Shown here in pieces: positions 1 through 64,000 of a stretch of 64,000 nucleotides of DNA. The stretch's first letter is position 1. The number at the start of each line of letters is the position of its first letter. A program made the translations under genes and the position numbers. The DNA is from Vicinamibacterales bacterium. Its GTDB lineage: Bacteria; Acidobacteriota; Vicinamibacteria; Vicinamibacterales; UBA8438. The stretch lies in the NCBI GenBank assembly GCA_965202695.1, contig OZ241843.1, forward strand, positions 826,254 through 890,253, read 5' to 3'. Below the pieces are notes generated by a model. It was not told where the DNA came from. It was given only the letters and a program-made list of their open reading frames with translations, and ran no database searches.

Positions 1-981
1 GACGCCTACGAGGCCGCCCTGGCGCCCCTCTCCGACGACGGACGCCTGGTGCTCACCCGCCGCGAGACGCGGACCGAACCGCCGAACTACTTCGTCCGGG
101 ACCTCGACGCGGGCGCCCGGCGCGCGCTCACCGCCTTCGAGAACCCGGCGCCGCGGCTCGCGGGCATCCGCAAGGAGCTCGTCACCTACGAGCGGGCCGA
201 CGGCGTGCGGCTTTCCGGCACCCTCTACCTGCCTCCGGGGCACCAGGAAGGCGAGCGCGTCCCCCTTCTGATGTGGGCGTACCCCCGCGAGTACGTCGAC
301 CCCCGGCTCGCGGGCCAGGTCACCGGCTCGGACCACCGGTTCACCACGTTCCGCGGCGCCTCCCACCTGCTGCTGCTGACACAGGGGTTCGCGGTGTTCG
401 ACGGTCCCACGATGCCCATCGTCGGCCCCGGCGAGACCGCGAACGACACCTACGTGGAACAGCTCGTGGCGAGCGCCCGGGCCGCGGTGGACACCGTCGT
501 GGAGCGGGGCGTCGCCGACCGCGGCGCCATCGGCGTCGGGGGGCACAGCTACGGGGCGTTCATGACCGCCAACCTGCTCGCCCATTCCGACCTGTTCCGG
601 ATGGGCATCGCCCGCAGCGGCGCCTACAACCGGTCGCTGACGCCCTTCGGGTTCCAGAACGAGCGGCGCACGTTCTGGGAGGCGGCGGACGTCTACGCGG
701 CGATGTCGCCGTTCTTCCACGCCGACGAGATCGACGAGCCCATCCTCCTCGTCCACGGCGAGGTGGACGACAACTCGGGCACGTTCCCGATGCAGTCGGC
801 CCGGATGTACATGGCCCTCAAGGGCCACGGCGCCACCGTGCGCTACGTCACCCTGCCCCACGAGTCCCACGGCTACGCGGCCCGCGAGTCGGTGCTGCAC
901 ACCGTGGCCGAGATGCTGAACTGGGCCGACCGGCATCTGCGGCCGGGAACCGGAACGACCGGCGGGGCCGGGCGGCGGTGA
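1..981 (+). CDS. S9-family (prolyl oligopeptidase/dipeptidyl-peptidase type) serine peptidase, C-terminal catalytic domain; 5' end lies off-window
   Basis: Frame 1 is open from base 1. GGHSYGAF is the nucleophile elbow (GxSxG). HGEVDDN and ESHGY supply the Asp and His of an alpha/beta-hydrolase triad. Confidence 0.85.
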   Translation, partial: DAYEAALAPLSDDGRLVLTRRETRTEPPNYFVRDLDAGARRALTAFENPAPRLAGIRKELVTYERADGVRLSGTLYLPPGHQEGERVPLLMWAYPREYVDPRLAGQVTGSDHRFTTFRGASHLLLLTQGFAVFDGPTMPIVGPGETANDTYVEQLVASARAAVDTVVERGVADRGAIGVGGHSYGAFMTANLLAHSDLFRMGIARSGAYNRSLTPFGFQNERRTFWEAADVYAAMSPFFHADEIDEPILLVHGEVDDNSGTFPMQSARMYMALKGHGATVRYVTLPHESHGYAARESVLHTVAEMLNWADRHLRPGTGTTGGAGRR

Positions 982-1034
982 TGGAACTCCGCGTCGCACC
1001 GCGCCCGAAGGGCGCCGGCGGGCAGTGAACGTCC

Positions 1035-1300
1035 GGCGGACAGAGGACGCCCGCACCGGCAAGGCGTGAGAAGGGCGCATACCGGGCACGTTCAACCGGC
1101 GAACGACGCAGTCGGGCGGGATGCAGCGCGGCTTGCAGTGCGAACGGGGCGTTTGGGCTCGTCAACCCGGGGCAGTTCGTTCCCACCGCGGAATGCTGCG
1201 GCGCGGGCGGCGGGCTGGGGCGATTCACCACGGGCTCGTCAGCCCGGGGCGGTTCCACCACGGGATGCTACGGCGCGGGCGGCGGGCTCTCGGCGTCGTC
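1035..1300. repeat. Cluster of REP/MITE-like repeats: one family-1 copy (about 1035-1150) followed by two tandem units of about 77 bp (starting 1155 and 1232)
   Basis: 1049-1140 aligns by eye with the core of the element inserted in res (caaggcgtgagaagggcgcata...ggcgggatgcagcgc). The unit gggctcgtcaRcccggggcRgtt..ccaccRcggRatgctRcggcgcgggcggcgggct occurs twice. Confidence 0.6.
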
Positions 1301-1909
1301 GAAGAGTGCCGTGACGTCGACGGCGACGCCGTCCAGCAGCAGCGACGTCGCCGTGTCGCCGCGCGCGAAGACGCCGTGTTCGACGAAGGCGTTCCCGGCG
1401 AGGGTGAGCACGGTAACCGTCTCGCCGCGGGGATCGACGATCCAGTACTCGGGAACCGACGCCTCGGCATAGTCGGCGCGCTTGACCACGAGGTCGCGGG
1501 CCGGGTCGTCGGGGCCGACGATCTCCGCCACCAGGTCCGCCCCGAGCCAGAAGCGGTCGCGGCGGCGGGCGTCGGACGGATCGCGGAGCAGCAGCAGATC
1601 GGGTTCGCGGAACTTGCCTTCGCGCACGCGCATCCGCAACCCCGAGGTCACGACGACGCCGTCCCGACGCGGTCCATGCAGCCAGGCGTAGAACCGCCGG
1701 TAGAGGGACAGCAGGATGATCTGGTGCCTCTCGGTCGGCATGGGCAGCACTTCGACGCGGCCGTCGGTGAACTCGATCGGACGGCGGGCGCGGTCCGTGA
1801 GCCACAGGTAGTGCTCGTCGCTCCAGCCGCCCTGGGACGGCAGGGCTTCGCCGAGGACGGCGTTCAGCGCGTCCTGGGACGTGGCGGCCGCGGTGACGGC
1901 GTGCGTCAT
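1268..1909 (-). CDS. Uma2-family (DUF820) putative endonuclease
   Basis: 213-aa product from the ATG at 1909 (MTHAVT...). Typical Uma2 features: WSDEHYLWL, EFTDGRVEVLPMP, REPDLLLL, GADLVAEIV, KRADYAEASVPEYWIVDP. The upstream part of the 408-aa ORF is Arg/Gly-rich shadow sequence. Confidence 0.8.
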   Translation of the reverse strand: MTHAVTAAATSQDALNAVLGEALPSQGGWSDEHYLWLTDRARRPIEFTDGRVEVLPMPTERHQIILLSLYRRFYAWLHGPRRDGVVVTSGLRMRVREGKFREPDLLLLRDPSDARRRDRFWLGADLVAEIVGPDDPARDLVVKRADYAEASVPEYWIVDPRGETVTVLTLAGNAFVEHGVFARGDTATSLLLDGVAVDVTALFDDAESPPPAP

Positions 1910-1926
1910 CACCCACCCCGGGCGGA

Positions 1927-2361
1927 CTACGGAATCCGGAACGCGTCGTCGAACACGAGATCGACCTGCGCCGTCTCCCCCGCGCCCACCGCGATGGGGG
2001 ACGGCGCGAAGGAACCGGCCGCGACGTACGCGCCGGCGGGCGAGCCGGAAGGCACGGACGTGGCCGGATTCCAGCCGCCCTGCTCGTCGTAGAACGCCGA
2101 GACGTAGACGGTGGCGGCGCCGACGTTCTCGAACGTCGCCGTCTCGCCGTTCGCGGTGACGATCTGCGTGCCGATGATGTTGTCCGGCTGCATGTCGGCC
2201 GTGGAATAGAGCGCCAGATACACGGCATGACCCGCGTCGACTTCCCCGGGGCCGGCATAATTGACGGTCACCTCCAGGGTTCCCCCCTGCTCCGCCGCCG
2301 CGCCGACCGCCAGCAACGCGAGCCCCGCCGCCAGCGCGGCCGCTCGTCTCGTCAAGGACAT
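1927..2361 (-). CDS. Small secreted hypothetical protein (144 aa)
   Basis: ATG at 2361. N-terminal signal-like MSLTRRAAALAAGLALLAVGAAAE, then a beta-rich Gly/Ala/Val sequence. No family recognised. Confidence 0.55.
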   Translation of the reverse strand: MSLTRRAAALAAGLALLAVGAAAEQGGTLEVTVNYAGPGEVDAGHAVYLALYSTADMQPDNIIGTQIVTANGETATFENVGAATVYVSAFYDEQGGWNPATSVPSGSPAGAYVAAGSFAPSPIAVGAGETAQVDLVFDDAFRIP

Positions 2362-2924
2362 CCGTTTCCTCCTCGGGTCGCTGCACTCCCCGAGCCGGCG
2401 CATCCGCCCGCGGCCCCGGGAGAGCTTCTGAAACTGAAACTGACGGGCCTGCCGCGGGGAGCGTCTCGGCAAGACGCGGCCTCCCCTGCCGCACGTTCCG
2501 CCCACGGCCCCATTGTGACCGGACGGCCCGCCGGCTGCAAGCGCCCGCCGGGCGGCGGTGCGCGGGCCCGCCACCCCTCTTCGCCCTCGTCCCCGAAGGC
2601 AGGCGAAAGCGGGGGACCGCGTCCTCGACAGGCGCGTTGTCCGAGCGTGGGCGCGTCGTCCGGGGTGACGGTAAAGAAGATGAACACGATACCGCCCTCC
2701 GTGGCGTCTACGAAGACGACCGTGGTCGGTACGGACCACGTGACGACGGTCCCGGAGCCTCTCCGACGGGACGCCTCCGAACGTGAAGCGCCCTCCATGG
2801 CCCAGGCGGACGACCCCGGGCGGCGGCCAGCGTCCCCTGTGGTACGCTGGCCGCGTTCCGTCCGACCCACGCGGAGATGTTCGCGGTCGATTCCCGGCGC
2901 CCGCGGACGCGCACGAACCCGACC

Positions 2925-3797
2925 ATGAGATCGACCCGCGGCGGATCGCCGCTCGTGGTGTTCCTCCTGCTCGGCGCGGGCGTGTTCGCCCTCGACCGCT
3001 GGCTGGACGACGCCGGGGCGGGTCGGGTCGTCACGGTGAGCGACGAGCAGGTCGCGGCCATCCGCGCGCGGTGGGCGGCGCAATGGGGACGGCCGCCGGC
3101 CGGCCCGGAGCTCGAGGCCCTCATCGACGAGGCGGTGCAGGAGGAGGTGCTCTACCGCGAGGCTTTGCGCCTGGGCCTCGACCGCGGCGACCCCATCGTC
3201 CGCCGCCGGCTCGCGCAGAAGATGACGTTCCTGCTGGAGGACCGCGCGGGGGCGCCGGCGGCGGCGCCCGAGGACGTCGAGGCGTACTTCGCGGCCCGCG
3301 CCGAGCGGTACCGCGAACCGCGCCGCACCACGTTCCGGCACGTCTTCCTGAGCCGCGATCGCCGGGCCGACCCCGCGCGCGACGCCGCCGCCCTGCTGCC
3401 CGATGTGCGCGCCGGACGCGGCGGCCGGTGGCGGCGGCTCGGCGACCCGTTCATGCTGCTTCGGGAGTACGCCGGCCGGTCCGACCAGGAGATCGCGGAG
3501 CTGTTCGGCGGGGAGTTCGCGGCGGCGCTCGCCGCGGTGGCCGCGGGCGCGTGGCAGGGGCCGTTCGAGTCGGCGCACGGCGCCCATCTCGTGCAGGTGC
3601 TCGGCCGCACCGAACCCCGGCTGCCCGCCTTCGACGAAGTCCGCGAGCGGGTCGCCGCCGACCTGCGGGAGAACCGGCGGCGCGAGCGGAACCGGGCCGC
3701 GCTGCAGGCGCTGCGCGAACGCTACGAGGTCCGGATGCCCGGACCAGCCGGCTCCGGGCAGGAACCGCAAGACGGCGGCGGGCAGGGACCGCGATAG
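2925..3797 (+). CDS. Parvulin-like peptidyl-prolyl isomerase (PpiC/Rotamase_2-type) with N-terminal membrane anchor
   Basis: ATG at 2925. TM segment SPLVVFLLLGAGVFAL. Rotamase-like C-terminal half (FRHVFLS..., GPFESAHGAHLVQV). The GTG at 2877 is an alternative start. Confidence 0.65.
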   Translation: MRSTRGGSPLVVFLLLGAGVFALDRWLDDAGAGRVVTVSDEQVAAIRARWAAQWGRPPAGPELEALIDEAVQEEVLYREALRLGLDRGDPIVRRRLAQKMTFLLEDRAGAPAAAPEDVEAYFAARAERYREPRRTTFRHVFLSRDRRADPARDAAALLPDVRAGRGGRWRRLGDPFMLLREYAGRSDQEIAELFGGEFAAALAAVAAGAWQGPFESAHGAHLVQVLGRTEPRLPAFDEVRERVAADLRENRRRERNRAALQALRERYEVRMPGPAGSGQEPQDGGGQGPR

Positions 3798-3896
3798 AGC
3801 ATGGGACCGCGGCGGGGGCGCGGCGGGACGCTGTCGATGCCGGGGCGCGACGCTCGCGCTGCCGGCGGCGCTCGCGGCCCGACCGAGGTATCGAGC

Positions 3897-5000
3897 ATGG
3901 CCGCCGAACCGCGGCGGGGACGCCGGGCGCCGGACTCGCTGCCGGCGTTGCTGGCCGCGCTGGCGCTGCCGGCGGCGCTCGCGGCCCACGAAGTGCGGCC
4001 CGCCTACCTCGAGCTGACCGAGGTCTCGGCCGGCGTCTTCGACGTGCTCTGGAAGCAGCCGGCGGCGGCGGACGCCGAGCCCGGACTGGTCCGACGCCTG
4101 CCCCTCCGGCCGGCGTTCCCCGCCCGCTGCCGCGAATCCGGGCGGGACGTGCCCGAGGTGACCGCGTCGGCGCTGATCGAGCGCTGGACGATCGACTGCG
4201 GGACCCGCGGGCTGGCCGACGCGCCGATCGAAATCGCGGGCCTGCCCCGCACCCTCACCGACGTCCTGCTGCGCGTGCGCTTCCTCGACGGCGCGTCCGT
4301 CGACCACCTCCTGCGGCCGGAGGCGCCGCGCGCCGAGCCGGCGCCCGCCGCGGGACGCGGGATGGCGGCGCCCGCGTATCTCCGGCTCGGCGTCGAGCAT
4401 CTGCTCTTCGGGTTCGACCACATCCTTTTCGTCGTCGGCCTGACGTTCCTGGTGCGCCGGCCCCGGCAGCTCGTGGCGGTGGTGACGGCGTTCACGGCCG
4501 CGCACAGCGTCACCCTCGCCCTGTCGACGCTCGGCGCGGTGACCCTGCCGCAACGCCCCGTCGAGGCGGCGATCGCGCTGAGCATCCTCTATCTCGCGGT
4601 CGAGCTGGCCGGCGGCGGTCCGGGCGGTCCGGGCGCCGACCGCCGACCGCGCGCGTCCCCGGCGCGGTCGCCGTGGACGATCGCCTTCGGGTTCGGACTG
4701 TTGCACGGGTTCGGCTTCGCGGGGGCGCTGGCCGAGATCGGACTGCCCGAGGAGGCCCGTGCGACGGCCCTGCTGCTCTTCAACGTCGGGGTCGAGATCG
4801 GCCAGCTCGCGGTCGTCGGCGTCCTGCTCGCCCTGCTGTACGGGCTCCGGACCGCGCGGGTCCCCCTGCCCGCGGCCGTCGCGCAGGCGCCGATTTACGT
4901 CATGGGCGCGGTGTCCGCCGGGTGGTTCCTGGAAAGGGTGCTGTCGATCGTGCCGCTGGAATCGCTCGCCGTTCACTTCAGCTTCAACAGCCCGTGGTGA
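3897..5000 (+). CDS. HupE/UreJ-family membrane protein
   Basis: Signal peptide ending AALAAHE. Then GFDHILFVVGL, AFTAAHSVTLALS, FGFGLLHGFGFAGAL and NVGVEIGQL, the hallmark HupE/UreJ TM motifs. The start is uncertain (3801-3897). The stop codon lies inside a repeat arm. Confidence 0.8.
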   Translation: MAAEPRRGRRAPDSLPALLAALALPAALAAHEVRPAYLELTEVSAGVFDVLWKQPAAADAEPGLVRRLPLRPAFPARCRESGRDVPEVTASALIERWTIDCGTRGLADAPIEIAGLPRTLTDVLLRVRFLDGASVDHLLRPEAPRAEPAPAAGRGMAAPAYLRLGVEHLLFGFDHILFVVGLTFLVRRPRQLVAVVTAFTAAHSVTLALSTLGAVTLPQRPVEAAIALSILYLAVELAGGGPGGPGADRRPRASPARSPWTIAFGFGLLHGFGFAGALAEIGLPEEARATALLLFNVGVEIGQLAVVGVLLALLYGLRTARVPLPAAVAQAPIYVMGAVSAGWFLERVLSIVPLESLAVHFSFNSPW

Positions 5001-5045
5001 ACGCCCCGCCGCATCGCGAGCGGCGGCGCATCCCGCCTGCCTGCG
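4988..5045. repeat. Family-1 REP/MITE arm (single arm)
   Basis: cagcccgtggtgaacgccccgccgcatcgcgagcggcggcgcatcccgcctgcctgcg aligns with the arms of the element at 46401-46560. Confidence 0.6.
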
Positions 5046-5204
5046 TCGTTCGTCGGACCGCAAAGCGACCCGCGTAGTCCGGCGCAACTCCGGTTCCCGC
5101 TCTCCAGTGTTCCATCAAGGCCCGGTGCTCGACTTCATGATATGATTTTCTCGCCTTCCGCGGGGCGACGACAGGATACCGTCGAATCGCAGAAAGAGGA
5201 CGGA

Positions 5205-6131
5205 ATGCCTGGTTGCAGGACGGCGCCGCTCGGGGTTGCATCCCTGGACGAAGTCGCGCAAGTATCCCTGTTTTCATCGCTGGACCACTGTTCCGCCGAC
5301 GACGGTCGATTCATTCTGGCTTGCGGAGACAACTTGTCCTTCATGGAGCACCTTTCCAACGGACGGATGAAATTGATCGTCACGTCTCCACCCTACAACA
5401 TCGGCAAGGACTACGAGGCCAGGACTTCCCTGGATGATTACCTTGCCGTGCAGGAGCGCGTAATAAGCGAGTGCGTTCGCGTGCTTCATGCGCAAGGATC
5501 GCTTTGCTGGCAAGTCGGAAACTACGTCGATCATGGAGAAGTAATTCCCCTCGACGCGGTTCTGTACCCCGTCTTTCGCGCGCATGGACTCAAGCTTCGC
5601 AACCGGATCGTCTGGCACTTCGGGCACGGCCTGCACTGCACGAAACGCCTCTCCGGCCGATACGAAACGATCAACTGGTGGACGAAGAGCGACGACTACA
5701 CGTGGAACCTCGACGCCATCCGCGTTCCGTCGAAGTATCCGGGCAAGCGGCATTTCAAGGGGCCGAACGCCGGCAAGCTGTCCGGCAACCCGAAGGGCAA
5801 GAACCCGAGCGACGTATGGGAATTTCCCAACGTCAAGAACAACCATCCCGAGAAGACGATACATCCGTGCCAGTTTCCGGTCGAACTGGTCGAGCGCCTC
5901 GTTCTCTCCATGACCAACGAGGACGAAGCGGTGTTCGATCCGTACATGGGAGTCGGCTCGTCTGCCGTCGCCGCTCTCATGCATGGGCGCATAGCGTACG
6001 GATGCGACCTGGTTCCTGAATACGTGGACGTCGCCCGCGAGCGTGTTCGCCAGCTCCACGCTGGAACTCTCAAGACCCGCCGGATGGGCAAGCCTGTCTA
6101 CGATCCAGCGCTGCCGAACGGTGGACACTGA
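5205..6131 (+). CDS. Beta-class N4-cytosine/N6-adenine DNA methyltransferase (motif IV SPPY precedes motif I)
   Basis: LIVTSPPYNIGKDY (motif IV) is followed C-terminally by FDPYMGVGSSAVAA (motif I, FxGxG-like). An AGAGGA RBS-like sequence precedes the ATG at 5205; the alternative start is 5142. The region has visibly lower G+C than its flanks. Confidence 0.85.
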   Translation: MPGCRTAPLGVASLDEVAQVSLFSSLDHCSADDGRFILACGDNLSFMEHLSNGRMKLIVTSPPYNIGKDYEARTSLDDYLAVQERVISECVRVLHAQGSLCWQVGNYVDHGEVIPLDAVLYPVFRAHGLKLRNRIVWHFGHGLHCTKRLSGRYETINWWTKSDDYTWNLDAIRVPSKYPGKRHFKGPNAGKLSGNPKGKNPSDVWEFPNVKNNHPEKTIHPCQFPVELVERLVLSMTNEDEAVFDPYMGVGSSAVAALMHGRIAYGCDLVPEYVDVARERVRQLHAGTLKTRRMGKPVYDPALPNGGH

Positions 6132-6385
6132 TGCGAATTCTGGCCCGCTATTCACATTTGAATGGAGAAGAGTACCTGCTCGTTCACCGCAGGAAACTAT
6201 GGGACGAAGTGCAGGCGGTGATAGCGGAGGTGAACGCCCTTGCGTGCCGGACGAAGGTTTCCAGAGAAAGAACGATGCGCGGCAGAATGTTGTTTTCTCC
6301 GGGCGACATGAACCAAAGTTCAAGGACGGCCTTCACAGCCCGTGGTGAAAGTCGCCCATTCGGGCATTTCGGGAAATCGACATGA
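6131..6385 (+). pseudogene. Truncated restriction endonuclease remnant (BglII/BstYI-like N-terminal fragment, from memory)
   Basis: Its ATG overlaps the methyltransferase stop (TGATG). RYSHLNGEEYL..KLWDEVQAVI..RMLFSPGDMNQSSRTAF resembles my recollection of the BglII N-terminus (YNHADEILNPQLWKEIEETL...SLIFDPVGTNQYIKDEL). The similarity ends at 6335, where a family-1 repeat terminus begins. It has only 84 codons. Confidence 0.45.
6335..6356. repeat. Family-1 REP/MITE terminus fragment
   Basis: cagcccgtggtgaaagtcgccc matches the conserved terminus CAGCCCGTGGTGRAAC. Confidence 0.45.
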
Positions 6386-6412
6386 CGGCTCACCTGTTCT
6401 ACACTGGTGGAC

Positions 6413-8131
6413 ATGGCAATGGGCACGACACGTGACGACGGGTCGCAGCAGTCGATGTGGGTGTCGGCGGCCGACTTGCCGTCGACCCGCGCGAAGCCCG
6501 CGACCGCCGACGAACGTTCCATACCGGGAAGAAAGACCGCCATGAAATCGATGCCGAATATCCGAACCGCGGTGGAGGCAGTCGGCACCGTCGCGAAATC
6601 GGCGAGAGACCGCACGGTCGAAGCGGCCGGCACCGCCGCCAGATCGACGAGGGACCGCACGGTCGAAGCAGCCGGCGCGGTCGGAACCGCCGCCAGATCG
6701 GCAAGGGACCGCACGGTCGAAGCAGCCGGCGCAGTCGGAACCGCCGTCAGATCGGCGAGGAACCGCACGGTCGAAGCGGCCGGCACCGCCGCCAGATCGA
6801 CGAGGGACCGCACGGTCGAAGCAGCCGGCGCAGTCGGAACCGCCGTCAGATCGGCGAGGGACCGCACGGTCGAAGCGGCCGGCACCGCCGCCAGATCGAC
6901 GAGGGACCGCACGGTCGAAGCAGCCGGCGCAGTCGGAACCGCCGCCAGATCGGCAAGGGACCGCACGGTCGAAGCAGCCGGCGCAGTCGGAACCGCCGCC
7001 AGATCGGCGAGGAACCGCACGGTCGAAGCGGCCGGCACCGCCGCCAGATCGACGAGGGACCGCACGGTCGAAGCAGCCGGCGCAGTCGGAACCGCCGTTA
7101 GATCGACGAGGGACCGCACGGTCGAAGCAGCCGGCGCAGTCGGAACCGCCGTCAGATCGGCAGGGGACCGCACGGTCGAAGCAGCCGGCGCGGTCGGAAC
7201 CGCCGCCAGATCGGCGAGGGACCGCACGGTCGAAGCGGCTGGTGCGGTCCAGGCCGTTCTGTGCGAGGCCACCGCGATACAGCTCGTCAACGACAGCTTG
7301 GCCCAGCTCGTGAAAGGGTCCGCAACGATCTACGACAAGGCGATGGACGCGGAGTACCTGGCGACGCATATCGGTGGCGGCAATCATCGGATGTTCGACG
7401 GTGGCCATACGCTCTGGGGGGCCGCCAAGGCCGTCCACGACGCAGGCGGCACCGCCAGCGAGCAGGCCGCGGGCTACGTGCAAGGTCTGGCGCGTGACGT
7501 GACGACGACGAAAGGTTTGCCGCTGGCGACGTGGAGCAAGGACTCCTACGAATCGGTGTCGAACACGCTCCACCTGCCGAACAACTGGTTCTACGACTTG
7601 AACAGCTTCGATGCATCGGAAGTGATCGGTGCGTCGGTTGGAGCGGTCATGCTGGTGCTGCAGTGGCGAAAACCGGACGCCGACAGATTCGGCAAGACGG
7701 TCGGCGCCTTGGGGATCGCCAGTGTCGTCGGCGCGAATCCTCTGCTGATCATCGCAGCCATCGCCGGTCTCGCTCGTCTGTACCAGACCGCCCGGCGGGA
7801 CGGCGCCGGCGTCGAGGCGTTCGACGGCATGGCGCGCGGTGTGACGGCGGGGGGTGGGGCGATGCTCGTCGCGTCGGGAGTCGCAGCCCTCGGCGGCCCC
7901 GTCGGAGTGATAGTTCTGGCGGGTGTCGCGGCCGGAGTCCTGGGCGGCGTGGCAATGGATCGGGTAAGCGTTGCCGGGATAGTCATGCGCATGACGACGA
8001 TGCTGCCCGATGGCCGCAAACTCCGAGAGACCGCGGGCACAGCCGCTACCCGGCTCACCGAAGCCGCCAGCAAAGTAGGCACCAATATCCTGAGCCCGCG
8101 AAGGCAGATAACCGGGACCACGAATCCCTGA
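6413..8131 (+). CDS. Hypothetical membrane protein with an N-terminal array of 15/18-aa tandem repeats and a Gly-rich TM C-terminus
   Basis: About 14 units of RDRTVEAAG(AVG)TAARS(A/T). The C-terminal half contains hydrophobic Gly-zipper-like segments (VIGASVGAVMLVL, LLIIAAIAGLA, GVIVLAGVAAGVLGGVAM). Start is GTG 6407 or ATG 6413. Confidence 0.55.
   Translation: MAMGTTRDDGSQQSMWVSAADLPSTRAKPATADERSIPGRKTAMKSMPNIRTAVEAVGTVAKSARDRTVEAAGTAARSTRDRTVEAAGAVGTAARSARDRTVEAAGAVGTAVRSARNRTVEAAGTAARSTRDRTVEAAGAVGTAVRSARDRTVEAAGTAARSTRDRTVEAAGAVGTAARSARDRTVEAAGAVGTAARSARNRTVEAAGTAARSTRDRTVEAAGAVGTAVRSTRDRTVEAAGAVGTAVRSAGDRTVEAAGAVGTAARSARDRTVEAAGAVQAVLCEATAIQLVNDSLAQLVKGSATIYDKAMDAEYLATHIGGGNHRMFDGGHTLWGAAKAVHDAGGTASEQAAGYVQGLARDVTTTKGLPLATWSKDSYESVSNTLHLPNNWFYDLNSFDASEVIGASVGAVMLVLQWRKPDADRFGKTVGALGIASVVGANPLLIIAAIAGLARLYQTARRDGAGVEAFDGMARGVTAGGGAMLVASGVAALGGPVGVIVLAGVAAGVLGGVAMDRVSVAGIVMRMTTMLPDGRKLRETAGTAATRLTEAASKVGTNILSPRRQITGTTNP
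6566..7250 (+). repeat. In-frame tandem repeat array, alternating 45-bp and 54-bp units
   Basis: The unit gaccgcacggtcgaagc(a/g)gccggc(gcagtcgga)accgccgccagatcg(gc/ac)gag(g/a)g recurs head-to-tail with no unique spacers. Confidence 0.85.
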
Positions 8132-8145
8132 CCGGAGGGTGGCTG

Positions 8146-8292
8146 ATGGCGAATGACGAAGCGACGATTGGCAGGCTGGTTTCACCACGGGCTGTTCAGG
8201 TGCGAGGATGGAACGAGCGCCGAAGCACGTTCTGGGTAACCGCCGACGAGAAGATCCTGCGCAGCGTCTACCACCTGCCGGAGGTCGAGTAG
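8146..8292 (+). CDS. Possible small ORF (48 aa), hypothetical
   Basis: ATG at 8146 preceded by GGAGGG 7-12 nt upstream. No similarity recognised. Weak call. Confidence 0.2.
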   Translation: MANDEATIGRLVSPRAVQVRGWNERRSTFWVTADEKILRSVYHLPEVE

Positions 8293-8431
8293 AAACAGGC
8301 GATAGAGGAACGCGCGTCGCGGTACGAGCGGGACTTGCTGAACGTGGTGCGGCAGGGGCGCAGCGTTCCGGCAGTTCCTCTTGTCCTCGTCGGCGTTGCT
8401 CCATGATCACGACATCGATTCGAGTCGCCGT

Positions 8432-8845
8432 TCACTTCAGTTTCAGGCAGGGGTAGTCCGGCGTCCGGGGCGCCACGGTGCGATTCGCGCAGTCGGCCAG
8501 CAGGTCGAGCGATTCGAGCACCACCTGGCCGAGAAGGCCCTCGCTCAGCGGCGGTCCGACGACGCAATCGGTGGTCATGAACCGTTCGGCGACGTGAATC
8601 GTCACCGGACCGGCGACCGGGCGTTCCTCTCTCCGTTCGTCGGCATACGTGACGATCACCGTCCGCCGGGTCGTCAGTCCGAGCCGTTCCACGACGTTCT
8701 GGGGCAGTACCAGAGAAACGGCACCGGTGCCGGCGACGAGCTCGACCGTCGTGCGCCGAATCCGCGCTTCGTCGAGGAATCCCCCCTCGTGGAGGGCGCG
8801 GTCCGCCGTGTTTTCGAGCAGGACCTTCGCGTTGATTTCTCCCAT
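8432..8845 (-). CDS. Retropepsin-like (clan AA) aspartic-protease-fold protein, possibly inactive
   Basis: VELVAGTGAVSLVLPQNVVERLGL aligns with the xxDTGAxxxxLPxxxAxxLGL signature of bacterial clan AA proteases. Gly sits where the catalytic Asp is expected. Confidence 0.6.
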   Translation of the reverse strand: MGEINAKVLLENTADRALHEGGFLDEARIRRTTVELVAGTGAVSLVLPQNVVERLGLTTRRTVIVTYADERREERPVAGPVTIHVAERFMTTDCVVGPPLSEGLLGQVVLESLDLLADCANRTVAPRTPDYPCLKLK

Positions 8846-9070
8846 GGCGTTCGAGGCCTCCGTCGTTTGCCGACGAGGTCAATCCCCCGCGCCCGGCGAC
8901 ACGATCGGGTACGACGAACGGCGGCAAGGACCACTACTCCCTGCCGTGTCCGCGCGGCACGAAAACCGCGCGCGCCCATCGTACTACCGAAGGGGCGCGC
9001 TTCGGCGGGTGACGACCGACGGTCCGCATCGTCTTCGGCGGGTGACGGCCGCGGCGGGCCGACTTCGCCG

Positions 9071-9228
9071 GGTGCGCGTCAAAAGCGAGACGTCGCCGCC
9101 GGGGCATCCACGCGGCCGGTTCGCGGCGTCCGTACCCGTTCGGAGGGCCTGGAGATCGACGGCTACACGGTAATCGACGACCCTGACGGGCGCCGACGGG
9201 TGCTCGTCTCGCAAATCTGACGCGCACC
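9071..9228. mobile_element. Family-2 MITE-like element (158 bp) with ~22-bp terminal inverted repeats
   Basis: Left end is GGTGCGCGTCAAAAGCGAGACG (9071-9092). The reverse complement of the right end is GGTGCGCGTCAGATTTGCGAGACG (9205-9228). The core tccaggccctccgaacgggtacggacgccgcga is shared with 54921-55152 in the opposite orientation. Confidence 0.55.
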
Positions 9229-9338
9229 TCCCGCCCGCGCCGCGAGAGTGGAACGGCGAGGACCGCGGTAGTAGGATCGCGGTGGGCGGGCGCCGGAGCC
9301 GCGAGAGGCGGCGGGGGTGCCGGGACCAGGGAGGTGTC

Positions 9339-11249
9339 ATGCCACGTCGAACCCGCCGCGCCGGAGAATCGCCCGCGCCCCTGTCCCGCGCCGCCGCGGC
9401 CCTCGGAGCCGCCGCGCTCCTCGGCGTGGCGGCCGCCGGCTGCGCCGGCGGCGGCGGACCGGCGGCGGCGGCGCCACCCCCCGAGAGCCCCGCGCAGACG
9501 GAGGCGCCGAATCCCCTGCGCAACGTCTACTTCGGCGACCTGCACGTGCACACCAACTTCTCCTACGACGCCTTCCTCAACGGCACGCGCGCCACGCCCC
9601 ACGACGCCTACCGGTACGCGAAGGGCGAGGCCCTGACCCACCCCGCGGGGTTCGAGGTCCGGCTCGACGCGCCCCTGGACTTCTACGCGGTCACCGACCA
9701 CGCCAGCTTCCTGGGCATGCTGCCGGCGCTGACGGACCCCGCGCGGGACGTCTCCCATCCCGCGGGCGCACTCGTGAACGACTTCGTCTCCGGGGCCCTG
9801 GACGGGGACGCCCGCGCCGAGGCCCGGCGCGACATCCGGGCCTACACTCTCGGCCTGAGCCAGCCGCCGCACGACCCCGACGTGGTCCGCTCGGCATGGC
9901 GCGAGACCGTCGCGGCGGCCGAGGCCCACTACGAGCCGGGCCGCTTCACCACCTTCGTCGGCTACGAGTTCACCGGCAGCCCCGAGAACCAGAACCTGCA
10001 CCGCAACGTCATCTTCCGGGGCAGCGCGGTGCCCGAGCTGCCGTTCAGCCGCCTCGACTCGTTCAACCCGGAGGAGCTGTGGGCGTGGATGGACCGCAAC
10101 CGCGAGGCGGGCATCGAGGCCCTGGCCATCCCCCACAACTCGAACGGTTCGAACGGCCTGATGTTCCGGCTCGCGACGTACGCCGGCGACCCCCTCGACG
10201 CCGGCTACGCGGAGGTCCGCACCCGCAACGAGCCGCTGGTCGAGATCACCCAGACGAAGGGCACCTCCGACACCCATCCCGCCCTCTCGCCCAACGACGA
10301 GTGGGCCGACTTCGAAATCTGGTCGTACCGGATCGGCGGAGGCACGACCCCGAGCCGGCCCGGCGGCAGCTACGTGCGCGAGGCGTACCTGAACGGCCTG
10401 CGCCTGGAGGAGGAACGCGGCATCAACCCGTTCCGCTTCGGGCTCGTGGGCGCCACCGACAGCCACGCCGGCGCCGGCGCGCTGCGCGAGTCCGACTTCT
10501 TCACCGCCGGCGGGGCCCCCCAGGTGGGCTCCTCCATACCGTTCGACCCGCCGCGGCCGGACGGCCGGCGCTACGCCGCCTCGCCCCTCGGGGCCCTGCG
10601 GGGCGCGTCGGGGCTGACCGGGGTGTGGGCGGAAGAGAACACCCGCGAGGCGATCTTCGACGCGTTCCGCCGCCGGGAGACCTTCGCCACCACCGGCCCG
10701 CGCATGCGGGTGCGGTTCTTCGCCGGCTACGGCTACCCCGACGATCTCGCGGACGATCCCGATCTGATCGCCCGGGCCTACGCCGGCGGCGTCGCCATGG
10801 GGGGCGAGCTCGCGGCCCCCGGCGGCCGGACGCCCCGCTTCCTGGTGTGGGCGAGCCGCGACCCGTCGAGCGCGCCGCTGGCGCGGCTCCAGGTGATCAA
10901 GGGCTGGGTCGACGGCGGCGCAGCGCACGAACGGGTCCACGACGTCGCGTGCTCGGACGGTCTGCGGGTCGACGAGACGACGCACCGCTGCCCCGACAAC
11001 GGCGCCCGCGTGAACCTCGCCGACTGCAGCGTCGACGAGGACGCCGGGGCGGCCGAGCTGCGCACCCTGTGGACGGACCCCGACTTCGACCCGGCCCAGC
11101 GCGCCGTCTACTACGTGCGGGTGATCGAGAACCCGTCGTGCCGCTGGTCCACGTGGGATGCGGTCCGCGCCGGCGTCGAGCCGCGGCCCGATCTCCCGGC
11201 CACCATCCAGGAGCGGGCCTGGTCGTCGCCGATCTGGATCGCGCCCTGA
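9339..11249 (+). CDS. DUF3604-domain protein, probable lipoprotein
   Basis: GGGAGG RBS before the ATG at 9339. Lipobox-like LLGVAAAGC. Typical DUF3604 features: YFGDLHVHTNFSYDAF, YEFTGSPENQNLHRNVIF, IPHNSNGSNGLMF. Confidence 0.85.
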   Translation: MPRRTRRAGESPAPLSRAAAALGAAALLGVAAAGCAGGGGPAAAAPPPESPAQTEAPNPLRNVYFGDLHVHTNFSYDAFLNGTRATPHDAYRYAKGEALTHPAGFEVRLDAPLDFYAVTDHASFLGMLPALTDPARDVSHPAGALVNDFVSGALDGDARAEARRDIRAYTLGLSQPPHDPDVVRSAWRETVAAAEAHYEPGRFTTFVGYEFTGSPENQNLHRNVIFRGSAVPELPFSRLDSFNPEELWAWMDRNREAGIEALAIPHNSNGSNGLMFRLATYAGDPLDAGYAEVRTRNEPLVEITQTKGTSDTHPALSPNDEWADFEIWSYRIGGGTTPSRPGGSYVREAYLNGLRLEEERGINPFRFGLVGATDSHAGAGALRESDFFTAGGAPQVGSSIPFDPPRPDGRRYAASPLGALRGASGLTGVWAEENTREAIFDAFRRRETFATTGPRMRVRFFAGYGYPDDLADDPDLIARAYAGGVAMGGELAAPGGRTPRFLVWASRDPSSAPLARLQVIKGWVDGGAAHERVHDVACSDGLRVDETTHRCPDNGARVNLADCSVDEDAGAAELRTLWTDPDFDPAQRAVYYVRVIENPSCRWSTWDAVRAGVEPRPDLPATIQERAWSSPIWIAP

Positions 11250-11359
11250 CCGCAACGGCCCGCATCGGGCCAGGTCCCGGCAGCGGCGCCGACGGTGCGC
11301 GGGTCCGGCGGCTCGTGCTATCTTAGCGGGGCGTAGTTTTCGATTCTGGAGGTCTTGCA

Positions 11360-12343
11360 ATGAGAGTTGGACGTTCGATGGCGGCGTTTTCGATCGTGGC
11401 GCTGGCCGGGCTGGCGGCGCTGCCGGCGGCGGCCCCGGCGCAGGATGCGCCGCGAACCGCGTGGGGGGCGCCGGACCTGCAGGGGGTCTGGGATTTCCGC
11501 ACCATCACCCCGCTCCAGCGTCCGGAGGACCTGGGCGACAAGGCGTTCCTGACGGAAGAGGAAGCGGTGGAGCGCGAACAGGCCGCCGTCGAGCGCAACA
11601 TCCGCCTGTGGAACCGGGAGGCCCAGCGCACCGAGGCGGGCGGAAGAGTGGGCGGGTACAACAACTTCTGGATGGACCGGGGCACCCGGGTCATCGGCAC
11701 GCGGCGCACGTCGCTCGTCATCGACCCGCCGAACGGCCGGCTGCCGGAGGTGACGGACGCGGGACAGGCCCGGGCCGCCGCCGGCCGCGGCTCGTTCAGC
11801 GACCAGCTCCCCGCGTCCTATACGGACCTGAGCAACGCGGACCGCTGTCTCACGGGCTTCAACGCCGGCCCCCCGATCACCCCCGGCGGGTACAACCAGA
11901 ACGTGCAGATCTTCCAGACCCCCGACCACCTCGTGCTGATGACCGAGATGGTGCACACCGTACGGAGCGTGCCCCTCGACGGCCGTCCCGCGATCGGGGA
12001 CGAGCGGCTCGCGCAATGGTCGGGCAACTCGCGCGGGCGCTGGGAAGGGGACACCCTGGTCGTCGAAACGACCAACTTCGACACGGACCGCAACTGGCGG
12101 GGGTCGAGCACCGGGATGCGCCTGGAAGAGCGGTTCACCCGCATCGACGAAACCACGCTCGAGTACGAGTACACCGTGCGCGATCCGGAAACCTGGACCG
12201 AGCCGTGGACCGTGAACCTGCCCATGACCCTGAACGAGCTGCCGATGTTCGAGTACGCCTGCCACGAGGGGAACTACTCGATGGACGCGATGCTCGGCGG
12301 GGCGCGCGCCGAGGAGCGCGCGGCGGAGGAAGGCGGGCAGTAG
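11360..12343 (+). CDS. Secreted hypothetical protein (327 aa)
   Basis: Signal peptide MAAFSIVALAGLAALPAAAPAQ. Coding-like composition. No family recognised. Confidence 0.55.
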   Translation: MRVGRSMAAFSIVALAGLAALPAAAPAQDAPRTAWGAPDLQGVWDFRTITPLQRPEDLGDKAFLTEEEAVEREQAAVERNIRLWNREAQRTEAGGRVGGYNNFWMDRGTRVIGTRRTSLVIDPPNGRLPEVTDAGQARAAAGRGSFSDQLPASYTDLSNADRCLTGFNAGPPITPGGYNQNVQIFQTPDHLVLMTEMVHTVRSVPLDGRPAIGDERLAQWSGNSRGRWEGDTLVVETTNFDTDRNWRGSSTGMRLEERFTRIDETTLEYEYTVRDPETWTEPWTVNLPMTLNELPMFEYACHEGNYSMDAMLGGARAEERAAEEGGQ

Positions 12344-12419
12344 CCGCGGAGCCGTCACCCGGCGTGCCGCGCCGCCGTTGCCGGATCCGTTCCCGGCAAC
12401 GACTCCCGCGCGGACGACC

Positions 12420-14003
12420 ATGACGCAGACCGACCGGGACAGGCAGCCGGCAGCCGGCGACCGGCGCCGGCTGCCTGTCGGCCTCCAGACTTTCCGCGAG
12501 ATCCGCGAGGGCGGCTACTACTACGTCGACAAGACGGCCGCGCTGTTGCAGCTCGCGGCCGAGGGCAAGCACTACTTCCTCTCCCGCCCGCGGCGCTTCG
12601 GCAAGAGTCTGCTCGTCGATACGCTGAAGGAGCTCTTCGAGGGCAACCGGCCGCTGTTCGCGGGGCTGGCCGCCCACGACCGGTGGGACTGGACGGTCCG
12701 CCATCCGGTGCTGCGCCTCGACTTCAGCAGCGGCGGCTTCACCGAGCCGGACGCGTTGCCGGCCAACGTCCAGGACCAGCTCGCCGCGGCCGAACGGCGG
12801 GCCGCCGTCGGCGGCGCCTACGCCAGCGCGGAAGGCCGGTTCGCGGGGCTCATCGAGGCGCTGCACGCGCAGGGCGGGCAACGCGTGGTGGTGCTGATCG
12901 ACGAATACGACAAACCGATCCTCGACGCGCTGGAAACACCCGATCTCGCCCGCGCCAACCTCGACTTTCTGCGCGGCCTGTACGGAACCATCAAGTTCAG
13001 CGACGCCCACGTCCGATTCACCCTGCTGACCGGCGTCAGCCGATTCTCCAGGGTCCGGCTGTTCTCCGGTCTCAACAACCTGATCGACATCACTCTGGAC
13101 CCGCGCTTCGGAACCCTGTGCGGCTACACGGATCACGACCTGGACACCGTGTTCGCCCCGGAGCTGCCCGGTCTGGACCGCGACGAGATTCGCGAGTGGT
13201 ACAACGGCTACCGCTGGCCGGACGGCGAACCCGTCTACAACCCCTTCGACGCCCTGCTGCTGTTCCGGAACCGCGCCTTCGGCTCCTACTGGTTCGAGAC
13301 CGGCACTCCGACGTTCCTCGTCGAGACCTTGGTTGCGCGCGGCTTCGACGCTTTCGCGCTGGAGGGTCTGCTGGGCAGCGACACGCTGCTGTCGTCGTTC
13401 GACGTGGGAGAAATCGAACCCGAGGCGCTGCTGTTCCAGACCGGCTACCTCACGGTCCGCGGCGTCGAATCGCGCGGCGGACGCACGTACTATCGGCTCG
13501 GCTACCCCAACCGCGAAGTGCGGCAGAGCCTGAACGAGTGCCTGCTGAACCATCTCACCGGCCGCCCGCGGCAACGGGCCGAACAGCGGTTCCGGCTGTA
13601 CGACCTGCTGCAGGCCAACGACTTCGCCGGCCTGGAGGCGCTGTTCCGGGCCTTCTTCGCCGGCATCCCCCACCAGTGGCACACCAACAACGACATCGCC
13701 CGCTACGAGGGCTACTACGCCAGCGTGTTCTACGCCTGCCTCGCCGCCCTCGGGCTCGACGTGCGGGTCGAGGACAGCACCAGCCACGGGCGGCTGGACC
13801 TGACGCTGCCCTTCAACGACCGCATCTACCTGTTCGAGTTCAAGGTGGTGGAGCGCGCCTCCGCCGGCGCCGCCCTGGCCCAGTTGCAGAAACGCCGCTA
13901 CGCCGACAAGTATCGGGGGTTGGGGCAGCCGATCCACCTGATCGGGGTGGAGTTCAGTCAGGCCACGCGCGGGCTGACCGCCTTCGACGTCGCCGCCGGG
14001 TGA
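12420..14003 (+). CDS. AAA-ATPase-like domain + PD-(D/E)XK nuclease-family protein (DUF1703-type)
   Basis: LPVGLQTFREIREGGYYYVDKT...HYFLSRPRRFGKSLLVDTL is the characteristic N-terminus of the AAA-ATPase_like/PDDEXK_9 family. C-terminal DLTLPF..IYLFEFKV resembles the nuclease core. Confidence 0.8.
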   Translation: MTQTDRDRQPAAGDRRRLPVGLQTFREIREGGYYYVDKTAALLQLAAEGKHYFLSRPRRFGKSLLVDTLKELFEGNRPLFAGLAAHDRWDWTVRHPVLRLDFSSGGFTEPDALPANVQDQLAAAERRAAVGGAYASAEGRFAGLIEALHAQGGQRVVVLIDEYDKPILDALETPDLARANLDFLRGLYGTIKFSDAHVRFTLLTGVSRFSRVRLFSGLNNLIDITLDPRFGTLCGYTDHDLDTVFAPELPGLDRDEIREWYNGYRWPDGEPVYNPFDALLLFRNRAFGSYWFETGTPTFLVETLVARGFDAFALEGLLGSDTLLSSFDVGEIEPEALLFQTGYLTVRGVESRGGRTYYRLGYPNREVRQSLNECLLNHLTGRPRQRAEQRFRLYDLLQANDFAGLEALFRAFFAGIPHQWHTNNDIARYEGYYASVFYACLAALGLDVRVEDSTSHGRLDLTLPFNDRIYLFEFKVVERASAGAALAQLQKRRYADKYRGLGQPIHLIGVEFSQATRGLTAFDVAAG

Positions 14004-14018
14004 GCCCCGCCGCCGCGG

Positions 14019-15710
14019 TCAAGCCACGGTCGGCCGGAAACGCGGCGGGCGGCGGGCCCGCACGGTCTGCTCGAAGGCGTATGCGATGCGGACGAGGGTC
14101 GGCTCGCTCCAGGCGCGGCCGAAGAACGACAGCCCCACCGGCAGCCCGTGCACGGCGCCGGCCGGAACCGTGACGTTGGGGTATCCGGCCGCCGCGGGAT
14201 AGCCGGAACTGCCGCCGCCGAAGTGGTCTCCGTTCACCAGGTCGGTCACCCAGGCCGGCCCCCCGGTCGGGGCGGCGATGGCGTCGAGCCGGTGCTCGTC
14301 CATCGTGCGGTCGATGCCCTCCGCGCGCGAGAGGCGCCGGGCCGTCGCCAGCGCCGTCAGGTAGGCGGGCTCCGACAACGGCCCCCGCTCCTGCGCCGCG
14401 ATCAACCGCTCCTGCCCGAAGTACGGCATCTCGGTCTCGGCGTTGCGTTCGTTGAAGGCGATCAGGTCCGCCAGCGAGCGCACCTCCGCCCCGGGGCCGC
14501 GGCGGGCGAGATAGGCGTTCAGCCCCGCCTTGAACTCGTACAGCAGCACGTCGGTCTCGGCCGCCTGCAGGCTCCGGCCGGCGCCGGGGCCCAGCACGAC
14601 CGGGTCGACGACGACCGCGCCGGCCGCCCGCATCGCGGCGGAGGCGTCCTCGACGACGCGGTCCACCCCCTCGTGGAACCCGAGGAACTGCCGCGCCACG
14701 CCGACGCGGGCGTTCCGGAGGCCGTCCGGGTCGAGGAAGGGCGTGTAGTCCGCGAGCCCGCGGGTCTCGCCGGCCGCGGTCGCCGGGTCGCGGGGGTCCG
14801 GCCCGGCCAGGATCCCCAGCAGCACCGCCGCGTCGCGCACGGTCCGGGCCATGGGGCCGGCGGTGTCCTGGGTGTGGGAGATCGGAATGACCCCGGCCCG
14901 GCTGACCAGCCCCACCGTCGGCTTGACGCCCACGATGCCGTTGGCCGACGACGGGCAGACGATCGAGCCGTCGGTCTCGGTGCCGAGGGCCGCCGCGGCG
15001 AGGTTGGCGGACACCGCGGCCCCCGAGCCCGAGCTCGACCCGCACGGATTCCGGTCGAGGACGTAGGGGTTCCGGCACTGGCCGCCCCGGCCGCTCCACC
15101 CGCTGGACGACCGGGTCGACCGGAAGTTGGCCCATTCGCTGAGGTTGGTCTTGCCCAGCAGCAGCGCCCCCGCCTGCCGCAGCCGGGCCGCGGCGCCGGA
15201 GTCCTCCGGGGGAATCCAGCCCGCCAGGGCCAGCGATCCCGCCGTCGTGGTCATGCGATCGGCGGTGTCGACGTTGTCCTTCAACAGCACCGGAATGCCG
15301 TGCAGGGGGCCGCGGAGCCGCCCGGACCGACGCTCGCGATCGAGCCGGTTCGCGATGGGGAGGGCGTCGGGGTTGATCTCGATCACCGAGCGCAGGGCCG
15401 GCCCGCGCGGGTCGATCCGCTCGATGCGGCCCAGATAGGCTTCGACGATCGAACGGGTCGTCCACGCGCCGCGGGCCAGACCCGCCTGCAGGTCCGCCAC
15501 CGTCGCTTCCGCGAGCGGGAAGTCGTCCGCGCCCGGCGGGGGCGGCTGACCCGCCGGGGCGGCGGCGCCGGGGCCGCCGGCGCCCGGCGACCCGGTGACC
15601 GCCAGCGCGCCGGCGGCCCCGGAAACGCGCAGAAAGTCCCGCCGCGACAGGCCGTCGCCCGCGTTCGCGGGGCGTGATGCTCGTGCGCCGTACCGGACGT
15701 CGTCGGTCAT
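14019..15710 (-). CDS. Amidase (amidase-signature family) with Tat signal
   Basis: SRRDFLRVSGAAGALA twin-arginine signal. GGSSSGSGAAV amidase signature and KDN...T motifs. Confidence 0.9.
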   Translation of the reverse strand: MTDDVRYGARASRPANAGDGLSRRDFLRVSGAAGALAVTGSPGAGGPGAAAPAGQPPPPGADDFPLAEATVADLQAGLARGAWTTRSIVEAYLGRIERIDPRGPALRSVIEINPDALPIANRLDRERRSGRLRGPLHGIPVLLKDNVDTADRMTTTAGSLALAGWIPPEDSGAAARLRQAGALLLGKTNLSEWANFRSTRSSSGWSGRGGQCRNPYVLDRNPCGSSSGSGAAVSANLAAAALGTETDGSIVCPSSANGIVGVKPTVGLVSRAGVIPISHTQDTAGPMARTVRDAAVLLGILAGPDPRDPATAAGETRGLADYTPFLDPDGLRNARVGVARQFLGFHEGVDRVVEDASAAMRAAGAVVVDPVVLGPGAGRSLQAAETDVLLYEFKAGLNAYLARRGPGAEVRSLADLIAFNERNAETEMPYFGQERLIAAQERGPLSEPAYLTALATARRLSRAEGIDRTMDEHRLDAIAAPTGGPAWVTDLVNGDHFGGGSSGYPAAAGYPNVTVPAGAVHGLPVGLSFFGRAWSEPTLVRIAYAFEQTVRARRPPRFRPTVA

Positions 15711-15902
15711 CCGTCACACTCTCCTGTCACCGTTGCCGAGCGGCCTGCCGGCCCGCCGTGGGTTCACCGCGCTGCCGTGGAAGAACTCCGGCGATGTTTC
15801 GCCCGCCGCTTGCAACGTACGGCGAGGGCAGCAGAATACCGCACCCGGCGCGACCAGGCGCATTGACACCCCCTCCTGATTCGCTGATCGTATAATTCGA
15901 CC

Positions 15903-16178
15903 ATGCCGTCCCGCGTGTATGCCGTCCTCCTTGAAGAACCCAGCTCGGAGTCGTTCGAGCGTCTGCGGAAGACCTACGCCGACAATTTCTACGAGATGAC
16001 GCCGACCTCGGGCTTTGTGCGAACCGACGCCCTGACCAGGACGATTGCGGAGAAGGCCGGCATCAAGGACGAACAGGAACAGATAGCCTCCGGCGTGGTC
16101 TTCAGGCTCAACAAGGCGTACTCCGGGTTCGCCGACAGGGCGCTGTGGGAATGGCTGCGACAAGCCGAAGAAGACTGA
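15903..16178 (+). CDS. Hypothetical protein (91 aa)
   Basis: ATG ORF in a locally lower-G+C patch with normal amino-acid composition. No family recognised. Confidence 0.4.
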   Translation: MPSRVYAVLLEEPSSESFERLRKTYADNFYEMTPTSGFVRTDALTRTIAEKAGIKDEQEQIASGVVFRLNKAYSGFADRALWEWLRQAEED

Positions 16179-16394
16179 GGGGGCAGCAGCCAAAAACCGC
16201 GGCTGAAGTCGACCGCGATGAGCGCGAACGGGAAACGACCGATTCCCGGCTGCGCGCCCTGGAGAACCGCATGACGCGCGTGGAGACGATCCTCTGGATC
16301 GTGGGCGCCCTCACCGCCATGCTGTTCGCCGCCGTGACCAGGATGTGCGATATCCCTTGGCCGGCTCCCGGGTCCGATTGACGGCAGCTTGGCC

Positions 16395-16505
16395 CCGTTC
16401 AACCGTCAGGAACGTCCTTCACCACAACGCTCCCGCCGGCGCTGCCGCGGCGCGGAGCCGACCGCTGTCCGTTCAACCGTCGGGAACGTCATTTCACAAC
16501 GCTCC
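16395..16505. repeat. Direct repeat, two ~40-bp copies 74 bp apart
   Basis: ccgttcaaccgtcRggaacgtc(c/a)tt(t)cac(c)acaacgctcc occurs at 16395 and 16469. The second copy contains the MFS stop codon. Confidence 0.6.
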
Positions 16506-17745
16506 TCCGCGGCGGGACGGGGCGCCGCAGCGCGGCGGCGGCGGCCGCGCCGGCGAGGCCGAGCGCCAGCAGGCCGATGAACGGTACCGCATAGCTGCCG
16601 GTCGCGTCGAACGCGGCGCCGGCCAGCCACGGCCCCAGACCGCCGAAGACGCCGGTGCACGTGGTCCGGATGCCGCTGGTCACCGCGAACGCGCCCCGGC
16701 CGAAGAAGTGGGAGAAGACGACGGGGATGCACACGAAGGCCATCCCGAACCCGACCCCGATCAGGGCGACGGCCGCCAGGGCGAGGGCGGGGTCGCCGGC
16801 CAGCACCAGCGCCCCGGCCCCGAGCCCTTCGAGGGCGAGGGCCGCGGCCAGCACGCGCTGCGGCGCGACCCAGTCTCCCACCGCCCCCATCATGCGCCCG
16901 CCGATGCTGACGAGGGCCATCGTGCCCACGAACCCGATCGCCGCCGTCTCCGCGTGCCCGAGATCGGTCAGGTGCAGGGCGAGATGGGCCACCGCGGTGT
17001 TCCAGGGCGTCGCGTAGGCGACGCCGCACACGAGCAGCAGGCCGAACTGCGGCGTCCGCACCGCCTGGCGCGCCGTCCAGCCGTCCGCGGCCGCGCCGTC
17101 CGACGCCGCGCCCCCGCCCGGCCCGCCCCCCGGGGCGGCAGCCGCGCCGTCGAGATGCTGGCCGACCGACTCGGGACGCTCCCGCACGAGCGCCGCGGCG
17201 ATCAGCCCCAGGGTCGCCGAGAGGCCGGCGATCAGGACCCAGCCGGTGCGCCAGTCGTAACGTGCGAGGACCCACGCGTCGGCCGGGGCGACGAGCCCGC
17301 CCACGAGGCCGCCGGCCGTGAAGATGGCGGCGATGACCCGCGCCCGGCGGCGGAGAAACCAGTTCTGTCCCAGCGTCTGCGCGGGCACGGTGGTCGAGAA
17401 CCCGATGCCGATGCCTCCCAGAACCGAGAAGCCGAGGTAGCAGTCGAACGCGGTCTCCGCCCCGGCCAGCAGGAGCAGCCCCGCCGCGGTGACGCAGAAC
17501 CCCGCCGGCATGACGCGCCGCAGCCCGAAGCGGGCGATGGCCAGGCCCACGAGCAGGCCCACGCACTGGTGCAGGGTGTTGAACAACCCGAACACGCCGC
17601 CGGCGGCGGCGCGGTCGATGGCGAGGTCGGCGGTGATGCGCGGCGCGAAGATGCTCCAGCTATAGTACGCTGGCGACATCCCGAACCCGTAGCACAGGCC
17701 GGCCGCGAGCAGGACGACCCAACCGTAGAAGAAGCGGGACGTCAC
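16489..17745 (-). CDS. MFS transporter
   Basis: 418 aa with about 12 hydrophobic segments. N-terminus FFYGWVVLLAAGLCYGFG and the loop GLAIARFGLRRVM are typical of the MFS (oxalate/formate-antiporter-like) family. Confidence 0.85.
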   Translation of the reverse strand: MTSRFFYGWVVLLAAGLCYGFGMSPAYYSWSIFAPRITADLAIDRAAAGGVFGLFNTLHQCVGLLVGLAIARFGLRRVMPAGFCVTAAGLLLLAGAETAFDCYLGFSVLGGIGIGFSTTVPAQTLGQNWFLRRRARVIAAIFTAGGLVGGLVAPADAWVLARYDWRTGWVLIAGLSATLGLIAAALVRERPESVGQHLDGAAAAPGGGPGGGAASDGAAADGWTARQAVRTPQFGLLLVCGVAYATPWNTAVAHLALHLTDLGHAETAAIGFVGTMALVSIGGRMMGAVGDWVAPQRVLAAALALEGLGAGALVLAGDPALALAAVALIGVGFGMAFVCIPVVFSHFFGRGAFAVTSGIRTTCTGVFGGLGPWLAGAAFDATGSYAVPFIGLLALGLAGAAAAAALRRPVPPRRSVVK

Positions 17746-18017
17746 GGCCGAAGGGGGAACGCCACCGCCACCGCCTGCTTGATGGCCGGCGTACCGGTCA
17801 CGCGCGGCCCGCGGACGTCGCTCAGCCAGCCGACGTGCCGCATCACCTGCGAGCGTTCCAGCCCCTCCTCGCGGATGGCCGCCACCACCGCCTCGTCCAC
17901 CGGCTGGGCCGCCGCCGGGAGGGCGAGCGCCGCGGCCAGGAAGGCGGCCAGGAAGGCGGCCGGGAACGGCGGCGGGCGGCGGGAGCTGGAACGGCGGCTC
18001 ATGCGGGACGCCTTCAT
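17742..18017 (-). pseudogene. N-terminal remnant of an M28-type peptidase (signal peptide + first ~60 residues)
   Basis: IREEGLERSQVMRHVGWLSDVRGPRVTGTPAIKQA resembles the conserved N-terminal helix region of M28 aminopeptidases. The ORF stops after ~90 codons, where the MFS start overlaps it. Confidence 0.4.
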
Positions 18018-18113
18018 GGCGCGGGCCGGCCCATCATACCGCGGCCGGTCCATGGCGCACGCGCGCGCTTTGCACTGCGGCATGGCCCGGCCCCGGCGGG
18101 GCCGGAACGCGGT

Positions 18114-18605
18114 TCAATCAGAACCGGAGATCAAGCGGAGTTCCCGAACGAATTCGTCGTCGCTCCGGCACCGGTTGCGCATCTGGGTGATCTCGGAGTC
18201 GGGGATGCCGGCGTCCCGCGCCTGCGCCACGGCTTCGGCGACCGGGCCGGTTCCACACCCGATGGGTCGGGGAGGCTGAGGCCGGAGAGGCTCCTGCTTC
18301 TCCGTTTCCCGATCGCGGGTACGGGAAGGAGAACTTTCGGGCGACGCCCACCTGTTCTCGGTGCCGACGCCGGGTGCTTCGGCGAGCCAAACAGTTTGCC
18401 ATCTGTCTTCGTACAGTTCCTTGACGAGCCTGCGCGGAAAGGTCCTTCCATTCCTGGTCCGGACCATCACAACAAGGCCCTTTACCGCGCACGCGGCATC
18501 CTCGACAGGGATCGACACCCCCCAGGTTTCGGCGGGGGATCCGTCGACGGGCCTGACCCGGACGGGCTTCGCCCAGCATGCGGCCGTTTTCGTTTCGCGC
18601 GTCAT
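18114..18605 (-). CDS. Hypothetical protein (163 aa)
   Basis: ATG at 18605. Lower-G+C patch with non-shadow composition (MTRETKTAACWAKPV...). No family recognised. Confidence 0.35.
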   Translation of the reverse strand: MTRETKTAACWAKPVRVRPVDGSPAETWGVSIPVEDAACAVKGLVVMVRTRNGRTFPRRLVKELYEDRWQTVWLAEAPGVGTENRWASPESSPSRTRDRETEKQEPLRPQPPRPIGCGTGPVAEAVAQARDAGIPDSEITQMRNRCRSDDEFVRELRLISGSD

Positions 18606-18799
18606 GCCGGGGTCCTCCTTCCTCATTCGGATCCGATCGTTTCGCTTTTCCGTCCTGCACGGAGCCCGTCGGCCGTTTCCTTCGTTCGGCGCGCCACCGG
18701 GCGATGATTTCATCCTGCCCCGCGGCATTCAAGCTGCGACGCCCGGCGTTGCTCCTCGGACCGCCTTGCGGGCCGCGAACGCCGTTTCGCCGCGGGCGC

Positions 18800-19585
18800 T
18801 TACGGCCGGGCGGCGACGACCAGGCTCTGGGCCGCGCGCCCCACGACCCCGTCCGCGTCCCACAGGCGGGTGCGGCACAGCCCGATGCCCGACGGCTCGG
18901 CCACGCTGCGGGACTCCAGGCCGACCCAGGCGCCGCGCGGCGGCCGCACGAGATGCACCGACAGGTCGGCGTTGAGGAACGTGTACTCGCCGAGGGGAAC
19001 CGGCACCGCGACCCCGTGGCCGGCGTCCGCCGCGACCAGGGTGCGCTGCCACGGCGTCGGCGCCTCGCCCGGCACCAGGGGACATCGCTGGCGCATCCAG
19101 CACGTCACGTCCGACCGCCCCCACGCGCCCCGGACGTAGCGCACGTCGACCGCGGACTGGTAGCCGACGGGGTCCGGGAAGAACGGGAAGGTGTACGGCT
19201 CGGCCGCCCCGGGGGGCGGGGGCGGCGCGCATTCCGCCTCGTTGACCGGCAGGGCCACGCGCCGCCGGCGCAGGCACAGGGCCACCGCCGTCAGCGCGAG
19301 GTCGGGGCCGGACCACAGCCGCGCCGCGTGCCGCTCCACCAGCCGGCCGCGTTTCAGGGCCTCGGTCTCCACCCGCATCGGCCCGATGGGCACCGGCCGC
19401 AGGAACTCGACCGTGAAACGGACGATGGCGCAGTCCCTGTCGGACAGCGCCGCCTCGACCGCGCGCGCGAGCAGGGCCGCCGGGGGACCGCCGTGCTGGT
19501 GATCCCGGCTCCACGGGCCGCGGGTCCAGCCCGTCGCCCGGAAGCGGCCGGCGCCGGCGGGTTCGTAGAAGCAGGTCGGCGGCAT
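18800..19585 (-). CDS. Thioesterase-family protein (TesB-like double hot-dog)
   Basis: 261 aa from the ATG at 19585. HGGPPAALLARA and two hot-dog-like halves. The rest of the 592-aa ORF is shadow sequence. Confidence 0.6.
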   Translation of the reverse strand: MPPTCFYEPAGAGRFRATGWTRGPWSRDHQHGGPPAALLARAVEAALSDRDCAIVRFTVEFLRPVPIGPMRVETEALKRGRLVERHAARLWSGPDLALTAVALCLRRRRVALPVNEAECAPPPPPGAAEPYTFPFFPDPVGYQSAVDVRYVRGAWGRSDVTCWMRQRCPLVPGEAPTPWQRTLVAADAGHGVAVPVPLGEYTFLNADLSVHLVRPPRGAWVGLESRSVAEPSGIGLCRTRLWDADGVVGRAAQSLVVAARP

Positions 19586-19620
19586 GGCGAAGACCGGGGC
19601 GGGCGGACGCGGTTCCGCGG

Positions 19621-20613
19621 TCAGGCCCGCAGATGCGGCTCGAGGGCTGCAAACCGATGCTCGATCTCGTCGATCTGGGCCTGCGTGAAGCTGTACTCGC
19701 CACGCCGCGACTTCGTCGTCTTGAACAGCCCGCGCTTCCGCAACACGTGGAGCCGCACGCCGGGAATCAGCCGGTCGAGGTTCAGCATCAGCAGGAGCTT
19801 GGCGTAGAGGTCGCGCATCTCGTCGTGCCGGCCCGCCTCGTGCAGGTCCCACAGCCCCGCGTAGACGTCGGCGTACATCACCCCGCCGGTCATCACGCCG
19901 TCGGTGCCGAGGCGCATCTCCCAGGCCCACGCCCGGCCGAAGTCGGCGCCCAGGACGCTCTTGACGGGATGCGGACGGTGCTTCATCAGCGCGACCATCC
20001 GCTCCTGCACCGGCGGGTGCTCCTCCTTCACGTAGCCGCACTGCGGGAACTCGCGCGCCAGCGCCACCAGGAAATCGACCGTCGGTTCGACGTCCGGCGC
20101 CCCGCCGCTCGTCTGCACGAAGACCGGACGGCCGGTGACGCCGCACAACGCGGCGTAGTAGTCCCGGAAGTCGTCCAGCGACGATGCGGTGCGCGGCGGA
20201 ATCGCGATCATCGCGTCGGGCTCGAGGGCCTCGGCGTAGCGGGCGTACTCGAGCATGCCGGCGGTGTCGTCGGCCTGCACGCCGAGCACCAGCGCCGGCG
20301 CGCGGCCCGCGTTCGCCTCGGCCAGCACGTCGAACCCGCGCAGGCGCTCGGCCTGGCTCAGATGGCGCTGCTCGCTGGAGTTCTGCGGCCACACCAGGGC
20401 CTCGACGCCGCAGCGGTCGCAGAAGTCGACCTCGCCGGCGAGGTCGTCGTAGTCGACCTGGTTCGCGGCGGTGTAGGGCGTGCTCAGAATCATGAAGGCG
20501 CCGCGCATGGGCCGGCCCTCGGCCGCGCCCGCGCGCAGGCCCGGGAACACGGCGGCCGCCGCGAGCGATCCCAGGCACTCCCGCCGGGTCATCGTGAACC
20601 GTGCGTCCGCCAT
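19621..20613 (-). CDS. Dihydrodipicolinate synthase/N-acetylneuraminate lyase-family aldolase with Tat-like signal
   Basis: MTRRECLGSLAAAAVF signal-like N-terminus. DapA-family layout with the Schiff-base Lys context CGYVKEE. Confidence 0.75.
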   Translation of the reverse strand: MADARFTMTRRECLGSLAAAAVFPGLRAGAAEGRPMRGAFMILSTPYTAANQVDYDDLAGEVDFCDRCGVEALVWPQNSSEQRHLSQAERLRGFDVLAEANAGRAPALVLGVQADDTAGMLEYARYAEALEPDAMIAIPPRTASSLDDFRDYYAALCGVTGRPVFVQTSGGAPDVEPTVDFLVALAREFPQCGYVKEEHPPVQERMVALMKHRPHPVKSVLGADFGRAWAWEMRLGTDGVMTGGVMYADVYAGLWDLHEAGRHDEMRDLYAKLLLMLNLDRLIPGVRLHVLRKRGLFKTTKSRRGEYSFTQAQIDEIEHRFAALEPHLRA

Positions 20614-20894
20614 GTCCGTCCTCCCTTCGATGCTCTCCGCCCCATCCGCCGGACGCTACTCTACATCGAATCCGCCGGCCTCGCCGGCCCGGCGATCCCG
20701 GCCGCGGGGGCGTCGCCGCCCCGGGCGCCCGACTCCGCCGCCGAGGATTCGGCGCAGCGCGAACCGCCCCGAGCCGGACCGCGCACCGGGACGCCGGGGC
20801 GCGGTATCATTACCGTCGGCGCGGGGCTCGCGGGGGCCGGCGGGACGGACCCGGCGCGGCGCGACGGCCCCCCGGCCGAAGGGAGGAACCACCC

Positions 20895-23255
20895 ATGCCG
20901 CACGGAATTCGGAGTCTGCGTGGAACGGCGCGGACTCCCGGGCTTCGCCTCGCCGCCGGCCTGCTCGCGTGCCTGACGCCGGGCGCCGCGGCGGCGCAGG
21001 TCGCCTACATCGACCCCGCCGGCAGCTTCACGCAGGTCGTCGCCGCGACGCACGAGGGCGTGAAGACGATCTTCGTGTCGGGGCAGGTCGGCCGGGGCGA
21101 CACGCTGCGCGAACACGTCGAGTCGGCGTTCGCGGGGGTCGTGCGGCGTCTCGCGCAGGCGGGCGCCGCGCCCGAGGACGTCGTGAAGATCCGCATCTTC
21201 GTGAAGGACTTCGAGCCGGAGCAGTACCCGGTCGTCGCCGAGGCGCGGCTGGCGACCTTCCCCGAGGGCCACTGGCCGGCGAGCACGATGGTCGGGGTCG
21301 GGGCGCTGTTCGCCGAGACGATGCGCGTCGAGATCGAGGCCCTCGCGGTGGTGGCCGAACCGGGAGCCGACCTGCGGATCGAGCGCTTCAACCCCGCGAA
21401 CGGCTTCAGCGGCGCGGTGGCGGTGACCGCGCACGGCGTGAAGACCGTCTACGTGGCGGGACAGGTCGGCGGCGGCGACACCCTCGCGGCGCAGACCGCG
21501 GCGGTGTGGGAGCGCGTCGGCCAGCAGCTCGCGGCGGCGGGGGCGTCCTTCGGCGACCTCGTCAAGGCCACCACCTACGTCGTCGACTTCGACCCGGAGA
21601 CGGACCTCGCCGCGTACCGCGCCGGCCGCGAGCAGGCCCTGTCCCTCCCGGACATGCCCGCGAGCACCCTGCTCGGGATTCCGGCCCTCGCGGCCGAGCG
21701 GTTCCGCATCGAGATCGACGGCGTCGCCGTCGTCGGCGCGGACGGCGGGCCGGTCGAGCGGGCGTTCATCGATCCGGCGCCCGGCTTCACGCAGGTGGTG
21801 ACGGCGCGCGGCTCGGGACCCACGGTGGTCCGGGTCTCGGGCCAGGTGGGCCGCCCCGGCGACCCCCTCGGCCGCCAGGCCGACCAGGTGTTCGCCAACC
21901 TGAGACGGCGTCTCGAGGCGGCCGGCGCAGGACCGGAGAACCTGCTGAAAGTCGTGGTCTACGTGCCGGACTACACGCCGGGCGACTTCGCGGCGGTCGA
22001 CGCGGCCCGCCGGGCGCACGGCTTCTCCGACGAGACGGCGCCGGCGGCGACGCTGCTCGGCATCCAGTCGCTCTTCGCCGCCGGCGCGCGGCTGGAGATC
22101 GAAGGGACCGCCGTCGTGCCGCCGGCCGCGGACGGCGGCCGGCTTCCCGACGACGTGAACCCGGAGTCGCGCAGCCGCCTCCCGCCCATCGACCGCGAAG
22201 AGCTCGATCCCGCGCGCCGCGAGGCGTACGACGCGGCGGCGGCGAGCCCGGCCGGCCCGCCCGCCGGAGCCGCCGCCCTGCGGTTGCACGGGTCGGGCGC
22301 CAGTCTGCGCTTCGCCGCCCCGATGGGACGCCGGCTGACCGAGCTGACGGTGCTGACCACCGCGCGCGAGTACGACCAGCCGTACGAGTGGGCGCTGCAC
22401 GAGCTGGAGGCGCTCGCGGTCGGGCTCGACGCCGGCGTCATCGACGTGGTGCGGCACCGGAAGCCGCTCACGGGGCTGAGCGACCGCGAGGCGATCGTCG
22501 TCGAGGTGGGCCGGGAGCTGTTCGGCACGCGGCGGCTCGGCGCGGACACCTACGCGCGGGCGCTGGCCCTGCTCGGCAAGACCAACCTCGTCGACGTCGT
22601 CGACGTGATGGGCCGCTACGCGAGCACCGCGGCCACGCTGACCGCCTTCAACCAGCGCATGCCGGCCGGCTGGCGGCAGTCGCTGCCGCTGCCCTTCACG
22701 CATCCGGACGACGTCCATCCCGATTCGCGCAGCCGCCTGCCCCTGCGGAGCCCGGCGAGCCGCACCTCGGTGGCCGAGCTCTACGGGCGCATGCTGTCCC
22801 CTTCGGGGATCGGTCCGGGAGTCATCCGCGGCTACGGCGCGGGACAGGAGACGCTGGAGGCCCGGGTGGGACGGCGGCTGATGCAACTGGCCGTCCTGGT
22901 GACGGCGCGCGCGCACGACTCGCAGTACGACTGGACCCTGAACGAGCCGCGGGCCCGGGAGGCGGGTGTCGAGCCGGAGCTGATCGACGTCGTCCGGCAC
23001 GGCCGGCCGCTGACCGGGGTCGGCGAGAAGGACGCCGCCCTGATCGCCTTCGGCCGCGAGCTGTTCGGCGACCACAACGTCGGCGCCGACACCTACGTGC
23101 GCGCCGAGCGGGCGTTCGGGGTGCGGGATCTGGTGGACCTCGTGGGCCTGATGGGCGCCCACGCGGCCGACGCGGCGGTGCTGGCCGCCTTCGACCAGCA
23201 CCTGCCGGAGGGCGTGGAGCCGCTGCTGCCGCCCGGCACGGACTCCGCGCCGTAG
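20895..23255 (+). CDS. Secreted multidomain fusion: three RidA/YjgF domains + two carboxymuconolactone-decarboxylase (CMD)-like domains
   Basis: GGGAGG RBS before the ATG at 20895, and a signal peptide. Three repeats of the pattern GxxTVxVSGQVG...(I/V)EI(E/D)(A/G)xAVV. Two repeats of R(L/M)(T/M)ELxVLxTARxxDxxYEW..H and IDVVRHxxPLTG. Confidence 0.7.
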   Translation: MPHGIRSLRGTARTPGLRLAAGLLACLTPGAAAAQVAYIDPAGSFTQVVAATHEGVKTIFVSGQVGRGDTLREHVESAFAGVVRRLAQAGAAPEDVVKIRIFVKDFEPEQYPVVAEARLATFPEGHWPASTMVGVGALFAETMRVEIEALAVVAEPGADLRIERFNPANGFSGAVAVTAHGVKTVYVAGQVGGGDTLAAQTAAVWERVGQQLAAAGASFGDLVKATTYVVDFDPETDLAAYRAGREQALSLPDMPASTLLGIPALAAERFRIEIDGVAVVGADGGPVERAFIDPAPGFTQVVTARGSGPTVVRVSGQVGRPGDPLGRQADQVFANLRRRLEAAGAGPENLLKVVVYVPDYTPGDFAAVDAARRAHGFSDETAPAATLLGIQSLFAAGARLEIEGTAVVPPAADGGRLPDDVNPESRSRLPPIDREELDPARREAYDAAAASPAGPPAGAAALRLHGSGASLRFAAPMGRRLTELTVLTTAREYDQPYEWALHELEALAVGLDAGVIDVVRHRKPLTGLSDREAIVVEVGRELFGTRRLGADTYARALALLGKTNLVDVVDVMGRYASTAATLTAFNQRMPAGWRQSLPLPFTHPDDVHPDSRSRLPLRSPASRTSVAELYGRMLSPSGIGPGVIRGYGAGQETLEARVGRRLMQLAVLVTARAHDSQYDWTLNEPRAREAGVEPELIDVVRHGRPLTGVGEKDAALIAFGRELFGDHNVGADTYVRAERAFGVRDLVDLVGLMGAHAADAAVLAAFDQHLPEGVEPLLPPGTDSAP

Positions 23256-23295
23256 CCGTGCGCCGCCGCGTCAGGGCAGGCGCCGCCCGCGGCCC

Positions 23296-23441
23296 GTGGC
23301 GAGGCTGCGCGTCCGAAGGCGGCGGGACAGGGGATCCCGGGCCAGCCGGCGGGTGCGGCGCCGGCCAAGTGGCGAGGTTGCGTGTCCGAAGGCGGCGGGA
23401 CAGGGGATCCCGGGCCAGCCGGCGGGTGCGGCGCCGGCCAG
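23296..23441. repeat. 73-bp tandem direct repeat, two copies
   Basis: gtggcgagg(c/t)tgcg(c/t)gtccgaaggcggcgggacaggggatcccgggccagccggcgggtgcggcgccggcca occurs at 23296 and 23369. Confidence 0.85.
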
Positions 23442-23554
23442 GTCGTTCATCGAGCCGCGGGCGTGGCGCCGGGCGAGACCTGCGCCCTATGGCGGCGCGG
23501 CGCCGGCGAGAGCAATTCACCGAGCCGGACTCGGCTCACGCGGGAGGTTGGCAA

Positions 23555-24772
23555 ATGGAGATCAGACGTTCCGTTCTCGCGGCGGCGCCGCTGCTGCTGT
23601 GCCTGCTCACGGCCGCCCACGCGCAGGAGGAAGAGCCCATCGGGGTGCCGGTTCCGCCGCTCGGCGCCGGCCCCTGGGTGCTCGACACCGCCGAGCAGCA
23701 CAAGATCCGCGTCAGCGTCGTGGTCAGGGGGCTGTCGCACCCGTGGGCCGTCGCGTTCCTGCCCGGCGGCGGGATGCTCGTCACCGAGCGGGACGGCCGC
23801 CTGCGCGTCGTCCGCGGCGACGTGCTCGATCCGCGGCCCGTCGCCGGCGTGCCGGAGGTCAGGACCGACGGCAACGGCGGCCTGATGGACGTGGCGCTGC
23901 ATCCCGAGTTCGCCGACAACGGACTGGTCTATCTCACCTACACCAAGGGGCACGCCGACGGCCGCGGCTCGCCGGCCCTCGCGCGGGGCCGGCTGGAAGG
24001 GGGCGCGCTCCGCGACGTCGAGGACCTCGTGGTCACCGCGCCCTTCCACACCAACTCGGGGCTGAACGGACGTGTCGCCTTCGGCCGCGACGGCAAGGTC
24101 TACATGTCCACCGGCGGCCGCATCCGGTCGCTCGACGGCGACCTCCTAGACGCCCCGCAGGACCCGGCGAGCCTGCGTGGCAAGGTCCTGCGCCTCAACG
24201 ACGACGGTTCCGCCCCGGCCGACAACCCGTTCGTCGACGAGCCGGGCCACCGGCCGGAGATCTACACCATCGGACACCGCAACACCCTCGGCCTCATGCT
24301 GCACCCCGGGACCGGCGACCTCTGGCAGCACGAGAACGGCCCCAACGGCGGCGACGAGATCAACGTCCTGCGGCCGGGGCGCAACTACGGCTGGCCGCTG
24401 ATGAGCTTCGGGCGCCTCTATCCCGGCGCGCGGGTCTCCCCGCATCCGACGCGCGACGGATACGAATCGCCGATCGTGGTCTGGCTGCCGGCCATCGCGG
24501 CCGCCGGCATGGCCGTCTACACCGGCGACCGGTTCCCAGCCTGGCAGGGCAACCTGTTCGTCGGATCCCTGCAGATGGGCGGGATCCCGGGCACGGGCCA
24601 CCTGCAGCGCATCGTGTTCAACGAGCACATGGAGGAACTGCGGCGCGAGCTGCTGCTGACCGGGTTCCGGCAGCGCATCCGGGAGGTGCGGCAGGGGCCC
24701 GACGAGCTGCTCTACGTGCTGACCGACCACACCGACGACGGCGCGCTCCTGCGCATCGAGCCGGCGCCGTGA
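23555..24772 (+). CDS. PQQ-dependent (soluble) sugar dehydrogenase, copy 1
   Basis: GGGAGG RBS, ATG start and signal peptide. LSHPWAVAFLPGGGMLVTERDGRLRVV, GGLMDVALHPEF, HRNTLGLMLHP and NGPNGGDEIN are typical of the Ylil/sorbosone-dehydrogenase beta-propeller family. Confidence 0.85.
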   Translation: MEIRRSVLAAAPLLLCLLTAAHAQEEEPIGVPVPPLGAGPWVLDTAEQHKIRVSVVVRGLSHPWAVAFLPGGGMLVTERDGRLRVVRGDVLDPRPVAGVPEVRTDGNGGLMDVALHPEFADNGLVYLTYTKGHADGRGSPALARGRLEGGALRDVEDLVVTAPFHTNSGLNGRVAFGRDGKVYMSTGGRIRSLDGDLLDAPQDPASLRGKVLRLNDDGSAPADNPFVDEPGHRPEIYTIGHRNTLGLMLHPGTGDLWQHENGPNGGDEINVLRPGRNYGWPLMSFGRLYPGARVSPHPTRDGYESPIVVWLPAIAAAGMAVYTGDRFPAWQGNLFVGSLQMGGIPGTGHLQRIVFNEHMEELRRELLLTGFRQRIREVRQGPDELLYVLTDHTDDGALLRIEPAP

Positions 24773-24834
24773 CGGCCGACGCGGCCCGGTCGAGCGGGCG
24801 TTCGTCGGGTCCGGCTCACGCGGGAGGTTGGCAA

Positions 24835-26055
24835 GTGGAGATCAGACGTTCCGTTCTCGCGGCGGCGCCGTTGCTGCTGTGCCTGCTCGCGGCCGCCCAC
24901 GCGCAGGAGGAAGAGCCCCTCGGCGTGCCGACGCCGCCGCTCGGCGACGGCCCCTGGGTGCTCGACACCGCCGAGCAGCACAAGATCCGCGTCAGCGTCG
25001 TGGTCAGGGGGCTGTCGCACCCGTGGGCCGTCGCGTTCCTGCCCGACGGCGGCATGCTCGTCACCGAGCGGGACGGCCGCCTGCGCGTGGTGCGCGGCGA
25101 CGCGCTCGATCCGCGGCCCGTCGCCGGCGTGCCCCAGGTCAGTACCGACGGCGACGGCGGCCTGATGGACGTGGCCCTCCACCCCGAGTTCGCCGACAAC
25201 GGGCTGGTCTATCTCACCTACACCAAGGGTCACGACGACGACGGCACGTCGCCGGCCCTCGCGCGGGGCCGGCTGGAGGGGGGCGCGCTCCACGACGTCG
25301 AGGACCTCGTGGTCACCGAACCCTTCCGCCGCAACTCGGAGCTGAACGGGCGCGTCGCCTTCGGCCGCGACGGCAAGGTCTACATGTCCACCAGCAACCC
25401 CCGCGGCCGCCTCCGGCCGCGCAACGCGCTCCACCCCGCGCAGGACCCCGCGAGCCTGCGCGGCAAGGTCCTGCGCCTCAACGACGACGGCTCCGTCCCG
25501 GCCGACAACCCGTTCGTGAACGAGCCGGGCCACCGGCCGGAGATCTACACCCTCGGACACCGCAGCACCCTCGGCCTCATGCTGCACCCCGGGACCGGCG
25601 ACCTCTGGCAGCACGAGAACGGCCCCAACGGCGGCGACGAGCTCAACGTCCTGCGGCCGGGGCGCAACTACGGCTGGCCGCTGATGAGCTTCGGGCGCCT
25701 CTATCGCGGCCCGCGGATATCTCCGCATCCGACGCGCGACGGATACGAGTCGCCGATCGTGGTCTGGCTGCCGGCCATCGCGGCCGCCGGCATGGCCGTC
25801 TACACCGGCGACCGGTTCCCGGCGTGGAAGGGCAACCTGTTCGTCGGGTCCCTGCGGATGGGCAGGATCCCGGGTACGGGCCACCTGCAGCGCATCGTGT
25901 TCAACGAGCGCATGGAGGAACTGCGGCGCGAGCTGCTGCTGACCGGGTTCCGGCAGCGCATCCGGGAGGTGCGGCAGGGGCCCGACGAGCTGCTCTACGT
26001 GCTGACCGACCACGCCGACGACGGCGCGCTCCTGCGCATCGAGCCGGCGCCGTGA
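24835..26055 (+). CDS. PQQ-dependent (soluble) sugar dehydrogenase, copy 2 (tandem paralogue, GTG start)
   Basis: Near-identical to copy 1, including the upstream ccggctcacgcgggaggttggcaa. The start codon is GTG instead of ATG. Confidence 0.85.
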   Translation: MEIRRSVLAAAPLLLCLLAAAHAQEEEPLGVPTPPLGDGPWVLDTAEQHKIRVSVVVRGLSHPWAVAFLPDGGMLVTERDGRLRVVRGDALDPRPVAGVPQVSTDGDGGLMDVALHPEFADNGLVYLTYTKGHDDDGTSPALARGRLEGGALHDVEDLVVTEPFRRNSELNGRVAFGRDGKVYMSTSNPRGRLRPRNALHPAQDPASLRGKVLRLNDDGSVPADNPFVNEPGHRPEIYTLGHRSTLGLMLHPGTGDLWQHENGPNGGDELNVLRPGRNYGWPLMSFGRLYRGPRISPHPTRDGYESPIVVWLPAIAAAGMAVYTGDRFPAWKGNLFVGSLRMGRIPGTGHLQRIVFNERMEELRRELLLTGFRQRIREVRQGPDELLYVLTDHADDGALLRIEPAP

Positions 26056-26134
26056 CGTCTTGCGCCGGCGCCGGCCTCCGCCGGCTCCGCGCGCGAACCG
26101 GCCATGACGCCGCGCATCCGGTGTCCAACAGCCC

Positions 26135-27406
26135 GTGCCTGTCCCGACCGTGTTCCGTCTTCCGCGACCGGCCTCCTTCGGTCCCGGCCTGCTCTGGGCG
26201 GCCACCGCCATCGGGGTCTCGCACCTCGTGCAGTCGACCCGCGCCGGGGCGGCGGCCGGCTTCGGCCTCGCCGGCGTGATCCTGATCGCGCTGGTCCTGA
26301 AGTACCCGTTCTTCGAATACGGCCCGCGGTACGCCGCCGCGACCGGCGAGAGCCTCGTCGAGGGCTACGCCCGCGTCGGCCGCTGGGCGCTCTGGCTCTA
26401 CCTGGTCATCACGGTGTCGACGACGGCCTCCGTGCCGCCGGCGGTGGTGATGTTCACGGCCTATCTGCTCGGCTTCAGCCTGGGTCTGGACTGGCCGCTG
26501 CCGATGCTGGCGGCGGCGGTGATGGCGCCGGCCGCCGCCCTGCTGTGGTGGGGCCGGTTCCGGGGCCTGGACCTCTCCATCAAGCTCCTCGTGCTGCTGC
26601 TGGCGCTGTCGACGCTGCTGGCGGCGGCGGTCAGTCTTCCCCGCGCCGACGTGTCGACGCTGGCGGTGTGGCCGGCCGGCCTTCTCGGCTCGACGGTCCC
26701 GTTCGTGTTCCTGCTGGCCCTCGCGGGGTGGATGCCGTCGGGGGTCGACAGCGCCGTCTGGAGCTCCCTGTGGACCCTCGCCAGGAACGACGCCGCCGGC
26801 CGGCCCGGCTCGGTGGCGGCGGCGCGGCAGGACTTTCTCGTCGGCTACGCGGGCACGGCGGTCCTCGCGTTCGCCTTTCTGACGCTGGGCGCGGGGGTGA
26901 TGTTCGGGTCAGGCCGGACGTTCGCACCGGAGGGGACGCGGTTCGCCACCCAACTGGTCGACCTGTACAGCGCGACGCTGGGCGCCTGGACCCGGCCGGT
27001 GGTGCTGGCCGCGGTGGTGACCACGATGCTTTCGACGGCGCTGACGGTGCTCGACGGGGGGCCGCGCTCGATCGAGCGCACCGTCGCGGTGCTGCGCGCC
27101 AAGCGGCCCGCCGCGCCCCCGGCGCCGTGCGGTCCGGTCTACTGGTGGAGCCTCGCGGGCGTGATGCTGCTCACCCTGGCGGTCCTGGCCCTGTTCATCG
27201 GCAACCTCACCACGATGATCGACTTCGCCACGACCCTTACGTTCCTCACCAGCCCCGTGCTCGGCTATCTGAACCTGCGCGCCGTCGGCTCGCGCGAGAT
27301 GCCGCCCGAGCACCGGCCGGGCCGGCCGATGCGGGTCCTCTCGTGGGTGGGCATCGTCCTGCTCGGCGGGACGGGGCTGATCTACCTGCTCACGTTCGCG
27401 TTCTGA
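26135..27406 (+). CDS. NRAMP-family divalent metal transporter
   Basis: FGPGLLWAATAIGVSHLVQSTRAGA plus about 11 TM segments, matching the NRAMP N-terminal DPGN-like region. Confidence 0.8.
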   Translation: MPVPTVFRLPRPASFGPGLLWAATAIGVSHLVQSTRAGAAAGFGLAGVILIALVLKYPFFEYGPRYAAATGESLVEGYARVGRWALWLYLVITVSTTASVPPAVVMFTAYLLGFSLGLDWPLPMLAAAVMAPAAALLWWGRFRGLDLSIKLLVLLLALSTLLAAAVSLPRADVSTLAVWPAGLLGSTVPFVFLLALAGWMPSGVDSAVWSSLWTLARNDAAGRPGSVAAARQDFLVGYAGTAVLAFAFLTLGAGVMFGSGRTFAPEGTRFATQLVDLYSATLGAWTRPVVLAAVVTTMLSTALTVLDGGPRSIERTVAVLRAKRPAAPPAPCGPVYWWSLAGVMLLTLAVLALFIGNLTTMIDFATTLTFLTSPVLGYLNLRAVGSREMPPEHRPGRPMRVLSWVGIVLLGGTGLIYLLTFAF

Positions 27407-27437
27407 GCGGCGGGCCCGTGGACGCACCGGTTCCTGG

Positions 27438-27495
27438 CCGCCCGTGGTAAAGTCCCCGCTGCATTGCGAGCGGCGATGCGCCCCGCCCGCCTGCC
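27438..27495. repeat. Family-1 REP/MITE arm (single arm, degenerate)
   Basis: ccgcccgtggtaaagtccccgctgcattgcgagcggcgatgcgccccgcccgcctgcc aligns with the arms of 46401-46560. Confidence 0.5.
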
Positions 27496-27539
27496 CCTGC
27501 CGCGATGCGTTGAATCCCGCGTCGGAGAGGACTGCGCCC

Positions 27540-28517
27540 ATGGATGCCGCCATCCGCATGACCGGCGTCACCAAGACGTTCGGACCGCTGACCGCGGTCG
27601 ACCACCTGGACCTCGAGGTGCCGCGCGGCGGGTTGTACGGGTTCATCGGACCCAACGGGGCCGGGAAGACGACCACCATCCGGATGATCATGTCGATCCT
27701 CTTCCCGGACGCCGGCGCCGTCTCCGTCCTCGGGCATGCGTCGGCGCTCGCGGCGAAGGACCGCATCGGCTACCTGCCCGAGGAACGGGGCCTCTACAAG
27801 CGGATGAAGGTCCGCGCGTTCCTCCGCTACATGGCCCGGCTCAAGGGCGCCGACGGCCCCGATCTCGAACGGCGGATCTCGGCCGCGCTGGAGCGCGTCG
27901 GGCTGTCCGGCATCGATTCGAAGCGGTGCGACGAGCTGTCGAAGGGCATGTCGCAGAAAGTCCAGCTCGTCGCGGCGACGATTCACCGGCCGGACCTGCT
28001 GGTGCTGGACGAACCGTTCAGCGGCCTCGACCCGGTGAGCACGCGGATGCTGCGCGACCTGATCCTCGAAGAGCACGGCCGGGGCGCCACCATCCTGTTC
28101 TCGACCCACGTGATGCCGCAGGCGGAGGAGATCTGCCCGCACGTGGTCATGGTGCACGAGGGCCGCAAGGTGCTCGACGACGCGCTGGCCGCCATCCGCC
28201 GCCGGCACGACCCGCGGTCCATCCAGCTCGACCCGCTCGACCCCGCCGCCGACACGGCGGCGCTCCGCGCGCTCCCCGAAGTGGAGCGCGTCGACGACAC
28301 CGGCCGCGGGCTGGAGATCGGGCTGCGGACCGGGACGGACCCGACGGCGGCGATGCGGCGGATCCTGGAGACGGCGCCGGCCGCGCGCATCGAGATCACC
28401 CGTCCGCGCCTCGAGGACGTCTTCATCGAGATCGTCACCGGCGGCGCTTCCGGCGGAGACGAAGACCGGTTGCGCGCCGCGCTCCGGGACGCCGAAGGGG
28501 AGGAGGCGCCCGCATGA
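27540..28517 (+). CDS. ABC transporter ATP-binding protein (ABC-2/NatA-like)
   Basis: Walker A GPNGAGKTT, signature LSKGMSQK, Walker B LLVLDEP. GGAGAGG RBS before the ATG at 27540. Confidence 0.9.
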   Translation: MDAAIRMTGVTKTFGPLTAVDHLDLEVPRGGLYGFIGPNGAGKTTTIRMIMSILFPDAGAVSVLGHASALAAKDRIGYLPEERGLYKRMKVRAFLRYMARLKGADGPDLERRISAALERVGLSGIDSKRCDELSKGMSQKVQLVAATIHRPDLLVLDEPFSGLDPVSTRMLRDLILEEHGRGATILFSTHVMPQAEEICPHVVMVHEGRKVLDDALAAIRRRHDPRSIQLDPLDPAADTAALRALPEVERVDDTGRGLEIGLRTGTDPTAAMRRILETAPAARIEITRPRLEDVFIEIVTGGASGGDEDRLRAALRDAEGEEAPA

Positions 28518-29884
28518 ACCGCATCCTGCACGTCGCCCTCCGCGACTTCCTCGCCACGGTGACGACGAAGACCTTCCTCGCCGGGCTGCTCGTCGCGCCG
28601 GCCATCGGCGCCGTCATGATCGTCGTGGGGCCGCGGCTCTTCGACGACCGCGGCTATCAGGTGGAGGGCGAGTACGCCGTCGTCGACCCGACCGGCGTCG
28701 TCTTCCCGGAAATGCGCGCGGCGCTCGACCCGGAGGTCGTGGCGCGGCGGCGGAGGGACGAGTTCCGCCGGGGACTCGCCGAGGCGCCGGCGCCGGTCCG
28801 CGGGATGGCCGAGGCGGCGCTGCGGCAGTCGATGGACGAGGCCCTGGGGCCGGCGCCGAACGTCCGGCTGACCGCGCTGCCGGCCGACGCCGACCTCGAC
28901 GCCGCCAAGGCGTGGCTCGACGGGGAGACGGACGGGCTGCGCCACGCCGCGCTCATCGTCATCCACGAGCACGCGGTGGCCGCCGCCGGCCCCGCCCGGG
29001 AACTGGGGACCTACGACCTGTTCGTGCCCCCCGGCCTCGACGACCGCGACCTCGACTTCATCCACGACAGCACGCGGAACGCCATCATCGACGCGCGCGT
29101 GGCGGCCCACGCCCTGGACCGCGAAGCGATCGACGCCCTGCTGCGGGTGGCGCGGCCGCGGTCGACCACGATCGCCCCCGACGTCGAACGCCAGACGGTC
29201 GGGGGCCTGAACTTCATGCTGCCCCTGGCGTTCATGATCCTGATGTTCATGGGGATCATGGGCGGCGGCCAGACCATGCTCACCTCGACGGTGGAAGAGA
29301 AGTCGAGCCGGGTCGTCGAGGTGCTGCTGTCGGCGGTGTCCCCCATGGAGCTGATGGCCGGCAAGCTGCTCGGCGGGGTCGCGATCAGTCTGGTCATGAT
29401 CGGCCTTTACGCCGCCCTGGGACTGGCGCTGCTGTCGTCGTTCTCGATGTTCGGCCTGATCGACCCGTGGCTGATCGTCTATCTCGGGATCTTCTTCCTG
29501 ATCGGGTTCTTCCTGATCGGGTCGCTGATGCTGGCGGTGGGCGCGGCGGTCAACGACATGACCGAGGCGCAGTCGCTCCAGATGCCCCTGATGCTGGTGG
29601 TCATGGTCCCCTGGTTCGTCTGGCCGGCGGTGTCCCGGAACCCCGACTCGACGCTCGCCGTCGTCGTGAGCTTCCTGCCGCCCGTCAACGCGTTCGGGAT
29701 GCTGCTGCGGGTGGCGTCGAGCCAGCCGCCGCCGTGGTGGGAGGTCTGGCTGTCGATCGCCGTCGGCCTCGCGTCGGTGGCCGGCGCCGTGTGGGTCGCC
29801 GCGAAGGTGTTCCGGATCGGGCTGCTGATGTACGGCAAGCCGCCCGACCTGAAGACCCTCGTCCGGTGGGTCAGGGCCGCGTAG
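28514..29884 (+). CDS. ABC-2 family transporter permease (NatB-like)
   Basis: The ATG overlaps the upstream stop. One N-terminal TM segment, a large extracytoplasmic loop, then a cluster of 5-6 TM segments, as in ABC-2 permeases. Confidence 0.8.
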   Translation: MNRILHVALRDFLATVTTKTFLAGLLVAPAIGAVMIVVGPRLFDDRGYQVEGEYAVVDPTGVVFPEMRAALDPEVVARRRRDEFRRGLAEAPAPVRGMAEAALRQSMDEALGPAPNVRLTALPADADLDAAKAWLDGETDGLRHAALIVIHEHAVAAAGPARELGTYDLFVPPGLDDRDLDFIHDSTRNAIIDARVAAHALDREAIDALLRVARPRSTTIAPDVERQTVGGLNFMLPLAFMILMFMGIMGGGQTMLTSTVEEKSSRVVEVLLSAVSPMELMAGKLLGGVAISLVMIGLYAALGLALLSSFSMFGLIDPWLIVYLGIFFLIGFFLIGSLMLAVGAAVNDMTEAQSLQMPLMLVVMVPWFVWPAVSRNPDSTLAVVVSFLPPVNAFGMLLRVASSQPPPWWEVWLSIAVGLASVAGAVWVAAKVFRIGLLMYGKPPDLKTLVRWVRAA

Positions 29885-29951
29885 CGGCCCGCGAACGGGG
29901 GCGGCGCCCGCCGGCCGGAGCGGCAGGCCGGCGGCGTTCCACCCCGGGTCG

Positions 29952-32900
29952 TCAGGCCGGCGCCGCCAGCTCCCGGAAGCGGCAGAAGGGGTTGGCCAGA
30001 CGCATCTGCTCGGGGGTGCGGCAGTCCGGCGCGAAGAGCGCCGGACTCGCGACGACGGCCGCCACGCAGCGGGCGCGGGACGTGGCGACGTTGAGGCGGT
30101 GCCGGCTGTAGAGGAACTCCATCCCGCGGGGGGCCTCGTCGGCCGTCGAGGTGGCCATCGAACAGATGGCTATCGGCGCTTCCTGCCCCTGGAACTTGTC
30201 GACCGTCCCCACCCGCGCGCCGGCCGGGAGCCGCGCGCGCAAGGCCGCGACGTGCGCGTTGTACGGCGCCACGACCAGCACGTCGGCCAGGGCCAGCGGG
30301 CGCCGCACACCCTGCGCGTCGACCCACGCGCCGCCGCCGCCGAGCAGCTCGTCGACGAGGTCGGCGACCCGCGCCGCTTCCTCGTCCGAGGCGTTCGTGT
30401 TGCCGGCATGCTCCACCGCGACGAAGCGCAGGCCGCGCCCGGCCAGCGGCCCCGGCCCGATCACCCGCTGCCGGGCCAGCTCCGGGCGCGCGCCCAGCCG
30501 TCCGTCGTAGAACTGTTCCGTCGTGAACGCGCAGACGTCCGGGTGCATGCGCCACGTGCGGTCGAGGAAGACGCCGCGCGCCGGGTCGACGGTCGCCGAC
30601 GCGCCCAGGAGATGACCGAGGGCGGAGACGTCGGCGCCCGACGGGTGGACGCCCTGGATCGGCTGATCGAGCTGACGCGGGTCGCCGAGCAGGACGAGGC
30701 TCCCCGCCGCCTGGCAGACGGCGAGGGTGCTGGCGAGGCTCATCTGTCCCGCCTCGTCGATGACCAGCACGTCGACCGCATCGGCCATCTCCTCGCGCGC
30801 CCACAGCCACGCGGTGCCGCCGGCCAGGTTGGCCTCGCCGGTGGCGAGCGCCTTCGCCACCTTCTCGTTCGAGCCGGCCGGGACGATGCGCGCGTCCGGG
30901 CAGCCGTCGCCGTCGTTCGCCTTCTGGACGCCGCGCACGGCGACCGGCGCCGGCGCGCGGCCCCGCCCGCTCCCGGCTCCGCCGACGGCGTCCGATCCGC
31001 GGTCGGCCGCCGCGCACACGGCGGCGAGAAGGTTGGAGATCACCTTGTGGCTGTTGGCGGTCACCCCGACCCGCATCCCCGCCGCGAGCAGATCGAGGAT
31101 CATCCGCGCGCCGGTGAACGTCTTGCCGCTGCCCGGCGGTCCCTGCACCGGCAGCACCGAGCGGTCGAGCCGCGGGGCGATGCGCCGGACCGCGTCCAGC
31201 GGCGTTTCTCCTTCCGCGGCCAGGCTCGCTCCGTCCGCGCGCGCCGCCGCCCCGAAGCGCGGCAGCGCGCGCCGCAACAGGTCGAACGCGGCGCGCCGCG
31301 GGCTGTCGGAGGCGAAACCGCGGGACGCGGCCTCTTGCGCCAGCCGGCCGATGCTCTCCTGCAGCACCCGGCTGTTGACCAGGTCGATCGGCACGAGCGC
31401 GGTCGGATGCGGAGCCGGCGAATTGCGCAAGCGCTTCAGGTCGATGACGCCCGCGGCCTCGTCGAGGGCGGCCACGCTGCCGCAGTAACCGCGCTTGCAC
31501 TCGTCGGATTCCGCGGTGGCGGGGTTCTTCGGCGCGTCGCCGACCTCCATCTCGTGGGACTGCTCGGGGAACCGGTAGCGGTGGACGACCGAGCGCTTCT
31601 CCTGCGCCACTTCACCGACGTGGGTCAGCGCCCCGAGCGTCGCCCGGCTCTCGACGTGCTCCTCTTCCGTGAAGCCGCAACGGGCGAAGAACTCCCACCA
31701 CGTGGACTTCTCCTCGCGCCGGTGGAACTCCAGCAGGTGCGCCAGCAGCCGCCGCGCCCGTCCGTCGTCGTCGGCCGGCGCCGCGTCGTCGGCCGGCGCG
31801 CCGCCGGTGAGCGCCTCGAACAGGGCCGCGACCCCGGCCGCCGACTCCCGCTCCCGTTCGCGCTCGTCGTCCCGCGGGGCCGGCCGCGGCGCCGGTTCGC
31901 CCGTCCGCGCCTCGATTTCGCGCCGGCGCTCCTCCAGCCAGTCGGCGAGACGCAGCGTCGAAAGGCAGTCGTCCCGGTTGTATCCTTCGACTTCGCCGCG
32001 CAGTTCGTCCGACGTCCCGCCCGCGACGCCCGCCTCCAGCGCCGCCTCGAACCGGACGAGCGCCCGCGTCGCCGCCGTCAGCCCGACCGCGCGCCGGAAA
32101 CCGTAGAACGGCTCCAGCTTCTTGATGGAATAGCGCTCGACCGAGGCCCGCAGCCCCTGCCGCACCACGCGGTGCAGGTCGACGAACACGTCGCCGCGGA
32201 GCAGACGGTCCACCTCCTCCCCGCGGGTGGCGTGCCGGCTCGTCAGGCGCTTGACCGCGGTCGTCTCGTAGGCGCCGTAGTGGTAGACGTGGAAGCCGGG
32301 ATGCCGCGCCCAGCGCGCCATGACCCCGTCCATGAAGCGCTCGAACGCGCGCTTCTCGTCCGGCGGGTCGAGCGCCCAGCAGGCGTCGTACCCGCCGGCC
32401 CGGTCCGCCACCCCGAACAGGTACTCGAACCCGCCGGCCCCCGCGAAGGCGTCGCCTTCGACGTCGAAGAATACGTCGCCGGCCGACGGCTCCGGCAGCG
32501 CCGCGAGCCCCTTGCCCCGCTCGACCGGCGTGACGAGCTCGCAGATGCGCCGGCCCTCGCGCCGCGCCCGATCCTGCACGCGCGCCTGCTCGCGGACGCG
32601 GGCCAGCGCGGCGGCGCCGACCCCGTCCAGCCGGGGGACCAGCGGCAGGTCGAGCGCGCCCAGATCGGCCATCGTCGCGACGCCGCGCGCCATGAGCCGG
32701 CGCCGCTGGCCGCGGGTGACGCCGGCGACCAGCGACAGATGATCGTCGGCCCGGCGCCGTTCCGCGCACGCCTGCTTCCACGCGCAGAGCGCGCAATGCT
32801 CGACCGGTTCCGGATACGTCTCCGGCGGCGCGTCGGCGTGGGCCTCGAAACGCCGGCGCACCGCGCGGTAGTACGCCGCGTACTCCACGACCCGGAAGCT

Positions 32901-33482
32901 CTCGAGGCCCGCGCCGTCGCCCCCGCCGAGGACAAGGCGCATCTGCCGGGGTTCGCTTCCCTGGGCCCGCGCCAGCAGGTCCGAGTACAAGAGAAGCTGC
33001 AGCAGCGCCTCGCCCTTTGCGCGGCGGGCCAGCTTCGCGTCGAGCACTTCGTACGACCAGCCGCCCAGCGCGCTGCGCCCGTCCACGCGGAGCAGGAAGT
33101 CGGGATAGCCGCTCCAGCGCCCGGCGTCGTCCTCCAGACGCCCCTGGTAGACGACGTCGACCCCGCGCGCCATCGCGTCGCGCGTGCGCACGGCCGCCGC
33201 CGCCGCGTCCCGCCGCGACAACGGCGTGTCCGCCTCGACGACCGTCTCCACCACGCGGCCTTCGGCCCTGAACCGCTCCACGAGCCGCCGCTCGTGCTCC
33301 ACGCCGCGCTGCCGCAGCACGTCGCCGCGGGGATCGTCGTACGGCGGCGGAGACTCGATCTCGCCGAGCGCGACGGCCCGGTTGAGAGTCGTCAGGTGGC
33401 TGCACGAGAGGTGGCGGGAGAGATCGGTGGCCGAGAACGCAAGCCGACCGGAGACGCGCCGCATGGGATCGGACGATAGCAC
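29952..33482 (-). CDS. RecB-like (TM0106-type, Cas4-like) nuclease fused to an SF1 (Upf1/DNA2-like) helicase
   Basis: N-terminal FSATDLSRHLSCSHLT...YEVLDAKL nuclease core with a Cys cluster (HCALCAW..C). C-terminal GPPGSGKT Walker A, VLVIDEAGQ Walker B, and VDKFQGQE / ...NVATSRA helicase motifs. Confidence 0.8.
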   Translation of the reverse strand: MLSSDPMRRVSGRLAFSATDLSRHLSCSHLTTLNRAVALGEIESPPPYDDPRGDVLRQRGVEHERRLVERFRAEGRVVETVVEADTPLSRRDAAAAAVRTRDAMARGVDVVYQGRLEDDAGRWSGYPDFLLRVDGRSALGGWSYEVLDAKLARRAKGEALLQLLLYSDLLARAQGSEPRQMRLVLGGGDGAGLESFRVVEYAAYYRAVRRRFEAHADAPPETYPEPVEHCALCAWKQACAERRRADDHLSLVAGVTRGQRRRLMARGVATMADLGALDLPLVPRLDGVGAAALARVREQARVQDRARREGRRICELVTPVERGKGLAALPEPSAGDVFFDVEGDAFAGAGGFEYLFGVADRAGGYDACWALDPPDEKRAFERFMDGVMARWARHPGFHVYHYGAYETTAVKRLTSRHATRGEEVDRLLRGDVFVDLHRVVRQGLRASVERYSIKKLEPFYGFRRAVGLTAATRALVRFEAALEAGVAGGTSDELRGEVEGYNRDDCLSTLRLADWLEERRREIEARTGEPAPRPAPRDDERERERESAAGVAALFEALTGGAPADDAAPADDDGRARRLLAHLLEFHRREEKSTWWEFFARCGFTEEEHVESRATLGALTHVGEVAQEKRSVVHRYRFPEQSHEMEVGDAPKNPATAESDECKRGYCGSVAALDEAAGVIDLKRLRNSPAPHPTALVPIDLVNSRVLQESIGRLAQEAASRGFASDSPRRAAFDLLRRALPRFGAAARADGASLAAEGETPLDAVRRIAPRLDRSVLPVQGPPGSGKTFTGARMILDLLAAGMRVGVTANSHKVISNLLAAVCAAADRGSDAVGGAGSGRGRAPAPVAVRGVQKANDGDGCPDARIVPAGSNEKVAKALATGEANLAGGTAWLWAREEMADAVDVLVIDEAGQMSLASTLAVCQAAGSLVLLGDPRQLDQPIQGVHPSGADVSALGHLLGASATVDPARGVFLDRTWRMHPDVCAFTTEQFYDGRLGARPELARQRVIGPGPLAGRGLRFVAVEHAGNTNASDEEAARVADLVDELLGGGGAWVDAQGVRRPLALADVLVVAPYNAHVAALRARLPAGARVGTVDKFQGQEAPIAICSMATSTADEAPRGMEFLYSRHRLNVATSRARCVAAVVASPALFAPDCRTPEQMRLANPFCRFRELAAPA

Positions 33483-33547
33483 GGAACCGGTGGTCGGAAG
33501 GTGTCAGCCGCAGCGGCCCCTGGCTCGCATGTGCTTCGACGGCAGGA

Positions 33548-33787
33548 TCATGGCTCGACGACAGGTCCCGCCGTGTCGCACGGTATCCGTTCGGCTCGTG
33601 CGCCGCGTTCTCCGGCGTCGTCCTCGCGGGGCGCCAGCGTACGGGGCGGGCACTGCACGTAGTTCCGGCCCGACTTGGCTTCCACGGCCTTGACGTGCCT
33701 GAAGATGGCTTCGAGGTCATCGTCGAACCGTGCGGCCAGCCGGTCTCGCGCGGCCCGCACTTCCGCCACGATGGGGTCGGTGGTCAT
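33548..33787 (-). CDS. Small partner protein of the upstream PIN protein (antitoxin-like, 79 aa)
   Basis: ATGA overlap with the PIN gene stop. IVAEVRAARDRLAARFDDDLEAIFRHVKAVEAKSGRNYV resembles small proteins I recall paired with this PIN family. Confidence 0.5.
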   Translation of the reverse strand: MTTDPIVAEVRAARDRLAARFDDDLEAIFRHVKAVEAKSGRNYVQCPPRTLAPREDDAGERGARAERIPCDTAGPVVEP

Positions 33788-34281
33788 CGTTCTCCATCCT
33801 CGTCCACGAGTTGTTCGGGCGTGCACAGCACCGGGGGATCGACGCCTGCTCCGCGACAGACCGATTCGATCCGCGGCCTGGACATCGCATTCGCAATGTG
33901 ACGGAAGTTCCACGTCACGAGAAACTCCACGCCGTGAACCGCGGCGATGGCGACGTGCGCCGCGTCTTGCGCCGCCCGTTCGGGAACGGCCCCGACACGC
34001 ACCAGACGCCGCGTCAGTTCCAGTGCTTCCGTCGGCGCCGCGAGCGTCGTCAGCGGCGCGAGGGCGGCAAGTCGGGCGCGGGACGCATCGTGATCGCCGA
34101 CGGCCGCTTCCTCCCGAACCAGTTCGGAAATCACGAGGTCGAACCGCTTGGGGGCAGTCTCCCACCAGTCGCGGGTGCTTTGTTGCCGGCCTGCGATCAC
34201 GACGTCGCGCGCCGGCCGCGCCGTCAGGTAGCTGACGATGCTGGTCTCGACATAGACGCGAGGTCTTGCGGATGCCGTCAT
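33784..34281 (-). CDS. PIN-like domain protein (VapC-family toxin candidate)
   Basis: VYVETSIVSYL (first acidic residue), LVISELVREEA, and AAQDAAHVAIAAVHGVEFLVTWNFRHI match a PIN-like layout. Confidence 0.65.
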   Translation of the reverse strand: MTASARPRVYVETSIVSYLTARPARDVVIAGRQQSTRDWWETAPKRFDLVISELVREEAAVGDHDASRARLAALAPLTTLAAPTEALELTRRLVRVGAVPERAAQDAAHVAIAAVHGVEFLVTWNFRHIANAMSRPRIESVCRGAGVDPPVLCTPEQLVDEDGER

Positions 34282-34405
34282 TCGTCCCTCACACCCGGAA
34301 CAGCAGGCGGCTCGTTGCCCACGTCTTCCGGTCAGCCGCTCGGATCGTCGAAGATCGAAACCCGGCCCGTTACGTGCGCACGATGCCGTGCATCCTCGAA
34401 AAGTT

Positions 34406-35602
34406 TCACGCCGCCTCCGGGACCCGGTTGGTCCGATAGGCTGATATCACTTCTTCCTTTATCAGTCCCCTGTGACCCAACCTCTTCGGAGCCAGCATCC
34501 TGTCCCGAATGGGATCTCTGAATCGGTCGAACAGCGCGAAACCCTTCTTTTCGATAATCGCATGCAGGACGTTCCACGTGCAAACTCTCACGCTTCCAAT
34601 CAGATTGTCCCCGCACACGACCACCAGACACGCATTGTCGTCCAGCGTGTCCCTTATCGTGTCGAACGCATTGTCCATGTCGTAGAAGTACCGATGAACG
34701 ACGGCGCACAGGCGGGGATTCCGCGACTTCAAGCTCCTCAACGCCGGCGCCAACGTGAAATCCCTTTCGATGGATTCCCGAGGCACCCCTTCCAGCAACC
34801 TTCCTCGTTCTCTCCCCACGAATCGTTCCTTCACGTCCTTCACCTTGAACGGCAGTACGTCTTCCAGCAGATGCAGCTCGAGCTTGAAGTTCCGAAAATA
34901 GTCCTGCGCGTTGATGTATGGCGGCGACGTGATGACGTGCGAGTGCCGCCCCAGGTCTCTGAAGCTCCGCCGCGGATCGCAAACGTCGGCGCAAGCGAAG
35001 CGGGATCCGACGCTCGCTTCGCGACCTCCCCCGTAGAGCATCGAGAGCTCTTCCAACAGCTTCAGCATGATTCCATACGGATCGAAATGCCGCCCCGCCC
35101 TCGAACGCCGCGCTTGCTGCGAGATGAACGGCTTCGGGCTTCGCTGATCCGCCCTGGAGCACAACCGGACCGCAAGAGCGTAACCGAGAAGAACGGGCCA
35201 ACATTCCGGGGTGCCCCGGAGAGGAACGCTCCTGCTGGCTGCTCTCAAGCGCTCGAATTTTTCGAGGGTGCCCGCCGTAAACCAGTAGCTCTTGCCGATC
35301 CAGTCAACCGGCAACGGTTCGATCGGGCGTTGCGCCTCGGCAATCCACGCCTTGCCGAGCTCCCGGGCGCGATCCAAGTCGAATCCCTGGACCTTCACGC
35401 GGTAGAACAACTCCGAGATCGGGTTCAAGTCGACACCTGAAACCCGAAGTCCGGCTCGGTTGGCCGCGGCGGCTATCGCACCCGATCCGCAAAATGGATC
35501 GAGAACGGAATCCGCCTCGGCCGCGTATCGCCGGATCAGCCGATCCGCCAGCCGGGACACCATCTTGCCCGGGTAGCGGTCCAGTCTCGTGGCCAGTCTC
35601 AT
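34406..35602 (-). CDS. Stand-alone DNA methyltransferase (N6-adenine/N4-cytosine; motif I N-terminal, motif IV SPPY ~230 aa later)
   Basis: ATG at 35602 overlaps the upstream stop (ATGA). VLDPFCGSGAIAAAA is motif I and HVITSPPYINAQDY is motif IV. Low G+C relative to the window. Confidence 0.8.
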   Translation of the reverse strand: MRLATRLDRYPGKMVSRLADRLIRRYAAEADSVLDPFCGSGAIAAAANRAGLRVSGVDLNPISELFYRVKVQGFDLDRARELGKAWIAEAQRPIEPLPVDWIGKSYWFTAGTLEKFERLRAASRSVPLRGTPECWPVLLGYALAVRLCSRADQRSPKPFISQQARRSRAGRHFDPYGIMLKLLEELSMLYGGGREASVGSRFACADVCDPRRSFRDLGRHSHVITSPPYINAQDYFRNFKLELHLLEDVLPFKVKDVKERFVGRERGRLLEGVPRESIERDFTLAPALRSLKSRNPRLCAVVHRYFYDMDNAFDTIRDTLDDNACLVVVCGDNLIGSVRVCTWNVLHAIIEKKGFALFDRFRDPIRDRMLAPKRLGHRGLIKEEVISAYRTNRVPEAA

Positions 35603-36549
35603 TTGCCGCCAGCCGTCTTGAGCACCCAGGTCGGACCGATTCCCGTGGAGAAGAACGCGTGGTTGTGCCGAAGCGGTCCCGCGTAGACGATCGCCGGCGG
35701 GTCGTCCGCCTTCCTGACGTAGTCGTAGATGCCCAACGTCTGCGGCTTGGTGCCCAGCGGACAGATGATCCGCGCGAAGCCACCCCTCCCCGACCCTCCG
35801 AGAACGTCCGTGAGAGTCGCGCTCGCCGCGGCCGGGTCCAGCGCATCGATTTTCCGAACCTCCTTTCTGCCGACCACGGTCAGAAGGTCGTGGTTGAACT
35901 CCTCCGTCCTTCCGGTCCAATCCGGCCTGTACGGTGGATCGGGGACCGCCAACGTCGTCTTCATCGGCTGGATCTGTTCATAGACCGCCATCGCCCGGTC
36001 GCCCTCGTATCCCAGGAACAGTATCAAGTGAACGGGGCGGCTGAGGTCGGGACAGGCGGAAAAGCCGGGAGCCTGTTGGAGAGAGGCGAGTCCAAACGAA
36101 AGCGGAACGTACCTGGAAACCAGATAGTCGCCCGGTTCGCTGTACACGACGTGCAGTCGGTCCCACAGACCGTGGTCGTCGAGCCACCGCAGCATCATCA
36201 GCAGGTGTCGCTTCGTGAAGACGGAAATGTCGATGACGACGGCCCGGCCGGCGGACCGCTCCATGGACCGGCGAAGCTCGTCCATGTTCGCGCGAAGGCT
36301 CGTGACCGCGTCGGCTTCCGTGAACTGAAGAACCGTCAACCGGGCGCCGAGCTTTCGGAACGCGGATTCCATCTGTCGATGGTTCCTTTCGCGCGCGGGG
36401 CTCTCGTCGTCGTAGTGAAACAGGACTACTTCACGCGGCGACCAGGCCTGCGCGCGAGTCAGAAGCCCCTTGCACCGATCCTCATGGCTGGAACAAGTGA
36501 TCAGCACCGCCCCGTCGGGCAGGCATCCAACCGTCAGCGGCCGCCTCAT
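35599..36549 (-). CDS. Uncharacterised 316-aa protein, middle gene of the TIR-NTPase/MTase operon
   Basis: ATGA overlaps at both ends (36546-36549 and 35599-35602). Alternating beta-strand-like hydrophobic runs (VLITCSS, VVLFHYDD, VVIDISVFTK, HLILFLGYEGD, ARIICPLGTKPQ) suggest Rossmann-like alpha/beta folds. No family recognised. Confidence 0.6.
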   Translation of the reverse strand: MRRPLTVGCLPDGAVLITCSSHEDRCKGLLTRAQAWSPREVVLFHYDDESPARERNHRQMESAFRKLGARLTVLQFTEADAVTSLRANMDELRRSMERSAGRAVVIDISVFTKRHLLMMLRWLDDHGLWDRLHVVYSEPGDYLVSRYVPLSFGLASLQQAPGFSACPDLSRPVHLILFLGYEGDRAMAVYEQIQPMKTTLAVPDPPYRPDWTGRTEEFNHDLLTVVGRKEVRKIDALDPAAASATLTDVLGGSGRGGFARIICPLGTKPQTLGIYDYVRKADDPPAIVYAGPLRHNHAFFSTGIGPTWVLKTAGGK

Positions 36550-38819
36550 TCGTCTTCCCCCATCTGGAACAAGGGGCGATTCCGCGACGTGTCGCTGTTG
36601 GAATTCTCCATCGCCTTCTTCAATCTGCGCACCGCGTGCTCCCTCGTGTCGGGTTGAAGCAGGCCCTGCAAGTCGGAGCACCGGACCGTGGTTCTCCAGC
36701 GGAGACGCGGACTGATCTGCAGGACGGGAGCGTAGACCCGGCAGATGTTGAATTCGACCGGCTGTGGATCGGAACCGTGCTTCGGCTTGAACGCCGGGAG
36801 ACCTTCCTTGGTCTGAAAAACCCCTTCCCGTTCGCCGACCGCAAGGACGCGTTTCAACGCCTTCATGGAGTCTTTTGCCAGTACTTCCGGGTCCGCGATC
36901 GTCAAGCGCGCCGCCTCCAGCTCGCTGGTGTGCCTGAGCAGCTTGTGCCGAAGACAGGCGCCAAGATCCAGCAAGAAGTACTTCAATTCTTCGCCGTGCC
37001 GCTCGACGTTGCGACTGAGCGTCGTGAGGTTGTCCTGGGAAACGATATGAACGGCTCTCGACTGCCGATCCGGCGGAAGAACGAGCGAGCCGGCCGGCGG
37101 AGACTCGGCGCCAAAGGTGAGGTGATAGCCGACGCTCAGGAATTCCTGGAAATAGCGGATTACCCCGGATCCCAGAAGCGCGAGCTCCTTGAAACCCGCG
37201 AACCGTTTCTCCTGTTGACGGCCGGACTTCGCGAGAAGGACTCGATAGAGCGCCGCTTGACCCCAGTAAGTTTTCTTCTCCCGTCGTTTTTCGTCCGGCA
37301 GGCTCTCGAATCGTTCAGGCGCGAGCTTGCTGAGCTTGGCCACTTCCGCGAGACACAGGGATGGATCCACCTCCGGGTCACCAAAGCCGGGCAGAAGTTC
37401 GTCCATGTCGAACGGCCGATCGTCGTCGAGCGTGACCATGTTCCTGACGATGTGCCGCAACAGCTCACGATAAGCCTTCTTCTGGTCCGCATCCTGCAGG
37501 TTGTAGACCAGAGGAACCCTCGTATAATCGTGAATCTCCTGCAACTCCTGACCGGTCGTCGTGGCCGGCGTATCTCCGCTCGCGAGTTTCTTGGCAATCT
37601 TGATCGAAAGATGTGGCGGACCGAGCTTGATCAGGCCGTTGACTATCCGTTGCTGGTAAGAAAACAGATTCTCGTATTCGTCGAGCAGAACGACGAACAT
37701 CGACGATTCGAGCGTGGGAACGGCTCTGCGCACCAGGAGCACGACGCGCTTGAATTGCTCCAGGTCGAACGTCGCCATCGGAACGGACGCCGCTTCCTGA
37801 TAGACGAACTTGCGCCGGATGAATTCCGCCAGTCGCTTGTGCGCACTCGACAGCTTTGCTTGCAGTTCCGCGAAGGAAACGATCCTGCCGTCCGTGGAGT
37901 CGAACAACAGCTCGTCCGCCGCTTCGCAAATACGTGGCTCGATATTCCTGCCGTACTCAATCAGATCATGCGTGACGCAGTACTCCAGTTCTGAAAACAG
38001 GCTTTCCGTCATTTGCAGCATCAGTTCCTGGGCTGCAACGTCCGTGAGGATGGCCTCGGCGGCCGAATCCAGGCGTTCGGCATCGAAACGGGCTCCAATG
38101 TTGCAAAGCGCCCCGCGAGTGAGCTTCAGGTAGAATCCGAAACGTCGGGGCGCCGTTTTTTCGGAAGGGCGCCGTTGCAGAAAGTTGCGCGCACGCAGAG
38201 ACAGCAGCAGCATCGACTTGCCGGTGCCCCGGGAGCCTTCGAGAATGCAGGGTGTCATTTCCTCCAGCGCGCCGATCTTGACGGTGTCCGGCGGCGCGAA
38301 CGTCTTGGCGTGAAGCTTCGGCTGTTTCTCGAAGTATTCCGCTCGAAGATGACGGAAAGGATTTCCTGAATCCGGCCTGAACGCCTCGGAGACCAGGGAC
38401 GACGCGGTCTGGTCGCTGAACAGCACCGCGCAGACCTCCTCGACCAGTTTCTTGACAGAATCCCGGTCGTCCGGTTCCAGCCGCCCGTACACCTTGGGTC
38501 CAAGTATCGGCGGCACAGGCGTGTCGTCCAGTCGGACGACGATGCACCGCCCGCCGTCGGCGGCGACCTCGTTCCAGACGGCGGCTTCGACTTCGAGATT
38601 CTGCCATCTTGCGGAACGAGTGTGCTCGGACAAGAGAATGATGATCGCGGCGGCGGCGCGGATCTCCTCGTTCATGAATGCGATGGCGCTGTCGCCAAGG
38701 CCGAGATCCTGCGTGTCGACCGTCGCCTCATGGCCCGCATTGCGGAGATGCTTCACCAGAGCGGTCGCGATGCCCGCGTCGGGGCCGGCGTGGGAAACGA
38801 AAATGCGTCTGATGCCCAT
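36546..38819 (-). CDS. TIR domain fused to a P-loop (ORC/Cdc6- or STAND-like) NTPase, 757 aa
   Basis: N-terminal IFVSHAGPD...IIILLSEHTRSARWQNLEVEAA is a TIR layout with the W-x3-E catalytic context. Walker A GSRGTGKS (aa 195-202), Walker B FVVLLDE (aa 375-381). Long helical C-terminal region. Confidence 0.8.
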   Translation of the reverse strand: MGIRRIFVSHAGPDAGIATALVKHLRNAGHEATVDTQDLGLGDSAIAFMNEEIRAAAAIIILLSEHTRSARWQNLEVEAAVWNEVAADGGRCIVVRLDDTPVPPILGPKVYGRLEPDDRDSVKKLVEEVCAVLFSDQTASSLVSEAFRPDSGNPFRHLRAEYFEKQPKLHAKTFAPPDTVKIGALEEMTPCILEGSRGTGKSMLLLSLRARNFLQRRPSEKTAPRRFGFYLKLTRGALCNIGARFDAERLDSAAEAILTDVAAQELMLQMTESLFSELEYCVTHDLIEYGRNIEPRICEAADELLFDSTDGRIVSFAELQAKLSSAHKRLAEFIRRKFVYQEAASVPMATFDLEQFKRVVLLVRRAVPTLESSMFVVLLDEYENLFSYQQRIVNGLIKLGPPHLSIKIAKKLASGDTPATTTGQELQEIHDYTRVPLVYNLQDADQKKAYRELLRHIVRNMVTLDDDRPFDMDELLPGFGDPEVDPSLCLAEVAKLSKLAPERFESLPDEKRREKKTYWGQAALYRVLLAKSGRQQEKRFAGFKELALLGSGVIRYFQEFLSVGYHLTFGAESPPAGSLVLPPDRQSRAVHIVSQDNLTTLSRNVERHGEELKYFLLDLGACLRHKLLRHTSELEAARLTIADPEVLAKDSMKALKRVLAVGEREGVFQTKEGLPAFKPKHGSDPQPVEFNICRVYAPVLQISPRLRWRTTVRCSDLQGLLQPDTREHAVRRLKKAMENSNSDTSRNRPLFQMGEDE

Positions 38820-38856
38820 TGGAGTTGTTAGAAATTCCCGTCTTGCGTGTTTTCCT

Positions 38857-41800
38857 TCACACCCGGAACACCTTCATCACCTCGTCGCCCAGGTGGTTGA
38901 TCACCTTCACGGCGATGCGGCCGGACGCGGGGCGGGGAAACGGGCGCGACGTGTCGCTGCGCAGGGTGGCCCACGCGTCGGGGTCGATCTCGGCCTTGAG
39001 CGTCGTGCGGAGCGCCTTGTACGGGTCGTTGGCGCCGAGGAAGTAGGCGTGGCGGACGAAGAAGCTCTCGTCGTTGTAGTCGGTGTCGATGAACCAGCAG
39101 GCGATGCCGTCGGGGCCGTCGCTGCGGACCTCGCCGGTGTTGGGGTGGAAGACGTCGACGCCGGCGATCCGGACCCGGATGCGGCCGGCGTCGGGCTTGT
39201 CGCCGCCGCCGGGCCTGTCGCCGCCGCCGGGCCTGTCGCTGGTGCCGGGCCTGTCGCCAGCGCCGGGCGTGTTGCCGGAGCCGGACTTGTCACCGGCGCC
39301 GGGGTCGCCGTGCGAATCGTCACCGTCGGCGGGCAGGATCTCGACGTCCGGCTCGCCGAAGACGACGAACAGGTTGCCCTTGCCGGTGTTCTTCAGCTCG
39401 CCGGCCATGTGCAGGTCGGCGTTCATGCGCGCCTTCAGCACGGGCAGGGCGCCGAGCCTGCTGAAGTCGGTGGTGTGCGGTTCGTAGTTGAAGGCGCAGG
39501 CGATCAGCACGTCGAAGCCGGCGTAGCCCGCTTCGCGCGCGGCGCGCACGAGGTCCTGCCGGCTCACCGTGCCGAACTCGGGGCCGACGAGGATGCCGGC
39601 ACGCCGCTCGGGGCCGTCGTCGTCCTCGCTTTCGACGTAGCGGCCCTGGGCGCAGATCAGGTGACCGGGCCAGGGGTCGAGCGCGGTGAAGCGGATGCGG
39701 TCGGCCTTGCGCGCCTGCTGCACGCCGGCGGTGGCGAGGTGGCCGAGCACCATCGCGGCGAAGTCTTCCGCCGACCCGTAGGCGGGGGCCTGCTCGGCGA
39801 CCCGGTCGATCAGCTCGTCGCGCTCGTCGAGGGCCAGCAGGCGGTGCGGCGACAGGCTTTCGACGGTGAACGGGCCGGCGACGCGCACCTTCTTTCGGTC
39901 GTCGTACGGCTTGTCGTAGAGGTATTCGACGTCGGCGCGCGCGGCGATGGAGGCGTCGATCTCCCGCTGCCGCGCGATGCGCGCCTCCCACCACCGGCGG
40001 TGCGCTTCGGCCGCGGCGGCCGGCCACGGGTCGCGCGGCCCGGCGGGGAGATCGGTCAGCGTGTAGCGGCGGTCGAGCGCGGCGTTGACGGCGCGCAGGG
40101 CGGCGGCGCGGTCGGCGTCGGTCCCGGCTGCTTCCAGACGCTTCCAGGCCGCGGCGGCCGCGGGGGGCCACGGCTCGCCGGCGTCGCGCGGGATCTCCCA
40201 CTCCCGCCACGACCGGCCGAGCGCGGCGTTCAGGTCGGCGCGGAGCGGCTCGAGCGTCTCCTGCCAGCGTTCCCAGATGACGTCGATCTCCGCGTTGTTG
40301 GCGATCGACTTGAGGGTGACGTGCGGCACGCGCTCGTAGACGAAGCCCTGCCGGACGTCGCCGCGCGTAGGCGCCTCGGACGGGGCCGCGCCGGTGATTT
40401 CGGCTTCCTTCCGCTGTCCCTCCGGGCTGTCGGCGAGCAGGTAGTAGGGGTAGCGCGCGCCCATGATGCGGGCGCGGGCGAGCGCGAGGGCGACGCGCGA
40501 CGTGTCGATGGTGATCCAGCGGCGGCCCCACTGCTCGGCGACGTAGGCGGTGGTGCCGGATCCGCAGGTGGGGTCGAGGACCAGGTCGCCGGGGTCGGTC
40601 GCGAGCAGGATGCAACGTTCGATGACCTTATTGCTTGTTTGAACTACATAGGTGAGTCCCGTGCCAAGTTGAACAGATTCCCATCTGTCATTTAGAGGAA
40701 CGACAGCAAAATCATCGATACGCCGGATGTATCTGATCGTTCGTCCACTAGAACGAACGCGTCCAGCAGCAGCAAGTCTCGTCAAACCTGCGAAGTTGGA
40801 TTTGGACGTTCCCTGGCCGGGCATGTATGCTACGCCTTGATAAACAAACTCAAGAAGATCTCCTTCTCCTTTCGGGCGAGCGCTCGTCAACGACGTAAGC
40901 TGACATCGTATAACCGCGCCAGCGGTTTCACCGTTTGATTCGTCATCGAGATCGCTTTTGTTCAATCTGCGAAGAGTGCCGTCTTGCGCAATAGCCATAT
41001 CGTAGCGTTCAAGTGTAGTACTCCCGGGTCTGCGTTCCGCATAAAGCCGGCGGTACTTCACTCGTTCAATATTCCTTGCGAAAACCAAAAGGTAGTCGAT
41101 GGTCTGCGGAACAAGTGTTTGATCCGTTGAACCCGTTTTTTGGAAACCTATTGTACCGACGTAATTGTCTCGTCCGAATACCTCATCCATCAGCGCCCGC
41201 ACCCGGTGGACGTTCTCGTCGCCGATCTGCACGAAGATGCTCCCGCTCTCCGTCAGCAGCTCCCGCGCCACGGTCAGCCGGTCGCGCAGGTAGGTCAGGT
41301 ACGAGTGAATCCCGTCGCGCCACGTGTCGCGGAACGCCTTCACCTGCTCGGGCTCACGGCTGATGTGCTCGGCCTTGCCGTCCTTGACGTCGCGGCTGGT
41401 GGTGGACCACTGGAAGTTGGAGTTGAACCGGATGCCGTAGGGCGGGTCGAGATAGATGCACTGCACCTTGCCGCGCAGCCCCTCGCGCTCGGCCAGCGAC
41501 GCCATCACCTGGAGGCTGTCGCCCAGGATCATCCGGTTCGACCAGTTGGCGTCGTGCCGGTAGAACTCGGTGCGGGCGTCGCCGGCGGGCAGGCCGTTGA
41601 AGTCGGCGAACAGGTCGGGCTGCCCGTCCCCGCCCCCGGCGCCCGCCTGCCGCGCGCGGGTCTCGCGCCGCAGGTCGTCGACGAGGACCTTCGGGTGCAC
41701 CTTCTCCTGGATGAAGAGCGGCGGGGCGGGCACGACGAGGTCGGACCAGTCCGCGAGGTCCTTGCCGCGCCAGACGAGCTGCGGGTCGAGGTCGCGGTTG

Positions 41801-41943
41801 CGGCGCTTCCAGGCGGTGCGGACCGGCTCCTGCTCGGCCGGGCCGAGGACCGGCTCGAACTCGGCGGTCGGGATGTTCCGGCGCGAGGCGGCGCCGTGGG
41901 TGAGGGTCTCGACCGTCCTGGGTTTCTTCGGTGTCCGCGCCAT
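38857..41943 (-). CDS. mod: Type III restriction-modification methyltransferase (Mod), beta-class N6-adenine MTase with long C-terminal extension
   Basis: ATG at 41943. IYLDPPYGIRFNSNF (motif IV) precedes VLDPTCGSGTTAYVA (motif I), with a divergent low-G+C TRD between them. The upstream part of the 1160-aa ORF overlaps vapC and is rejected. Confidence 0.85.
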   Translation of the reverse strand: MARTPKKPRTVETLTHGAASRRNIPTAEFEPVLGPAEQEPVRTAWKRRNRDLDPQLVWRGKDLADWSDLVVPAPPLFIQEKVHPKVLVDDLRRETRARQAGAGGGDGQPDLFADFNGLPAGDARTEFYRHDANWSNRMILGDSLQVMASLAEREGLRGKVQCIYLDPPYGIRFNSNFQWSTTSRDVKDGKAEHISREPEQVKAFRDTWRDGIHSYLTYLRDRLTVARELLTESGSIFVQIGDENVHRVRALMDEVFGRDNYVGTIGFQKTGSTDQTLVPQTIDYLLVFARNIERVKYRRLYAERRPGSTTLERYDMAIAQDGTLRRLNKSDLDDESNGETAGAVIRCQLTSLTSARPKGEGDLLEFVYQGVAYMPGQGTSKSNFAGLTRLAAAGRVRSSGRTIRYIRRIDDFAVVPLNDRWESVQLGTGLTYVVQTSNKVIERCILLATDPGDLVLDPTCGSGTTAYVAEQWGRRWITIDTSRVALALARARIMGARYPYYLLADSPEGQRKEAEITGAAPSEAPTRGDVRQGFVYERVPHVTLKSIANNAEIDVIWERWQETLEPLRADLNAALGRSWREWEIPRDAGEPWPPAAAAAWKRLEAAGTDADRAAALRAVNAALDRRYTLTDLPAGPRDPWPAAAAEAHRRWWEARIARQREIDASIAARADVEYLYDKPYDDRKKVRVAGPFTVESLSPHRLLALDERDELIDRVAEQAPAYGSAEDFAAMVLGHLATAGVQQARKADRIRFTALDPWPGHLICAQGRYVESEDDDGPERRAGILVGPEFGTVSRQDLVRAAREAGYAGFDVLIACAFNYEPHTTDFSRLGALPVLKARMNADLHMAGELKNTGKGNLFVVFGEPDVEILPADGDDSHGDPGAGDKSGSGNTPGAGDRPGTSDRPGGGDRPGGGDKPDAGRIRVRIAGVDVFHPNTGEVRSDGPDGIACWFIDTDYNDESFFVRHAYFLGANDPYKALRTTLKAEIDPDAWATLRSDTSRPFPRPASGRIAVKVINHLGDEVMKVFRV
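39193..39318 (-). repeat. Seven in-frame 18-bp tandem units inside mod (Gly/Asp/Pro-rich hexapeptides)
   Basis: Units of gggc(c/t)tgtcgcc(g/a)(c/g)cgcc encode GDPGAG-DKSGSG-NTPGAG-DRPGTS-DRPGGG-DRPGGG-DKPDAG. Confidence 0.8.
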
Positions 41944-41960
41944 GACTGCTGCGCTCTCGT

Positions 41961-42359
41961 TCACGTCTCCCATACCGTCTCGACGTGCGGGTAATCGAGA
42001 ATCCTCGCATCGGCCGTGACGACGGGCGCCGACAACCTGCGGGCTTCCGCGACGATGATCCGATCCGCCGGGTCGCGGTGGAACGGGACAGGCAATGCAT
42101 AGGCTTCTTCGACGGTCCCCAGTTCTACCGGCAGCACCGTCCAGCCGTTCGATTGCACGTGGCCCCGGAACCAGCGGCGCCAATGCCGATCGAGTTCGAT
42201 ACGCCCGCGCTCCGCGGCGCACGCGATCTCGGCGCAACTGATGGCGGAAACGCATACCTTCGTATCGGCCGTTTCCAGGATCGCGACGACCCGGTCGGGA
42301 AGCCGCTCGGGTTCGCTGACCGCCCAGATGATCGCGCAAGTGTCGAGTACGACCGTCAC
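41961..42359 (-). CDS. vapC: PIN-domain toxin VapC
   Basis: VVLDTCAIIW (first Asp), SAISCAEIA, HRDPADRIIVAEA and VVTADARIL are canonical PIN acidic-residue positions. 4-bp overlap with the upstream antitoxin. Confidence 0.85.
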   Translation of the reverse strand: MTVVLDTCAIIWAVSEPERLPDRVVAILETADTKVCVSAISCAEIACAAERGRIELDRHWRRWFRGHVQSNGWTVLPVELGTVEEAYALPVPFHRDPADRIIVAEARRLSAPVVTADARILDYPHVETVWET

Positions 42360-42604
42360 GACGGTTTCTTCCCCAGCATCTCCCAGTCGCCGAGCGGGAT
42401 CATGGGGTCGACCAGACTCTTCTTGACGACGACCGACCCCCTGCCGGAGCCGAGTACCGTCCGGTTGCGTTGATGGGCCGGGATCGGGACTACGCGGGCG
42501 AGAGGCGTGTTCCGTTTCCGGATCTCCAGCTCCTCTCCGTTCTGGACGGCGGCGAGGTACTCGCTCAAGTGGTTCTTGAACTCCGCGACGTTGGCTATCT
42601 TCAT
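42356..42604 (-). CDS. Phd/YefM-family antitoxin
   Basis: MKIANVAEFKNHLSEYLAAVQNGEELEIRKRNTPLARVVP is a Phd/YefM N-terminal fold signature. ATG at 42604. Confidence 0.75.
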   Translation of the reverse strand: MKIANVAEFKNHLSEYLAAVQNGEELEIRKRNTPLARVVPIPAHQRNRTVLGSGRGSVVVKKSLVDPMIPLGDWEMLGKKPS

Positions 42605-42663
42605 GGCCGCATTATAGGCCCTGTCCGAGCGGGGCCGTCCGGGCGCGGCGTTCGTCGCGGCTG

Positions 42664-42915
42664 TCACCGGTTACCCGCGCGTGGGTCGGAATCCGTGGCG
42701 GCCACGGGACGGAGCCGCGCCGCCGGAACCGTGGCCACCGCCGCCGTGCCGCCGTCAAGGGTCAGAAACTCCACCTCGAAGGCCCGGCCGTCGCGATAGA
42801 CGTGCACGATTGTGCCGACGTCTCCCGCCTTCAGGCGCAGGCCGGGAACGTCCTCCGTGAGCACGATGCGATCATGTTCTTCCAGCATCGCTCGTCCGGC
42901 CCGTGGCAGTTTCAT
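42664..42915 (-). CDS. DUF4926-domain protein
   Basis: HDRIVLTEDVPGLRLKAGDVGTIVHVYRDGRAFEVEF matches my recollection of DUF4926. An alternative start is at 42888. Confidence 0.55.
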   Translation of the reverse strand: MKLPRAGRAMLEEHDRIVLTEDVPGLRLKAGDVGTIVHVYRDGRAFEVEFLTLDGGTAAVATVPAARLRPVAATDSDPRAGNR

Positions 42916-42945
42916 GCGCTCCGGCGACCATCGGTGTCCGGGGCA

Positions 42946-43191
42946 TCAGGCCGCCCCGCCTTGCGTGAACTCGAAGACCGTCAGCGGAACGGACCGAACC
43001 GGCGCCGCGTCGCCATGCGCCATCCGCCGGACCCGCTCCGCGGTTTCGCGGCTGAGCGACTGCTCTCCGCACCGGACGCAGACACGCGCCGGAATGCGGC
43101 CGACCAGCACGTAGCGGTCGCCGACGCGAAAGACGTCGTCGACCAGATCGTCACGGCTCCGATCGGCGCCGCAGACCGGGCAGTCAGGCAT
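42946..43191 (-). CDS. YgiT-type zinc-finger protein (MqsA-N-like)
   Basis: CPVCG...(x27)...CVRCGE form two CxxC pairs with the typical YgiT spacing. Confidence 0.65.
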   Translation of the reverse strand: MPDCPVCGADRSRDDLVDDVFRVGDRYVLVGRIPARVCVRCGEQSLSRETAERVRRMAHGDAAPVRSVPLTVFEFTQGGAA

Positions 43192-43233
43192 GCTTGTCTC
43201 CGTCGGATGTAATCGACGTGTCCAGGAGGAACT

Positions 43234-43455
43234 TCACAACTCCACGTCCCGCGCGACGTCACGGGGCCGAATGAGGTCGACGCCCTCCAGCGGGCAGGCC
43301 GCGAGCAGAGCCTTGAAGCCGCGACCGGACGCGGCGCCGAACCGTTCGCGCAACGTAGCCCGCGCAGCAACCTCGCATTCCGGGTCGCGCAACGGCGCGG
43401 CTACCGTGCGAACGAGCTGGTCCTTGTAGGTTGTTCTGGCAGGCATGGTCGTCAT
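43234..43455 (-). CDS. Hypothetical small protein (73 aa)
   Basis: ORF sits in the position where a toxin would follow the upstream antitoxin, but it has no PIN features. The C-terminus LEGVDLIRPRDVARDVEL looks antitoxin-tail-like. Confidence 0.3.
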   Translation of the reverse strand: MTTMPARTTYKDQLVRTVAAPLRDPECEVAARATLRERFGAASGRGFKALLAACPLEGVDLIRPRDVARDVEL

Positions 43456-43458
43456 CCC

Positions 43459-43905
43459 TCACTCTGGCCCGGCATCATCCCAGTCGCCGGGCGGGATCAG
43501 AGGGTCCACCAGACTCGTCCTGACGATCACCGAACCTCGGCCGGAGCCGAGCACCGTCCGATTGCGTCGGACGGCGCGGGCGTCCGGCGCGTTCCGGTTC
43601 CGGATCTCCGGCTCCTCTCTGTTCCCGAAACCAAGCTCGTCGGCCGGGTCGAGCGGTTCCAGCGTATCGTCCACGTCAGGGAACTCGTCGGGTAGCGGCG
43701 GCAGACGCGCGAGCAGGTCGAGCAGGCGGCCCTTCCCGACCGGTTCGATGACCAAGCGGTCCCCGTCGCGCCAGATGACGGCTTCCGCGCCGTCGATCTC
43801 GAAGTCGCGGGGAATGCGCACCGCCTGACTGCGCCCGCTCCTGAACAACCGTACGCGGCGCACTGCTTCCGGTTCGTCCCGGGACTTCCGCATACCTCGA
43901 ATCAT
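43459..43905 (-). CDS. Chimeric antitoxin: AbrB/MazE/SpoVT-type VapB N-terminus + Phd-type C-terminal tail
   Basis: GGAGG RBS 8 nt before the ATG at 43905. RLFRSGRSQAVRIPRDFEIDGAEAVIWRDGDRLVIEPV is the AbrB swapped-hairpin. The tail RNRTVLGSGRGSVIVRTSLVDPLIPPGDW is near-identical to the tail of the 42356-42604 antitoxin. Confidence 0.65.
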   Translation of the reverse strand: MIRGMRKSRDEPEAVRRVRLFRSGRSQAVRIPRDFEIDGAEAVIWRDGDRLVIEPVGKGRLLDLLARLPPLPDEFPDVDDTLEPLDPADELGFGNREEPEIRNRNAPDARAVRRNRTVLGSGRGSVIVRTSLVDPLIPPGDWDDAGPE

Positions 43906-44137
43906 ATGCCGGCCTCCGTCTCGCACCAAAACCGACGCGGCAGAACGTTGCCTGCGATCCTCGATCGTCCGGCTCGTCACCACCGAGACGACGGACGCAC
44001 CAAACCGACGCGGCAGGGAACGTTGCCTGCGATTCGGGGCATGGTGACGGCTCCGCGCCGGCCGCGAGGAATCCACGGTTCCGCGCCGCGCCGCCGCCGA
44101 TCATCGGGTACGATGCGGAAGACGGTGTGATTCCGCC

Positions 44138-45091
44138 ATGCCTGACCGAACCGCGCGTCACGTCCACGGCCCCCCGGACGCCTGGACGGTCATCGACGGC
44201 CGCCCGGACGAGACCGAACTGCGGCCCGTCCTCGACGCCATCGCCGCGGCCGTCGATCCGGACCGCATCATCGTGTTCGGCTCCGCCGCCCGCGGGACGA
44301 TGACCGCCGACAGCGACGTCGATCTGCTGGTCGTCAAGCGCACCGACGACCTGCGCGCGCTCCGCGCCGCCGTCCGCGCCGCGCTGGCCGCCAACCGGCG
44401 GCCGGTCGACGTCGTCGCCGGCACGCCGCGTATGCTCGACGAGCAGCGTCGATGCCTGAGCATGGTGTACGGCCCCGCGTTGCGGGACGGGGTCGTCGCC
44501 TGGGCCCGTGGCGCCCGCGAGACGACGGGCGCTCCCGCGTGGAGCACGCTGCCCGAACGGAAAGGAACCTCCGGCGAAATGGTCCGAACCCTGCGCTTCC
44601 GCCGCGAGGAAGCGGACACGTGGCTTGCCAAAGCTCGGGAAGATCTGACCGTGGTGAACACCACCGACGCGGCGATTCCCTTCGCGCCGCGGGCGTACAG
44701 CGCGCAGGCGGCGACGGAGAAGGCTCTCAAGGCGCTGCTCGTGGCGCACGGGCGGCCGGTTCCGTTCGACCACGATCCGGACACGCTGGCCGACCTCGCC
44801 GTCCAGCAGGGCGAAGCGCTGCCGGCCGTCGCCGCCCGCGACGCCCTGGAAGCGTTGTCCGACTACGGCGGACCGGCGCAATACCCGCACTACGGCGGGG
44901 AGGCCGACCCGGGCGCCGAAACCCTGTTTCCGGCGATCGCCAACGAGATGACGGCCCACGCGGCGTCCCGCGTCGACGCGATCCTGCGTGGGAAGCGCCC
45001 CCGGAAGGCCGCGGGCGACGCCGGTCGGCCCGACCAGGAAGGAAAGCGTCCGGGCCGGAGCGGTCCGGCTGGCGAAGAATCAAGCGACTGA
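44138..45091 (+). CDS. Fused minimal nucleotidyltransferase (MNT) + HEPN-domain protein
   Basis: IIVFGSAARGTMTADSDVDLLVV is the GSxxRG...DxD NTase motif. The C-terminal helical region ADTWLAKAREDL...EKALKALL...YP has a HEPN-like layout. Confidence 0.6.
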   Translation: MPDRTARHVHGPPDAWTVIDGRPDETELRPVLDAIAAAVDPDRIIVFGSAARGTMTADSDVDLLVVKRTDDLRALRAAVRAALAANRRPVDVVAGTPRMLDEQRRCLSMVYGPALRDGVVAWARGARETTGAPAWSTLPERKGTSGEMVRTLRFRREEADTWLAKAREDLTVVNTTDAAIPFAPRAYSAQAATEKALKALLVAHGRPVPFDHDPDTLADLAVQQGEALPAVAARDALEALSDYGGPAQYPHYGGEADPGAETLFPAIANEMTAHAASRVDAILRGKRPRKAAGDAGRPDQEGKRPGRSGPAGEESSD

Positions 45092-45224
45092 AGCAGGGAC
45101 GGTCCTGCGCCGCGCCCCGGCGCATCGAACGGGGCCACCACGCGGCGGCTGGGCCGCGGTCGCCGCGGGCCGGCGAAGAGGCCGCGCCCCGGCGCATCGG
45201 ACGGGGCCGTCGCGCGGCGCGCGC

Positions 45225-48200
45225 CTATCGGCTCGGGAGGGACGCGAACGTCCGCTCGAAGGCGGCGGAGACGGCGGCGTCGAGGTCGGTCTCCATCGCG
45301 TACGCGGACGTCATCTCCCGGAACGTCCAGCGGCCGAACGCGCCCAGGCGGTTGACGGCCGGGACCCAGTAAGTCTCCATCGCCGTCTTCTTGTCCTTCG
45401 CGTCCTCGCGGCGGTAGCCCTTGACCTCGACCACGAGACGCAGGAGGTCGTCGGGGCCGCGCCCGTCGTCGACGAGCAGGACGAAGTCGGGCAGGTAGCG
45501 CCGGTGCTCGGCGCCGCGGCGGTAGGGGACCTCCAGCCCGAGGTTGTGGTTCTTGACGTACGCCCGCACCCGCGGGTGCGCCTCGGCGACGCGGCAGAAC
45601 TCCGCCTCCCAGTCGCTGTCGCAGACGGCCCAGTCGACGTGGCAGCGCCGGGCGTCGGTTTGCCAGCGGGTCTGCTTCGACGTGGCGAACCGCACGTGCC
45701 GCGTGGACCCCTCGGGGTTGTAGGGGTCGAGCATCGCCTGGATCGGGCGGGTCTCCCGATGCCGCTCGACGATGCCGTCGGTGATGCGCCGGCAGGCGTG
45801 GTCGGCCAGCTCGGCGTACAGCAGTTGCGCCGGGCGCGTGCCCCCTTCGCAGACCAGATGCGCGTCGAGCCACTGCCGGGCGATGCGCTTGAGCTGGCCG
45901 AACAGGTACAGCCGGGGCTCCTGGTTCGGGTCGCGCCACTCGGTCAGCAGCAGATGGCGGGTCAGGTGGTAGAGCAGCGTGGCGCGCCGCACGGCGCCGG
46001 CGCGGACCAGCGTCAGGTCGATCCCCTCGCCGACGATCCCCTCGTTGCGGGTGACGGCGGGGCCGACCAGCTCGGGGGTGAGCACCAGGGTGGAGTCGTC
46101 TTCGAAGCGGGCCGTCAGCCGGTCGTCGGGGAGCTCCACGCGGTAGCCCTGGACGCGCGGGAAGCGGATTTCGCACGCGTCGCGGTCCGGCGTCACCGCC
46201 CGCACCATGACCGTCTCGCGCGGCGGCAGGGGCGGGGCCACCACCGGCTTGGCGGTGAAGTCGAACGGGATGCCGAGCACGTCGGCGTACTCCACGTCGA
46301 ACAGGCCGGTCTCGCCGTTGACTTCGTACGACTGCCGGCGTAGCGCGCGGCCGACGATCTGTTCGCAGAGAAGCTGCGTGCCGAACGCCCGCACGCCCAG
46401 CAGCCCGTGGTGGAACCCCCGCGTCGCACCGAGAGCGGCGATGCGCCCGCCTGACAAGGCGTGAGAAGGGCGCATATTGGGCATATTCAACCGCCGAACA
46501 ACGCAGTCAGGCGGGATGCAGCGCCGCTCGAATGCAGCGGGGCGTTTCACCACGGGCTGCCAGGACGTGGGTGACGGTGCGCGCGTCCCAGCCCTCGCTG
46601 AGCATCGAGACCGACACCACGCAGCGGGTCCGCCCGCCCAGGCGGCCCTCGACGCCGACGGTGTTGACCACCTCGCGCAGCAGGTCTTCGTCGGTGAGCC
46701 GGTCGGCCTGCCGCCGGTCGCCGGTGCGCGCGACGATCTCGCGCCGGAAGCGTTCGATCTCGTCGGCCGCCGCGGCGCGGAACCCCCGGTCGAGCGCCTC
46801 GCCCGAGTCGAGCTGCTCGCTGTCGATCAGCAGCGTCCGGGGTCGGGGGCAGGGGCGGCCGTGCTCGTCGAAGTTGCGGAAGAGCGGCAGGCGGCCCTGC
46901 TCCAGGCTGGTCGAGCCGTCCTCGCGCCGGCGGTGGAACCCGGAGACGTAGTCGTAGACCAGCTTCGACGTGGCGGTGTTGTTGCAAACGATGATGAAGC
47001 AGGGGGGACGCGGATGCCCGCCTCCCGCCACGCGTCGAAGGTCCGCGCGTAGTGGCCGTACAGCGCCTCGAGGGCGGTCACCAGCTTCGTCGGCAGGCGC
47101 AGCGGATCGGCCGCGCCCGCCCCGCGGCCCTTCTTCGGCATCTGCCTGCCGACGTGCTTCCACAGCTCGCGGAACTGGGGCATCTCGGCGCCGGGGACGT
47201 TGTCGGCCACCGGCACGCGCGGCAGCTTGACGATGCCGCACTCGATGGCGTCGAGCAGCGAGAAGTCGCTCGCGGTCCACGGGAACAGCGTCCCCTCGGC
47301 ATAGCCCGACCCGCGCAGGAAGAACGGCGTCGCCGACAGGTCGACGACCCGCTGCAGGCCGAGCCGGCGCCGCACCGCTTCGAGGCCCGACATCCAGATG
47401 CGCGCGGCCTCGCGGTTCTTCTGCGCCTCCTGCCACTCGTCGCCCCGCAGCGCGCCCTCGACCGACTCGGCCGGCCTCTCGCGGTAGCAGTGGTGGGCTT
47501 CGTCGTTGAGCACCCAGATCCGCTTCAGGCCCATCAGCTCGGGCAGGACCCGCTGCAGCATCCGGCCCTCGGTCTCCCGCGTGCGCAGCGGGGCGCCCTG
47601 GCCCTGGAGCAGGGCGCGGCCGACGGCGGAGACGGCCAGCGTCTCGCGCCGCTGGAACGCGTGGTAGTTGGTGACGACGATCTTCGCCCGCTCGAGGTCG
47701 CGGAGCATGTCGGGCGGGACCAGCTCGCGGCTCGCGTAGTAGCTGTCGGGGTCGTGGGGCTGGAGCACGCGCAGGCGTTCGCGGATGGTCACGCCGGGCG
47801 CGACCACCAGGAACCCCCGCGTGAAGCGCGGGCTGGCCGGGCGCCGGACCGCGTTGACGGTCTGCCACGCGATGAGCAGGGCCATGACGGTGGTCTTGCC
47901 GGCGCCGGTCGCGAGCTTCAGGGCCACCCGGTCCAGGGCGGCTGACGGCTCCGCCGCCGCCCCGGCGTTCGCGTTCGCCAGGTGCTCGAGGTAGCCGCGT
48001 CCCTCCCGGCCGATCTTCGGCGCGACCTCGGTCAGCCAGATCACCGTCTCGGCCGCCTCGACCTGGCAGAAGAACGGGCGGACGCCGCCGAAGGCGTGGC
48101 GCCGCCAGTGCCGCAGCAGGCGCGCGGTTTCGGGCGTGACCCGCCACGCGCTCTCCGGCGCCGCCCGCCAGCCGTCGACGGCGCGCCGCAGGCCGTTGAC

Positions 48201-48461
48201 GAACGCCGTCAGGTCGTACTGCTGGTCCGCGGTCCCGACCGCCGCCGCGGTCTCGTCGGCGACCAGCGCGAGCTGCCGGGCGCGGCGTTTCCGGGGCGCG
48301 GGGATCGGCGAGACGTACGCCGAGGGCCGCCGCCCGTCGACGACGCGGTTGGTCGGCCGGTTGTCCGCGTCGAGCTCCCAGTGGCGGCCCGGCCGCTCGT
48401 ACGGCGAGTTGAGGATCGGCCGTTCGTGGAAGGCGTCGGAATCCGCGAACATCCGGGGCAT
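45225..48461 (-). pseudogene. res: Type III restriction enzyme Res subunit (SF2 helicase + C-terminal PD-(D/E)xK nuclease), disrupted twice
   Basis: Walker A LATGAGKTT, DEAH box VLNDEAHH, motif VI-like SMLSEGWDARTVTHVL, nuclease core LPDF...VVEVKG. The reading frame breaks at the G6 tract 47002-47007 and again at a 160-bp insertion at 46401-46560. Confidence 0.8.
46401..46560. mobile_element. Family-1 palindromic MITE/REP-like element (160 bp) inserted in res
   Basis: Termini are CAGCCCGTGGTGGAAC (46401-46416) and, as the reverse complement of the right end, (G)CAGCCCGTGGTGAAAC. The ~55-bp arms are mutually inverted. CAG flanks both sides (46398-46400 and 46561-46563). Deleting 46401-46560 restores ...TVTHVL-LGVRAFGTQLLCEQ in frame. 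Confidence 0.65.
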
Positions 48462-48596
48462 TCTCGCATGGCCAGCGGCGCACGTGCGGATGCGGGAAGC
48501 GACGGCGCATGCGGAAAGACGCCGCGCAAAAAGACCCCGCGCAGCGGGGTCCGCTGCGCGGGGTCCATCTTTCCGCGTCCGGGCCGATCGGGCGGC

Positions 48597-50840
48597 CTAC
48601 TCGACGTAGTTGCCGTCCACCTCCAGGGCGATGATCGCGGCGTGCTCGTAGGACTGGTCGAACAGCGCGGTCGCGCTGATCCAGTCGCCCGGCTCGGCGT
48701 CGGCGAGAGCGCCCACGGCGCGCGCGGGTATCGGGGTGGTGAAGGTGATGCGGCGGCGGTCTTCGTCGGCCGACACGAACTCCACCGGCAGCACGTAGCC
48801 GTGCTTCAGCACCGACTGCTCCCGCGGCTCCAGATAGCGGATGGCCCGGTCCGCGCCCCTGGTCCCCGGCGTCCAGATCAGCACGACCTGGTCGCCGGCG
48901 GCGAAGCGGTCGACGTAGCGGAACACGTGCTCTTCGACCGGCGCCGATACGGTGAGGGAGGCCGCGGCCTCGTCGAGGTCCACCAGCGCCCCGTTCCACA
49001 CGTAGCGGCGGGCGCGGCGGGCGGGGTCCCAGGCGTCGACCAGGGTCACCGCGCCGAGCCCGGAATCCGGCCGGTGGGGCGAGGTCCCGATGGCCCACGC
49101 GCCGGGGGCGAGCCCCTGCATCAACGGGGCGCTGTCGGCCGGCGGCTCGACCGTGAAGGTGAGATACCGCCCCTCGACCGCGTCGAACCGCGCCGGCAGC
49201 AGGAAGCGGTCGCTGCCCCACAGCCCCGAGCCGTCGTCGCGCCTCACGGCGCGGATGCCGTCGGCCCGGCCGTCGAACCCGGACCAGGTGATGACGATGG
49301 GGTCGCCCGCGTCCAGATCGGCCGCGACCACCCCCGACGGCGAGACGATGCGGGAGCGGACGGTCAGGGCGCCGGCTTCCTCGTCGCGCGACACCAGCTC
49401 GCCCCGCCACTCGTAGGTGTCGGCGGCGGCGGGAACCTTCCCCGCCAGCCGCGGCGCCGCCGAGGGCGCGTAGGCGTCGGCGGTCAGCACCGGGGCCGCG
49501 CCGGCCGCGGGGCGGTGACGCGACGTGAGGGTGGCCCAGCTCCCGCGGGTCAGGGCGCGCAGCGCAGCGACGCGGTCGGCCGGGGGCGCGACCGAGAACG
49601 TCAGGTACCGCCGCGCCGGGTCGGTCTCGACGAACGTCGCCTGCAGCAGGAAGCCGCCGCCGCCCCACAGCCCGGCGTCGCGCTCGACGGCGCGAATGCC
49701 GTCGGTCCGGTTCTCGAAGCCCGACCAGGTGATGACGATCGGGTCGCCGGCCTCGAGGCCCGCCGCCGACCGCGCGGCGGCGTCGGACACGAGGCGCGAC
49801 CGCACGGTCAGGGTGTCGCCGGCGTCGTCGAGCGACACCAGCTCGCCGTGCCAGCGGTAGGCCGCGTCGGCGGGCAGGGGGGCAGGGGCCGGCGACGCCG
49901 CATAGGCGGCGACCGCCTCGACCGCGGCGTCGGCCGTCGGCTGGTGGGGCGACGTGGCGGTGGCCCACGCGCCCGGGGTCAGGGCGCGCAGCGCGGCGAC
50001 GCCGTCGGCCGGGGGCGCGACCGAAAAGGTCAGATACCGCGAATCGACGGCGACGAGCTCGGCCTCGAGCAGGAACCGCTCGCTGCCCCACAGCCCCGAG
50101 TCGTCGGCCGGGACCACGGCGCGCACGCCGGACGCGCGATCGCGGTAGCCCGACCAGGTGATGCGGATCGGGTCGCCGGGTTCGAGCCCCGCGGCGGCCG
50201 CGTTCGGCGACACGAGACGCGACCTGACCGTCAACGACCGGCCGGCGCCGTCGAGCGACACCAGCTCGCCGCTCCAGTCGTAGGTGTCGCCGGGGGCCGG
50301 ACCCTGTCCGTTCCCCGCGCCGTGGGCGCTCGCGGTCACCACCGCGGCCGGCCCGTGCGCGGGCCGATGCGGCGACGTCAGGGTCGCCCAGGTGCCGGGG
50401 GTGGTCGCCCGCAACGGCGCGAGCGCGCTGGGGGGACCGCTGACCGAGAACGTCAGCGAACTCCGGGCCGCGTCGGCGGCCACGAACCGCGCCCGGAGCC
50501 GGAACCGGTCGCCCGGCGACAGGCCCGACCCGTCGTCGGCGGCGACCGCGGCGACGCCCTGGGCGCCGTGGTCCGACCCCGACCACGTGATCAGGATGGG
50601 GTCTCCGCGCCGCAGGTCGGCGACGTCCAGCCCGGCCGGGGCGACGACCCTGGAGGTGACGGTGGCGGTGCGCGCCCCCGCGTCGAGCGCGACCAGTTCG
50701 CCGAGCCACCGATACGTCTCCACGCCGGCGCCGAACGCCGCCGCGGGTTGCGCCACGGCCAGCGCGCCCGCCAGCGCGACCCCGCGCCACGCGCGCGGCG
50801 GCGCGGTCAGACCTGCTCGCCTTCCGGTCCGGTTCGCCAT
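48597..50840 (-). CDS. Secreted protein built from five tandem ~140-aa repeats of an unrecognised domain
   Basis: AAGGAGGG RBS before the ATG at 50840, and a signal peptide ...AVAQPAAAFGA. The pattern Y.W.GELVSLD....LTVRSR.VS....L..GDPI.ITWSG......G(I/V)RAV....FLL.A.FV......YLTFSV.PPA....L..LTPG.WAT.TSPH.P occurs five times. Confidence 0.65.
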   Translation of the reverse strand: MANRTGRRAGLTAPPRAWRGVALAGALAVAQPAAAFGAGVETYRWLGELVALDAGARTATVTSRVVAPAGLDVADLRRGDPILITWSGSDHGAQGVAAVAADDGSGLSPGDRFRLRARFVAADAARSSLTFSVSGPPSALAPLRATTPGTWATLTSPHRPAHGPAAVVTASAHGAGNGQGPAPGDTYDWSGELVSLDGAGRSLTVRSRLVSPNAAAAGLEPGDPIRITWSGYRDRASGVRAVVPADDSGLWGSERFLLEAELVAVDSRYLTFSVAPPADGVAALRALTPGAWATATSPHQPTADAAVEAVAAYAASPAPAPLPADAAYRWHGELVSLDDAGDTLTVRSRLVSDAAARSAAGLEAGDPIVITWSGFENRTDGIRAVERDAGLWGGGGFLLQATFVETDPARRYLTFSVAPPADRVAALRALTRGSWATLTSRHRPAAGAAPVLTADAYAPSAAPRLAGKVPAAADTYEWRGELVSRDEEAGALTVRSRIVSPSGVVAADLDAGDPIVITWSGFDGRADGIRAVRRDDGSGLWGSDRFLLPARFDAVEGRYLTFTVEPPADSAPLMQGLAPGAWAIGTSPHRPDSGLGAVTLVDAWDPARRARRYVWNGALVDLDEAAASLTVSAPVEEHVFRYVDRFAAGDQVVLIWTPGTRGADRAIRYLEPREQSVLKHGYVLPVEFVSADEDRRRITFTTPIPARAVGALADAEPGDWISATALFDQSYEHAAIIALEVDGNYVE

Positions 50841-51376
50841 CTTTCCCTCCTTGACGGTTCCCATGACTGCTCCCGAAATCCACCGGACGAGTCCGAGCCT
50901 CGCTCCGCGGACGAGTCCGCCCCTCGGCCGGCGTCGTCGACGACCACCGCACCGCACCGCGGCCGCCTTCACCGGGCGGCGACCGCGTCACTGGACGGGA
51001 CGGCGGCGCCGCGCCCGATCCGCCGCGAAACGCTCTCTTCGGACTGCCCCATGAAGCACTGTCCCGCCGCCGACGGCGGACAACGCACACGCATTGCTTT
51101 CATCGGCCCTGGGAAAAGCCGACACGTTGGAGGGATGGGCGTGACCGCGTACCCGCCGCGATTATGGGAGAACCGATCGGCGCTGTCAAGGGTAAAATAC
51201 GCGGGTTCCCTGCCCGACTGGCGCATCGGCCGTTCGGTGCGACGGCAGGGCTGACGAGGGGGACGGGAATACGACGGCCGTTCCGGGGGTCCGAGTCATC
51301 GACGGACGGTTCGAGACCGGCGCGGCGCGCGCGACGGCAAGACGTCCTGTTCCAGGGAGACCATCGGAGACCATCG

Positions 51377-51913
51377 ATGAGAAGACTGCGTATCGCCTTC
51401 GTTCCTCTCGCCCTGCTCGCGGCGGCGGCCCTCGCGGCCCCGGCCGCGGCCCAGGAGGCCGACTTCTCGGGCACGTGGCGGCTCGACGCCGACGCCAGCG
51501 AACTGCCCGACTTCGGGGGCGGCCGGCGGTTCGGCGGGGGAGGGAGACCGCGGGGCGGCGGCGGGCAGGGGCCCGGCGGCGGCGCCGCGACGCTGGTCAT
51601 CGTGCAGACCCCGGCGATGCTGATCGTCGAGCAGCGGACGGACCGCGGCAGCCGCGCCGCGACCTACCGCCTCGACGGCGAAGAGAGCAGCAACCCGGGC
51701 CCGCGGGGCGAGCAGACGAGCCGGTCGCGCTGGGACGGCGCCGCTCTCGTCACCGAGGGCACGCAGGCGGTGAGCACCCCGCGCGGCGACTTCTCGCTGG
51801 AGTTCACCGAGCGGCGCACGCTGAGCGCCGACGGGGGGACGATGACCGTCGAAACGACCCGGTCGACCCCGCGCGGCGACCTCGACACGACGCTGGTCTA
51901 CCGGCGCCAGTGA
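51377..51913 (+). CDS. Small secreted hypothetical protein (lipocalin/beta-barrel-like)
   Basis: Signal peptide MRRLRIAFVPLALLAAAALAAPAAAQ. A Gly-rich linker followed by beta-rich sequence. No family firmly recognised. Confidence 0.5.
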   Translation: MRRLRIAFVPLALLAAAALAAPAAAQEADFSGTWRLDADASELPDFGGGRRFGGGGRPRGGGGQGPGGGAATLVIVQTPAMLIVEQRTDRGSRAATYRLDGEESSNPGPRGEQTSRSRWDGAALVTEGTQAVSTPRGDFSLEFTERRTLSADGGTMTVETTRSTPRGDLDTTLVYRRQ

Positions 51914-51937
51914 ACCGGAGCCGCGCTCGCCGGCCCG

Positions 51938-54484
51938 TCACAGGGCGGCCAGCGCGCTCCGCTGCCGGGCGAGACGCTCGGCGCGCTCTTCGGCGAACCG
52001 GACCACCCCGGCGACGACGGAGGCCCGGTCGAGATGCGCCTCGGCGATCACGTCGGGCTCCAGGCCGCCGGTCAGCCAGCGGTCGTGCCAGTCGGAGACC
52101 AGGGAGTACTCGTCCGTCAGCGGCCCCGGGTCGCGGAGCGGCCACTGGCGCCGGGTGCCCGTGGTCACCACCATGAGGTCGTACCGGGCCCCGGGCGGCA
52201 GCACCGCGTCGCGGTAGGCGGGCGGCTGGCGGTCGAACAGCTCCTCGCTGACGGCCGCGACGACCTTCACGTTGACGCCCCGCGCCTCCAGATCCGGCAG
52301 CGCCTGCACCAGATTGAAGGTCGAGCTGGCCCCCTGGGCCAGCACGTAGCCGTGCCGGGGCCGGCCGGGGGCGAAGTCGCGCACCACGTAGAACCCCCTG
52401 GCGGCGGCCCGCGGATCGGAGTCGGCGAAGGTCGAGCGGTCGGCCACCGGGAGGTCGGGCCTCGCCACTTCGAGCACGATCACCCCCACCCGCGGGTCGC
52501 GGGCCGCAATCTCGGCCGCCGCGAAATAGCCCGGCGCCACGTCGTTGTAGTCCCAGAAGCTGAGGGTGATGACCTGCCCGCGGGGGAACAGCTTCCACAC
52601 CTGCGGCGCGAAGATGCCGAAATGGGTGCGCGCGTCGGCCGCCGTCTCCGGCCCCGAGTGGCCGGCGAGGATGTTGAGCACCCCGACCCGGAACGGACTG
52701 TCCTGGTTCTGCTGGCTCCAGATGCGCGCCGGCAGGTACATGAGCGGCGTGAAGGCGCCGTAGCTGCCGCTCAGGGCCCAGACGCCGCAGTGGACGGCGG
52801 GGTCGAGGGAGGCGCTCTGGCCGACGAGGCCCACGGCCGTCGAGGCGTTGCCCGCCTCCTGGATCGCGGCCTTGAGCCGCGTGCCGGCCTGGTTGGACCG
52901 CGGGTCGTAGTGCCCGGTCAGCGACCCGTTCTCGACGTTGATCGAGTTGGAAAGGTCAGCCGACAGGGTGATGAAGCGGTTGCCGGTGACGTGGTTCATC
53001 CACTTGATGACCTCGGAGATCGCCCGCCGGGTGCCGGCCATGCGGCCCGGCGGCTTGAACAGCTCGATGCCGATCTCCTGCGCCTCGCCGTTCCGGCGCG
53101 CGGTCACCGTCTGCGGCTCGACCGGCAGGCGGTCGACGCGCAGCCGGTCGTCGCGGAACGGGTCGGCGGTCACGTCGAAGCGGAGCTTCGCGTCGCCGCG
53201 CACGCGGTCGCCGACGTCGACCATCCGGTCGGTCAGCCAGTCGCCGAGGCCGTCCCGGTCGAGCACCGAAAGGACCACGTCGACGTTGGTCTTGAACTGC
53301 CGCAACCGCTCGGCCGGGTCGGTCACCGCGCCGTCGCGGATGCCCTGGAAGACGACGCCGTAGCGCCGCTCGAAGGTCTCGGCGAGGGCGACGAAGTACG
53401 GCGAGTTCATCTTCATCGCGTAGGGATGGCTGGGGTACCCCACCACCTGCGGGCCGAAGCCGGGGATGGCGCCGCCGCGCGCGGCCGGCCACCACCCCTT
53501 CGTGGTGCGGCCGACGACGATCATCGGGCGCCGGTCGGCCGGGTCCCATTCCTCCATCGTCCGCAGGGCCGCCAGCACGTGGTCGTAGTCGTTGCCGTCG
53601 TCCAGCGCCAACACGTTCCACCCGTACGCGGACCACTGGTCGGCGATCTCGTAGCCGTCCATCGACGCGGACACCACGCCGCCGACCAGCGCGTCGTCGA
53701 TGCCCGCGTTGTTGTACGAGAGCAGGATGCGCAGCCGCTTGCCGACCTGCTGGGCGACGGCCTGGGTCTTCATCTCCTGCGCGTGCCCCGCGGTCATCGC
53801 GAACTCGCCCTCCAGGGCCACCACCTTCGGGGACGCCCCCGCCCCCATGAAGTCCCAGAACGCGGCCTTGCCGGCGGCGGTGGCGACGCCGATGCCCGAC
53901 GGACCGCCGTTGACGTCGTTGATGAGGTCGGTGGTCTCGGAATGTCCGGCCAGCGAGCGGATGCCGCGCAGGCCGGCCTGGGCGAACAGCGGGTCGCCGG
54001 CGACGCCGGCGTCGGCGAGCAGCGTCCGCAGCGCCCCCGCCCCGCGGCGGAAGCCCAGGCAGTCGATGGACAGCATGGCGACGTCGGGGTCGACCCGGTA
54101 GCGGTCGTCGCCGGTCGCCGCGTGACGCCGGGCCATCGCCTCGCCCATGACGATCCACAGGGCGTACAGGGTCGGGACGTTGTGGCCGCCCGCGAGCAGC
54201 AGCTTGTCGCCGAAGGGGTGCTTCGGGCGGCGGTAGTCGTAGCACAGGCCCCCGTTCTCCGGCCCCGCGAGATGGAGGGCGACGTTGTACGGCGTGTACG
54301 CCAGCGGCCCCCCGAAGTGCCCCGTCTGCTGGTAGTTGCCGAGCAGCGTCAGGGTCATCGCGGTCAGGAAGCCGACGTCGTCGAACCGCGGGCGCTCGTA
54401 GGGCGGAACCCCGACGCGGAGGGCGCTGGAAGCGCCGCGCGCCGCGGTGGTGCGGATCCGGACGGGCGTGCCGTGGGAAGCCAT
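51938..54484 (-). CDS. Transketolase-family thiamine-diphosphate-dependent enzyme (848 aa, atypically long)
   Basis: TGHFGGPLAYTP, GGPSGIGVATAAGKA, ALEGEFAMTAGHAQE and SYNNAGIDD parallel the transketolase TPP-binding motifs. The C-terminal Pyr and C-terminal domains are plausible. Confidence 0.7.
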   Translation of the reverse strand: MASHGTPVRIRTTAARGASSALRVGVPPYERPRFDDVGFLTAMTLTLLGNYQQTGHFGGPLAYTPYNVALHLAGPENGGLCYDYRRPKHPFGDKLLLAGGHNVPTLYALWIVMGEAMARRHAATGDDRYRVDPDVAMLSIDCLGFRRGAGALRTLLADAGVAGDPLFAQAGLRGIRSLAGHSETTDLINDVNGGPSGIGVATAAGKAAFWDFMGAGASPKVVALEGEFAMTAGHAQEMKTQAVAQQVGKRLRILLSYNNAGIDDALVGGVVSASMDGYEIADQWSAYGWNVLALDDGNDYDHVLAALRTMEEWDPADRRPMIVVGRTTKGWWPAARGGAIPGFGPQVVGYPSHPYAMKMNSPYFVALAETFERRYGVVFQGIRDGAVTDPAERLRQFKTNVDVVLSVLDRDGLGDWLTDRMVDVGDRVRGDAKLRFDVTADPFRDDRLRVDRLPVEPQTVTARRNGEAQEIGIELFKPPGRMAGTRRAISEVIKWMNHVTGNRFITLSADLSNSINVENGSLTGHYDPRSNQAGTRLKAAIQEAGNASTAVGLVGQSASLDPAVHCGVWALSGSYGAFTPLMYLPARIWSQQNQDSPFRVGVLNILAGHSGPETAADARTHFGIFAPQVWKLFPRGQVITLSFWDYNDVAPGYFAAAEIAARDPRVGVIVLEVARPDLPVADRSTFADSDPRAAARGFYVVRDFAPGRPRHGYVLAQGASSTFNLVQALPDLEARGVNVKVVAAVSEELFDRQPPAYRDAVLPPGARYDLMVVTTGTRRQWPLRDPGPLTDEYSLVSDWHDRWLTGGLEPDVIAEAHLDRASVVAGVVRFAEERAERLARQRSALAAL

Positions 54485-54668
54485 GCGGTCGCTCTCTCGG
54501 CGGGCGGGGACGCGCCCGGCGGCGCGGGGAATTACCGGCCGGGACGCGGTTCGGGCCGGCCGCTCCCCCGGCGGCGGGAACCGCCGGCCGCCGGCGCGCC
54601 GGCCGGCGCGGCTCCCGAAGCCCCGGACGTCACACGCGACGTCGTCGCAACGACCCGCAAGGACAGAG

Positions 54669-54759
54669 TGGCGGAGAGGGTGGGATTCGAACCCACGTGC
54701 CGGTTACCCGACAAGACGCTTTCGAGGCGCCCCCGTTACGACCACTTCGGTACCTCTCC
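54669..54759 (-). tRNA. tRNA-Ser (anticodon CGA), encoded CCA
   Basis: The reverse complement reads GGAGAGG-TA-CCGAAGTGGTCGTAACGG-G-GGCGC-CU-CGA-AA-GCGTC, then a long variable arm, then GTGGGTTCGAATCCCAC-CCTCTCC-G-CCA. It has a 7-bp acceptor stem, the GTTCGAATC T-loop and a long extra arm (class II tRNA). Confidence 0.9.
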
Positions 54760-54920
54760 GCAAAAGGCCGGACTCGGCCGACGCCGAGCCGCGCGCCGCC
54801 GGACGAGGGCGGGCAGCGCGCCGGAAGGCGGCGTCCGCGCACCCTCGTTGCCCAGTGTATGCCGCCCGCGGAGCCGTTGGCAACCGGGCCGCGAACGGCG
54901 CGTCGCGCGAGCGCGCGGCG

Positions 54921-55152
54921 GATGCGCGTCAGCTTCGTGAGACGAGCGCCCGTCGGCGCCCGTTCGCCTGGGAGGTCGGTCCATCGCGGGAACGACTGAC
55001 GCAGCAGGCCGACCACCACCGCTGTCCGGTCGTCGATTACGGCGCCGTTCCCGGCCTCCAGGCCCTCCGAACGGGTACGGACGCCGCGAGAACCCGCCGC
55101 GCCGGCGCCCCCGGCGGCGGCGTCTCGTTTTCCTGTCGTGCGCCTGCGCACG
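54921..55152. mobile_element. Family-2 MITE-like element, second copy (inverted relative to 9071-9228, with a ~65-bp internal insertion)
   Basis: Shares gcgcgtcag...gagacgagcRcccgtcggcgcccgt and gtcgtcgattac...tccaggccctccgaacgggtacggacgccgcga with the reverse complement of 9071-9228. Confidence 0.5.
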
Positions 55153-55404
55153 ACCGCGGTGTTGCCCGCGGCCGCGGGAATGGTAGAATGGGTCGTTTGC
55201 GCGTTCAGAGCCGAGCTTGAGCGCGTTGGTCCCCCGGGCCGTCGGGCCGCATTCGACGAGGGCCGCGACGGCCGGTTCCGGCAATCGAGGCAGCGCGGAT
55301 TCCGCATCACGCAAGTTCATGCAGGCCGATCAGGCGGTTTCGCCGGCGGATGCGCGGACGGCGCGGATGCCCGCGGCCCGTTTCGAGCCGGCCCCCCGAC
55401 CACA

Positions 55405-55950
55405 ATGACGAATCGCACGGCGGCGATGCGCTACGCCCGCGCACTCTTCGACGTCAATCTGAAGAACGGCGGCCTCCGAACCGCGGAATCGGACCTGGAC
55501 GCGTTCGCCCGGCTCGTCGCCGGACACGAGCAGTTGAGGCGGGTGCTCTTCGCCGCGGCGGTGCGGGCGCCGACGAAGCGCGCCATCATCCACGATCTGC
55601 GGGACCGGTTCCGCGACGTCTCGCCGACCGTCACGCGGTTGCTGACGACGCTCGCCGACCGCGGGCGTCTGGCGCTGCTGCCGGACGTGGTGCGGTTCTA
55701 CCGCGCCCGCGTGTTCGAGCACCTCGGGGTCGTCGATGCGCAGGTCACCACCGCGCAGCCGCTCAGCCCGGAGCAGGACGCCGCCCTGCGGGAGCGGCTC
55801 GCCGGCGCGGGGGCCGGCGACGTCCGCATGACCAAGGTGGTCGACCCCGAAATTCTGGGCGGGGTGGTCGCGCGGATCGGCTCGACGGTGTACGACGGCA
55901 GCATCGCCCGGCACCTCGAACGGATGCGCCAGACCCTCCTCGATCGATGA
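55405..55950 (+). CDS. atpH: F1 ATP synthase subunit delta (OSCP)
   Basis: [11 protein letters not shown]... and the C-terminal [28 protein letters not shown] are the OSCP signature. It lies immediately upstream of atpA. Confidence 0.85.
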
Positions 55951-56086
55951 AGGAAGCCGTTCCCACCCGGGCGCTCCGCCCGGGAGCCGGCGGCGAGACC
56001 GCGGAGCGCCGCCGCGAGCGCGTCGGGAACACGGCGGCGCGCGGGCGGAGACCTGGACCCGCCCCATCAGGACGAGAGTTTCTGCA

Positions 56087-57616
<1,530 letters not shown>

Positions 57617-57663
57617 CGCCGGAGAGCGAGCGTCCCTCGCCCCCGGCCCGAGAGCAGCATCCA

Positions 57664-58536
57664 GTGCCTTCTCTTCTCGACCTTCGCAGACGTATTCGCG
57701 CGGTCAAGTCGACGCAGCAGATCACCAAGGCCATGAAGGCGATAGCCGCCTCCCGGCTGCGCAAGGCGCAGGACCGCATCCTGGGCGCCCGGCCGTTCGC
57801 GGTCCAGATGCAGCGCGTGCTCGGCGGTCTCGCCGCCCACGTCGACACCGGCGCGCACCCGCTGCTCGCCCGCCGCGAGGCGGACGCCCCCCCGCGCCCC
57901 ACGCTGCTGGTGGTGGTCACCGCGGACAAGGGGCTGTGCGGGGGGTTCAACACCAACGTCATCAAGGAGGCCGGCGGCGCCATCGCCGCGAGCGCCGGGC
58001 CGGGCGCCGCGCTGGGACTGGTCGGCCGCAAGGGCCGCGACTTCTTCGCGAGACGCGGCTTCGACGTGCGTTTCGAGCTCGTCAACGTCTTCTCGCAGTT
58101 GCAGTACGGTCATGCCCAGGCGATCGCCCGCGAGGCGATGGACGCCTTCACCCGGGACGAAGTGGACGGCGTCCAGCTCGTCTACAACGAGTTCAAGAGC
58201 GTTCTGCAGCAGCGGGTGGTGGTGGACCAGGTGCTGCCGATCCCGCATCCGGAGCCCGCGGACGGCGACGGCGAACGCCTGCCGGACTACCTCTACGAGC
58301 CGGCGCCGGCGGCCATCTTCGACACCCTGCTTCCGCGCCACGTCGAGATCCAGTTCTGGCGGGCGCTGCTGGAGTCGGCGGCGGCCGAGCACGCGGCCCG
58401 GTTGACGGCCATGGACGCGGCCAGCAACAACGCGACGGAGCTGATCGAAGACCTGACGCTCTACATGAACAAGGTCCGTCAGGCCACGATCACCCGGGAG
58501 ATCATCGAGGTGGTGTCCGGCGCCGAGGCCTTGTAA
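57664..58536 (+). CDS. atpG: F1 ATP synthase subunit gamma
   Basis: GTG start giving (M)PSLLDLRRRIRAVKSTQQITKAMKAIAASRLRKAQ. C-terminal ITREIIEVVSGAEAL. Confidence 0.9.
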   Translation: MPSLLDLRRRIRAVKSTQQITKAMKAIAASRLRKAQDRILGARPFAVQMQRVLGGLAAHVDTGAHPLLARREADAPPRPTLLVVVTADKGLCGGFNTNVIKEAGGAIAASAGPGAALGLVGRKGRDFFARRGFDVRFELVNVFSQLQYGHAQAIAREAMDAFTRDEVDGVQLVYNEFKSVLQQRVVVDQVLPIPHPEPADGDGERLPDYLYEPAPAAIFDTLLPRHVEIQFWRALLESAAAEHAARLTAMDAASNNATELIEDLTLYMNKVRQATITREIIEVVSGAEAL

Positions 58537-60056
<1,520 letters not shown>

Positions 60057-60057
<1 letters not shown>

Positions 60058-60476
60058 TGGCCATTCCCGATCATCTGACGCTGGAGATCGTCACCCCGGA
60101 ACGTTCGATCGCCCACGGGGAGATCGACGAGGTGCGGGTGCCGGGAGCCGAGGGGTCGTTCGGCGTCCTGCCCGGCCATACGCCCCTGCTGACCCCCCTC
60201 GCGGTCGGCGAGATCGAGTATCGCAGGGGCGGCGAGACGTCGTACGTCGCGGTGTCGTTCGGGTTCGCCGAGGTCCTGCCCGACCGCGTCACGGTGCTCG
60301 CGCAGATCGCCGAGCCGAGCGGCGAGATCGACGTGACCCGGGCCGAGGCCGCCGTACAGCGGGCGCGGGAGCGGCTCGCCCGGCCGGCGGTCGAGCTGGA
60401 CTACGAGCGGGCCCGGCTGTCCCTGCTGAAGTCGCTGGTCCGGCTTCAGGTGGCCTCGCGAAGAGGGCCGCGCTAG
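60057..60476 (+). CDS. atpC: F1 ATP synthase subunit epsilon
   Basis: The GTG overlaps the atpD stop. LEIVTPERSI...VPGAEGSFGVLPGHTPLLT is the epsilon N-terminal beta-sandwich signature. Confidence 0.9.
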
Positions 60477-60574
60477 CCGGGCGCCGCGCCCCCGCGGGGC
60501 GGCGCCCCGTATCTCCGGGCGCGGTTCCTGGCCGCCGCAACGGGCGATTACGCCGTGGGAATGGACAGGACGTC

Positions 60575-61342
60575 ATGCCCGCCTCCTCCGGTTCGGCCAC
60601 CGACAAGGGCCTGCGGCGGTCGACGAACGAAGACAACCTGCTGGTGCGGGACGACCTGGGGCTGTTCGTCGTCGCCGACGGCATGGGAGGGCACGCCGCC
60701 GGGGAGGTCGCCTCGCAGGTCGCCGTCGAGGGCATCGCGGCGTTCGTCGAAGCCACCGTCACGGTGTCGCCCGACCAGACGTGGCCGGTTCCGTTCGACG
60801 CCCGGGAGAGCGTCGACGCGAACCGTCTGCGGGCGGGGTTCAGCGTGGCCAACGACCGGCTCGCGGCGCGGATCGCCTCGTCGCGGGAACTGCGGGGCAT
60901 GGCGACCACCGCGGTGGCGATGCTGGTCGACGGAGACGCCGTCACGCTGGCCCACGTCGGCGACAGCCGGGCCTATCTGCTGCGGCAGGGGCGGATCGCA
61001 CGGCTGACCCGCGATCACTCCTGGGTGGAGGAACAGATTCAGGCGGGCGCGTTGAGCGCGGCGGCGGCGCGGCGGCACCCCTGGCGGAACGTCGTGACGC
61101 GGGCGCTGGCGGGGGCCGCCGATCTCGACGTCGAGATCCAGGAATTGCGGCTGGAGCCGGGCGACCGGGTCCTGCTGTGCACGGACGGCATCTTCTCGGT
61201 GCTCAGCGACGACCGGATCGGCGAGCTCCTGGGCCGGGACGCCGGCCTCGACGACCTGTGCGGCGTACTCGTCGAGGAAACCAACGAGGGAGGAGGACCC
61301 GACAACGCGACCGCGGTCGTGATCGAGTTCGATGCTCGCTAA
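60575..61342 (+). CDS. PP2C-family Ser/Thr protein phosphatase
   Basis: NEDN...FVVADGMGGHAAGEVAS, GDSRAYLL and LLCTDGI..., ending with GGPDNATAVV. Confidence 0.85.
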   Translation: MPASSGSATDKGLRRSTNEDNLLVRDDLGLFVVADGMGGHAAGEVASQVAVEGIAAFVEATVTVSPDQTWPVPFDARESVDANRLRAGFSVANDRLAARIASSRELRGMATTAVAMLVDGDAVTLAHVGDSRAYLLRQGRIARLTRDHSWVEEQIQAGALSAAAARRHPWRNVVTRALAGAADLDVEIQELRLEPGDRVLLCTDGIFSVLSDDRIGELLGRDAGLDDLCGVLVEETNEGGGPDNATAVVIEFDAR

Positions 61343-62126
61343 CCTCGTCCGGCTGTTCCGCTATCGGGGTCTCGTCCGGATCCTGGTGGCCCGGGAACTC
61401 AAGGCCCGCTACCGCGGGTCGGTGCTCGGGTTCTTCTGGTCATTCGTCAACCCGCTCCTGCTCCTGCTCGTCTATTCGTTCGTCTTCACGTCCATCATCC
61501 GCCGCGGCGACCTCGCCGGCCTGGAGCCCTACGCGGTCTTCCTGTTCTGCGGTCTCCTGCCCTGGATCTGGTTCTCGTCGTCGCTCAACGAGAGCGCCAA
61601 CGTCCTCATCGTCAACGGCAACCTCATCAAGAAGGTCGTGTTCCCCGTCGAGATCCTCCCGGTGGTGACGGTGGTGTCGAACCTGTGCCACTTCGTCCTC
61701 GGCCTGCCGATCCTGTTCGGATTCCTCGTCTACCACGACGTGCCGCCGCGGCTCGCCGACCTGATCTGGTTTCCGGCGGTGGTGGCCGTCCAGCTCTGCC
61801 TCACCCTCGGCCTGGCCATGATCCTGGCCGCGCTGACGGTCCATTTCCGCGACGTCAAGGACCTGCTGGCGAACGGACTGACCCTCTGGTTCTTCGCCAC
61901 CCCGATCCTCTACGACACGTCGTCGGTGCCGCCGGGCGCCAGGGCGGTGATGGACCTGAACCCGTTCGCGCACCTCGCGATCTCGTATCAGGAGATCCTC
62001 TTCCACGAAGGACCGTTCGGCCACTGGAAGCGGCTGCTCGCGTTGGCCGCCGGCAGCGGCGCGCTGTTCCTGGGCGGCTACTGGTTCTTCGATCGGCTGC
62101 GCGACTCGTTCGCGGAGGAAGTGTAG
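61332..62126 (+). CDS. ABC-2 type polysaccharide/O-antigen exporter permease (Wzm/TagG-like)
   Basis: RELKARYRGSVLGFFWSFVNPLL is the hallmark N-terminal motif. Six TM segments. Confidence 0.85.
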   Translation: MLANLVRLFRYRGLVRILVARELKARYRGSVLGFFWSFVNPLLLLLVYSFVFTSIIRRGDLAGLEPYAVFLFCGLLPWIWFSSSLNESANVLIVNGNLIKKVVFPVEILPVVTVVSNLCHFVLGLPILFGFLVYHDVPPRLADLIWFPAVVAVQLCLTLGLAMILAALTVHFRDVKDLLANGLTLWFFATPILYDTSSVPPGARAVMDLNPFAHLAISYQEILFHEGPFGHWKRLLALAAGSGALFLGGYWFFDRLRDSFAEEV

Positions 62127-62127
62127 G

Positions 62128-63576
62128 GTGTCCGCGATAACCCTCGAGGGCGTCTCGAAGGTGTACCGCCGGCACGGGCGCCAGCGGCGGTTCGCGACCC
62201 TGAAGAGCGCGCTGCTGACCGGCAGCCTGGTCCGGCACCTGCGCCCGGACCAGGCGTTCCGGGCGCTGGACGGCGTGTCGTTGTCGGTCGAAGCGGGCGC
62301 CGCCTGCGGCGTCATCGGCCGCAACGGGTCGGGCAAGAGCACCCTGCTGAAGCTGGTCGCGGGCATCACCCGGCCGACGAGCGGCCACGTGGGCGTCCGC
62401 GGGCGGGTCTCGGCCCTGATCGAGCTGGGCGCGGGTTTCCACCCCGAGATCAGCGGCCGCGAGAACGTGTTCATCAACGGCGTCATGCTGGGCCTGTCCC
62501 GCCGCCAGATCGACCGGCGGTTCGCCGAGATCGTCGAGTTCGCCGAGCTCGAAGACTTCATCGACGCGCCGGTCAAGACCTACTCCTCCGGCATGTACAT
62601 GCGCCTCGGGTTCGCGGTCGCCGTGCACGTCGACCCCGAGATCCTGCTCGTGGACGAAGTGCTGGCGGTGGGCGACGAGAGCTTCAGCCTGAAGTGCCTC
62701 GACAAGCTCGCCGAGTTCAGGCGCCGGGGCAAGACGATCCTGTTCGTGACCCACGCGCTCCCGATGGTCGAGCGTTTCTGCGACGAAGCGGTGTGGCTCG
62801 ACGCGGGGCGGCGGCGGATGGCCGGCGACCCCCGGCGGGTCGTGCAGATGTACCTGTCGGACGTCGAGCAGGCCGAGAACGCGCACCTCGCGGCCGAGGA
62901 CGCCCGGACCCAGGGCGCGGCGCTTCCCGCCGCCGCCCCCCCCGACGCGCCCGGGAACGCGCGCCCCGCGGCCGAGGACGCCCGGACCCGGAGCGCGGCG
63001 CTTCCCGCCGCCACCCCCCCCGACGCACCCGGGGCGGGCGGGGCGGCGGCGCCCGAAGAGAAGGAAGACGCGCCCGCCGCGCCGCCGCCCGAGGCCCCGG
63101 ACGAGCAGCCGCCGGCCGACATGTTCGAGGCGCGGGAAGGGCGGTGGGGATCGGGGACGGTGCGCATCGAACGCGTGACCCTCGAAGGCCCCCGGGGCGC
63201 CGCGCACGTGTTCCGGAGCGGGGAGCCGATGACCATCCGCATGCGGGTGGTCGCCGACCGGCCGGTCGGCGACTTCGCCTTCGGCATCAGCATCTTCAGC
63301 ACCGACGGGGCCTGCTGCTACGGCACCAACACCCACATCGAGGAGATGGAGCCCAAGCGGCTCGACGGCGCCGGGGAGGTGGCCTTCGCGGTCGAGCGCC
63401 TGGACCTCGTGGGGGGGACCTACAAGCTCGACGTCGCGGTGCACAAGCGCGACGGCTTCTCCTACGACTATCATCGTCTGCTCCATACCTTCCGGGTGAA
63501 GTCGAGCACGCGGGACGTCGGCGTCTATCGCCCCCGACACGCATGGCACTTCAGCGAGAACATCCGCTTCGAGTGA
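62128..63576 (+). CDS. ABC polysaccharide exporter ATP-binding protein (Wzt/TagH-like) with C-terminal substrate-binding-type domain
   Basis: GTG start. Walker A GRNGSGKST, signature YSSGMYMRL, Walker B LLVDEV. An Ala/Pro-rich duplicated linker and then a beta-rich Wzt_C-like domain. Confidence 0.85.
   Translation: MSAITLEGVSKVYRRHGRQRRFATLKSALLTGSLVRHLRPDQAFRALDGVSLSVEAGAACGVIGRNGSGKSTLLKLVAGITRPTSGHVGVRGRVSALIELGAGFHPEISGRENVFINGVMLGLSRRQIDRRFAEIVEFAELEDFIDAPVKTYSSGMYMRLGFAVAVHVDPEILLVDEVLAVGDESFSLKCLDKLAEFRRRGKTILFVTHALPMVERFCDEAVWLDAGRRRMAGDPRRVVQMYLSDVEQAENAHLAAEDARTQGAALPAAAPPDAPGNARPAAEDARTRSAALPAATPPDAPGAGGAAAPEEKEDAPAAPPPEAPDEQPPADMFEAREGRWGSGTVRIERVTLEGPRGAAHVFRSGEPMTIRMRVVADRPVGDFAFGISIFSTDGACCYGTNTHIEEMEPKRLDGAGEVAFAVERLDLVGGTYKLDVAVHKRDGFSYDYHRLLHTFRVKSSTRDVGVYRPRHAWHFSENIRFE
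62890..63045 (+). repeat. 78-bp in-frame tandem duplication in the Wzt linker
   Basis: AAEDARTQGAALPAAAPPDAPGNARP / AAEDARTRSAALPAATPPDAPG. The DNA copies start at 62890 and 62968. Confidence 0.8.
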
Positions 63577-63655
63577 CCCGGACCGGTCCCGGGCGGCGGG
63601 ACGTCCGCCGGCTTCCCCGCCCCGGCCGCCGGTCCGGGGCAGGGAGCGGCCGCCG

Positions 63656-64000
63656 GTGACCGGCACGTCGCTCACGCTCCAGGCGGCGTTGCGGTCGGCG
63701 TCCGCCCGCGTCGGGCTGGGGGGCGCGGCGCGGTCCCTCTCCGGGCTGTCGGCGTCCGCCAAGGGGTTCGCGGTGGCCGCGGCGGCGGCCGAGGCGCCGG
63801 TCGTGGTCATCGTCCCCGGCGCCGGCGACGTAGAGCAGATGGTGGCCGACACCAGCTTCTTCCTCGGCAGCCTGACCGCCGCCTCGGCGCACGACTTGCG
63901 CCACCACGTCCTGCCGTTCCCGTCCCACGAGGTCGATCCGTACCGCGGGCTCTCTCCTCACTTCGACGTCGCGGCGGCGCGGGGGCGCGCCCTCCACGGG
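63656..64000 (+). CDS. mfd: Transcription-repair coupling factor, N-terminal fragment (3' end off-window)
   Basis: Frame is open to the window edge from the GTG at 63656. ...VVIVPGAGDVEQMVADTSFFLG...VLPFPSHEVDPYRGLSPHF matches the conserved Mfd N-terminal (UvrB-homology) region. Confidence 0.6.
   Translation, partial: MTGTSLTLQAALRSASARVGLGGAARSLSGLSASAKGFAVAAAAAEAPVVVIVPGAGDVEQMVADTSFFLGSLTAASAHDLRHHVLPFPSHEVDPYRGLSPHFDVAAARGRALHG

Follow-up and report, generated by a model that had tools for sequence, protein, structure and literature searches.

The DNA analysed here is a stretch of 64,000 nucleotides (the window) from an uncultured Vicinamibacterales (Acidobacteriota) bacterium. Between hupE and an aspartic protease gene, it carries a restriction-modification (R-M) locus in which an intact methyltransferase gene (M) is followed by the two separated parts of a restriction endonuclease gene (R). 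A cassette with a single passenger gene, hereafter the cargo gene, lies between the two parts (Table 1). This position is a variable defence locus, and two sister alleles of it (L002 and L004) were compared with the window. Their flanking genes are 98-99% identical to those of the window at the nucleotide level, which indicates that all three come from the same species.

Table 1. Features of the R-M locus, its borders and the related repeats, in window coordinates
Feature	Position	Strand	Remarks
Left island-flanking direct repeat GCCGTTCACTTCAGYTTCA	4968..4986	+	19 bp kept; encodes HupE C-terminus; 34 bp in L002
REP/MITE half unit	4988..5056	+	Inserted at CTTCA/GG in HupE 3' end; supplies HupE stop codon
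Beta-class N6_N4 DNA methyltransferase gene (M), 308 aa, SPPY motif IV	5205..6131	+	Intact, now solitary
84-codon ORF	6131-6385	+	Reading runs past 6335 into repeat-encoded sequence
BstYI-type restriction endonuclease pseudogene (R), 5' part	6131..6335	+	1sdo match; L002/L004 alignment
Target-site duplication TTCA, left copy	6332..6335		Empty sites in L002, L004
Putative mobile insertion cassette, 1,859 bp	6336..8194	+	No transposase; one passenger gene
Promoter-like site TCGACA-17-TACACT	6377..6405	+	Cassette left end, upstream of cargo gene
Cargo gene, 529 aa from ATG 6542	6542..8131	+	Longest ORF starts at GTG 6407
Target-site duplication TTCA, right copy	8195..8198		Comparison with empty sites
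R pseudogene, 3' part	8199..8406	+	Translation; spliced BstYI match; L002/L004 alignment
Right island-flanking direct repeat	8427..8460	+	Overlaps 3' end of minus-strand aspartic protease gene
Clan AA aspartic protease gene, 137 aa	8432..8845	-	Pfam Asp_protease_2 / gag-asp_proteas
Complete 159-bp MITE, inverted termini	46401..46559		Flanked CCAG/CCAG; termini as in cassette
Partial or single repeat units	4988-5056, 1048-1267, 27438-27494, 58537-58571		

The locus differs from its surroundings in base composition. G+C content was 0.57-0.60 across 5.0-6.5 kb, where the R-M genes lie, and 0.63-0.73 across 6.5-8.5 kb, compared with 0.72-0.79 in the flanks. This agrees with the original prediction, made from the window sequence, of a block of lower G+C at 5.1-8.4 kb. 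A second low-G+C region, at 34-46 kb, holds defence genes. In approximately 40 species-representative Vicinamibacterales genomes the rotamase, HupE and DUF3604 genes are adjacent, and neither M, R nor the cargo gene was found between HupE and DUF3604. Since the whole block is absent from these genomes, it is a lineage-specific island. HupE lies directly beside DUF3604 there, and the horizontal acquisition of the R-M system that had been proposed is supported by this comparison of gene order. In L002, the inserted block is bounded by a 34-bp direct repeat (GCCGTTCACTTCAGCTTCAGGCAGGGGTAGTCCG) with copies at 3497 and 8634. The window has two copies of this island-flanking repeat, against 0 expected; the right copy is full and the left copy is interrupted by a REP/MITE half-unit. 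On its right side the variable locus is bordered by the aspartic protease, whose amino-acid sequence is 100% identical in L002.

The product of M matched the N6_N4_Mtase family of Pfam (PF01555; E 5.7e-48) and the PADLOC models of type II methyltransferases (MTase_II; E 2.8e-77). TSPPYN precedes VFDPYMGVGSS in the protein, which is the motif order of the beta class, and the stop codon of M overlaps the start codon of R in cacTGATGcga at 6129-6133. Both features had been recognised beforehand, the first as SPPY followed by an FxGxG-like motif and the second as a TGATG overlap between M and an 84-codon ORF. An in-frame ATG for M is also present upstream, at 5142.

Residues 1-73 of the 84-codon ORF aligned to residues 1-73 of BstYI (PDB 1sdo; E 1.8e-17), and the match of the ORF to the Pfam family Endonuc-BglII was weak (E 0.043). 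When 6131-6334 was joined to 8197-8405, residues 1-107 of BstYI aligned with no gap across the junction (E 2.8e-39), and a second stretch aligned to BstYI 148-203, most strongly over the C-terminus. A database search with this spliced R returned 1,331 homologues, and the best 120 of these were 186-203 aa long and all carried PF09195. The 84-codon ORF is therefore a clear homologue of restriction endonucleases, and its relatives do not form a family of ~84-aa small proteins. Together with the adjacent M, these matches uphold the assignment to a BglII/BstYI-type Type II R-M system. As in the BstYI system, whose nuclease recognises RGATCY, the N6_N4 methyltransferase M is adjacent to R and co-oriented with it. 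Nucleases with PF09195 cut AGATCT or RGATCY and are paired with different types of methylation (PMC10734518).

Unlike BstYI, the R of the window is a pseudogene with five lesions. Its DNA identity to the intact L002 homologue stops exactly at 6335, and the repeat terminus, a 14-mer (CAGCCCGTGGTGAA), begins at 6336, just where the similarity had been predicted to break. The BglII/BstYI likeness claimed for the first ~68 residues proved correct as to family and somewhat too long, as genuine homology at the protein level extends to about codon 62. Alignment to L002 and L004 revealed a -1 frameshift, with one A missing from the A-run at 6315-6317. Because of this 1-nt deletion, residues 63-84 of the ORF are out of frame and repeat-encoded, and the frame across the junction looks unlike that of a simple target duplication. 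After the right terminus the R frame reads VQVRGWNERRSTFWVTADEKILRSVYHLPEVE-stop-KQAIEERASRYERDLLNVVRQGRSVPAVPLVLVGVAP-stop, and the original stop codon (TGA) is found at 8404-8406. A CAG codon in L002 has become TAG at 8290-8292. Two deletions, of 49 bp (between 8310 and 8311) and 149 bp (between 8322 and 8323), remove a segment that reads ...DFVKDRVAVEVQFGK... in L002. Based upon alignment with BstYI, the lost segment is the PD-(D/E)XK catalytic core. R is split, frameshifted, stopped and without the DFVKD...EVQ segment, and the insertion and four further lesions have left it irreversibly dead.

The sister alleles preserve other states of the same locus. In L002 the gene order is rotamase, HupE, a CBASS cassette, M, R, the aspartic protease (minus strand) and DUF3604, and both M and R are intact. 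The L002 match to the window ends at 6335 and resumes at 8323. Its R (P0121) is the closest homologue of the window R, with 90% identity at the same locus, and is a full-length nuclease of the BglII/BstYI family, with the catalytic D...E-x-Q core, 203 aa in length as is BstYI, carrying PF09195 (Endonuc-BglII). The L004 locus is arranged as in L002 but lacks CBASS. Its M has a -1 frameshift and an IS630-like insertion (DDE_3, TA duplication), and the sole lesion in its R is a late CAG>TAG change. The IS630-like element was considered as a partner of the cassette and rejected, as its termini are unrelated and its duplication is TA. The lesions of the window and L004 do not overlap, and both alleles share the HupE half-unit and the absence of CBASS. 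It follows that their common ancestor was intact and that the system was inactivated twice independently. An addictive R-M pair is expected to lose R before M, and the window, with R dead and M intact, agrees with that order. We infer that in the window the loss of R preceded any loss of M, as required by the logic of R-M addiction.

The cassette that splits R begins with CAGCCCGTGGTGAAA at 6336-6350 and ends with its exact reverse complement at 8180-8194, giving perfect 15-bp inverted repeats; the 14-mer is at 6336 (+) and 8181-8194 (-). The empty site reads ggccTTCAggtg in both L002 and L004 (a longer reading at the break is gacggccTTCAggtgcgaggg), and the window reads ggccTTCA[CAGCCC...1,859 bp...GGGCTG]TTCAggtg at the insertion. 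This is a simple insertion in codon 69-70 of R, at CTTCA/GG, which duplicated 4 bp of the target (TTCA). The cassette is polymorphic, being absent at this site from the two sister alleles. No transposase or recombinase domain was found in it with Pfam, NCBIfam, PADLOC or PHROGs. Neither the window nor the other loci compared yielded a transposase bounded by the cassette termini, and no partner was seen near the repeat copies. The promoter-like site at its left end is the sole sigma-70-like match in 4900-8600 and is a match to consensus only.

Since the cassette has no transposase, carries a passenger gene and has termini in common with MITE/REP-like units, it is regarded here as a mobile insertion cassette (MIC). 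MICs have been defined previously (PMC3129680; the concept also in PMC5444012), and examples include MIC231 of Bacillus cereus and the qnrS2 cassette of Aeromonas (PMC5444012). Similar to these, the cassette has IS-type inverted repeats and a flanking target duplication, lacks a transposase while carrying a passenger gene, and has ends that are shared with MITEs in the same genome. In contrast to the named MICs, its duplication is 4 bp, one copy has been seen, and its passenger is an uncharacterised conserved membrane-type protein rather than a resistance or metabolic gene.

The cargo gene probably starts at ATG 6542, after GGAAGAAAG, a start that is also used by a 94%-identical homologue (P0001). 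Near its N-terminus is a tandem repeat with a 54-nt period and 12.1 copies (6623-7249, TRF), and the number of units is ~12 in the window versus 2 in L001, the contig of P0001. Beyond the repeat, the protein has a conserved GGGNHRMFDGGH core and hydrophobic C-terminal helices. Its family comprises at least 139 hypothetical proteins that share an invariant core (...YDKAMD...GG..HR.FDGGH...) and a WFYDLNSYD segment; the 120 listed range from about 300 to 630 aa in length. The conserved core matched no family in Pfam, NCBIfam, PADLOC or PHROGs, and no credible match was obtained when PDB sequences were searched with a profile. An AlphaFold2 model built with 38 homologues had a pLDDT of 59.7 and a pTM of 0.42. 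In some homologues the variable N-terminal region shows a weak likeness to synuclein, apolipophorin-III or phasin repeats, and two homologues have a PIN domain. The P0001 gene lies in a different context, downstream of a P-type ATPase gene, and no cassette terminus was found within ~500 bp upstream or 370 bp downstream of it in L001 at up to 4 mismatches. That the cargo could be a novel transposase was considered and ruled out, as it has no catalytic motifs, a close homologue occurs without termini and the family is of membrane type.

The termini of the cassette belong to a repeat family. When up to 2 mismatches are allowed, the window contains 11 copies of the 14-mer, compared with 0.56 expected by chance; the 14-mer is almost absent from the same ~40 Vicinamibacterales genomes. 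Besides the complete MITE, the family includes the half unit at the HupE 3' end, which is 87% identical to MITE positions 91-159 and is present in L004 and absent in L002. Both insertions at the locus, in R and in the HupE 3' end, used a CTTCA/GG target. The single match of a MITE-end search was a related 160-bp MITE with imperfect flanks (CTAG/CTCG) on L085, a JGI metagenome contig. The sequence common to the cassette and the MITE/REP-like elements extends over 15-17 nt on the right and ~30 nt on the left. As in MITEs and REP/REPIN sequences, the 14-15-nt terminus is found in a 159-bp inverted-repeat element and in hairpin-bearing single units after gene ends; unlike them, the element in R is 1.86 kb and coding. 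A literature search found nothing relevant on the terminus sequence.

Based on these observations, the locus is very probably a BglII/BstYI-family R-M operon in which R was split by a transposase-less mobile cassette and then decayed, leaving M intact and solitary. The operon consists of M followed by R, with the TGATG overlap, in a variable defence locus. A 1,859-bp non-autonomous element inserted into codon 69-70 of R and duplicated TTCA. R was broken further by the -1 frameshift, the nonsense codon and the two deletions that removed its catalytic core, with M left as a solitary methyltransferase. Mobilisation of the cassette presumably depended on a DDE-type transposase that acts in trans, is encoded elsewhere in the genome and recognises CAGCCCGTGGTGAAA. 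Every component is of a known kind, namely a BstYI-type R-M system, a solitary methyltransferase arising from nuclease decay, a MITE family and a mobile insertion cassette. What is new is the particular repeat family and the cassette with its uncharacterised passenger, both from a lineage of uncultured acidobacteria.

Similar to other solitary (orphan) methyltransferases from decayed R-M systems, M is intact beside its degraded cognate R, and the 64-kb window contains no functional cognate nuclease at the locus. The earlier view of a broken nuclease and a methyltransferase left on its own is therefore confirmed in this respect. M is predicted to target an RGATCY-like site, probably as N4-methylcytosine, given its SPPY motif. 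RGATCY occurs 49 times in the window against 64 expected, and AGATCT 7 times against 14.3, differences that are too weak for inferring specificity; clear avoidance of RGATCY was not found in the window. M is presumably still active. We consider it unlikely, though less so than the other alternatives below, that the whole system is dead and that the M ORF is intact merely for lack of time, M being no longer expressed or active. Although M is 97% identical in amino acids to the M of L002, their 18 codon differences are 9 synonymous and 9 non-synonymous, with 7 of the latter 9 in the N-terminal 77 residues, and purifying selection on M is not evident from this comparison. In addition, a consensus scan of 4900-8600 found no sigma-70-like promoter upstream of M, and the M of L004 has been destroyed by its frameshift and IS630-like insertion. 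On the other hand, none of the non-synonymous differences falls in motifs IV or I, the 308 codons of M have neither a stop nor a frameshift, and the adjacent R gathered five lesions over an equal period. Since L004 has lost M too, the solitary state of M in the window may be transient.

A second alternative concerns the origin of the cassette. A small MITE could have entered R and captured the cargo later, or recombination between REP copies could have brought in the segment, in which case the 1.86-kb unit has never transposed as a cassette. An exact 25-mer from the left junction gave 0 matches in the JGI metagenomes, so the case for movement of the cassette as a unit is built on this one insertion. 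The closest cargo homologue is without termini, and the ~30 nt at the left end keep a shortened MITE hairpin, both points in favour of a two-step history. However, the cassette contains no MITE interior beyond the 15-17 nt on the right or the ~30 nt on the left, its perfect termini and target duplication fit a single recent event, and recombination between dispersed repeats would leave no 4-bp target duplication. Taken together, these points make a two-step origin improbable.

It is still less probable that the repeats form a REP/REPIN family whose movement, like that of the cassette, was the work of a RAYT (HUH tyrosine transposase). Such a mechanism would suit the single 36-70-bp units that lie just past gene ends, such as the HupE half unit and 58537-58571, which directly follows a stop codon, with an ATP-synthase-beta-like ORF downstream. 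A GC-rich hairpin accompanies the 14-mer in each unit, and one element, 159 bp long, is an inverted doublet. Nevertheless, 4-bp duplications flank both the cassette (TTCA, checked against empty sites) and the MITE (CCAG), and no RAYT gene was seen. IS200/IS605-type and RAYT mechanisms are not known to leave target duplications. The 4-bp duplications point instead to a DDE-type transposase.

The original prediction that the C-terminal two-thirds of R were lost by a deletion or rearrangement ending at a repeat copy is favoured by an ORF that ends shortly past the repeat terminus at 6336, and is almost certainly wrong: the break is the left junction of the 1,859-bp insertion, the rest of R follows just downstream, damaged by a stop and two deletions yet in one frame with the BstYI alignment continuing gapless, and the material between the halves has inverted termini with a TTCA duplication and is absent from two sister alleles.

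With respect to the passenger, one can speculate that Vicinamibacterales harbour an active family of non-autonomous transposons that carry cargo and are driven by the transposase of the REP-like or MITE repeats, the cassette being the first member to be seen. Its widespread GGGNHRMFDGGH-core protein, with a hydrophobic C-terminus and an amphipathic repeat expanded from 2 to ~12 units, would itself serve in defence or stress, and selection would have favoured it once it had taken the place of the nuclease in a defence island. We regard this scenario as improbable.

In conclusion, an insertion of a transposase-less cassette, followed by decay of R, very probably accounts for the state of this locus, and the 84-aa ORF is best annotated as a pseudogene fragment, with 6336-8194 as a mobile element. 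The way in which the system is dying is ordinary for R-M systems and leaves current understanding unchanged. The locus is nevertheless a clean natural record of R-M decay within one uncultured species, with the system intact in L002, M destroyed and R stopped in L004, and R destroyed five times with M intact in the window. It also shows that the short REP-like repeats of this genome are part of a transposable family, one that duplicates 4 bp of its target and is able to carry a gene.

Comparison with sister strains of the same species indicates that the defence locus varies in content between the HupE gene and the methyltransferase gene (M). In sister contig L002, HupE is separated from M by a CBASS cassette (see table), and the same interval is only ~80 bp long in the window (5105-5183) and in a second sister contig, L004. 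The M gene of L004 is interrupted by an IS630-like element and also carries a -1 frameshift, and the BstYI-type nuclease gene (R) of this strain has a late nonsense codon.

The whole defence block is bracketed by a 34-bp direct repeat, which supplies the C-terminal codons of HupE on one strand and those of the aspartic protease on the opposite strand. This repeat resembles an attachment or target site that has been duplicated, but no integrase is present. Upstream of the DUF3604 gene, beyond the protease, is a ~118-bp sequence (9121-9238) that recurs in inverted orientation at 54911-55089 with ~85% identity, where it adjoins a tRNA gene (54672-54759, minus strand). They may be copies of one promoter that both loci share, or else belong to a further repeat family.

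The cargo gene of the mobile cassette that splits R contains a tandem repeat with a 54-nt period, in which units of 18 and 15 amino acids alternate, and this repeat is present in 12.1 copies in the window (6623-7249) versus 2 in a 94%-identical homologue (L001 10040-10150). This is a large and recent change in length. Within the cassette's right end, a 48-codon ORF (8147-8292) begins with an ATG after GGAGGG, and its reading frame continues through the terminal repeat and on into the R remnant; this ORF is probably meaningless. Elsewhere, a lone 36-bp unit of the repeat family that shares the cassette termini, consisting of terminus plus hairpin (58537-58571), lies directly 3′ of a stop codon and ~30 bp upstream of an ATP-synthase-beta-like ORF, a placement that resembles that of REP elements.

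A second region of low G+C (0.58-0.68) extends across 34000-46600 of the window and contains defence-type genes. Another segment of lower G+C, 739 bp in length (15759-16497), lies between amidase and MFS genes and is missing from L002; within it are two small ORFs, along with a direct repeat (gttcaaccgtc.ggaacgtc...).

Features of the defence locus, its flanking repeat and the second low-G+C region
Feature	Sequence	Coordinates	Strand	Details
CBASS cassette	L002	3555-7051		SMODS cyclase, bacterial HORMA, AAA ATPase, 270-aa protein
IS630-like element	L004	6308-7409		HTH_33 + DDE_3; ends TTAAGGCGGTCG...; TA duplication
Block-flanking direct repeat	window	4968-4986, 8427-8460
Block-flanking direct repeat	L002	3497-3530, 8634-8667
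Methyltransferase fragment	window	34409-35920	minus
TIR + ORC/CDC6-like STAND protein	window	36549-38819	minus
1,160-aa protein	window	38860-42339	minus	N6_N4 methyltransferase domain
Nucleotidyltransferase + HEPN protein	window	44138-45088
RE_endonuc-domain ORF	window	45228-46553	minus
MazE-like ORF	window	within 34000-46600

Palindrome usage was evaluated over the whole 64-kb window with a maximal-order Markov model. The most strongly avoided palindrome was the PvuII-type site CAGCTG, with 18.3 occurrences expected and 0 observed. Such avoidance points to a restriction system specific for CAGCTG in this lineage.

Follow-up and report, generated by a model that had tools for sequence, protein, structure and literature searches.

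Among the closest described counterparts of the locus analyzed here are the oligomerization-activated TIR NADases, among them Cat1, TIR-STING, SPARTA, TIR-NLR/Avs and Thoeris ThsB, in which a TIR domain is coupled to a sensor or oligomerization module. Cat1 has a CARF-TIR architecture, other members use STAND, Argonaute or STING partners, and Thoeris includes ThsA. A second point of comparison is the CARF6 family (PADLOC 'CARF6--CARF_CARF_CARF'), and a third is provided by MADS, BREX and DISARM, which carry a DNA methylase and ATPases in one operon and for which methylation-based discrimination of self from non-self has been proposed. A three-gene operon of a Vicinamibacterales (Acidobacteriota) bacterium, hereafter the trio, shares features with all of them. 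In its TIR domain the Glu conserved in the 'W..xEL' motif is retained, and the domain is coupled to a sensor/oligomerization module, with a CARF protein in the operon. However, TIR is here paired with an ORC/Cdc6-like AAA+ ATPase, the CARF moiety is a separate tandem-domain protein unfused to TIR, ThsA is missing, and a methylase is obligatory. Like Can1, the CARF protein is built from two Rossmann-like CARF halves, but it lacks a fused effector, and the window has no CRISPR context. The matches of the methylase to mad2 (1.9e-6) and of distant ORC-like proteins to mad8 (1e-6) are weak, and the mandatory MAD6-8, BrxC/PglZ and DrmA/B are missing and the effector is TIR. No description of a TIR-ORC/CARF/methylase operon was found in the searchable literature.

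The trio lies in a 64,000-nucleotide stretch of DNA (the window), within a larger insert:

29881-48527, no strand: whole island, delimited by blastn against L088 (empty site), L087, L086 and L026

The island separates two convergent chromosomal genes, an ABC-2 permease gene on the left (plus strand, ending at 29884) and a gene for a 791-aa repeat protein on the right (minus strand, ending at 48597). By blastn, homology to the flanks breaks off at window positions 29880-29889 (left) and 48522-48529 (right). In the related genome L088 the site is empty, with only 95 nt between the two genes in the interval that holds 18.6 kb here, and the same breakpoints delimit three alternative inserts: an IS in L087, a TniQ-containing insert in L086, and a mod remnant plus the trio, nothing more, in L026. 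Integrase genes, att-like repeats and tRNA genes were looked for at the island edges and none was found. Because the site is empty in one relative, differently filled in three others and uneven in composition, we consider it probable that 29,881-48,527 is a horizontally acquired defense island in an insertion hotspot, a mosaic of five modules; this is a single joint judgement that covers the island, its modules and the reading of the trio given below. The five are the Type III restriction-modification genes, the toxin-antitoxin-type cluster, the trio, the PIN-like pair and the RecB-like nuclease-helicase. The initial annotation had proposed a 15-kb minus-strand defense island at 33548-48461, followed immediately by a RecB-like nuclease-helicase. 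Its listed genes were all recovered by ORF and domain searches at close coordinates and on the strands given, including a plus-strand MNT-HEPN fusion, and relatives show neither conserved core synteny nor uniform composition. The extent, however, had to be enlarged to 18.6 kb, and the RecB-like gene belongs inside the island, not outside it.

The lower G+C noted earlier for several blocks is borne out: G+C is 58-64% at 34-39 kb versus 72.7% for the window background, and GC3 sorts the island genes into at least three composition classes: res and the RecB-helicase gene lie at 0.93-0.98 (0.93 for the latter), mod and the toxin-antitoxin genes at 0.76-0.87, and the trio and PIN pair at 0.74-0.80. 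The composition is a patchwork, but 33,587-46,043 is shared with two metagenomic contigs, which makes assembly by successive insertions in this genome less probable. This 12.5-kb collinear block shows ~97% (96-98%) identity to L006 and L007, which have different flanks, and its gene order recurs in L008 and L034 at 77-97% identity. That near-identity suggests that much of the island probably came pre-assembled and was not built gene by gene here. A stricter version, to which we give nearly even prospects, has a pre-assembled block (res through PIN pair) entering the hotspot by one recombination event, with only small local events later: the MITE, vapBC gain or loss, a swap of the mod target-recognition region, and the RecB-helicase gene. 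The collinear block with unlike flanks and the shared gene order speak for this version; sharp composition contrasts between modules count against it, as do the subsets seen in relatives. In many phyla the trio occurs by itself, L026 adds a mod remnant to it, and in L001 mod and trio are separated by genes for an AAA protein, an S8-peptidase and UvrD. Module by module, relatives also vary in whether vapBC is there, in the target-recognition region of mod and in insertions of an IS or MITE. Since modules occur in subsets and differ in composition, the block was itself put together stepwise somewhere in the lineage, and the choice is about the place of assembly, not about whether assembly occurred.

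The right-hand part of the island carries the components of a Type III restriction-modification system:

45225-48461, minus strand: Type III res pseudogene, BPTD_3080 family (NF046055 matches two ORFs; tblastx and alignment against L008 reveal a frame change plus an insertion)
46401-46559, minus strand: 159-bp MITE inside res, with ~22-nt terminal inverted repeats and a CTGG target-site duplication
47004-47005, minus strand: 1-nt deletion in res by comparison with L008 (CCC[G]CCC), which leaves the reading frame shifted as far as the MITE
38857-41943, minus strand: intact Type III mod, 1028 aa (PADLOC MTase_III PDLC03632, 1360 bits; Pfam N6_N4_Mtase, 1.5e-27)

As in known Type III systems, the Mod protein belongs to the beta class of amino-methyltransferases, DPPY coming before FxGxG (here DPTCGSG), and has a central variable target-recognition region, and Res combines a ResIII helicase part with a C-terminal RE_endonuc domain. 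Unlike in those systems, Res is broken up by a MITE and a frameshift, and seven unrelated genes (3.28 kb) sit between res and mod. Both the disrupted res and the separation of ~3.3 kb had been recognized earlier, as had the intact mod. Of the NCBIfam NF046055 profile (BPTD_3080 restriction endonuclease), positions 2-462 are covered by the res ORF 46827-48461 (E 8e-188) and positions 595-969 by the res ORF 45225-46553 (E 1e-131). The terminal inverted repeats of the MITE begin CAGCCCGTGGTG[A/G]AAC, and the 4-bp duplication CTGG flanks the element; the window contains 8 occurrences of its terminal motif where 0.08 would be expected, with related copies at about 1060-1267, 4988-5052 and 58537-58571. 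The 1-nt frameshift may stem from an error in long-read assembly; L008 carries a 1-nt frameshift of its own. Taken at face value, the MITE insertion and the deletion are predicted to inactivate res. Given this loss, and a mod that is intact and has its own target-recognition region (~40620-41170, unalignable to every relative compared), mod would now act as an orphan methylase. An in-frame 18-nt repeat was detected in mod at 39184-39303 by Tandem Repeats Finder.

The 3.3-kb gap between res and mod holds an MNT-HEPN fusion, small toxin-antitoxin-type genes and a Phd-VapC pair:

44138-45091, plus strand: MNT (nucleotidyltransferase)-HEPN fusion, 317 aa (NTP_transf_2, 2.9e-8; HEPN, 2.3e-9; MntA, 8e-9; PADLOC PDC-S09)
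43459-43905, minus strand: VapB (AbrB/MazE-fold) antitoxin, start codon inferred (NF047862, 6e-11; NF040493, 6e-10)
43234-43455, minus strand: 73-aa ORF without family match, 99% conserved in L006
42946-43191, minus strand: YgiT-type (MqsA N-terminal-like) zinc-finger protein, 81 aa (TIGR03831, 5.5e-9; Pfam MqsA_antitoxin, 2.5e-4)
42664-42915, minus strand: DUF4926 protein (PF16277, 7.6e-21)
42356-42667, minus strand: Phd/YefM-type antitoxin, 103 aa (PF02604, 3.2e-9; TIGR01552, 5.8e-9)
41961-42359, minus strand: VapC (PIN) toxin, 132 aa (Pfam PIN, 3.4e-16)

The MNT and HEPN domains recall type VII MntA/HepT but are joined in one polypeptide. The last two genes match the vapBC assignment made earlier and resemble Type II VapBC in that a PIN toxin gene comes after a Phd-type antitoxin gene and overlaps it by 4 nt; vapC is missing from L006, L007 and L034 and present in L008. 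The small genes preceding them number four (VapB, the 73-aa ORF, YgiT and DUF4926), not five as first counted, and, in a departure from known toxin-antitoxin systems, VapB, the YgiT finger and DUF4926 are without a recognizable toxin partner. The C-terminal tail of VapB is a duplicate of the Phd tail, seen in the DNA as direct repeats at 42381-42542 and 43478-43624 with 84-86% identity.

The left-hand end of the island is made up of three genes:

33784-34281, minus strand: PIN-like protein, 165 aa (Pfam PIN, E 5.4e-3, below threshold)
33548-33787, minus strand: 79-aa ORF without family match (4-nt overlap with the PIN-like gene)
29952-33482, minus strand: RecB-like PD-(D/E)XK nuclease, RNase H-like and SF1 (Upf1-type) helicase protein, 1176 aa (TIGR03491, 1e-82; RNase_H_2, 2.4e-16; AAA_12, 3.7e-22)

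The first two correspond to what had been called a second PIN pair: both ORFs exist, but the PIN identity is weakly supported, and the 165-aa protein has no match in NCBIfam or the PDB. Homologs of the PIN-like gene come after the trio in five other loci (L006, L007, L029, L034 and L045), and a 71-aa homolog of the 79-aa ORF is called at the equivalent position in L006 and L007. The RecB-like protein resembles Nhi and Mokosh MkoA/MkoC in joining a nuclease domain to an Upf1-type SF1 helicase (AAA_11/AAA_12) encoded in a variable island. It differs in its N-terminus, a TM0106-type RecB nuclease plus RNase H-like domain, and just its C-terminal helicase part matches MkoA (PADLOC) and MkoC. L026 and L088 lack the gene at the syntenic site.

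The trio lies between mod and the PIN-like gene:

36546-38819, minus strand: TIR (residues 1-126) plus ORC/Cdc6-like AAA+ ATPase (153-707), 757 aa (TIR_2, 1e-18; PF24389 ORC-CDC6-like, 7.9e-51)
35599-36549, minus strand: stand-alone tandem-CARF protein of the CARF6 family, 316 aa (PADLOC CARF6 models, 3.6e-25)
34406-35602, minus strand: SPPY amino-methyltransferase, 398 aa (Pfam N6_N4_Mtase, 8.5e-13; PADLOC MTase_II, 3.5e-19)

The initial annotation described these genes as TIR-NTPase, unknown and MTase; all three are present, and the unknown is a tandem-CARF protein by CARF6 profiles and an AlphaFold2 model (pLDDT 87, pTM 0.89), which Foldseek matches with probability 1.0 to the CARF domains of TtCsm6, Cam1, Can1, Csa3 and Sis0455. 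Its conserved motifs are the signature D107-x-S-xxx-K113 and G266-T-K268-P-Q, and no effector domain was found in it. In the TIR domain, E76, which we take to be the catalytic Glu, is invariant among the homologues compared and lines up with the Glu conserved in the 'W..xEL' motif of BtpA and PdTIR; the ATPase motifs GSRGTGKS (Walker A) and LLDEYE (Walker B) are invariant too. The AlphaFold2 model of the TIR-ORC protein is poor (pLDDT 61), Foldseek recognized only its TIR domain, and neither PADLOC 2.0 nor NCBIfam 2026 contains a model for the protein. The methylase carries motif I DPFCGSG (35-41) and motif IV TSPPY (225-229), each at least 95% conserved across 33 trio loci. The three genes are intact and joined by 4-nt overlaps, such as that of the methylase start with the CARF stop, and are predicted to form a translationally coupled operon. 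Conservation of E76, Walker A/B, DPFCGSG and SPPY, together with the CARF fold and signature motif, points to catalytic competence; the methylase substrate could be something other than DNA.

The trio gene order is kept in ~40 loci from more than 10 bacterial phyla and archaea, and pairwise identities of the three proteins correlate (r = 0.95-0.98, 35 loci). Neighbors include integrases, transposases, Type I RM, BrxL, AbiE and type III-B CRISPR genes, in a survey made without a control set. IS insertions number three or four in the TIR-ORC gene versus none in the methylase, a difference that is statistically not significant. Distant relatives (for example L053 Lachnospiraceae, L055 Micromonospora and L059 Methanophagales) retain the ORC-CDC6-like (PF24389) and CARF6 proteins, the latter with profile matches of up to 6.6e-103, in the same order and followed by a DNA-base-directed enzyme. 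They differ in that a separate PRTase-CE gene (PF24390) replaces the N-terminal TIR fusion, and the last gene encodes an unrelated N6_Mtase or an EndoIII-type (EndoIII/HhH-GPD) DNA glycosylase in place of the N6_N4 methylase. Because the methylase is exchanged for these enzymes while the ORC-like and CARF6 proteins stay, the trio appears to be linked to DNA modification.

That link weighs on an alternative we regard as unlikely, in which the trio acts as accessory effector in cyclic-oligoadenylate signaling (type III CRISPR or CBASS-like): on sensing cyclic oligoadenylate made elsewhere, the tandem-CARF protein would switch on the TIR-ORC NADase in the manner of Cat1, the methylase being incidental. 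The CARF fold and CARF6 profiles, which are those used for CRISPR accessory genes, fit this, as does the TIR profile match to Cat1, named 'CRISPR-associated TIR 1' by its depositors, and in L007 Cmr2-6 genes lie directly upstream of mod and the trio. But cas genes adjoin only one of ~45 loci examined, with mod intervening even there, domain and profile searches found no cas10 or cyclase in the island, and a DNA-modification enzyme that is always present and non-orthologously replaced is left unexplained.

It is rather improbable that the trio is instead a selfish addiction or maintenance module, killing post-segregationally as RM systems can, with the ORC/Cdc6-like protein as a mobile-element replication or partition factor, TIR as toxin and the methylase as antidote. 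Replication in archaeal elements is initiated by ORC/Cdc6 homologs, integrases, RepB and transposases often adjoin trio loci, and in L003 and L004 the cassette stands alone among housekeeping genes, all of which would suit such a module; yet the trio travels without a replication origin, integrase or other element backbone and is absent from IMG/VR viral contigs, and addiction and defense can coexist in methylation-based systems. That the whole region is ordinary conserved chromosome, its patchiness reflecting compositional noise and ORF over-calling at 73% G+C, can practically be dismissed, for although high-G+C DNA yields many spurious ORFs and the promoter and terminator scans gave chance-level output, the L088 comparison already refutes it, relatives show alternative inserts, and the named genes have strong domain matches (the PIN-like gene, below the Pfam threshold, excepted).

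The trio thus appears to be an uncharacterized immune system, and a defense function is likely. We infer a methylation-gated, NAD+-depleting abortive-infection system, in which the methylase would mark host DNA; that methylation is the self-mark is the reading we lean toward, if only slightly. The ORC/Cdc6-like ATPase would bind unmarked incoming DNA and then oligomerize, drawing TIR domains together and leading to NAD+ hydrolysis and abortive infection. Control of TIR by CARF or by oligomerization has precedent in the structures that its profile matches, Cat1, AbTir, TIR-STING and SPARTA, and, more tentatively, the tandem-CARF protein would bind a nucleotide, a TIR product or another signal, and so tune or relay the activity of the trio.

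Comparison with related genomes places the insert at window positions 29,881-48,527 (18.6 kb), between the gene of an ABC-2 permease and that of a 791-aa repeat protein, with the RecB-like nuclease-helicase gene inside it. These bounds follow from the flank matches and from the occupancy of the site in four relatives, L088, L087, L086 and L026. The flanks share 81-92% nucleotide identity with Vicinamibacterales genomes. In L088 only 95 nt lie between the repeat-protein gene and the convergent permease gene, L088 8960-12324 matching window 51907-48528 and L088 12420-14773 matching window 29880-27527. The site is taken up by an insertion sequence (IS) in L087, by a TniQ-containing insert in L086, and in L026 by a remnant of the Type III methyltransferase gene mod with the TIR-ORC/CARF/methylase trio only. 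The initial annotation had proposed a 15-kb defence island, its boundaries to be set by genome comparison; an empty site, alternative inserts and uneven composition bear out the island, which takes in the RecB-like gene and is larger than proposed. Presence and absence among relatives at one fixed chromosomal site, together with atypical composition, characterize it as a defence island.

The repeat-protein gene is followed by a conserved terminator hairpin, and the insertion starts directly past it; no integrase, adjacent tRNA or flanking direct repeat was found at its edges. An Rfam scan of the window returned a sole match, tRNA-Ser at 54.7 kb, and a promoter/terminator scan gave results at chance level. 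Lower-G+C blocks had been reported, and G+C indeed drops to 58-64% at 34-39 kb against ~73% for the window (background 0.727). Block by block, G+C is 0.75 for the RecB-helicase, 0.62 for the PIN pair and trio, 0.68 for mod, 0.70 for the toxin-antitoxin cluster and 0.73 for res. Genes were chosen by codon-position G+C, because high-G+C DNA gives many spurious ORFs, and were then scanned against Pfam, PADLOC and NCBIfam.

Genes of the island, in window coordinates.
46827-48461 and 45225-46553, minus strand: Type III restriction gene res, two ORFs (NCBIfam NF046055, profile 2-462 at 8e-188 and 595-969 at 1e-131)
44138-45091, plus strand: MNT-HEPN fusion (NTP_transf_2 and HEPN)
43459-43905, minus strand: VapB-type antitoxin (NF047862, 6e-11)
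43234-43455, minus strand: 73-aa ORF, without family match
42946-43191, minus strand: YgiT zinc finger (TIGR03831, 5.5e-9)
42664-42915, minus strand: DUF4926 (7.6e-21)
42356-42667, minus strand: Phd antitoxin (PF02604, 3.2e-9)
41961-42359, minus strand: VapC, PIN domain (3.4e-16)
38857-41943, minus strand: Type III mod, intact (PADLOC MTase_III, 1360 bits; DPPY before FxGxG)
36546-38819, minus strand: TIR plus ORC/Cdc6-like ATPase, TIR-ORC (TIR_2, 1e-18; PF24389, 7.9e-51)
35599-36549, minus strand: tandem-CARF protein (PADLOC CARF6, 3.6e-25)
34406-35602, minus strand: N6_N4 methyltransferase (8.5e-13)
33784-34281, minus strand: PIN-like, 165 aa (Pfam E 5e-3 only)
33548-33787, minus strand: 79-aa ORF, without family match
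29952-33482, minus strand: RecB-like nuclease, RNase H-like domain and SF1 helicase (TIGR03491, 1e-82)

The disrupted res, the opposite-strand MNT-HEPN fusion and the intact mod of the initial annotation were all recovered. Its vapBC stands, accompanied by four small genes, not five; its trio of TIR-NTPase, unknown protein and methyltransferase is present in full, the unknown member now being a tandem-CARF protein. Both ORFs of its second PIN pair exist, one with the marginal Pfam match listed and its partner without family match; a PDB sequence search with the PIN-like protein returned no match.

Several features were observed around the site. The flanking 791-aa protein (48597-50972) is made up of ~143-aa internal repeats, four to five in number, has no Pfam match and is 78-95% conserved in relatives, constituting an uncharacterised repeat-protein family. 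L026 16220-16584 and 18744-19100 are both copies of the 3' end of the permease gene (window 29524-29885) and flank a 2.2-kb insert with a ParA-like ATPase, an arrangement that points to a further integration at this hotspot. At ~23800-26100 a gene of ~1.28 kb is apparently duplicated in tandem, the single GSDH-family gene of L088 matching both window 24781-23836 and 26057-25116.

Alignment of res (tblastx and nucleotide) to its counterpart in the related Vicinamibacterales genome L008 revealed two lesions: a 1-nt deletion between 47,005 and 47,004, where a G is lost from CCC[G]CCC, and a 159-bp insertion at 46,401-46,559. The insertion is MITE-like, because it has terminal inverted repeats of roughly 22 nt (CAGCCCGTGGTG[A/G]AAC...) and a CTGG target-site duplication. 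An assembly error might account for the single-base deletion, since L008 carries its own indel 55 nt away; such an error cannot explain the MITE. No uninterrupted polypeptide with both SF2 helicase and C-terminal endonuclease is encoded, and the lesions therefore leave a Type III system with intact Mod and without functional Res. As initially noted, res and mod are not adjacent: a 3.28-kb stretch holding seven genes, one of them on the opposite strand, separates the two. Mod shares the features of Type III restriction-modification, from which the locus departs in Res integrity and in res/mod adjacency: Mod matches Pfam N6_N4_Mtase (1.5e-27), its DPPY (motif IV, ...YLDPPYGI...) precedes motif I (FxGxG; ...LDPTCGSGTT...), and its target-recognition region is central. 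The segment at ~40,620-41,170, unalignable to any relative (L001, L006, L007, L008, L034), fits a putatively swapped target-recognition region. Also within mod, an 18-nt in-frame tandem repeat (39184-39303, 6.7 copies) codes for a linker rich in Gly, Pro and Asp; every alignment with relatives is interrupted there, which suggests copy-number variation.

The MITE-like element in res belongs to a repeat family with related copies at about 1060-1267, 4988-5052 and 58537-58571. The window contains 8 occurrences of its terminal motif, where 0.08 would be expected; the common terminus, CAGCCCGTGGTGAAAC, was not found in the 88 other loci compared. A second low-G+C block (4988-8194, 60-68%) carries the motif at 4988(+), 6336(+) and 8179(-), an N6_N4 adenine-type methylase (5142-6131, Pfam 5.7e-48) and a 574-aa ORF (6407-8131) without Pfam or NCBIfam match, and may be another small restriction-modification-like insert.

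In the toxin-antitoxin cluster, the small Phd antitoxin gene precedes the gene of the PIN toxin VapC and overlaps it by 4 nt; a PIN toxin behind a small antitoxin in one operon is the arrangement of type II VapBC. The MNT and HEPN domains, which are separate genes in type VII MntA/HepT, share one 317-aa ORF. The tail of the AbrB-type VapB, which has no adjacent toxin, is a copy of the Phd tail 1.1 kb away (42381-42542 against 43478-43624, 84-86% nucleotide identity); the duplicated C-terminal tail is presumably toxin-binding, and the pair looks like antitoxin domain shuffling. A 39-nt hairpin-forming repeat stands in two copies (45109-45147, 45181-45219) between the convergent MNT-HEPN and res genes, exactly where the metagenomic contig L006 has a 3.5-kb insertion encoding a methyltransferase, a Plug domain and a TonB-dependent receptor. 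The RecB-like gene was in none of 92 loci examined. It matches Mokosh over residues 878-1156 only (profile 764-1086 of 1112), short of full-length MkoA/MkoC, and assignment to Mokosh or Nhi was rejected, the match being only partial.

The initial annotation attributed the island to successive insertions; the rival is acquisition en bloc. Two metagenomic contigs, L006 and L007, match window 33,587-46,043 at 96-98% identity; their flanks differ from those of the window and from one another. Besides its 3.5-kb insert exactly between MNT-HEPN and res, L006 lacks vapBC and has an MC6 + CTD10/DUF2326 conflict system downstream of the island block (15365-17403); L007 has IS66 downstream and type III-B CRISPR genes (Cmr2-Cmr6, L007 1-5704) directly upstream of mod and trio. 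The order in L008 is res-DUF4926-Phd-VapC-mod-trio, and in L001 mod is separated from the trio by AAA, S8-peptidase and UvrD genes. These differing orders and flanks, with the shared VapB/Phd tail, indicate that modules were shuffled within the lineage. Much of the window's island probably came as a pre-assembled block, with local modification afterwards.

With its empty-site reference, hotspot, MITE decay of a restriction gene and diversified target-recognition region in mod, the island by itself is an ordinary, textbook example and adds little. The part that deserves experimental follow-up is the intact TIR-ORC/tandem-CARF/methylase operon, in which each gene overlaps the next by 4 nt. The TIR fold is indicated by the TIR_2 match and by Foldseek to TIR domains at probability 1.0. 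In alignments with BtpA and PdTIR, E76, which is invariant in 21 homologs, coincides with the Glu of their 'W..xEL' motif, the catalytic Glu. The family profile also matches bacterial TIR structures, including those named by their depositors as AbTir, an NAD+ hydrolase, and Cat1, 'CRISPR-associated TIR 1'. The ATPase part (residues 153-707) scores 173.9 bits with PF24389 against a cut-off of 27, and its Walker A (GSRGTGKS) and Walker B (LLDEYE) motifs are invariant; the AlphaFold2 model of TIR-ORC is poor (pLDDT 61), and Foldseek with that model recognised the TIR part only.

The second protein has the fold, signature and profile of the CARF superfamily and differs in lacking CRISPR linkage. 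Its AlphaFold2 model (pLDDT 87, pTM 0.89) has two Rossmann-like halves, and Foldseek pairs it at probability 1.0 with CARF domains from TtCsm6, Cam1, Csa3, Can2, the ring nuclease Sis0455 and Can1, which itself carries two CARF domains. The CARF signature after strand 4, [DN]x[ST]xxx[RK], is present as D107-I-S-V-F-T-K113, with D107 and K113 at least 95% conserved in 33 loci, and the second half has a conserved G266-T-K268-P-Q motif. The CARF6 match is to PADLOC PDLC01917, and eight more CARF6 models match. No fused effector domain is present, and a PDB sequence search with the protein gave no match. The methylase motifs DPFCGSG and TSPPY show conservation of at least 95%.

TIR-ORC has 279 homologs at E<=1e-5, the best 120 being mostly ~755 aa long and 53-99% identical. 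The CARF protein has 428 at E<=1e-3, the best 120 mostly ~316 aa and annotated at most as 'hypothetical'; an exhaustive profile search gave 1709 cluster representatives at E<=1e-3, of which 613 reach E<=1e-10. A survey of GTDB species genomes, followed by tblastn with the window proteins, recovered the order TIR-ORC, CARF, methylase in ~40 loci at identities down to 28%. These come from Vicinamibacterales, Bryobacterales, Holophagales, Terriglobia, Latescibacterota, Nitrospirales, Verrucomicrobiota, Planctomycetota, Spirochaetia, Binatia, Betaproteobacteria and Hydrogenedentota, and, among archaea, from Methanoregula and Methanobacteriota. Measured against the window copies at 35 loci, the sequence identities of TIR-ORC, CARF protein and methylase are mutually correlated (r = 0.95-0.98). 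In L003 and L004 the cassette stands alone between housekeeping genes; an IMG/VR scan found no viral copy. The trio and Type III mod are adjacent in Vicinamibacterales loci alone, and for that reason a functional link of the two was rejected.

The TIR-ORC gene has been hit by three independent IS insertions, ISL3 at different codons in L026 (11312-12946) and L034 (11464-13167) and DDE_Tnp_1 in L031 (10862-11638), with CARF and methylase intact. This bias towards TIR-ORC, with none in the methylase, fits a costly effector and a protective methylase and is not statistically significant. In a descriptive survey without control set, the nearest neighbours at 32 loci include integrases, transposases, Type I restriction-modification, BrxL, SLOG and TIR genes. 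A less likely rival reading takes the trio for a selfish addiction module. A second rival, also less likely, makes the trio a cOA-dependent CRISPR accessory, as the CARF fold and the cmr genes of L007 might suggest; L007 is the only one of ~45 loci examined with adjacent cmr genes, and no cas domain occurs among the island genes.

Remote ORC-CDC6-like proteins (PF24389, E 1e-71 to 1e-144) have no TIR domain, and each of their genes is preceded by a separate ~300-aa gene, which is PRTase-CE (PF24390) in all three loci scanned (L051, Lachnospiraceae L053 and Micromonospora L055); in the two loci scanned with PADLOC it matches retron PRTase_III-A models. A CARF6 protein (up to 6.6e-103) follows each. 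The last gene encodes an unrelated N6_Mtase-type methylase in L055, L057 and L074; in the archaeal Methanophagales locus L059 (6981-7622) and in Caldisericota L061 (4091-4984), an EndoIII/HhH-GPD DNA glycosylase takes the methylase position. From the gene make-up of the trio loci and these distant relatives, the general plan comprises four parts: a predicted effector of nucleotide N-glycosidase type, either TIR or PRTase; an ORC/Cdc6 AAA+ ATPase; a tandem-CARF protein; and an enzyme acting on DNA bases. That non-orthologous enzymes take the place of the last part is an argument for DNA modification status being integral to function.

Thoeris, which pairs a ThsB TIR with a ThsA effector (SIR2 or Macro with SLOG), was rejected for the trio: the ThsB model reaches only 4e-4, and ThsA has no match among the island proteins scanned. 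MADS was likewise rejected, since MAD6, MAD7 and MAD8 are mandatory in its authors' model (bioRxiv 10.1101/2023.03.30.534895) and no mad6-8 match at E<=1e-3 was found among the PADLOC-scanned island proteins; mad2 is matched by the trio methylase only, at 1.9e-6. PADLOC 2.0 has no model for the ORC-like part of TIR-ORC, and NCBIfam (June 2026) has none for the ORC-like or the CARF protein. No description of the operon came up in the searchable full-text literature, outside which the publication defining CARF6 lies, and the adjacency of the Pfam accessions PF24389 and PF24390 suggests that someone had already noted the PRTase variant; for these reasons, novelty is plausible but unproven.

We offer tentatively, and with more doubt than confidence, the proposal that the operon and its PRTase relatives, with methylase or glycosylase, form an undescribed DNA-modification-gated defence family, in which an ORC/Cdc6-type ATPase would sense unmodified (or modified) invading DNA and a stand-alone CARF protein would couple the TIR or PRTase effector to small-molecule signalling, independently of CRISPR. 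For the trio itself, the favoured mechanism is narrower: the methylase would mark self DNA, and the ATPase would assemble on DNA without the mark; assembly would switch on NAD+ hydrolysis by the TIR domain, leading to abortive infection, and the CARF protein might bind the TIR product or another nucleotide to tune or relay the response.

TIR is an NAD+-cleaving module common to bacterial, plant and animal immunity, and the known roles of CARF proteins lie mainly, to date, in type III CRISPR signalling. The trio joins TIR, CARF and a DNA methylase in one co-evolving unit, from Acidobacteriota to methanogens, and its TIR-to-PRTase and methylase-to-glycosylase variants constitute a natural experiment for dissecting the wiring. 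If the proposed logic is true, CARF sensing would be used outside CRISPR, and self-marking by methylation would be capable of gating an abortive-infection effector instead of a nuclease.

Follow-up and report, generated by a model that had tools for sequence, protein, structure and literature searches.

A tandem-CARF protein encoded between an ORC-CDC6-like ATPase and a DNA methyltransferase, a candidate regulatory subunit of a putative anti-phage system

The middle gene of a three-gene operon from a Vicinamibacterales bacterium encodes a protein of 316 aa that is folded as two CARF lobes and carries no effector domain. The CARF fold assignment is solid. We propose, with about an even chance of being right, that the protein acts as a regulatory subunit, gated by a ligand, in a modular abortive-infection system linked to methylation. 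The module as a whole has the look of an anti-phage system that was acquired horizontally and has yet to be characterised. The families involved are already catalogued computationally (CARF6 in PADLOC, ORC-CDC6-like and PRTase-CE in Pfam), so that what is new is the function and the logic of the system rather than the fold. Positions below are those of the window, the whole 64,000-nucleotide stretch of DNA that was analysed, in which the following features were mapped.

34406..35602, minus strand: DNA methyltransferase gene, 398 aa, downstream (Pfam N6_N4_Mtase, E 1.1e-12; PADLOC MTase_II, E 1.5e-19)
35599..35602, minus strand: ATGA stop/start overlap, CARF stop and methylase ATG
35599..36549, minus strand: tandem-CARF gene, CARF6 family (ORF, PADLOC CARF6, AlphaFold, Foldseek)
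35608..36054, minus strand: CARF lobe 2, residues about 166-314 (secondary structure, conservation, lobe-lobe hhalign)
36055..36522, minus strand: CARF lobe 1, residues about 10-165 (secondary structure, conservation, lobe-lobe hhalign)
36546..36549, minus strand: ATGA stop/start overlap, ATPase stop and CARF ATG
36546..38819, minus strand: gene for TIR plus ORC-CDC6-like AAA+ ATPase, 757 aa, upstream (Pfam)
36699..38363, minus strand: ORC-CDC6-like ATPase region, residues 153-707 (Pfam, E 7.9e-51)
38442..38804, minus strand: TIR domain, residues 6-126 (Pfam TIR_2, E 1e-18)

The CARF gene was taken as real because of its codon-position GC bias (0.67/0.48/0.75, for the longest ORF in the frame, inside which the gene lies) and because it has many homologues of similar length. 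A total of 428 homologues were found in the 90% database and 774 cluster representatives at E <= 0.001, nearly all homologues being 310-340 aa long. Since the homologues share the start Met, the ORF of 316 aa from ATG at 35599-36549 on the minus strand is correct, rather than a 360-aa extension from GTG. This ORF and the ATGA overlaps on both sides of it agree with the original prediction, which had described a 316-aa middle gene of an operon. The overlap at 36546..36549 is read as translational coupling of the ATPase and CARF genes. A promoter and terminator scan returned nothing useful in such high-GC DNA.

The AlphaFold model of the 316-aa protein is confident (pLDDT 94.6, pTM 0.93) and contains two alpha/beta lobes at about residues 15-160 and 173-311. 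In both lobes the secondary structure of the model follows the CARF order beta1-alpha1-beta2-alpha2-beta3-alpha3-beta4-alpha4-beta5-beta6. Every strand that had been listed by hand from the sequence corresponds to a beta-strand predicted in this model, and the suggestion of two Rossmann- or CARF-like lobes is backed by the model, the Foldseek matches and the CARF6 profiles alike. A Foldseek search against the PDB, which had been proposed as a check, placed CARF domains as the nearest solved folds: TtCsm6, Cam1 and Can1 at a probability of 1.00, Can2 at 0.98 and the Sis0455 ring nuclease at 0.97, with Cad1 also among the top matches. Can1 (6sce) was the sole PDB match to span both lobes (TMq 0.51), with a poor superposition (rmsd 14.9). 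A viral fold search in BFVD with the CARF protein gave generic Rossmann matches only. Alignment of the N-lobe and C-lobe profiles with hhalign (95.2% probability, E 2.7e-8) pairs motif I with motif I' and motif II with motif II', and shows that the two CARF domains in this chain arose by internal duplication. By analogy with ordinary CARF homodimers, the two lobes presumably form a pseudo-dimeric pocket.

The original prediction had found no recognisable family for the protein. This holds for Pfam and NCBIfam, whose profiles gave no match, and for PDB sequence searches, where the protein alone and a 76-member profile returned noise only. It does not hold for PADLOC-DB, where nine CARF6--CARF_CARF_CARF models match with E values from 2.3e-25 down to 7e-6; the top model aligns residues 15-309 to profile positions 17-299 of 308 (E 2.3e-25). 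The CARF6 clade (PDLC01911-01923) shares with the protein a length of about 300 aa and an architecture made up entirely of CARF domains, lacking any effector. From the label one would expect three CARF units, whereas the model and hhalign of the 316-aa protein show two, and the PADLOC models have no function or partner genes attached. Weak Pfam matches among family members are to HFX_2341_N (12/76), CARF_Card1 (3/76) and Csa3_N. The CARF families were reportedly defined in the CARF/SAVED census of Makarova et al. 2020, which the PADLOC 'CARF6' naming presumably follows. Neither NCBI nor the other sources consulted give names for members of the CARF cluster, and a scan of viral contigs for relatives of the protein found none. 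A literature search on CARF6, HFX_2341, ORC-CDC6-like and PRTase-CE, and on their combinations, found no paper or experiment on the operon; the sole mention in the 2014 CARF paper is a 'fusion of two CARF domains'.

In an alignment of 76 diverse members (21-78% identity), conservation is highest at the canonical CARF loop signatures. In lobe 1, motif I follows beta1 (C19-S-S-H-E23-D-R25-C) and motif II follows beta4 (D107-I-S-V-F-T-K113); their counterparts in lobe 2 are motif I' (L-G-Y-E182-G-D-R185-A) and motif II' (P264-L-G-T-K268-P-Q). Loops of the CARF type, [DN]x[ST]xxx[RK]-like and following beta1 or beta4, line the ligand site in CARF domains and are represented here by D107-I-S-V-F-T-K113 and P-L-G-T267-K268. 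K268 is the only invariant residue, and E23, R25, D107, E182, R185 and G266 are each kept in at least 90% of the 76 members. The beta1-loop motifs read E-x-R (motif I) and E-G-x-R (motif I'), which is unusual for CARF domains that bind cyclic oligoadenylates (cOA), as these typically have Gly, Ser or Thr at motif I. The loop motifs do not differ between the effector variants described below. Close relatives further keep the polar residues H22, E23, R25, H115, E138, H174, D184, H295 and N296. Equally, the conserved loops could serve in protein-protein contact or in catalysis.

The upstream partner has intact ATPase motifs (Walker A, G195-S202; Walker B, V376-E383) and belongs to Pfam family PF24389; no solved structural relative of the ATPase was found. 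The candidate catalytic residue of its TIR domain, Glu76, is invariant in 16 aligned homologues, so on sequence grounds the domain is probably an NADase. The effector of the ATPase varies between loci: besides TIR and NDT/DNPH1-like domains, it may be PRTase-CE, encoded by a gene of its own, or a helical domain of no assigned family. The NDT/DNPH1-like effectors are C-terminal domains of the ATPase. In one such extension (L008-type), the AlphaFold model has an overall pLDDT of 57.5 and is usable only in its last domain (residues 335-462), which gives DNPH1/NDT matches with weak E-values. Several non-canonical effector domains show faint TIR-like signals, but when such domains were aligned as single sequences to a TIR alignment with hhalign, the result was uninformative.

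Synteny ties the CARF gene firmly to the ATPase. The gene lies directly downstream of the ORC-CDC6-like gene in about 45 bacterial and archaeal loci, wherever the ATPase survives; two decayed loci have lost the ATPase gene, and insertion sequences interrupt it in relatives. The downstream methylase has motif I DPFCGSG at 35-41 and motif IV SPPY at 226-229, and a weak PDB match to the putative modification methylase 2zie. In most loci a methylase drawn from at least two unrelated families is adjacent to the CARF gene. Some loci are without one (L006, L031, L034, L041 and L042) and methylation is therefore not obligatory; in L035 and L037 the methylase gene is upstream. The CARF domain is fused to a methylase in P0173 and P0264 and to the ATPase in P0177, these three being metagenomic gene calls of which two, P0177 among them, are fragments. 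The CARF, ATPase and methylase proteins diverge in step across loci. The operon has a GC content of 0.61 versus 0.73-0.74 in its flanks, with GC3 of about 0.70-0.75 versus 0.93-0.96, and the flanks carry toxin-antitoxin pairs, another methylase and a nuclease-helicase, a setting that favours a mobile defence module. A ligand synthase (cyclase, Cas10 or CD-NTase) was found in none of the loci, and the Pfam-annotated neighbourhoods of the family contain no cas genes. A ligand for the CARF protein may not exist.

The operon was compared with defence systems that share parts of its architecture. Can1, like the 316-aa protein, has two non-identical CARF domains in one chain, which form a pseudo-dimer in Can1 and presumably do so here. 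Can1 binds cA4; however, it has nuclease domains and acts downstream of Cas10, whereas our protein has neither an effector nor a CRISPR or cyclase link. An ancillary CARF effector of type III CRISPR does not fit, with no cas genes in the annotated neighbourhoods and no effector domain. SAVED proteins such as TIR-SAVED and Cap4 are fused CARF-like pairs in which a monomeric unit does the nucleotide sensing. Their output is a TIR NADase, and they can work without a dedicated cyclase. They differ from the arrangement here, where sensor and TIR are on separate proteins with an AAA+ ATPase between them. No SAVED model is among the PADLOC matches, no SAVED chain is in the Foldseek top 50 and no CD-NTase is in the annotated neighbourhoods, and this assignment was rejected. 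Stand-alone ring nucleases (Crn1/Sso2081 type; Sis0455, 7z55) are also CARF-only proteins without an effector. These are homodimers of about 170-190 aa from type III CRISPR loci that degrade cA4 by metal-independent cOA cleavage. The 316-aa protein, a tandem fusion encoded outside CRISPR loci, is compatible with them in architecture.

Two further systems resemble the operon in gene content. Thoeris also pairs a TIR protein with a Rossmann-like nucleotide-binding protein in one operon, but its ThsA sensor (SLOG/Macro) is fused to the effector (SIR2, TM or other) and its ThsB TIR is a separate protein. In our operon it is the TIR that is joined to another domain, the ATPase, and it is replaceable; the sensor has no effector and a methylase is present. 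The TIR-ATPase fusion, ThsB-type matches of E 4e-4 or worse and a sensor without an effector led us to reject a ThsA analogue. BREX is likewise a defence locus with an ORC/Cdc6-clade ATPase (BrxC/DUF499), a methylase (PglX) and small accessory subunits (PMC12839542). In contrast to BREX, which has no CARF component, the operon lacks PglZ, BrxA, BrxB and BrxL and its ATPase carries a suicide effector. A BREX or BREX-related assignment does not fit, as PglZ is not among the three genes and the ATPase matches PF24389, not BrxC/DUF499.

In the regulatory-subunit model that we prefer, the methylase would mark host DNA, and the ATPase with its intact Walker motifs would act as a switch, assembling the effector and turning it on. 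The ATPase would carry or recruit this nucleotide-attacking effector, in this operon the TIR. The tandem CARF would bind a small ligand of nucleotide type through its conserved loops and, as a bound subunit, either license or restrain the switch. The outcome would be NAD+ or nucleotide depletion and abortive infection. A more specific form of this model, possible though doubtful, is that the tandem CARF senses, independently of any cyclase, a metabolite of the host or one altered by phage, and with the ORC-like ATPase couples epigenetic self-marking to NAD+/nucleotide depletion. The signal could be a second messenger with a housekeeping role, or the SAM/SAH balance, to which the co-encoded methylase is tied. 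A precedent is a TIR-SAVED protein that can dispense with its cyclase and respond to c-di-AMP of the host (bioRxiv 10.1101/2025.06.19.660554).

Other explanations were weighed against the regulatory subunit. The original prediction had suggested that the lobes receive the product of the TIR, and in its fuller form the TIR would make an ADPR-derived signal on infection that the tandem CARF binds, feeding back on the ATPase or methylase. Such logic, from TIR to Rossmann-type sensor, is established in Thoeris. The invariant catalytic Glu, the nucleotide-sensing nature of the CARF fold and the faint TIR-like signals in other effector domains would all fit. However, the TIR is fused to the ATPase in the manner of a terminal effector rather than a stand-alone signal generator, and the CARF protein lacks an effector domain that it could activate. 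Moreover, PRTase-CE, NDT/DNPH1-like and helical effectors would each make other products, yet they are found with the same loop motifs. A role as receiver of the TIR product is therefore not sustained as a general rule, and we regard this reading as unlikely, although within the TIR-bearing branch the protein may still sense such a product. Unlikely, too, is an off-switch, an enzyme or sponge that degrades or sequesters the nucleotide triggering the toxic effector and so prevents autoimmunity. An effector-less, stand-alone CARF protein is the known architecture of Crn1-type ring nucleases, and Sis0455 is among the structural matches; the polar residues kept in close relatives suggest chemistry over simple binding, and retention of the CARF gene beside ATPase genes disrupted by insertion sequences suggests that the ATPase-effector is the costly part. 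Yet most of those His residues are not conserved in distant members, the system has no known signal synthase, and strict translational coupling together with the ATPase-CARF fusion suits a subunit better than a free enzyme.

The fusions in both directions, with the methylase and with the ATPase, also speak for a reading in which the CARF fold, after co-option, serves as a ligand-free scaffold that bridges these two proteins, like BrxB or HsdS-type subunits. We consider this adaptor role unlikely, and the same applies to its extension, in which the complex could methylate self DNA and also respond to unmethylated DNA. The mid-operon position with overlaps at both ends would suit an adaptor, as would the finding that the ORC/Cdc6-type ATPase and methylase of BREX can need accessory subunits (PMC12839542). 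Against it, conservation peaks at precisely the canonical CARF ligand loops, some loci have another methylase family or none with the CARF unchanged, and the position of the methylase varies. Adjacency to a DNA methylase and a size resembling that of many restriction endonucleases could also suggest the endonuclease of a Type II-like restriction-modification pair. This is highly improbable, since the confident fold is CARF, no PD-(D/E)xK, HNH, GIY-YIG or PLD fold or profile was detected, and the gene is tied to the ATPase in every informative locus with the methylase not always present. Searches of Pfam, PADLOC, NCBIfam, PDB sequences and Foldseek found no nuclease family, fold or motif in the protein, in line with the initial reading by eye that no clean nuclease motif was visible, and a Type II restriction endonuclease was rejected. 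A housekeeping enzyme was rejected as well.

Nearly all that is understood about CARF domains concerns the reception of cyclic oligoadenylates made by Cas10. The family described here is widespread in bacteria and archaea, has no cyclase or CRISPR link and is locked to an ORC/Cdc6-like ATPase. The system lends itself to testing: it comprises three genes, its structural model is confident and the point mutants to make are clear. If the metabolite-sensor reading is true, the operon would represent a distinct defence class in which CARF signalling without CRISPR or CBASS is joined to restriction-modification logic, with interchangeable TIR, NDT and PRTase warheads. Finding the ligand would reveal the signals to which CARF proteins respond outside CRISPR, and how a methylation mark of self and non-self can be wired to TIR-type suicide effectors.

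The middle gene of the three-gene operon very probably encodes a tandem CARF protein of the CARF6 clade, in partnership with the ORC-CDC6-like ATPase encoded upstream. Searches of Pfam, NCBIfam and PDB sequences with the protein gave nothing significant, so the original prediction of no recognisable family holds for these general-purpose libraries. It does not hold for PADLOC-DB, where nine models named CARF6--CARF_CARF_CARF match, the best (E 2.3e-25) over nearly the full length. The CARF6 naming reportedly goes back to the CARF census that Makarova et al. published in 2020. Some family members weakly match Pfam HFX_2341_N, CARF_Card1 and Csa3_N.

An AlphaFold model computed from a 76-sequence alignment (pLDDT 94.6, pTM 0.93) consists of two alpha/beta lobes, residues ~15-160 and ~173-311, and each strand previously picked out by eye coincides with a predicted beta-strand. 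In a Foldseek search of the PDB, the model matched the CARF domains of T. thermophilus Csm6, Cam1, Can1, Can2 and the ring nuclease Sis0455 at probability 0.97-1.00, and Cad1 at 0.63; Can1 likewise carries two CARF domains in one chain. No nuclease and no SAVED protein was among these matches. The two Rossmann or CARF-like lobes proposed from the sequence are thus borne out, and the nuclease alternative is excluded within the limits of sequence and fold evidence. The profiles of lobes 1 and 2 align with each other (probability 95.2%, E 2.7e-8, 133 columns), pairing SSHE-DRC with GYEGDRA and DISVF-TKRH with CPLGTKPQ; the tandem CARF hence arose by internal duplication.

In CARF domains, the loops after beta1 and beta4 hold the ligand. 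The conserved loops of this protein follow beta1 and beta4, and they are the most conserved positions across the family, even between members that share as little as 21% identity. The residue K268 never varies; E23, R25, D107, E182, R185 and G266 are each present in at least 90% of members. One sub-branch (homologous proteins P0238, P0242, P0262 and P0224; locus L045, 6001-7311) has an extra C-terminal tail of ~110 aa with a conserved VYYSDPF motif and, in one member, a weak DUF5678 match; it is still encoded directly downstream of an ORC-CDC6-like gene.

The gene and its neighbours in the window are as follows.

29952-33482, minus strand: 1176-aa protein, TM0106-family RecB-like nuclease (TIGR03491, E 1e-82) with an IGHMBP2/Upf1-like SF1 helicase (AAA_11/AAA_12)
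33784-34281, minus strand: 165-aa ORF, PIN-like by eye
35599-36549, minus strand: CARF gene, a genuine ORF of 316 aa
38857-42339, minus strand: large CcrM-like N6_N4 methylase ORF, upstream of the operon
41961-42359 and 42356-42667, minus strand: toxin-antitoxin pair of a PIN toxin and a Phd antitoxin, island flank of the operon
44138-45091, plus strand: 317-aa protein, NTP_transf_2 nucleotidyltransferase and HEPN domains in one chain

On the upstream side, the ATG of the CARF gene sits within the stop of a 757-aa gene (…GACGAATGAGGCGG…); on the downstream side, its stop sits within the ATG of a 398-aa gene (…GGCAAATGAGACTG…). These overlaps make the three genes translationally coupled. A longer 360-aa GTG reading was ruled out, since homologues start at the same Met and are nearly all 310-340 aa long. 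The operon has a GC content of 61% and GC3 of ~0.70-0.75 against genome values of 73-74% and 0.93-0.96, and hence arrived by horizontal transfer. The nearest relatives of the CARF protein, up to 86% identical, come from Vicinamibacterales metagenome-assembled genomes.

The larger island runs from the Phd antitoxin and PIN toxin through the CcrM-like methylase and the three operon genes to the 165-aa ORF, which has no Pfam match at E <= 1e-4 and no NCBIfam match at E <= 1e-3. These flanks are common only to the closest relatives (loci L001/L012, L009, L010, L013 and L020) and not to distant loci. Hence the mobile core consists of the three operon genes. Within the large methylase ORF, an 18-nt tandem repeat (39184-39303; 6.7 copies, 81% match) codes for a Gly/Asp/Pro-rich linker, and in L001 the orthologue is broken near this position into two ORFs, of 786 aa and 215 aa. 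The adjacent nuclease-helicase is possibly a separate defence gene. The 317-aa protein resembles the MNT-HEPN toxin-antitoxin pair but is fused into a single protein.

The context survey covered ~45 loci from Acidobacteriota, Planctomycetota, Nitrospirota, Latescibacterota, Verrucomicrobiota, Bacteroidota, Spirochaetota, Thaumarchaeota, Bathyarchaeota and others. An ORC-CDC6-like gene (Pfam PF24389) lies immediately upstream of the CARF gene in all of them except decayed loci that lack it or in which insertion sequences interrupt it. The ATPase encoded in the window keeps both Walker motifs intact (Walker A, G195-S202; Walker B, V376-E383), and the Glu76 of its N-terminal TIR domain is invariant in 16 homologues. 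Most loci also have an adjacent DNA methylase, which as a rule belongs to the N6_N4_Mtase family and lies downstream. L035 and L037 have it upstream, and in L038 and L040 an N6_Mtase/Eco57I-like enzyme takes its place. It is absent in L006, L031, L034, L041 and L042; near two of these there is a Dcm-type R-M system. Across loci, the divergence of the three proteins is roughly in step. Among the homologues retrieved, natural in-frame fusions join CARF to methylase in P0173 (643 aa, with a real 29-residue linker) and in P0264 (a 289-aa fragment), and ATPase to CARF in P0177 (a 276-aa fragment); either fragment may be an assembly or gene-calling artefact. In L009 (3933-8004), the closest relative with a CARF protein 86% identical, an ISL3-like transposase ORF interrupts the TIR-ATPase gene. 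This gene carries ~1-1.8 kb insertions in L022 and L023, and it is gone from L013 and L020 while the CARF gene is intact, which suggests that the ATPase-effector is costly to carry.

The effector itself varies. The N-terminal TIR occurs in close relatives and L032. The ATPases of L008, L035 and L037 have instead a C-terminal extension of ~380 aa, whose members weakly match CAP12-PCTIR_TIR (6/9) and Nuc_deoxyrib_tr (3/9); the only domain of it that is modelled well is similar in structure to DNPH1 and to nucleoside 2'-deoxyribosyltransferases (probability 1.0, TM 0.6-0.69), with weak E-values and low overall model confidence. In L033 (5488-6141) and L036 (5546-6175) the ATPase begins, in place of the TIR, with a helical domain of ~200 aa. 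This domain has a hydrophobic N-terminus, matches no known family and may be a membrane-acting effector. Four further loci show a recurrent variant with a separate upstream PRTase-CE gene (Pfam PF24390, E 4e-28 to 8e-44), followed by an ORC-CDC6-like ATPase (PF24389) without TIR and the tandem CARF:

L038, 4881-9821: PRTase-CE variant, other methylase family next
L040, 635-5706: PRTase-CE variant, other methylase family next
L041, 3064-7014: PRTase-CE variant, Dcm/NgoFVII/Vsr R-M system adjoining
L042, 1814-5833: PRTase-CE variant, Dcm/NgoFVII/Vsr R-M system adjoining

The loop motifs of the CARF protein do not differ among the four arrangements. TIR, NDT/DNPH1 and PRTase enzymes have a common target in the N-glycosidic bond of nucleotides, and the system thus appears to work through NAD+/nucleotide depletion, with warheads that can be exchanged.

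The lobes had been suggested to receive the product of the TIR domain. Three observations do not fit this idea: the CARF protein carries no effector domain that it could switch on, the TIR is joined to the ATPase in the manner of a terminal effector, and the same pocket also pairs with non-TIR effectors. For these reasons we favour, at about an even chance, a conserved core of ATPase and tandem CARF with CARF as regulatory sensor. The CARF protein would be a ligand-gated regulatory subunit, the ATPase the switch and the fused or adjacent domain a suicide effector, while the methylase would mark DNA as self, like the methylases of R-M and BREX systems (PMC12839542). A cyclase-less precedent is the TIR-SAVED protein that senses host c-di-AMP to defend a haloarchaeon (bioRxiv 10.1101/2025.06.19.660554). 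Less likely alternatives are sensing of the TIR product within the TIR branch only, a CARF protein acting as an off-switch, either ring-nuclease-like or as a sponge, and one serving as a ligand-free adaptor between methylase and ATPase.

Both the CARF and the ATPase family have already been catalogued computationally, and the consecutive Pfam accessions of ORC-CDC6-like (PF24389) and PRTase-CE (PF24390) suggest that at least the PRTase variant has been described before. Searches of PADLOC-DB v2 and NCBIfam 20.0 gave no named defence system covering the three-gene operon, no paper on it was found in the searchable literature, and PDB sequence searches gave no detectable relative of the ATPase, as for the CARF protein. 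The operon would couple CARF-type sensing to a TIR-type effector with neither CRISPR nor a cyclase involved, and would link the two to an AAA+ switch and to a methylase.

Follow-up and report, generated by a model that had tools for sequence, protein, structure and literature searches.

A target-recognition domain exchanged en bloc in a Type III-like mod gene, and a family-wide AT offset of such domains

A methyltransferase gene of a 72%-GC soil acidobacterium contains a block of far lower G+C content than its flanks. What does this block encode, how was it acquired, and does its composition tell us where it came from and when? The gene, mod, occupies positions 38857-41943 on the minus strand of the window, by which we mean the whole 64,000-nucleotide stretch of DNA analysed, and its reading frame is intact. 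The host was assigned in part by a search for AtpD homologues; a comparison of AtpD with PDB did not settle the phylum, and Rfam and tRNA scans gave no rRNA usable for this purpose. The original prediction was that a low-G+C cassette at 40610-41190 had replaced the target-recognition domain (TRD), through recombination with an allele from a much lower-G+C donor and too recently for amelioration.

mod encodes a β-class N6/N4 DNA methyltransferase of 1028 residues, which belongs to a Type III-like restriction-modification system. Its start codon, the ATG at 41943, is backed by homology to the start of L086, an allele from a close relative. The product matches PF01555 (N6_N4_Mtase) above the gathering score (E = 1.2e-27; residues 170-497 of a 1038-residue query starting at 41973, or ~160-487 in the 1028-residue numbering from 41943) and the PADLOC model MTase_III PDLC03632 with 1362 bits. 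The N-terminal catalytic half can be aligned with Type III Mod structures (6k0w, E = 2e-17; EcoP15I Mod, 4zcf, E = 6e-16), with a further short match flanking motif I and the TRD outside the alignment. The motifs are circularly permuted: the catalytic DPPY (motif IV; 41437-41448, minus strand, codons 166-169) lies N-terminal to the AdoMet-binding DPTCGSG (motif I; 40555-40575, minus strand, codons 457-463), and the variable TRD is in between. Across 58 Mod homologues, Asp166, Pro167, Pro168 and Tyr169 are invariant, as are Asp457, Pro458, Thr459, Cys460, Gly461 and Gly463; Ser462 is nearly so (at least 90%). Codons ~255-448 form the sole hypervariable block across the mod family. Modelled with AlphaFold2 on an alignment of 58 sequences, full-length Mod gives a structure of too low a confidence for a fold search (mean pLDDT 48), with values of 76-86 in the TRD core. 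The identification of the low-G+C segment as the TRD of a β-class, Type III-like Mod is supported; the peptides cited in the original prediction are present, and the segment does lie between DPPY and DPTCGSG, the TRD position.

The TRD cassette itself spans 40600-41181 (minus strand, codons 255-448), with a G+C content of 0.495 and a GC3 of ~0.43. On its 5' side, a conserved scaffold (41182-41943, minus strand; G+C 0.707, GC3 ~0.99) encodes the N-terminal region and motifs IV-VIII and is 96-100% identical at the nucleotide level to L001, L084, L085 and L086. The 3' scaffold (38857-40599, minus strand; G+C 0.731, GC3 ~0.96) encodes the motif I region and a C-terminal extension of ~430 residues, in which no Pfam domain was matched; it is 95-100% identical to the same four close relatives, except for a linker rich in G, D and P in the C-terminal portion of the protein. 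This linker is encoded by a tandem repeat with an 18-bp period (39184-39303; 6.7 copies, 81% matches by TRF), which differs in length among alleles and appears as an alignment gap in the relatives.

The drop in G+C content is real, and the cassette lies within ~10 bp of where it had been placed. Segment 40610-41190 has a G+C content of 0.489, the flanks are indeed host-like (~70% had been predicted; window mean, 0.711), and the count of 27 G or C among the 60 nucleotides of 40681-40740 is exact. In 580-bp windows across the 64 kb (mean 0.711, sd 0.05) there is a clear break, the cassette being the lowest-G+C stretch of that size, with the minimum at 40607-40614. Along the open reading frame, GC3 falls from 0.93-1.00 to 0.30-0.57 across codons ~380-570 of that frame. 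Codons ending in A or T make up 108 of 194 in the cassette versus 31 of 834 in the remainder of mod (Fisher p = 4e-63), where GC3 is 0.96-0.99. We found no promoter, terminator or antisense element embedded in the AT-rich block.

The edges of the cassette are defined by comparison with 97%-identical relatives. Homology ends after GCGCTGATGGATGAG (41182) and resumes at ACCGACCCCGGCGAC (40599), which gives the limits 40600 and 41181; the breaks in homology and in composition are no more than a few codons apart. The scaffolds of five alleles (the window's, L001, L084, L085 and L086) are 96.9-98.7% identical at the nucleotide level, and these alleles carry five unrelated TRDs with 30-45% amino acid identity, at common and sharp breakpoints. 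Against the TRDs of relatives with 97%-identical scaffolds, the window's TRD has an identity of 30-35% in amino acids and 39-47% in nucleotides. L086 is collinear with the window (97% identity over 33587-40619, 96% over 41173-41943), collinearity extends over 7 kb downstream, and the TRD alone differs. The 213 alleles include 97 pairs whose scaffolds are at least 95% identical, and in 71 of these the TRDs are less than 50% identical. The closest TRD found (P0002/L002; 81% identity in amino acids, 77% in nucleotides) is on a scaffold of 87% identity, and the 39 TRDs of the same class (at least 60% amino acid identity) are on scaffolds 57-88% identical to the window's. As judged from these alignments, the predicted swap is confirmed: the TRD was exchanged en bloc, probably through recombination in conserved flanks. 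The ancestral allele could be any one of the five. The window's cassette is one interchangeable allele, set between two highly conserved scaffold segments and replaced as a block, with breaks at the homology edges after ALMDEVFG and before TDPGDLVLDP; the probable route is uptake of DNA from related strains and homologous recombination in the flanks.

The mosaic might be an artefact of a chimeric metagenome assembly, in which reads from two strains were joined through the conserved scaffolds. The sequence seems to stem from the assembly of an uncultured organism, an assembler could switch strains at conserved scaffolds, and the 1-nt frameshifts in res and in a second methyltransferase gene (see below) might be assembly errors. 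We give this explanation very little credence, as the same in-frame architecture of GC-rich scaffold and AT-rich TRD is found in every one of >200 independent alleles, isolate genomes included, and a strain switch would alter which TRD is linked while leaving an AT-rich TRD between GC-rich scaffolds.

Sources of variation within the locus were also considered. A local shufflon or a store of silent cassettes was rejected on the uniqueness of the junction sequences in the window: in a search of the 64 kb for spare junctions or cassettes, both were single-copy at up to three mismatches, the sole other match being a poor one with three mismatches ~16 kb away (57126-57142). A diversity-generating retroelement or other in-situ hypermutation was rejected because the TRDs differ along their whole length (30-45% identity, indels included) rather than at scattered positions. 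Phase variation (a phasevarion) was likewise rejected for want of a simple-sequence repeat tract that could switch the frame: TRF finds no homopolymer, tetranucleotide or pentanucleotide tract in mod, its other arrays there are few, short and low-scoring (2-4 copies with periods of 6, 9 and 12, all multiples of three), and the 18-bp-period linker repeat stays in frame.

Given unrelated TRDs on near-identical scaffolds, the methylation specificity of this Mod very probably differs from that of the copies in close relatives, and the window's enzyme would methylate another sequence. To this extent the claim of a change in specificity holds up; its recency had been inferred from the low G+C content, and that part is unsupported. 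Exchanging a recognition domain changes the sequence that is methylated and, in an intact system, the sequence that is restricted, so closely related soil Acidobacteria with the same locus would differ in their epigenetic marks and in their barriers to phage and gene flow.

Does the AT-richness of the cassette point to a low-GC donor? The mod family is present in >500 species from nearly all phyla, in hosts ranging from 38% to 70% GC. Each of 77 alleles, all from different species, has a TRD GC3 below that of its scaffold (mean difference, -0.28; Wilcoxon p = 2e-14), and the offset is present in low-GC hosts too. In 73 of 76 loci, TRD GC3 also lies below that of the host genes nearby, by about 0.18 and with hosts of 38-48% GC among them, and scaffold GC3 is higher than theirs in 67 of 76; the values for these genes come from rough ORF calls and are probably too low in high-GC hosts. 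The family-mean GC3 trough covers codons 241-450. Poor conservation as a general cause of low GC3 was rejected because codons 91-120, which are poorly conserved too, have a GC3 of 0.78 and no drop. Whatever the G+C content of the host, an AT-rich TRD is a standing trait of the family. Being common to the whole gene family, this trait does not show a recent low-GC import.

These observations bear directly on the predicted donor, that is, on a recent import of an allele from a much lower-G+C genome, not yet ameliorated to the 72%-GC host. Such an import agrees with the very sharp compositional break, coincident with the break in homology; the scaffolds are only ~3% apart from those of relatives with other TRDs, making the swaps recent relative to scaffold divergence; and the range of hosts, from 38% to 70% GC, means that such donors exist. 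The same account, however, predicts many low-GC hosts in which the TRD is GC-richer than the scaffold, and we saw this in 0 of 77 alleles; even at a host GC of 38-48%, TRDs are AT-richer than the neighbouring genes. The offset of the window's TRD (GC3 of 0.43 vs 0.97) is at the extreme of the family range, and the window's TRD and that of L002 (0.44 and 0.41) fall below the other members of their class (0.47-0.77), which an ancestor in a lower-GC host could explain. The cassette may therefore once have resided in such a host. Against recent arrival from one, the TRD of L002 is as AT-rich as the window's in a 65%-GC context, even though the two have diverged substantially in their synonymous positions (60% identity at four-fold sites). 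AT-richness also persists in same-class TRDs whose four-fold sites have reached saturation.

A clade of alleles (L101-L106) shows how such TRDs evolve in place. Here TRD and scaffold are co-inherited and co-diverging (84-96% nucleotide identity), and GC3 is 0.48-0.52 in the TRD vs 0.85-0.90 in the scaffold, in a sister TRD class (65% amino acid identity to the window's cassette) from hosts of ~62% GC. Polarised singletons in these TRDs comprise 21 changes from GC to AT and 10 from AT to GC, the opposite of amelioration, and are incompatible with movement toward a GC3 of at least 0.65 (p ≤ 9e-4); they are terminal-branch singletons, in part from low-coverage metagenome contigs, and the scaffolds show a GC-to-AT excess too. 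Searches of 5.8 billion proteins and 241 million metagenome records found neither a low-GC donor nor an identical TRD. With the TRD alone as query, the protein search gave short fragments of at most 64% identity and no donor, and did not recover the known 81% match; the best identity in metagenome contigs was 64%. Full-length Mod against genome contigs gave, among the matches listed, relatives with 56-66% identity; those with 82-84% were absent from the list. The much lower-G+C donor and the failure to ameliorate for lack of time, both part of the original prediction, are thus not borne out, and we consider a recent low-GC import unlikely.

Mobile DNA tends to be richer in AT than the genomes of its hosts. 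An AT-rich mobile reservoir of phage or plasmid copies might keep resupplying TRDs, those in chromosomes being fairly recent arrivals. mod sits in a defence island whose cargo varies on either side of the gene, as this would lead one to expect, and in a few pairs the TRDs are more alike than the scaffolds (e.g. 0.99 vs 0.92 and 0.95 vs 0.88). Yet TRD GC3 follows host G+C content (r = 0.64, slope 1.2), unlike what is expected of a common external pool, and TRD identity tracks scaffold identity within TRD classes, both co-diverging in L101-L106. A near-identical TRD on a distant scaffold was seen in 0 of 22,578 pairs. Resupply from such a reservoir seems to us distinctly improbable.

We favour, with a probability of roughly 0.7, the reading that the cassette is an interchangeable TRD allele whose AT-richness is a family-wide trait and largely uninformative on the G+C content of the donor or the date of the swap. 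A sharp intragenic drop in G+C content is a textbook sign of recent AT-rich import; here it is a constant feature of the cassette in every host examined, and composition alone is unfit for dating or sourcing such swaps. The unexplained, modestly novel point is the family-wide, apparently stable AT offset of TRDs. Recombination has been linked to GC3 in bacteria (PMC4450053). Speculatively, the scaffolds could pair with any incoming allele and so undergo GC-biased gene conversion (gBGC) and homogenisation; the TRD could pair only with a rare allele of its own class and would drift toward AT-biased mutational equilibrium as a result. It is possible, although we hold this only tentatively, that TRD AT-richness is a stable steady state, with pairing-dependent GC enrichment and TRD classes that are old and rarely paired. 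Family scaffold GC3 is 0.71-0.72 next to the TRD vs 0.78-0.85 further off, which can be read either way for gBGC. If the offset reflects recombination-dependent GC enrichment, the mod family offers an unusually clean test of bacterial gBGC with a within-gene control; if the steady state is real, low-GC blocks in other balanced, hypervariable loci will have been wrongly taken for recent foreign DNA.

The window's mod is of a known kind, with en-bloc exchange of the recognition domain as in the Type III gene modA of Neisseria and of Haemophilus influenzae, where the DNA recognition domain (DRD) is reported to have a G+C content below that of its flanks (PMC3311624), taken by the authors as horizontal acquisition (Gawthorne et al. 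2012, PMC3311624). In both, the recognition domain is central, hypervariable and lower in G+C content than the conserved 5' and 3' regions of mod around it, and one scaffold carries unrelated domains, transferred en bloc, in close relatives. Unlike modA, the window's gene carries no tract of simple-sequence repeats for phase variation in the 5' part of its coding sequence; its Mod is ~1000 residues long with a C-terminal extension of ~430 residues, and the gene order is res, small ORF, mod. Since the host is a soil acidobacterium of 72% GC, the contrast is also far larger than in modA (GC3 of 0.97 vs 0.43). What goes beyond modA is the offset across phyla, whose apparent stability argues against its use as evidence of recent import.

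With EcoP15I (Mod2Res, 4zcf) and 6k0w, the window's Mod shares the order of motif IV before motif I with the TRD between, and an alignable N-terminal catalytic half. An SF2 helicase (ResIII) and a C-terminal endonuclease domain, as in the EcoP15I Res subunit, are matched in the window's interrupted res. The differences are that the TRD cannot be aligned by sequence, that Mod is ~380 residues longer, that Res is a BPTD_3080-family enzyme (NF046055) without a PADLOC match, and that the two genes stand in the opposite order, separated by a small ORF and, in the window, with res broken. In Helicobacter pylori, TRDs undergo 'domain movement'. Allelic diversity of TRDs is also seen in Type I HsdS and Type IIG enzymes (Furuta et al. 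2010, PMC2853133); as in mod, recognition domains are exchanged within a conserved framework among closely related genomes, diversifying specificity. These enzymes often use intragenic repeats or silent cassettes, but the window holds no second copy of a junction or cassette.

The restriction gene, res (45237-48443, minus strand), encodes a BPTD_3080-family enzyme with ResIII helicase and RE_endonuc domains, both found by Pfam, and is disrupted, the NF046055 match falling across two ORFs; a literature search for BPTD_3080 gave no match. The product has ~84% amino acid identity to the intact Res of L002, with the middle third in another frame. The lesions are a 1-nt deletion, a hairpin insertion of 157 nt and a premature in-frame TGA at 46827-46829. 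The palindromic, MITE-like insertion (46403-46559, minus strand) is missing from L002 res, folds into a near-perfect hairpin (-60.6 kcal/mol, z = -6.9) and occurs once in the window. With res disrupted, Mod has probably become a solitary methyltransferase.

In L002, L003 and L102 the gene order is res, small ORF, mod, so that mod is not upstream of res; in the window, ~3.3 kb of toxin-antitoxin-type genes separate res from mod. The small Zn-ribbon/MqsA-like ORF (42946-43233, minus strand; weak MqsA_antitoxin match) is 92-94% identical in nucleotides to an 81-residue gene abutting mod in L086 and L001, its homologue being directly upstream of mod in relatives. Between this ORF and mod sits a module of a Phd/YefM antitoxin (PF02604) and a putative PIN (VapC-like) toxin, the latter assigned from its translation (41961-42667, minus strand). 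L086 lacks this module, at each end of which ~15 bp of the mod start region recur as an imperfect direct repeat. Directly downstream of mod, the variable defence cargo is a gene for a TIR and ORC/CDC6-like ATPase protein (36546-38819, minus strand; PF13676, PF24389; G+C ~0.60) with 99% amino acid identity to the L086 gene. A second, small N6_N4 methyltransferase homologue (34287-35602, minus strand) is frameshifted: in a tblastn search with the 441-residue L086 methyltransferase, residues 1-218 match in one frame and 217-439 in another.

The mod gene occupies positions 38857–41943 on the minus strand and encodes a Type III-like methyltransferase of 1028 residues; the ATG at 41943 aligns with the start of a close homologue, which supports it as the initiation codon. 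The protein has matches to PF01555 (N6_N4_Mtase, E = 1e-27) and, over its full length, to the PADLOC Type III methyltransferase model (1362 bits). Its catalytic half aligns to the solved Type III Mod subunit 6k0w (E = 2e-17) and to EcoP15I Mod 4zcf (E = 6e-16), with a second short match at motif I and an unalignable stretch in between. Motif IV (DPPY, 41448–41437, minus strand) precedes motif I (DPTCGSG, 40575–40555, minus strand); this is the β-class arrangement, and the variable block between the motifs is thus the target-recognition domain (TRD). The C-terminal extension of ~430 residues contains no known domain. A tandem repeat of 18-bp period (39184–39303, 6.7 copies) codes for a G/D/P-rich linker in this C-terminal part of Mod and varies in length among alleles that are otherwise 97% identical. 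The family of ~1000-residue Mod proteins is unusually well conserved for a restriction-modification gene (loci L004–L083): outside the TRD, protein identity is 62–76% across Acidobacteriota, Pseudomonadota, Chloroflexota, Cyanobacteria, Planctomycetota, Spirochaetota and other phyla, with >597 species among the matches listed.

The original prediction placed a sharp drop in G+C between DPPY and DPTCGSG, and this is where we find it. In a 120-bp sliding window, G+C falls from 0.74–0.75 to 0.46–0.56 at ~40600–41200 and returns to 0.68–0.69. The predicted segment, 40610–41190, has a G+C content of 0.489, and the 580-bp windows of lowest G+C in the entire 64 kb (mean 0.711, s.d. 0.05) start at 40607–40614, no more than 4 bp from 40610. 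The count of 27/60 reported for 40681–40740 is exact, and the peptides quoted for the block are present in it. Nearly all of the break occurs at third codon positions, with a third-position G+C (GC3) of 0.30–0.57 inside and 0.93–1.00 on both sides; 108 of 194 codons in the TRD cassette end in A or T, whereas 31 of the 834 other mod codons do so (Fisher p = 4e-63).

Comparison with close relatives demonstrates that the TRD has been exchanged as a unit. Four homologous Mod proteins (P0001, P0003, P0004 and P0005) are 95–98% identical to Mod on either side of the block and only 33–36% identical inside it; in a fifth, P0002, the flanks are 86–87% and the TRD 81% identical. The conserved 5' and 3' parts of mod (the scaffold) share 96.9–98.7% DNA identity among the window and the homologous loci L001, L084, L085 and L086, whereas the five TRDs are pairwise 30–45% (amino acid) and 39–52% (nucleotide) identical. 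Homology to the relatives ends just after ...GCGCTGATGGATGAG (41182) and resumes at ACCGACCCCGGCGAC (40599), which defines the cassette as 40600–41181, codons 255–448; the composition and homology breaks are 1–3 codons apart at most. L086 is collinear with the window (97.0% over 33587–40619 and 96.4% over 41173–41943), and the TRD is the sole replaced piece in ~8.4 kb. Among 213 alleles, 71 of the 97 pairs with scaffolds ≥95% identical have TRDs that are <50% identical, making replacement the rule in this family. Neither junction sequence has a second copy elsewhere in the 64-kb window; a local store of silent cassettes is thus absent. DNA from related strains would have entered through homologous recombination within the conserved flanks. 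At the 3' junction, the window allele reads ILLAT, its scaffold relatives ILMTT, and TRDs of its own class commonly ILMAT; judged from these sequences, the crossover was probably just downstream of the motif.

A TRD swap by recombination had been predicted, and this part of the interpretation stands. The further proposals, a low-G+C donor and an exchange too recent for amelioration, were not demonstrated and are disfavoured on five counts. The offset is not peculiar to the window: TRD GC3 is ~0.61 in L001 (scaffold 0.97–0.99) and 0.40 in L002 (scaffold 0.90–0.93). In a set of 77 alleles, each from a different species and together covering most bacterial phyla and host G+C contents of 0.39–0.70, GC3 is lower in the TRD than in the scaffold in every case (mean difference 0.28, Wilcoxon p = 2e-14). 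A causal role of donor composition predicts that low-G+C hosts often carry TRDs richer in GC than their scaffolds, but there are none among the 77. The GC3 trough of the family average coincides with codons 241–450, and codons 91–120, another poorly conserved stretch, show no drop. The TRD also falls short of the neighbouring genes in GC3 at 73 of 76 loci (mean −0.18), hosts of 38–48% G+C included, and scaffold GC3 exceeds theirs at 67 of 76 (+0.10), the neighbour values being based on crude ORF calls and probably underestimated in high-G+C hosts. In L055, for example, GC3 is 0.15 in the TRD, 0.40 in the neighbours and 0.56 in the scaffold.

Neither a TRD-only protein search nor a metagenome scan found a closer TRD than that of P0002/L002 (81% amino acid and 77% nucleotide identity), which resides in a context of 65% G+C, has a GC3 of 0.41 and is only 60% identical to the window TRD at four-fold sites, a substantial divergence already. 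Four-fold sites are saturated in more remote TRDs of this class, which are still AT-rich relative to their own scaffolds. Six alleles of a sister TRD class (L101–L106, 65% amino acid identity to the window TRD) have co-diverged in TRD (84–96% nucleotide identity) and scaffold (84–92%), and all six retain a TRD GC3 of 0.48–0.52 next to a scaffold GC3 of 0.85–0.90. Polarised singletons in these TRDs comprise 21 GC-to-AT and 10 AT-to-GC changes, a ratio incompatible with a drift toward GC3 ≥0.65 (binomial p ≤ 9e-4), and the equilibrium it implies is low; some of the contigs are of low coverage, and scaffold singletons are also in GC-to-AT excess. AT-richness thus appears to be a lasting trait of the TRD cassettes in the mod family, not an un-ameliorated scar. 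The window cassette lies at the extreme end of the family range (GC3 0.43 vs 0.97), so it may have passed through a lower-G+C host, although nothing requires this.

What keeps the TRDs AT-rich? The main alternative to the explanation we prefer is an AT-rich mobile reservoir that supplies cassettes continuously. It fits less well, as TRD GC3 tracks host G+C (r = 0.64, 76 loci) and TRD and scaffold co-diverge in L101–L106. TRD identity follows scaffold identity within TRD classes, and near-identical TRDs on distant scaffolds are seen in 0 of 22,578 pairs; by sequence comparison, the classes therefore resemble old alleles reshuffled locally rather than a fast-moving global pool. We favour a GC enrichment that depends on homologous pairing. 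Scaffolds would form heteroduplexes with any incoming allele, which would homogenise them and expose them to GC-biased gene conversion; a TRD, able to pair only with a rare allele of its own class, would relax toward the AT-biased mutational equilibrium. An association of recombination with GC3 is reported to be general in bacteria and independent of codon selection (PMC4450053). If true, the pairing model would cover both the scaffolds, AT-poor relative to their neighbours, and the TRDs that are AT-rich relative to theirs in low-G+C hosts.

In modA of Neisseria and Haemophilus, a central recognition domain is likewise exchanged en bloc between conserved 5' and 3' regions, and its G+C content below that of the flanks was interpreted as horizontal acquisition (PMC3311624). 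Type IIG enzymes, too, are known to have diverse TRD alleles in closely related genomes (PMC2853133). The window mod is a member of another Type III-like family, a very widespread one, and differs from modA in lacking a phase-variation repeat, in its long C-terminal extension, in the reversed gene order, in its broken res partner, and in a much larger compositional contrast. The finding of an AT offset throughout the family, and of its apparent stability, goes beyond the literature we found, and cautions against taking G+C troughs as recent foreign DNA.

The partner restriction gene, res (45237–48443, minus strand), belongs to the BPTD_3080 family (ResIII helicase and RE_endonuc) and its product is ~84% identical to the intact homologue in L002. 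The gene is broken: a single nucleotide is deleted near 47004, and ~157 nt are inserted at 46403–46559, a MITE-like palindrome forming a near-perfect hairpin (z = −6.9) and present as a single copy in the window; a premature TGA at 46827–46829 results from the disruption. Going by these lesions, Mod is probably now a solitary methyltransferase. The gene order in relatives is res, small ORF, mod. A ~1-kb toxin-antitoxin module (41928–42946, minus strand), consisting of Phd/YefM and a putative VapC-like PIN protein recognised from its translation alone, has been inserted precisely into the space that separates the small Zn-ribbon ORF from the start codon of mod; it is missing from L086, and sequence from the start region of mod flanks it as an imperfect direct repeat of ~15 bp (TGCCCCGGACACCGA / TGGCGCGGACACCGA). 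More toxin-antitoxin-like genes lie between mod and res, as does an NTase-HEPN gene, and downstream of mod is a TIR and ORC/CDC6-like ATPase gene (99% amino acid identity to L086). In each relative, the res–mod gap and the region downstream of mod carry different defence-type cargo (33587–45091; L001, L002, L084–L086, L101–L106): TIR-ORC/CDC6, Cmr type III-B CRISPR genes, Gabija-like AAA_15/21 with UvrD, AAA_21 with DUF4276, MC6-CTD10-DUF2326, Hydrolase_3 with PRTase-CE, or NTase-HEPN. Given this variation, the res–mod pair looks like the anchor of a defence-gene hotspot.

A second small N6_N4 methyltransferase downstream of mod (34287–35602, minus strand; 441 residues in L086) is split into two reading frames near 34950, owing either to a genuine frameshift or to misassembly. 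The region from 34 to 44 kb has a G+C content of 0.58–0.68, compared to 0.72–0.75 in the remaining window. Directly upstream of res and in the same frame is a 791-residue ORF (48597–50972, minus strand) of host-like GC3 (0.94) that matches nothing in Pfam, NCBIfam or PADLOC. A tRNA-Ser(CGA) gene (54669–54759, minus strand) lies between the defence island and atpA/atpD (55832–60057, plus strand) and may mark the integration boundary of the island. At the low-coordinate edge, 29952–33482 (minus strand) encodes a large protein with RNase H-like, PD-(D/E)XK and SF1-helicase regions, classed as MkoA-like by PADLOC.
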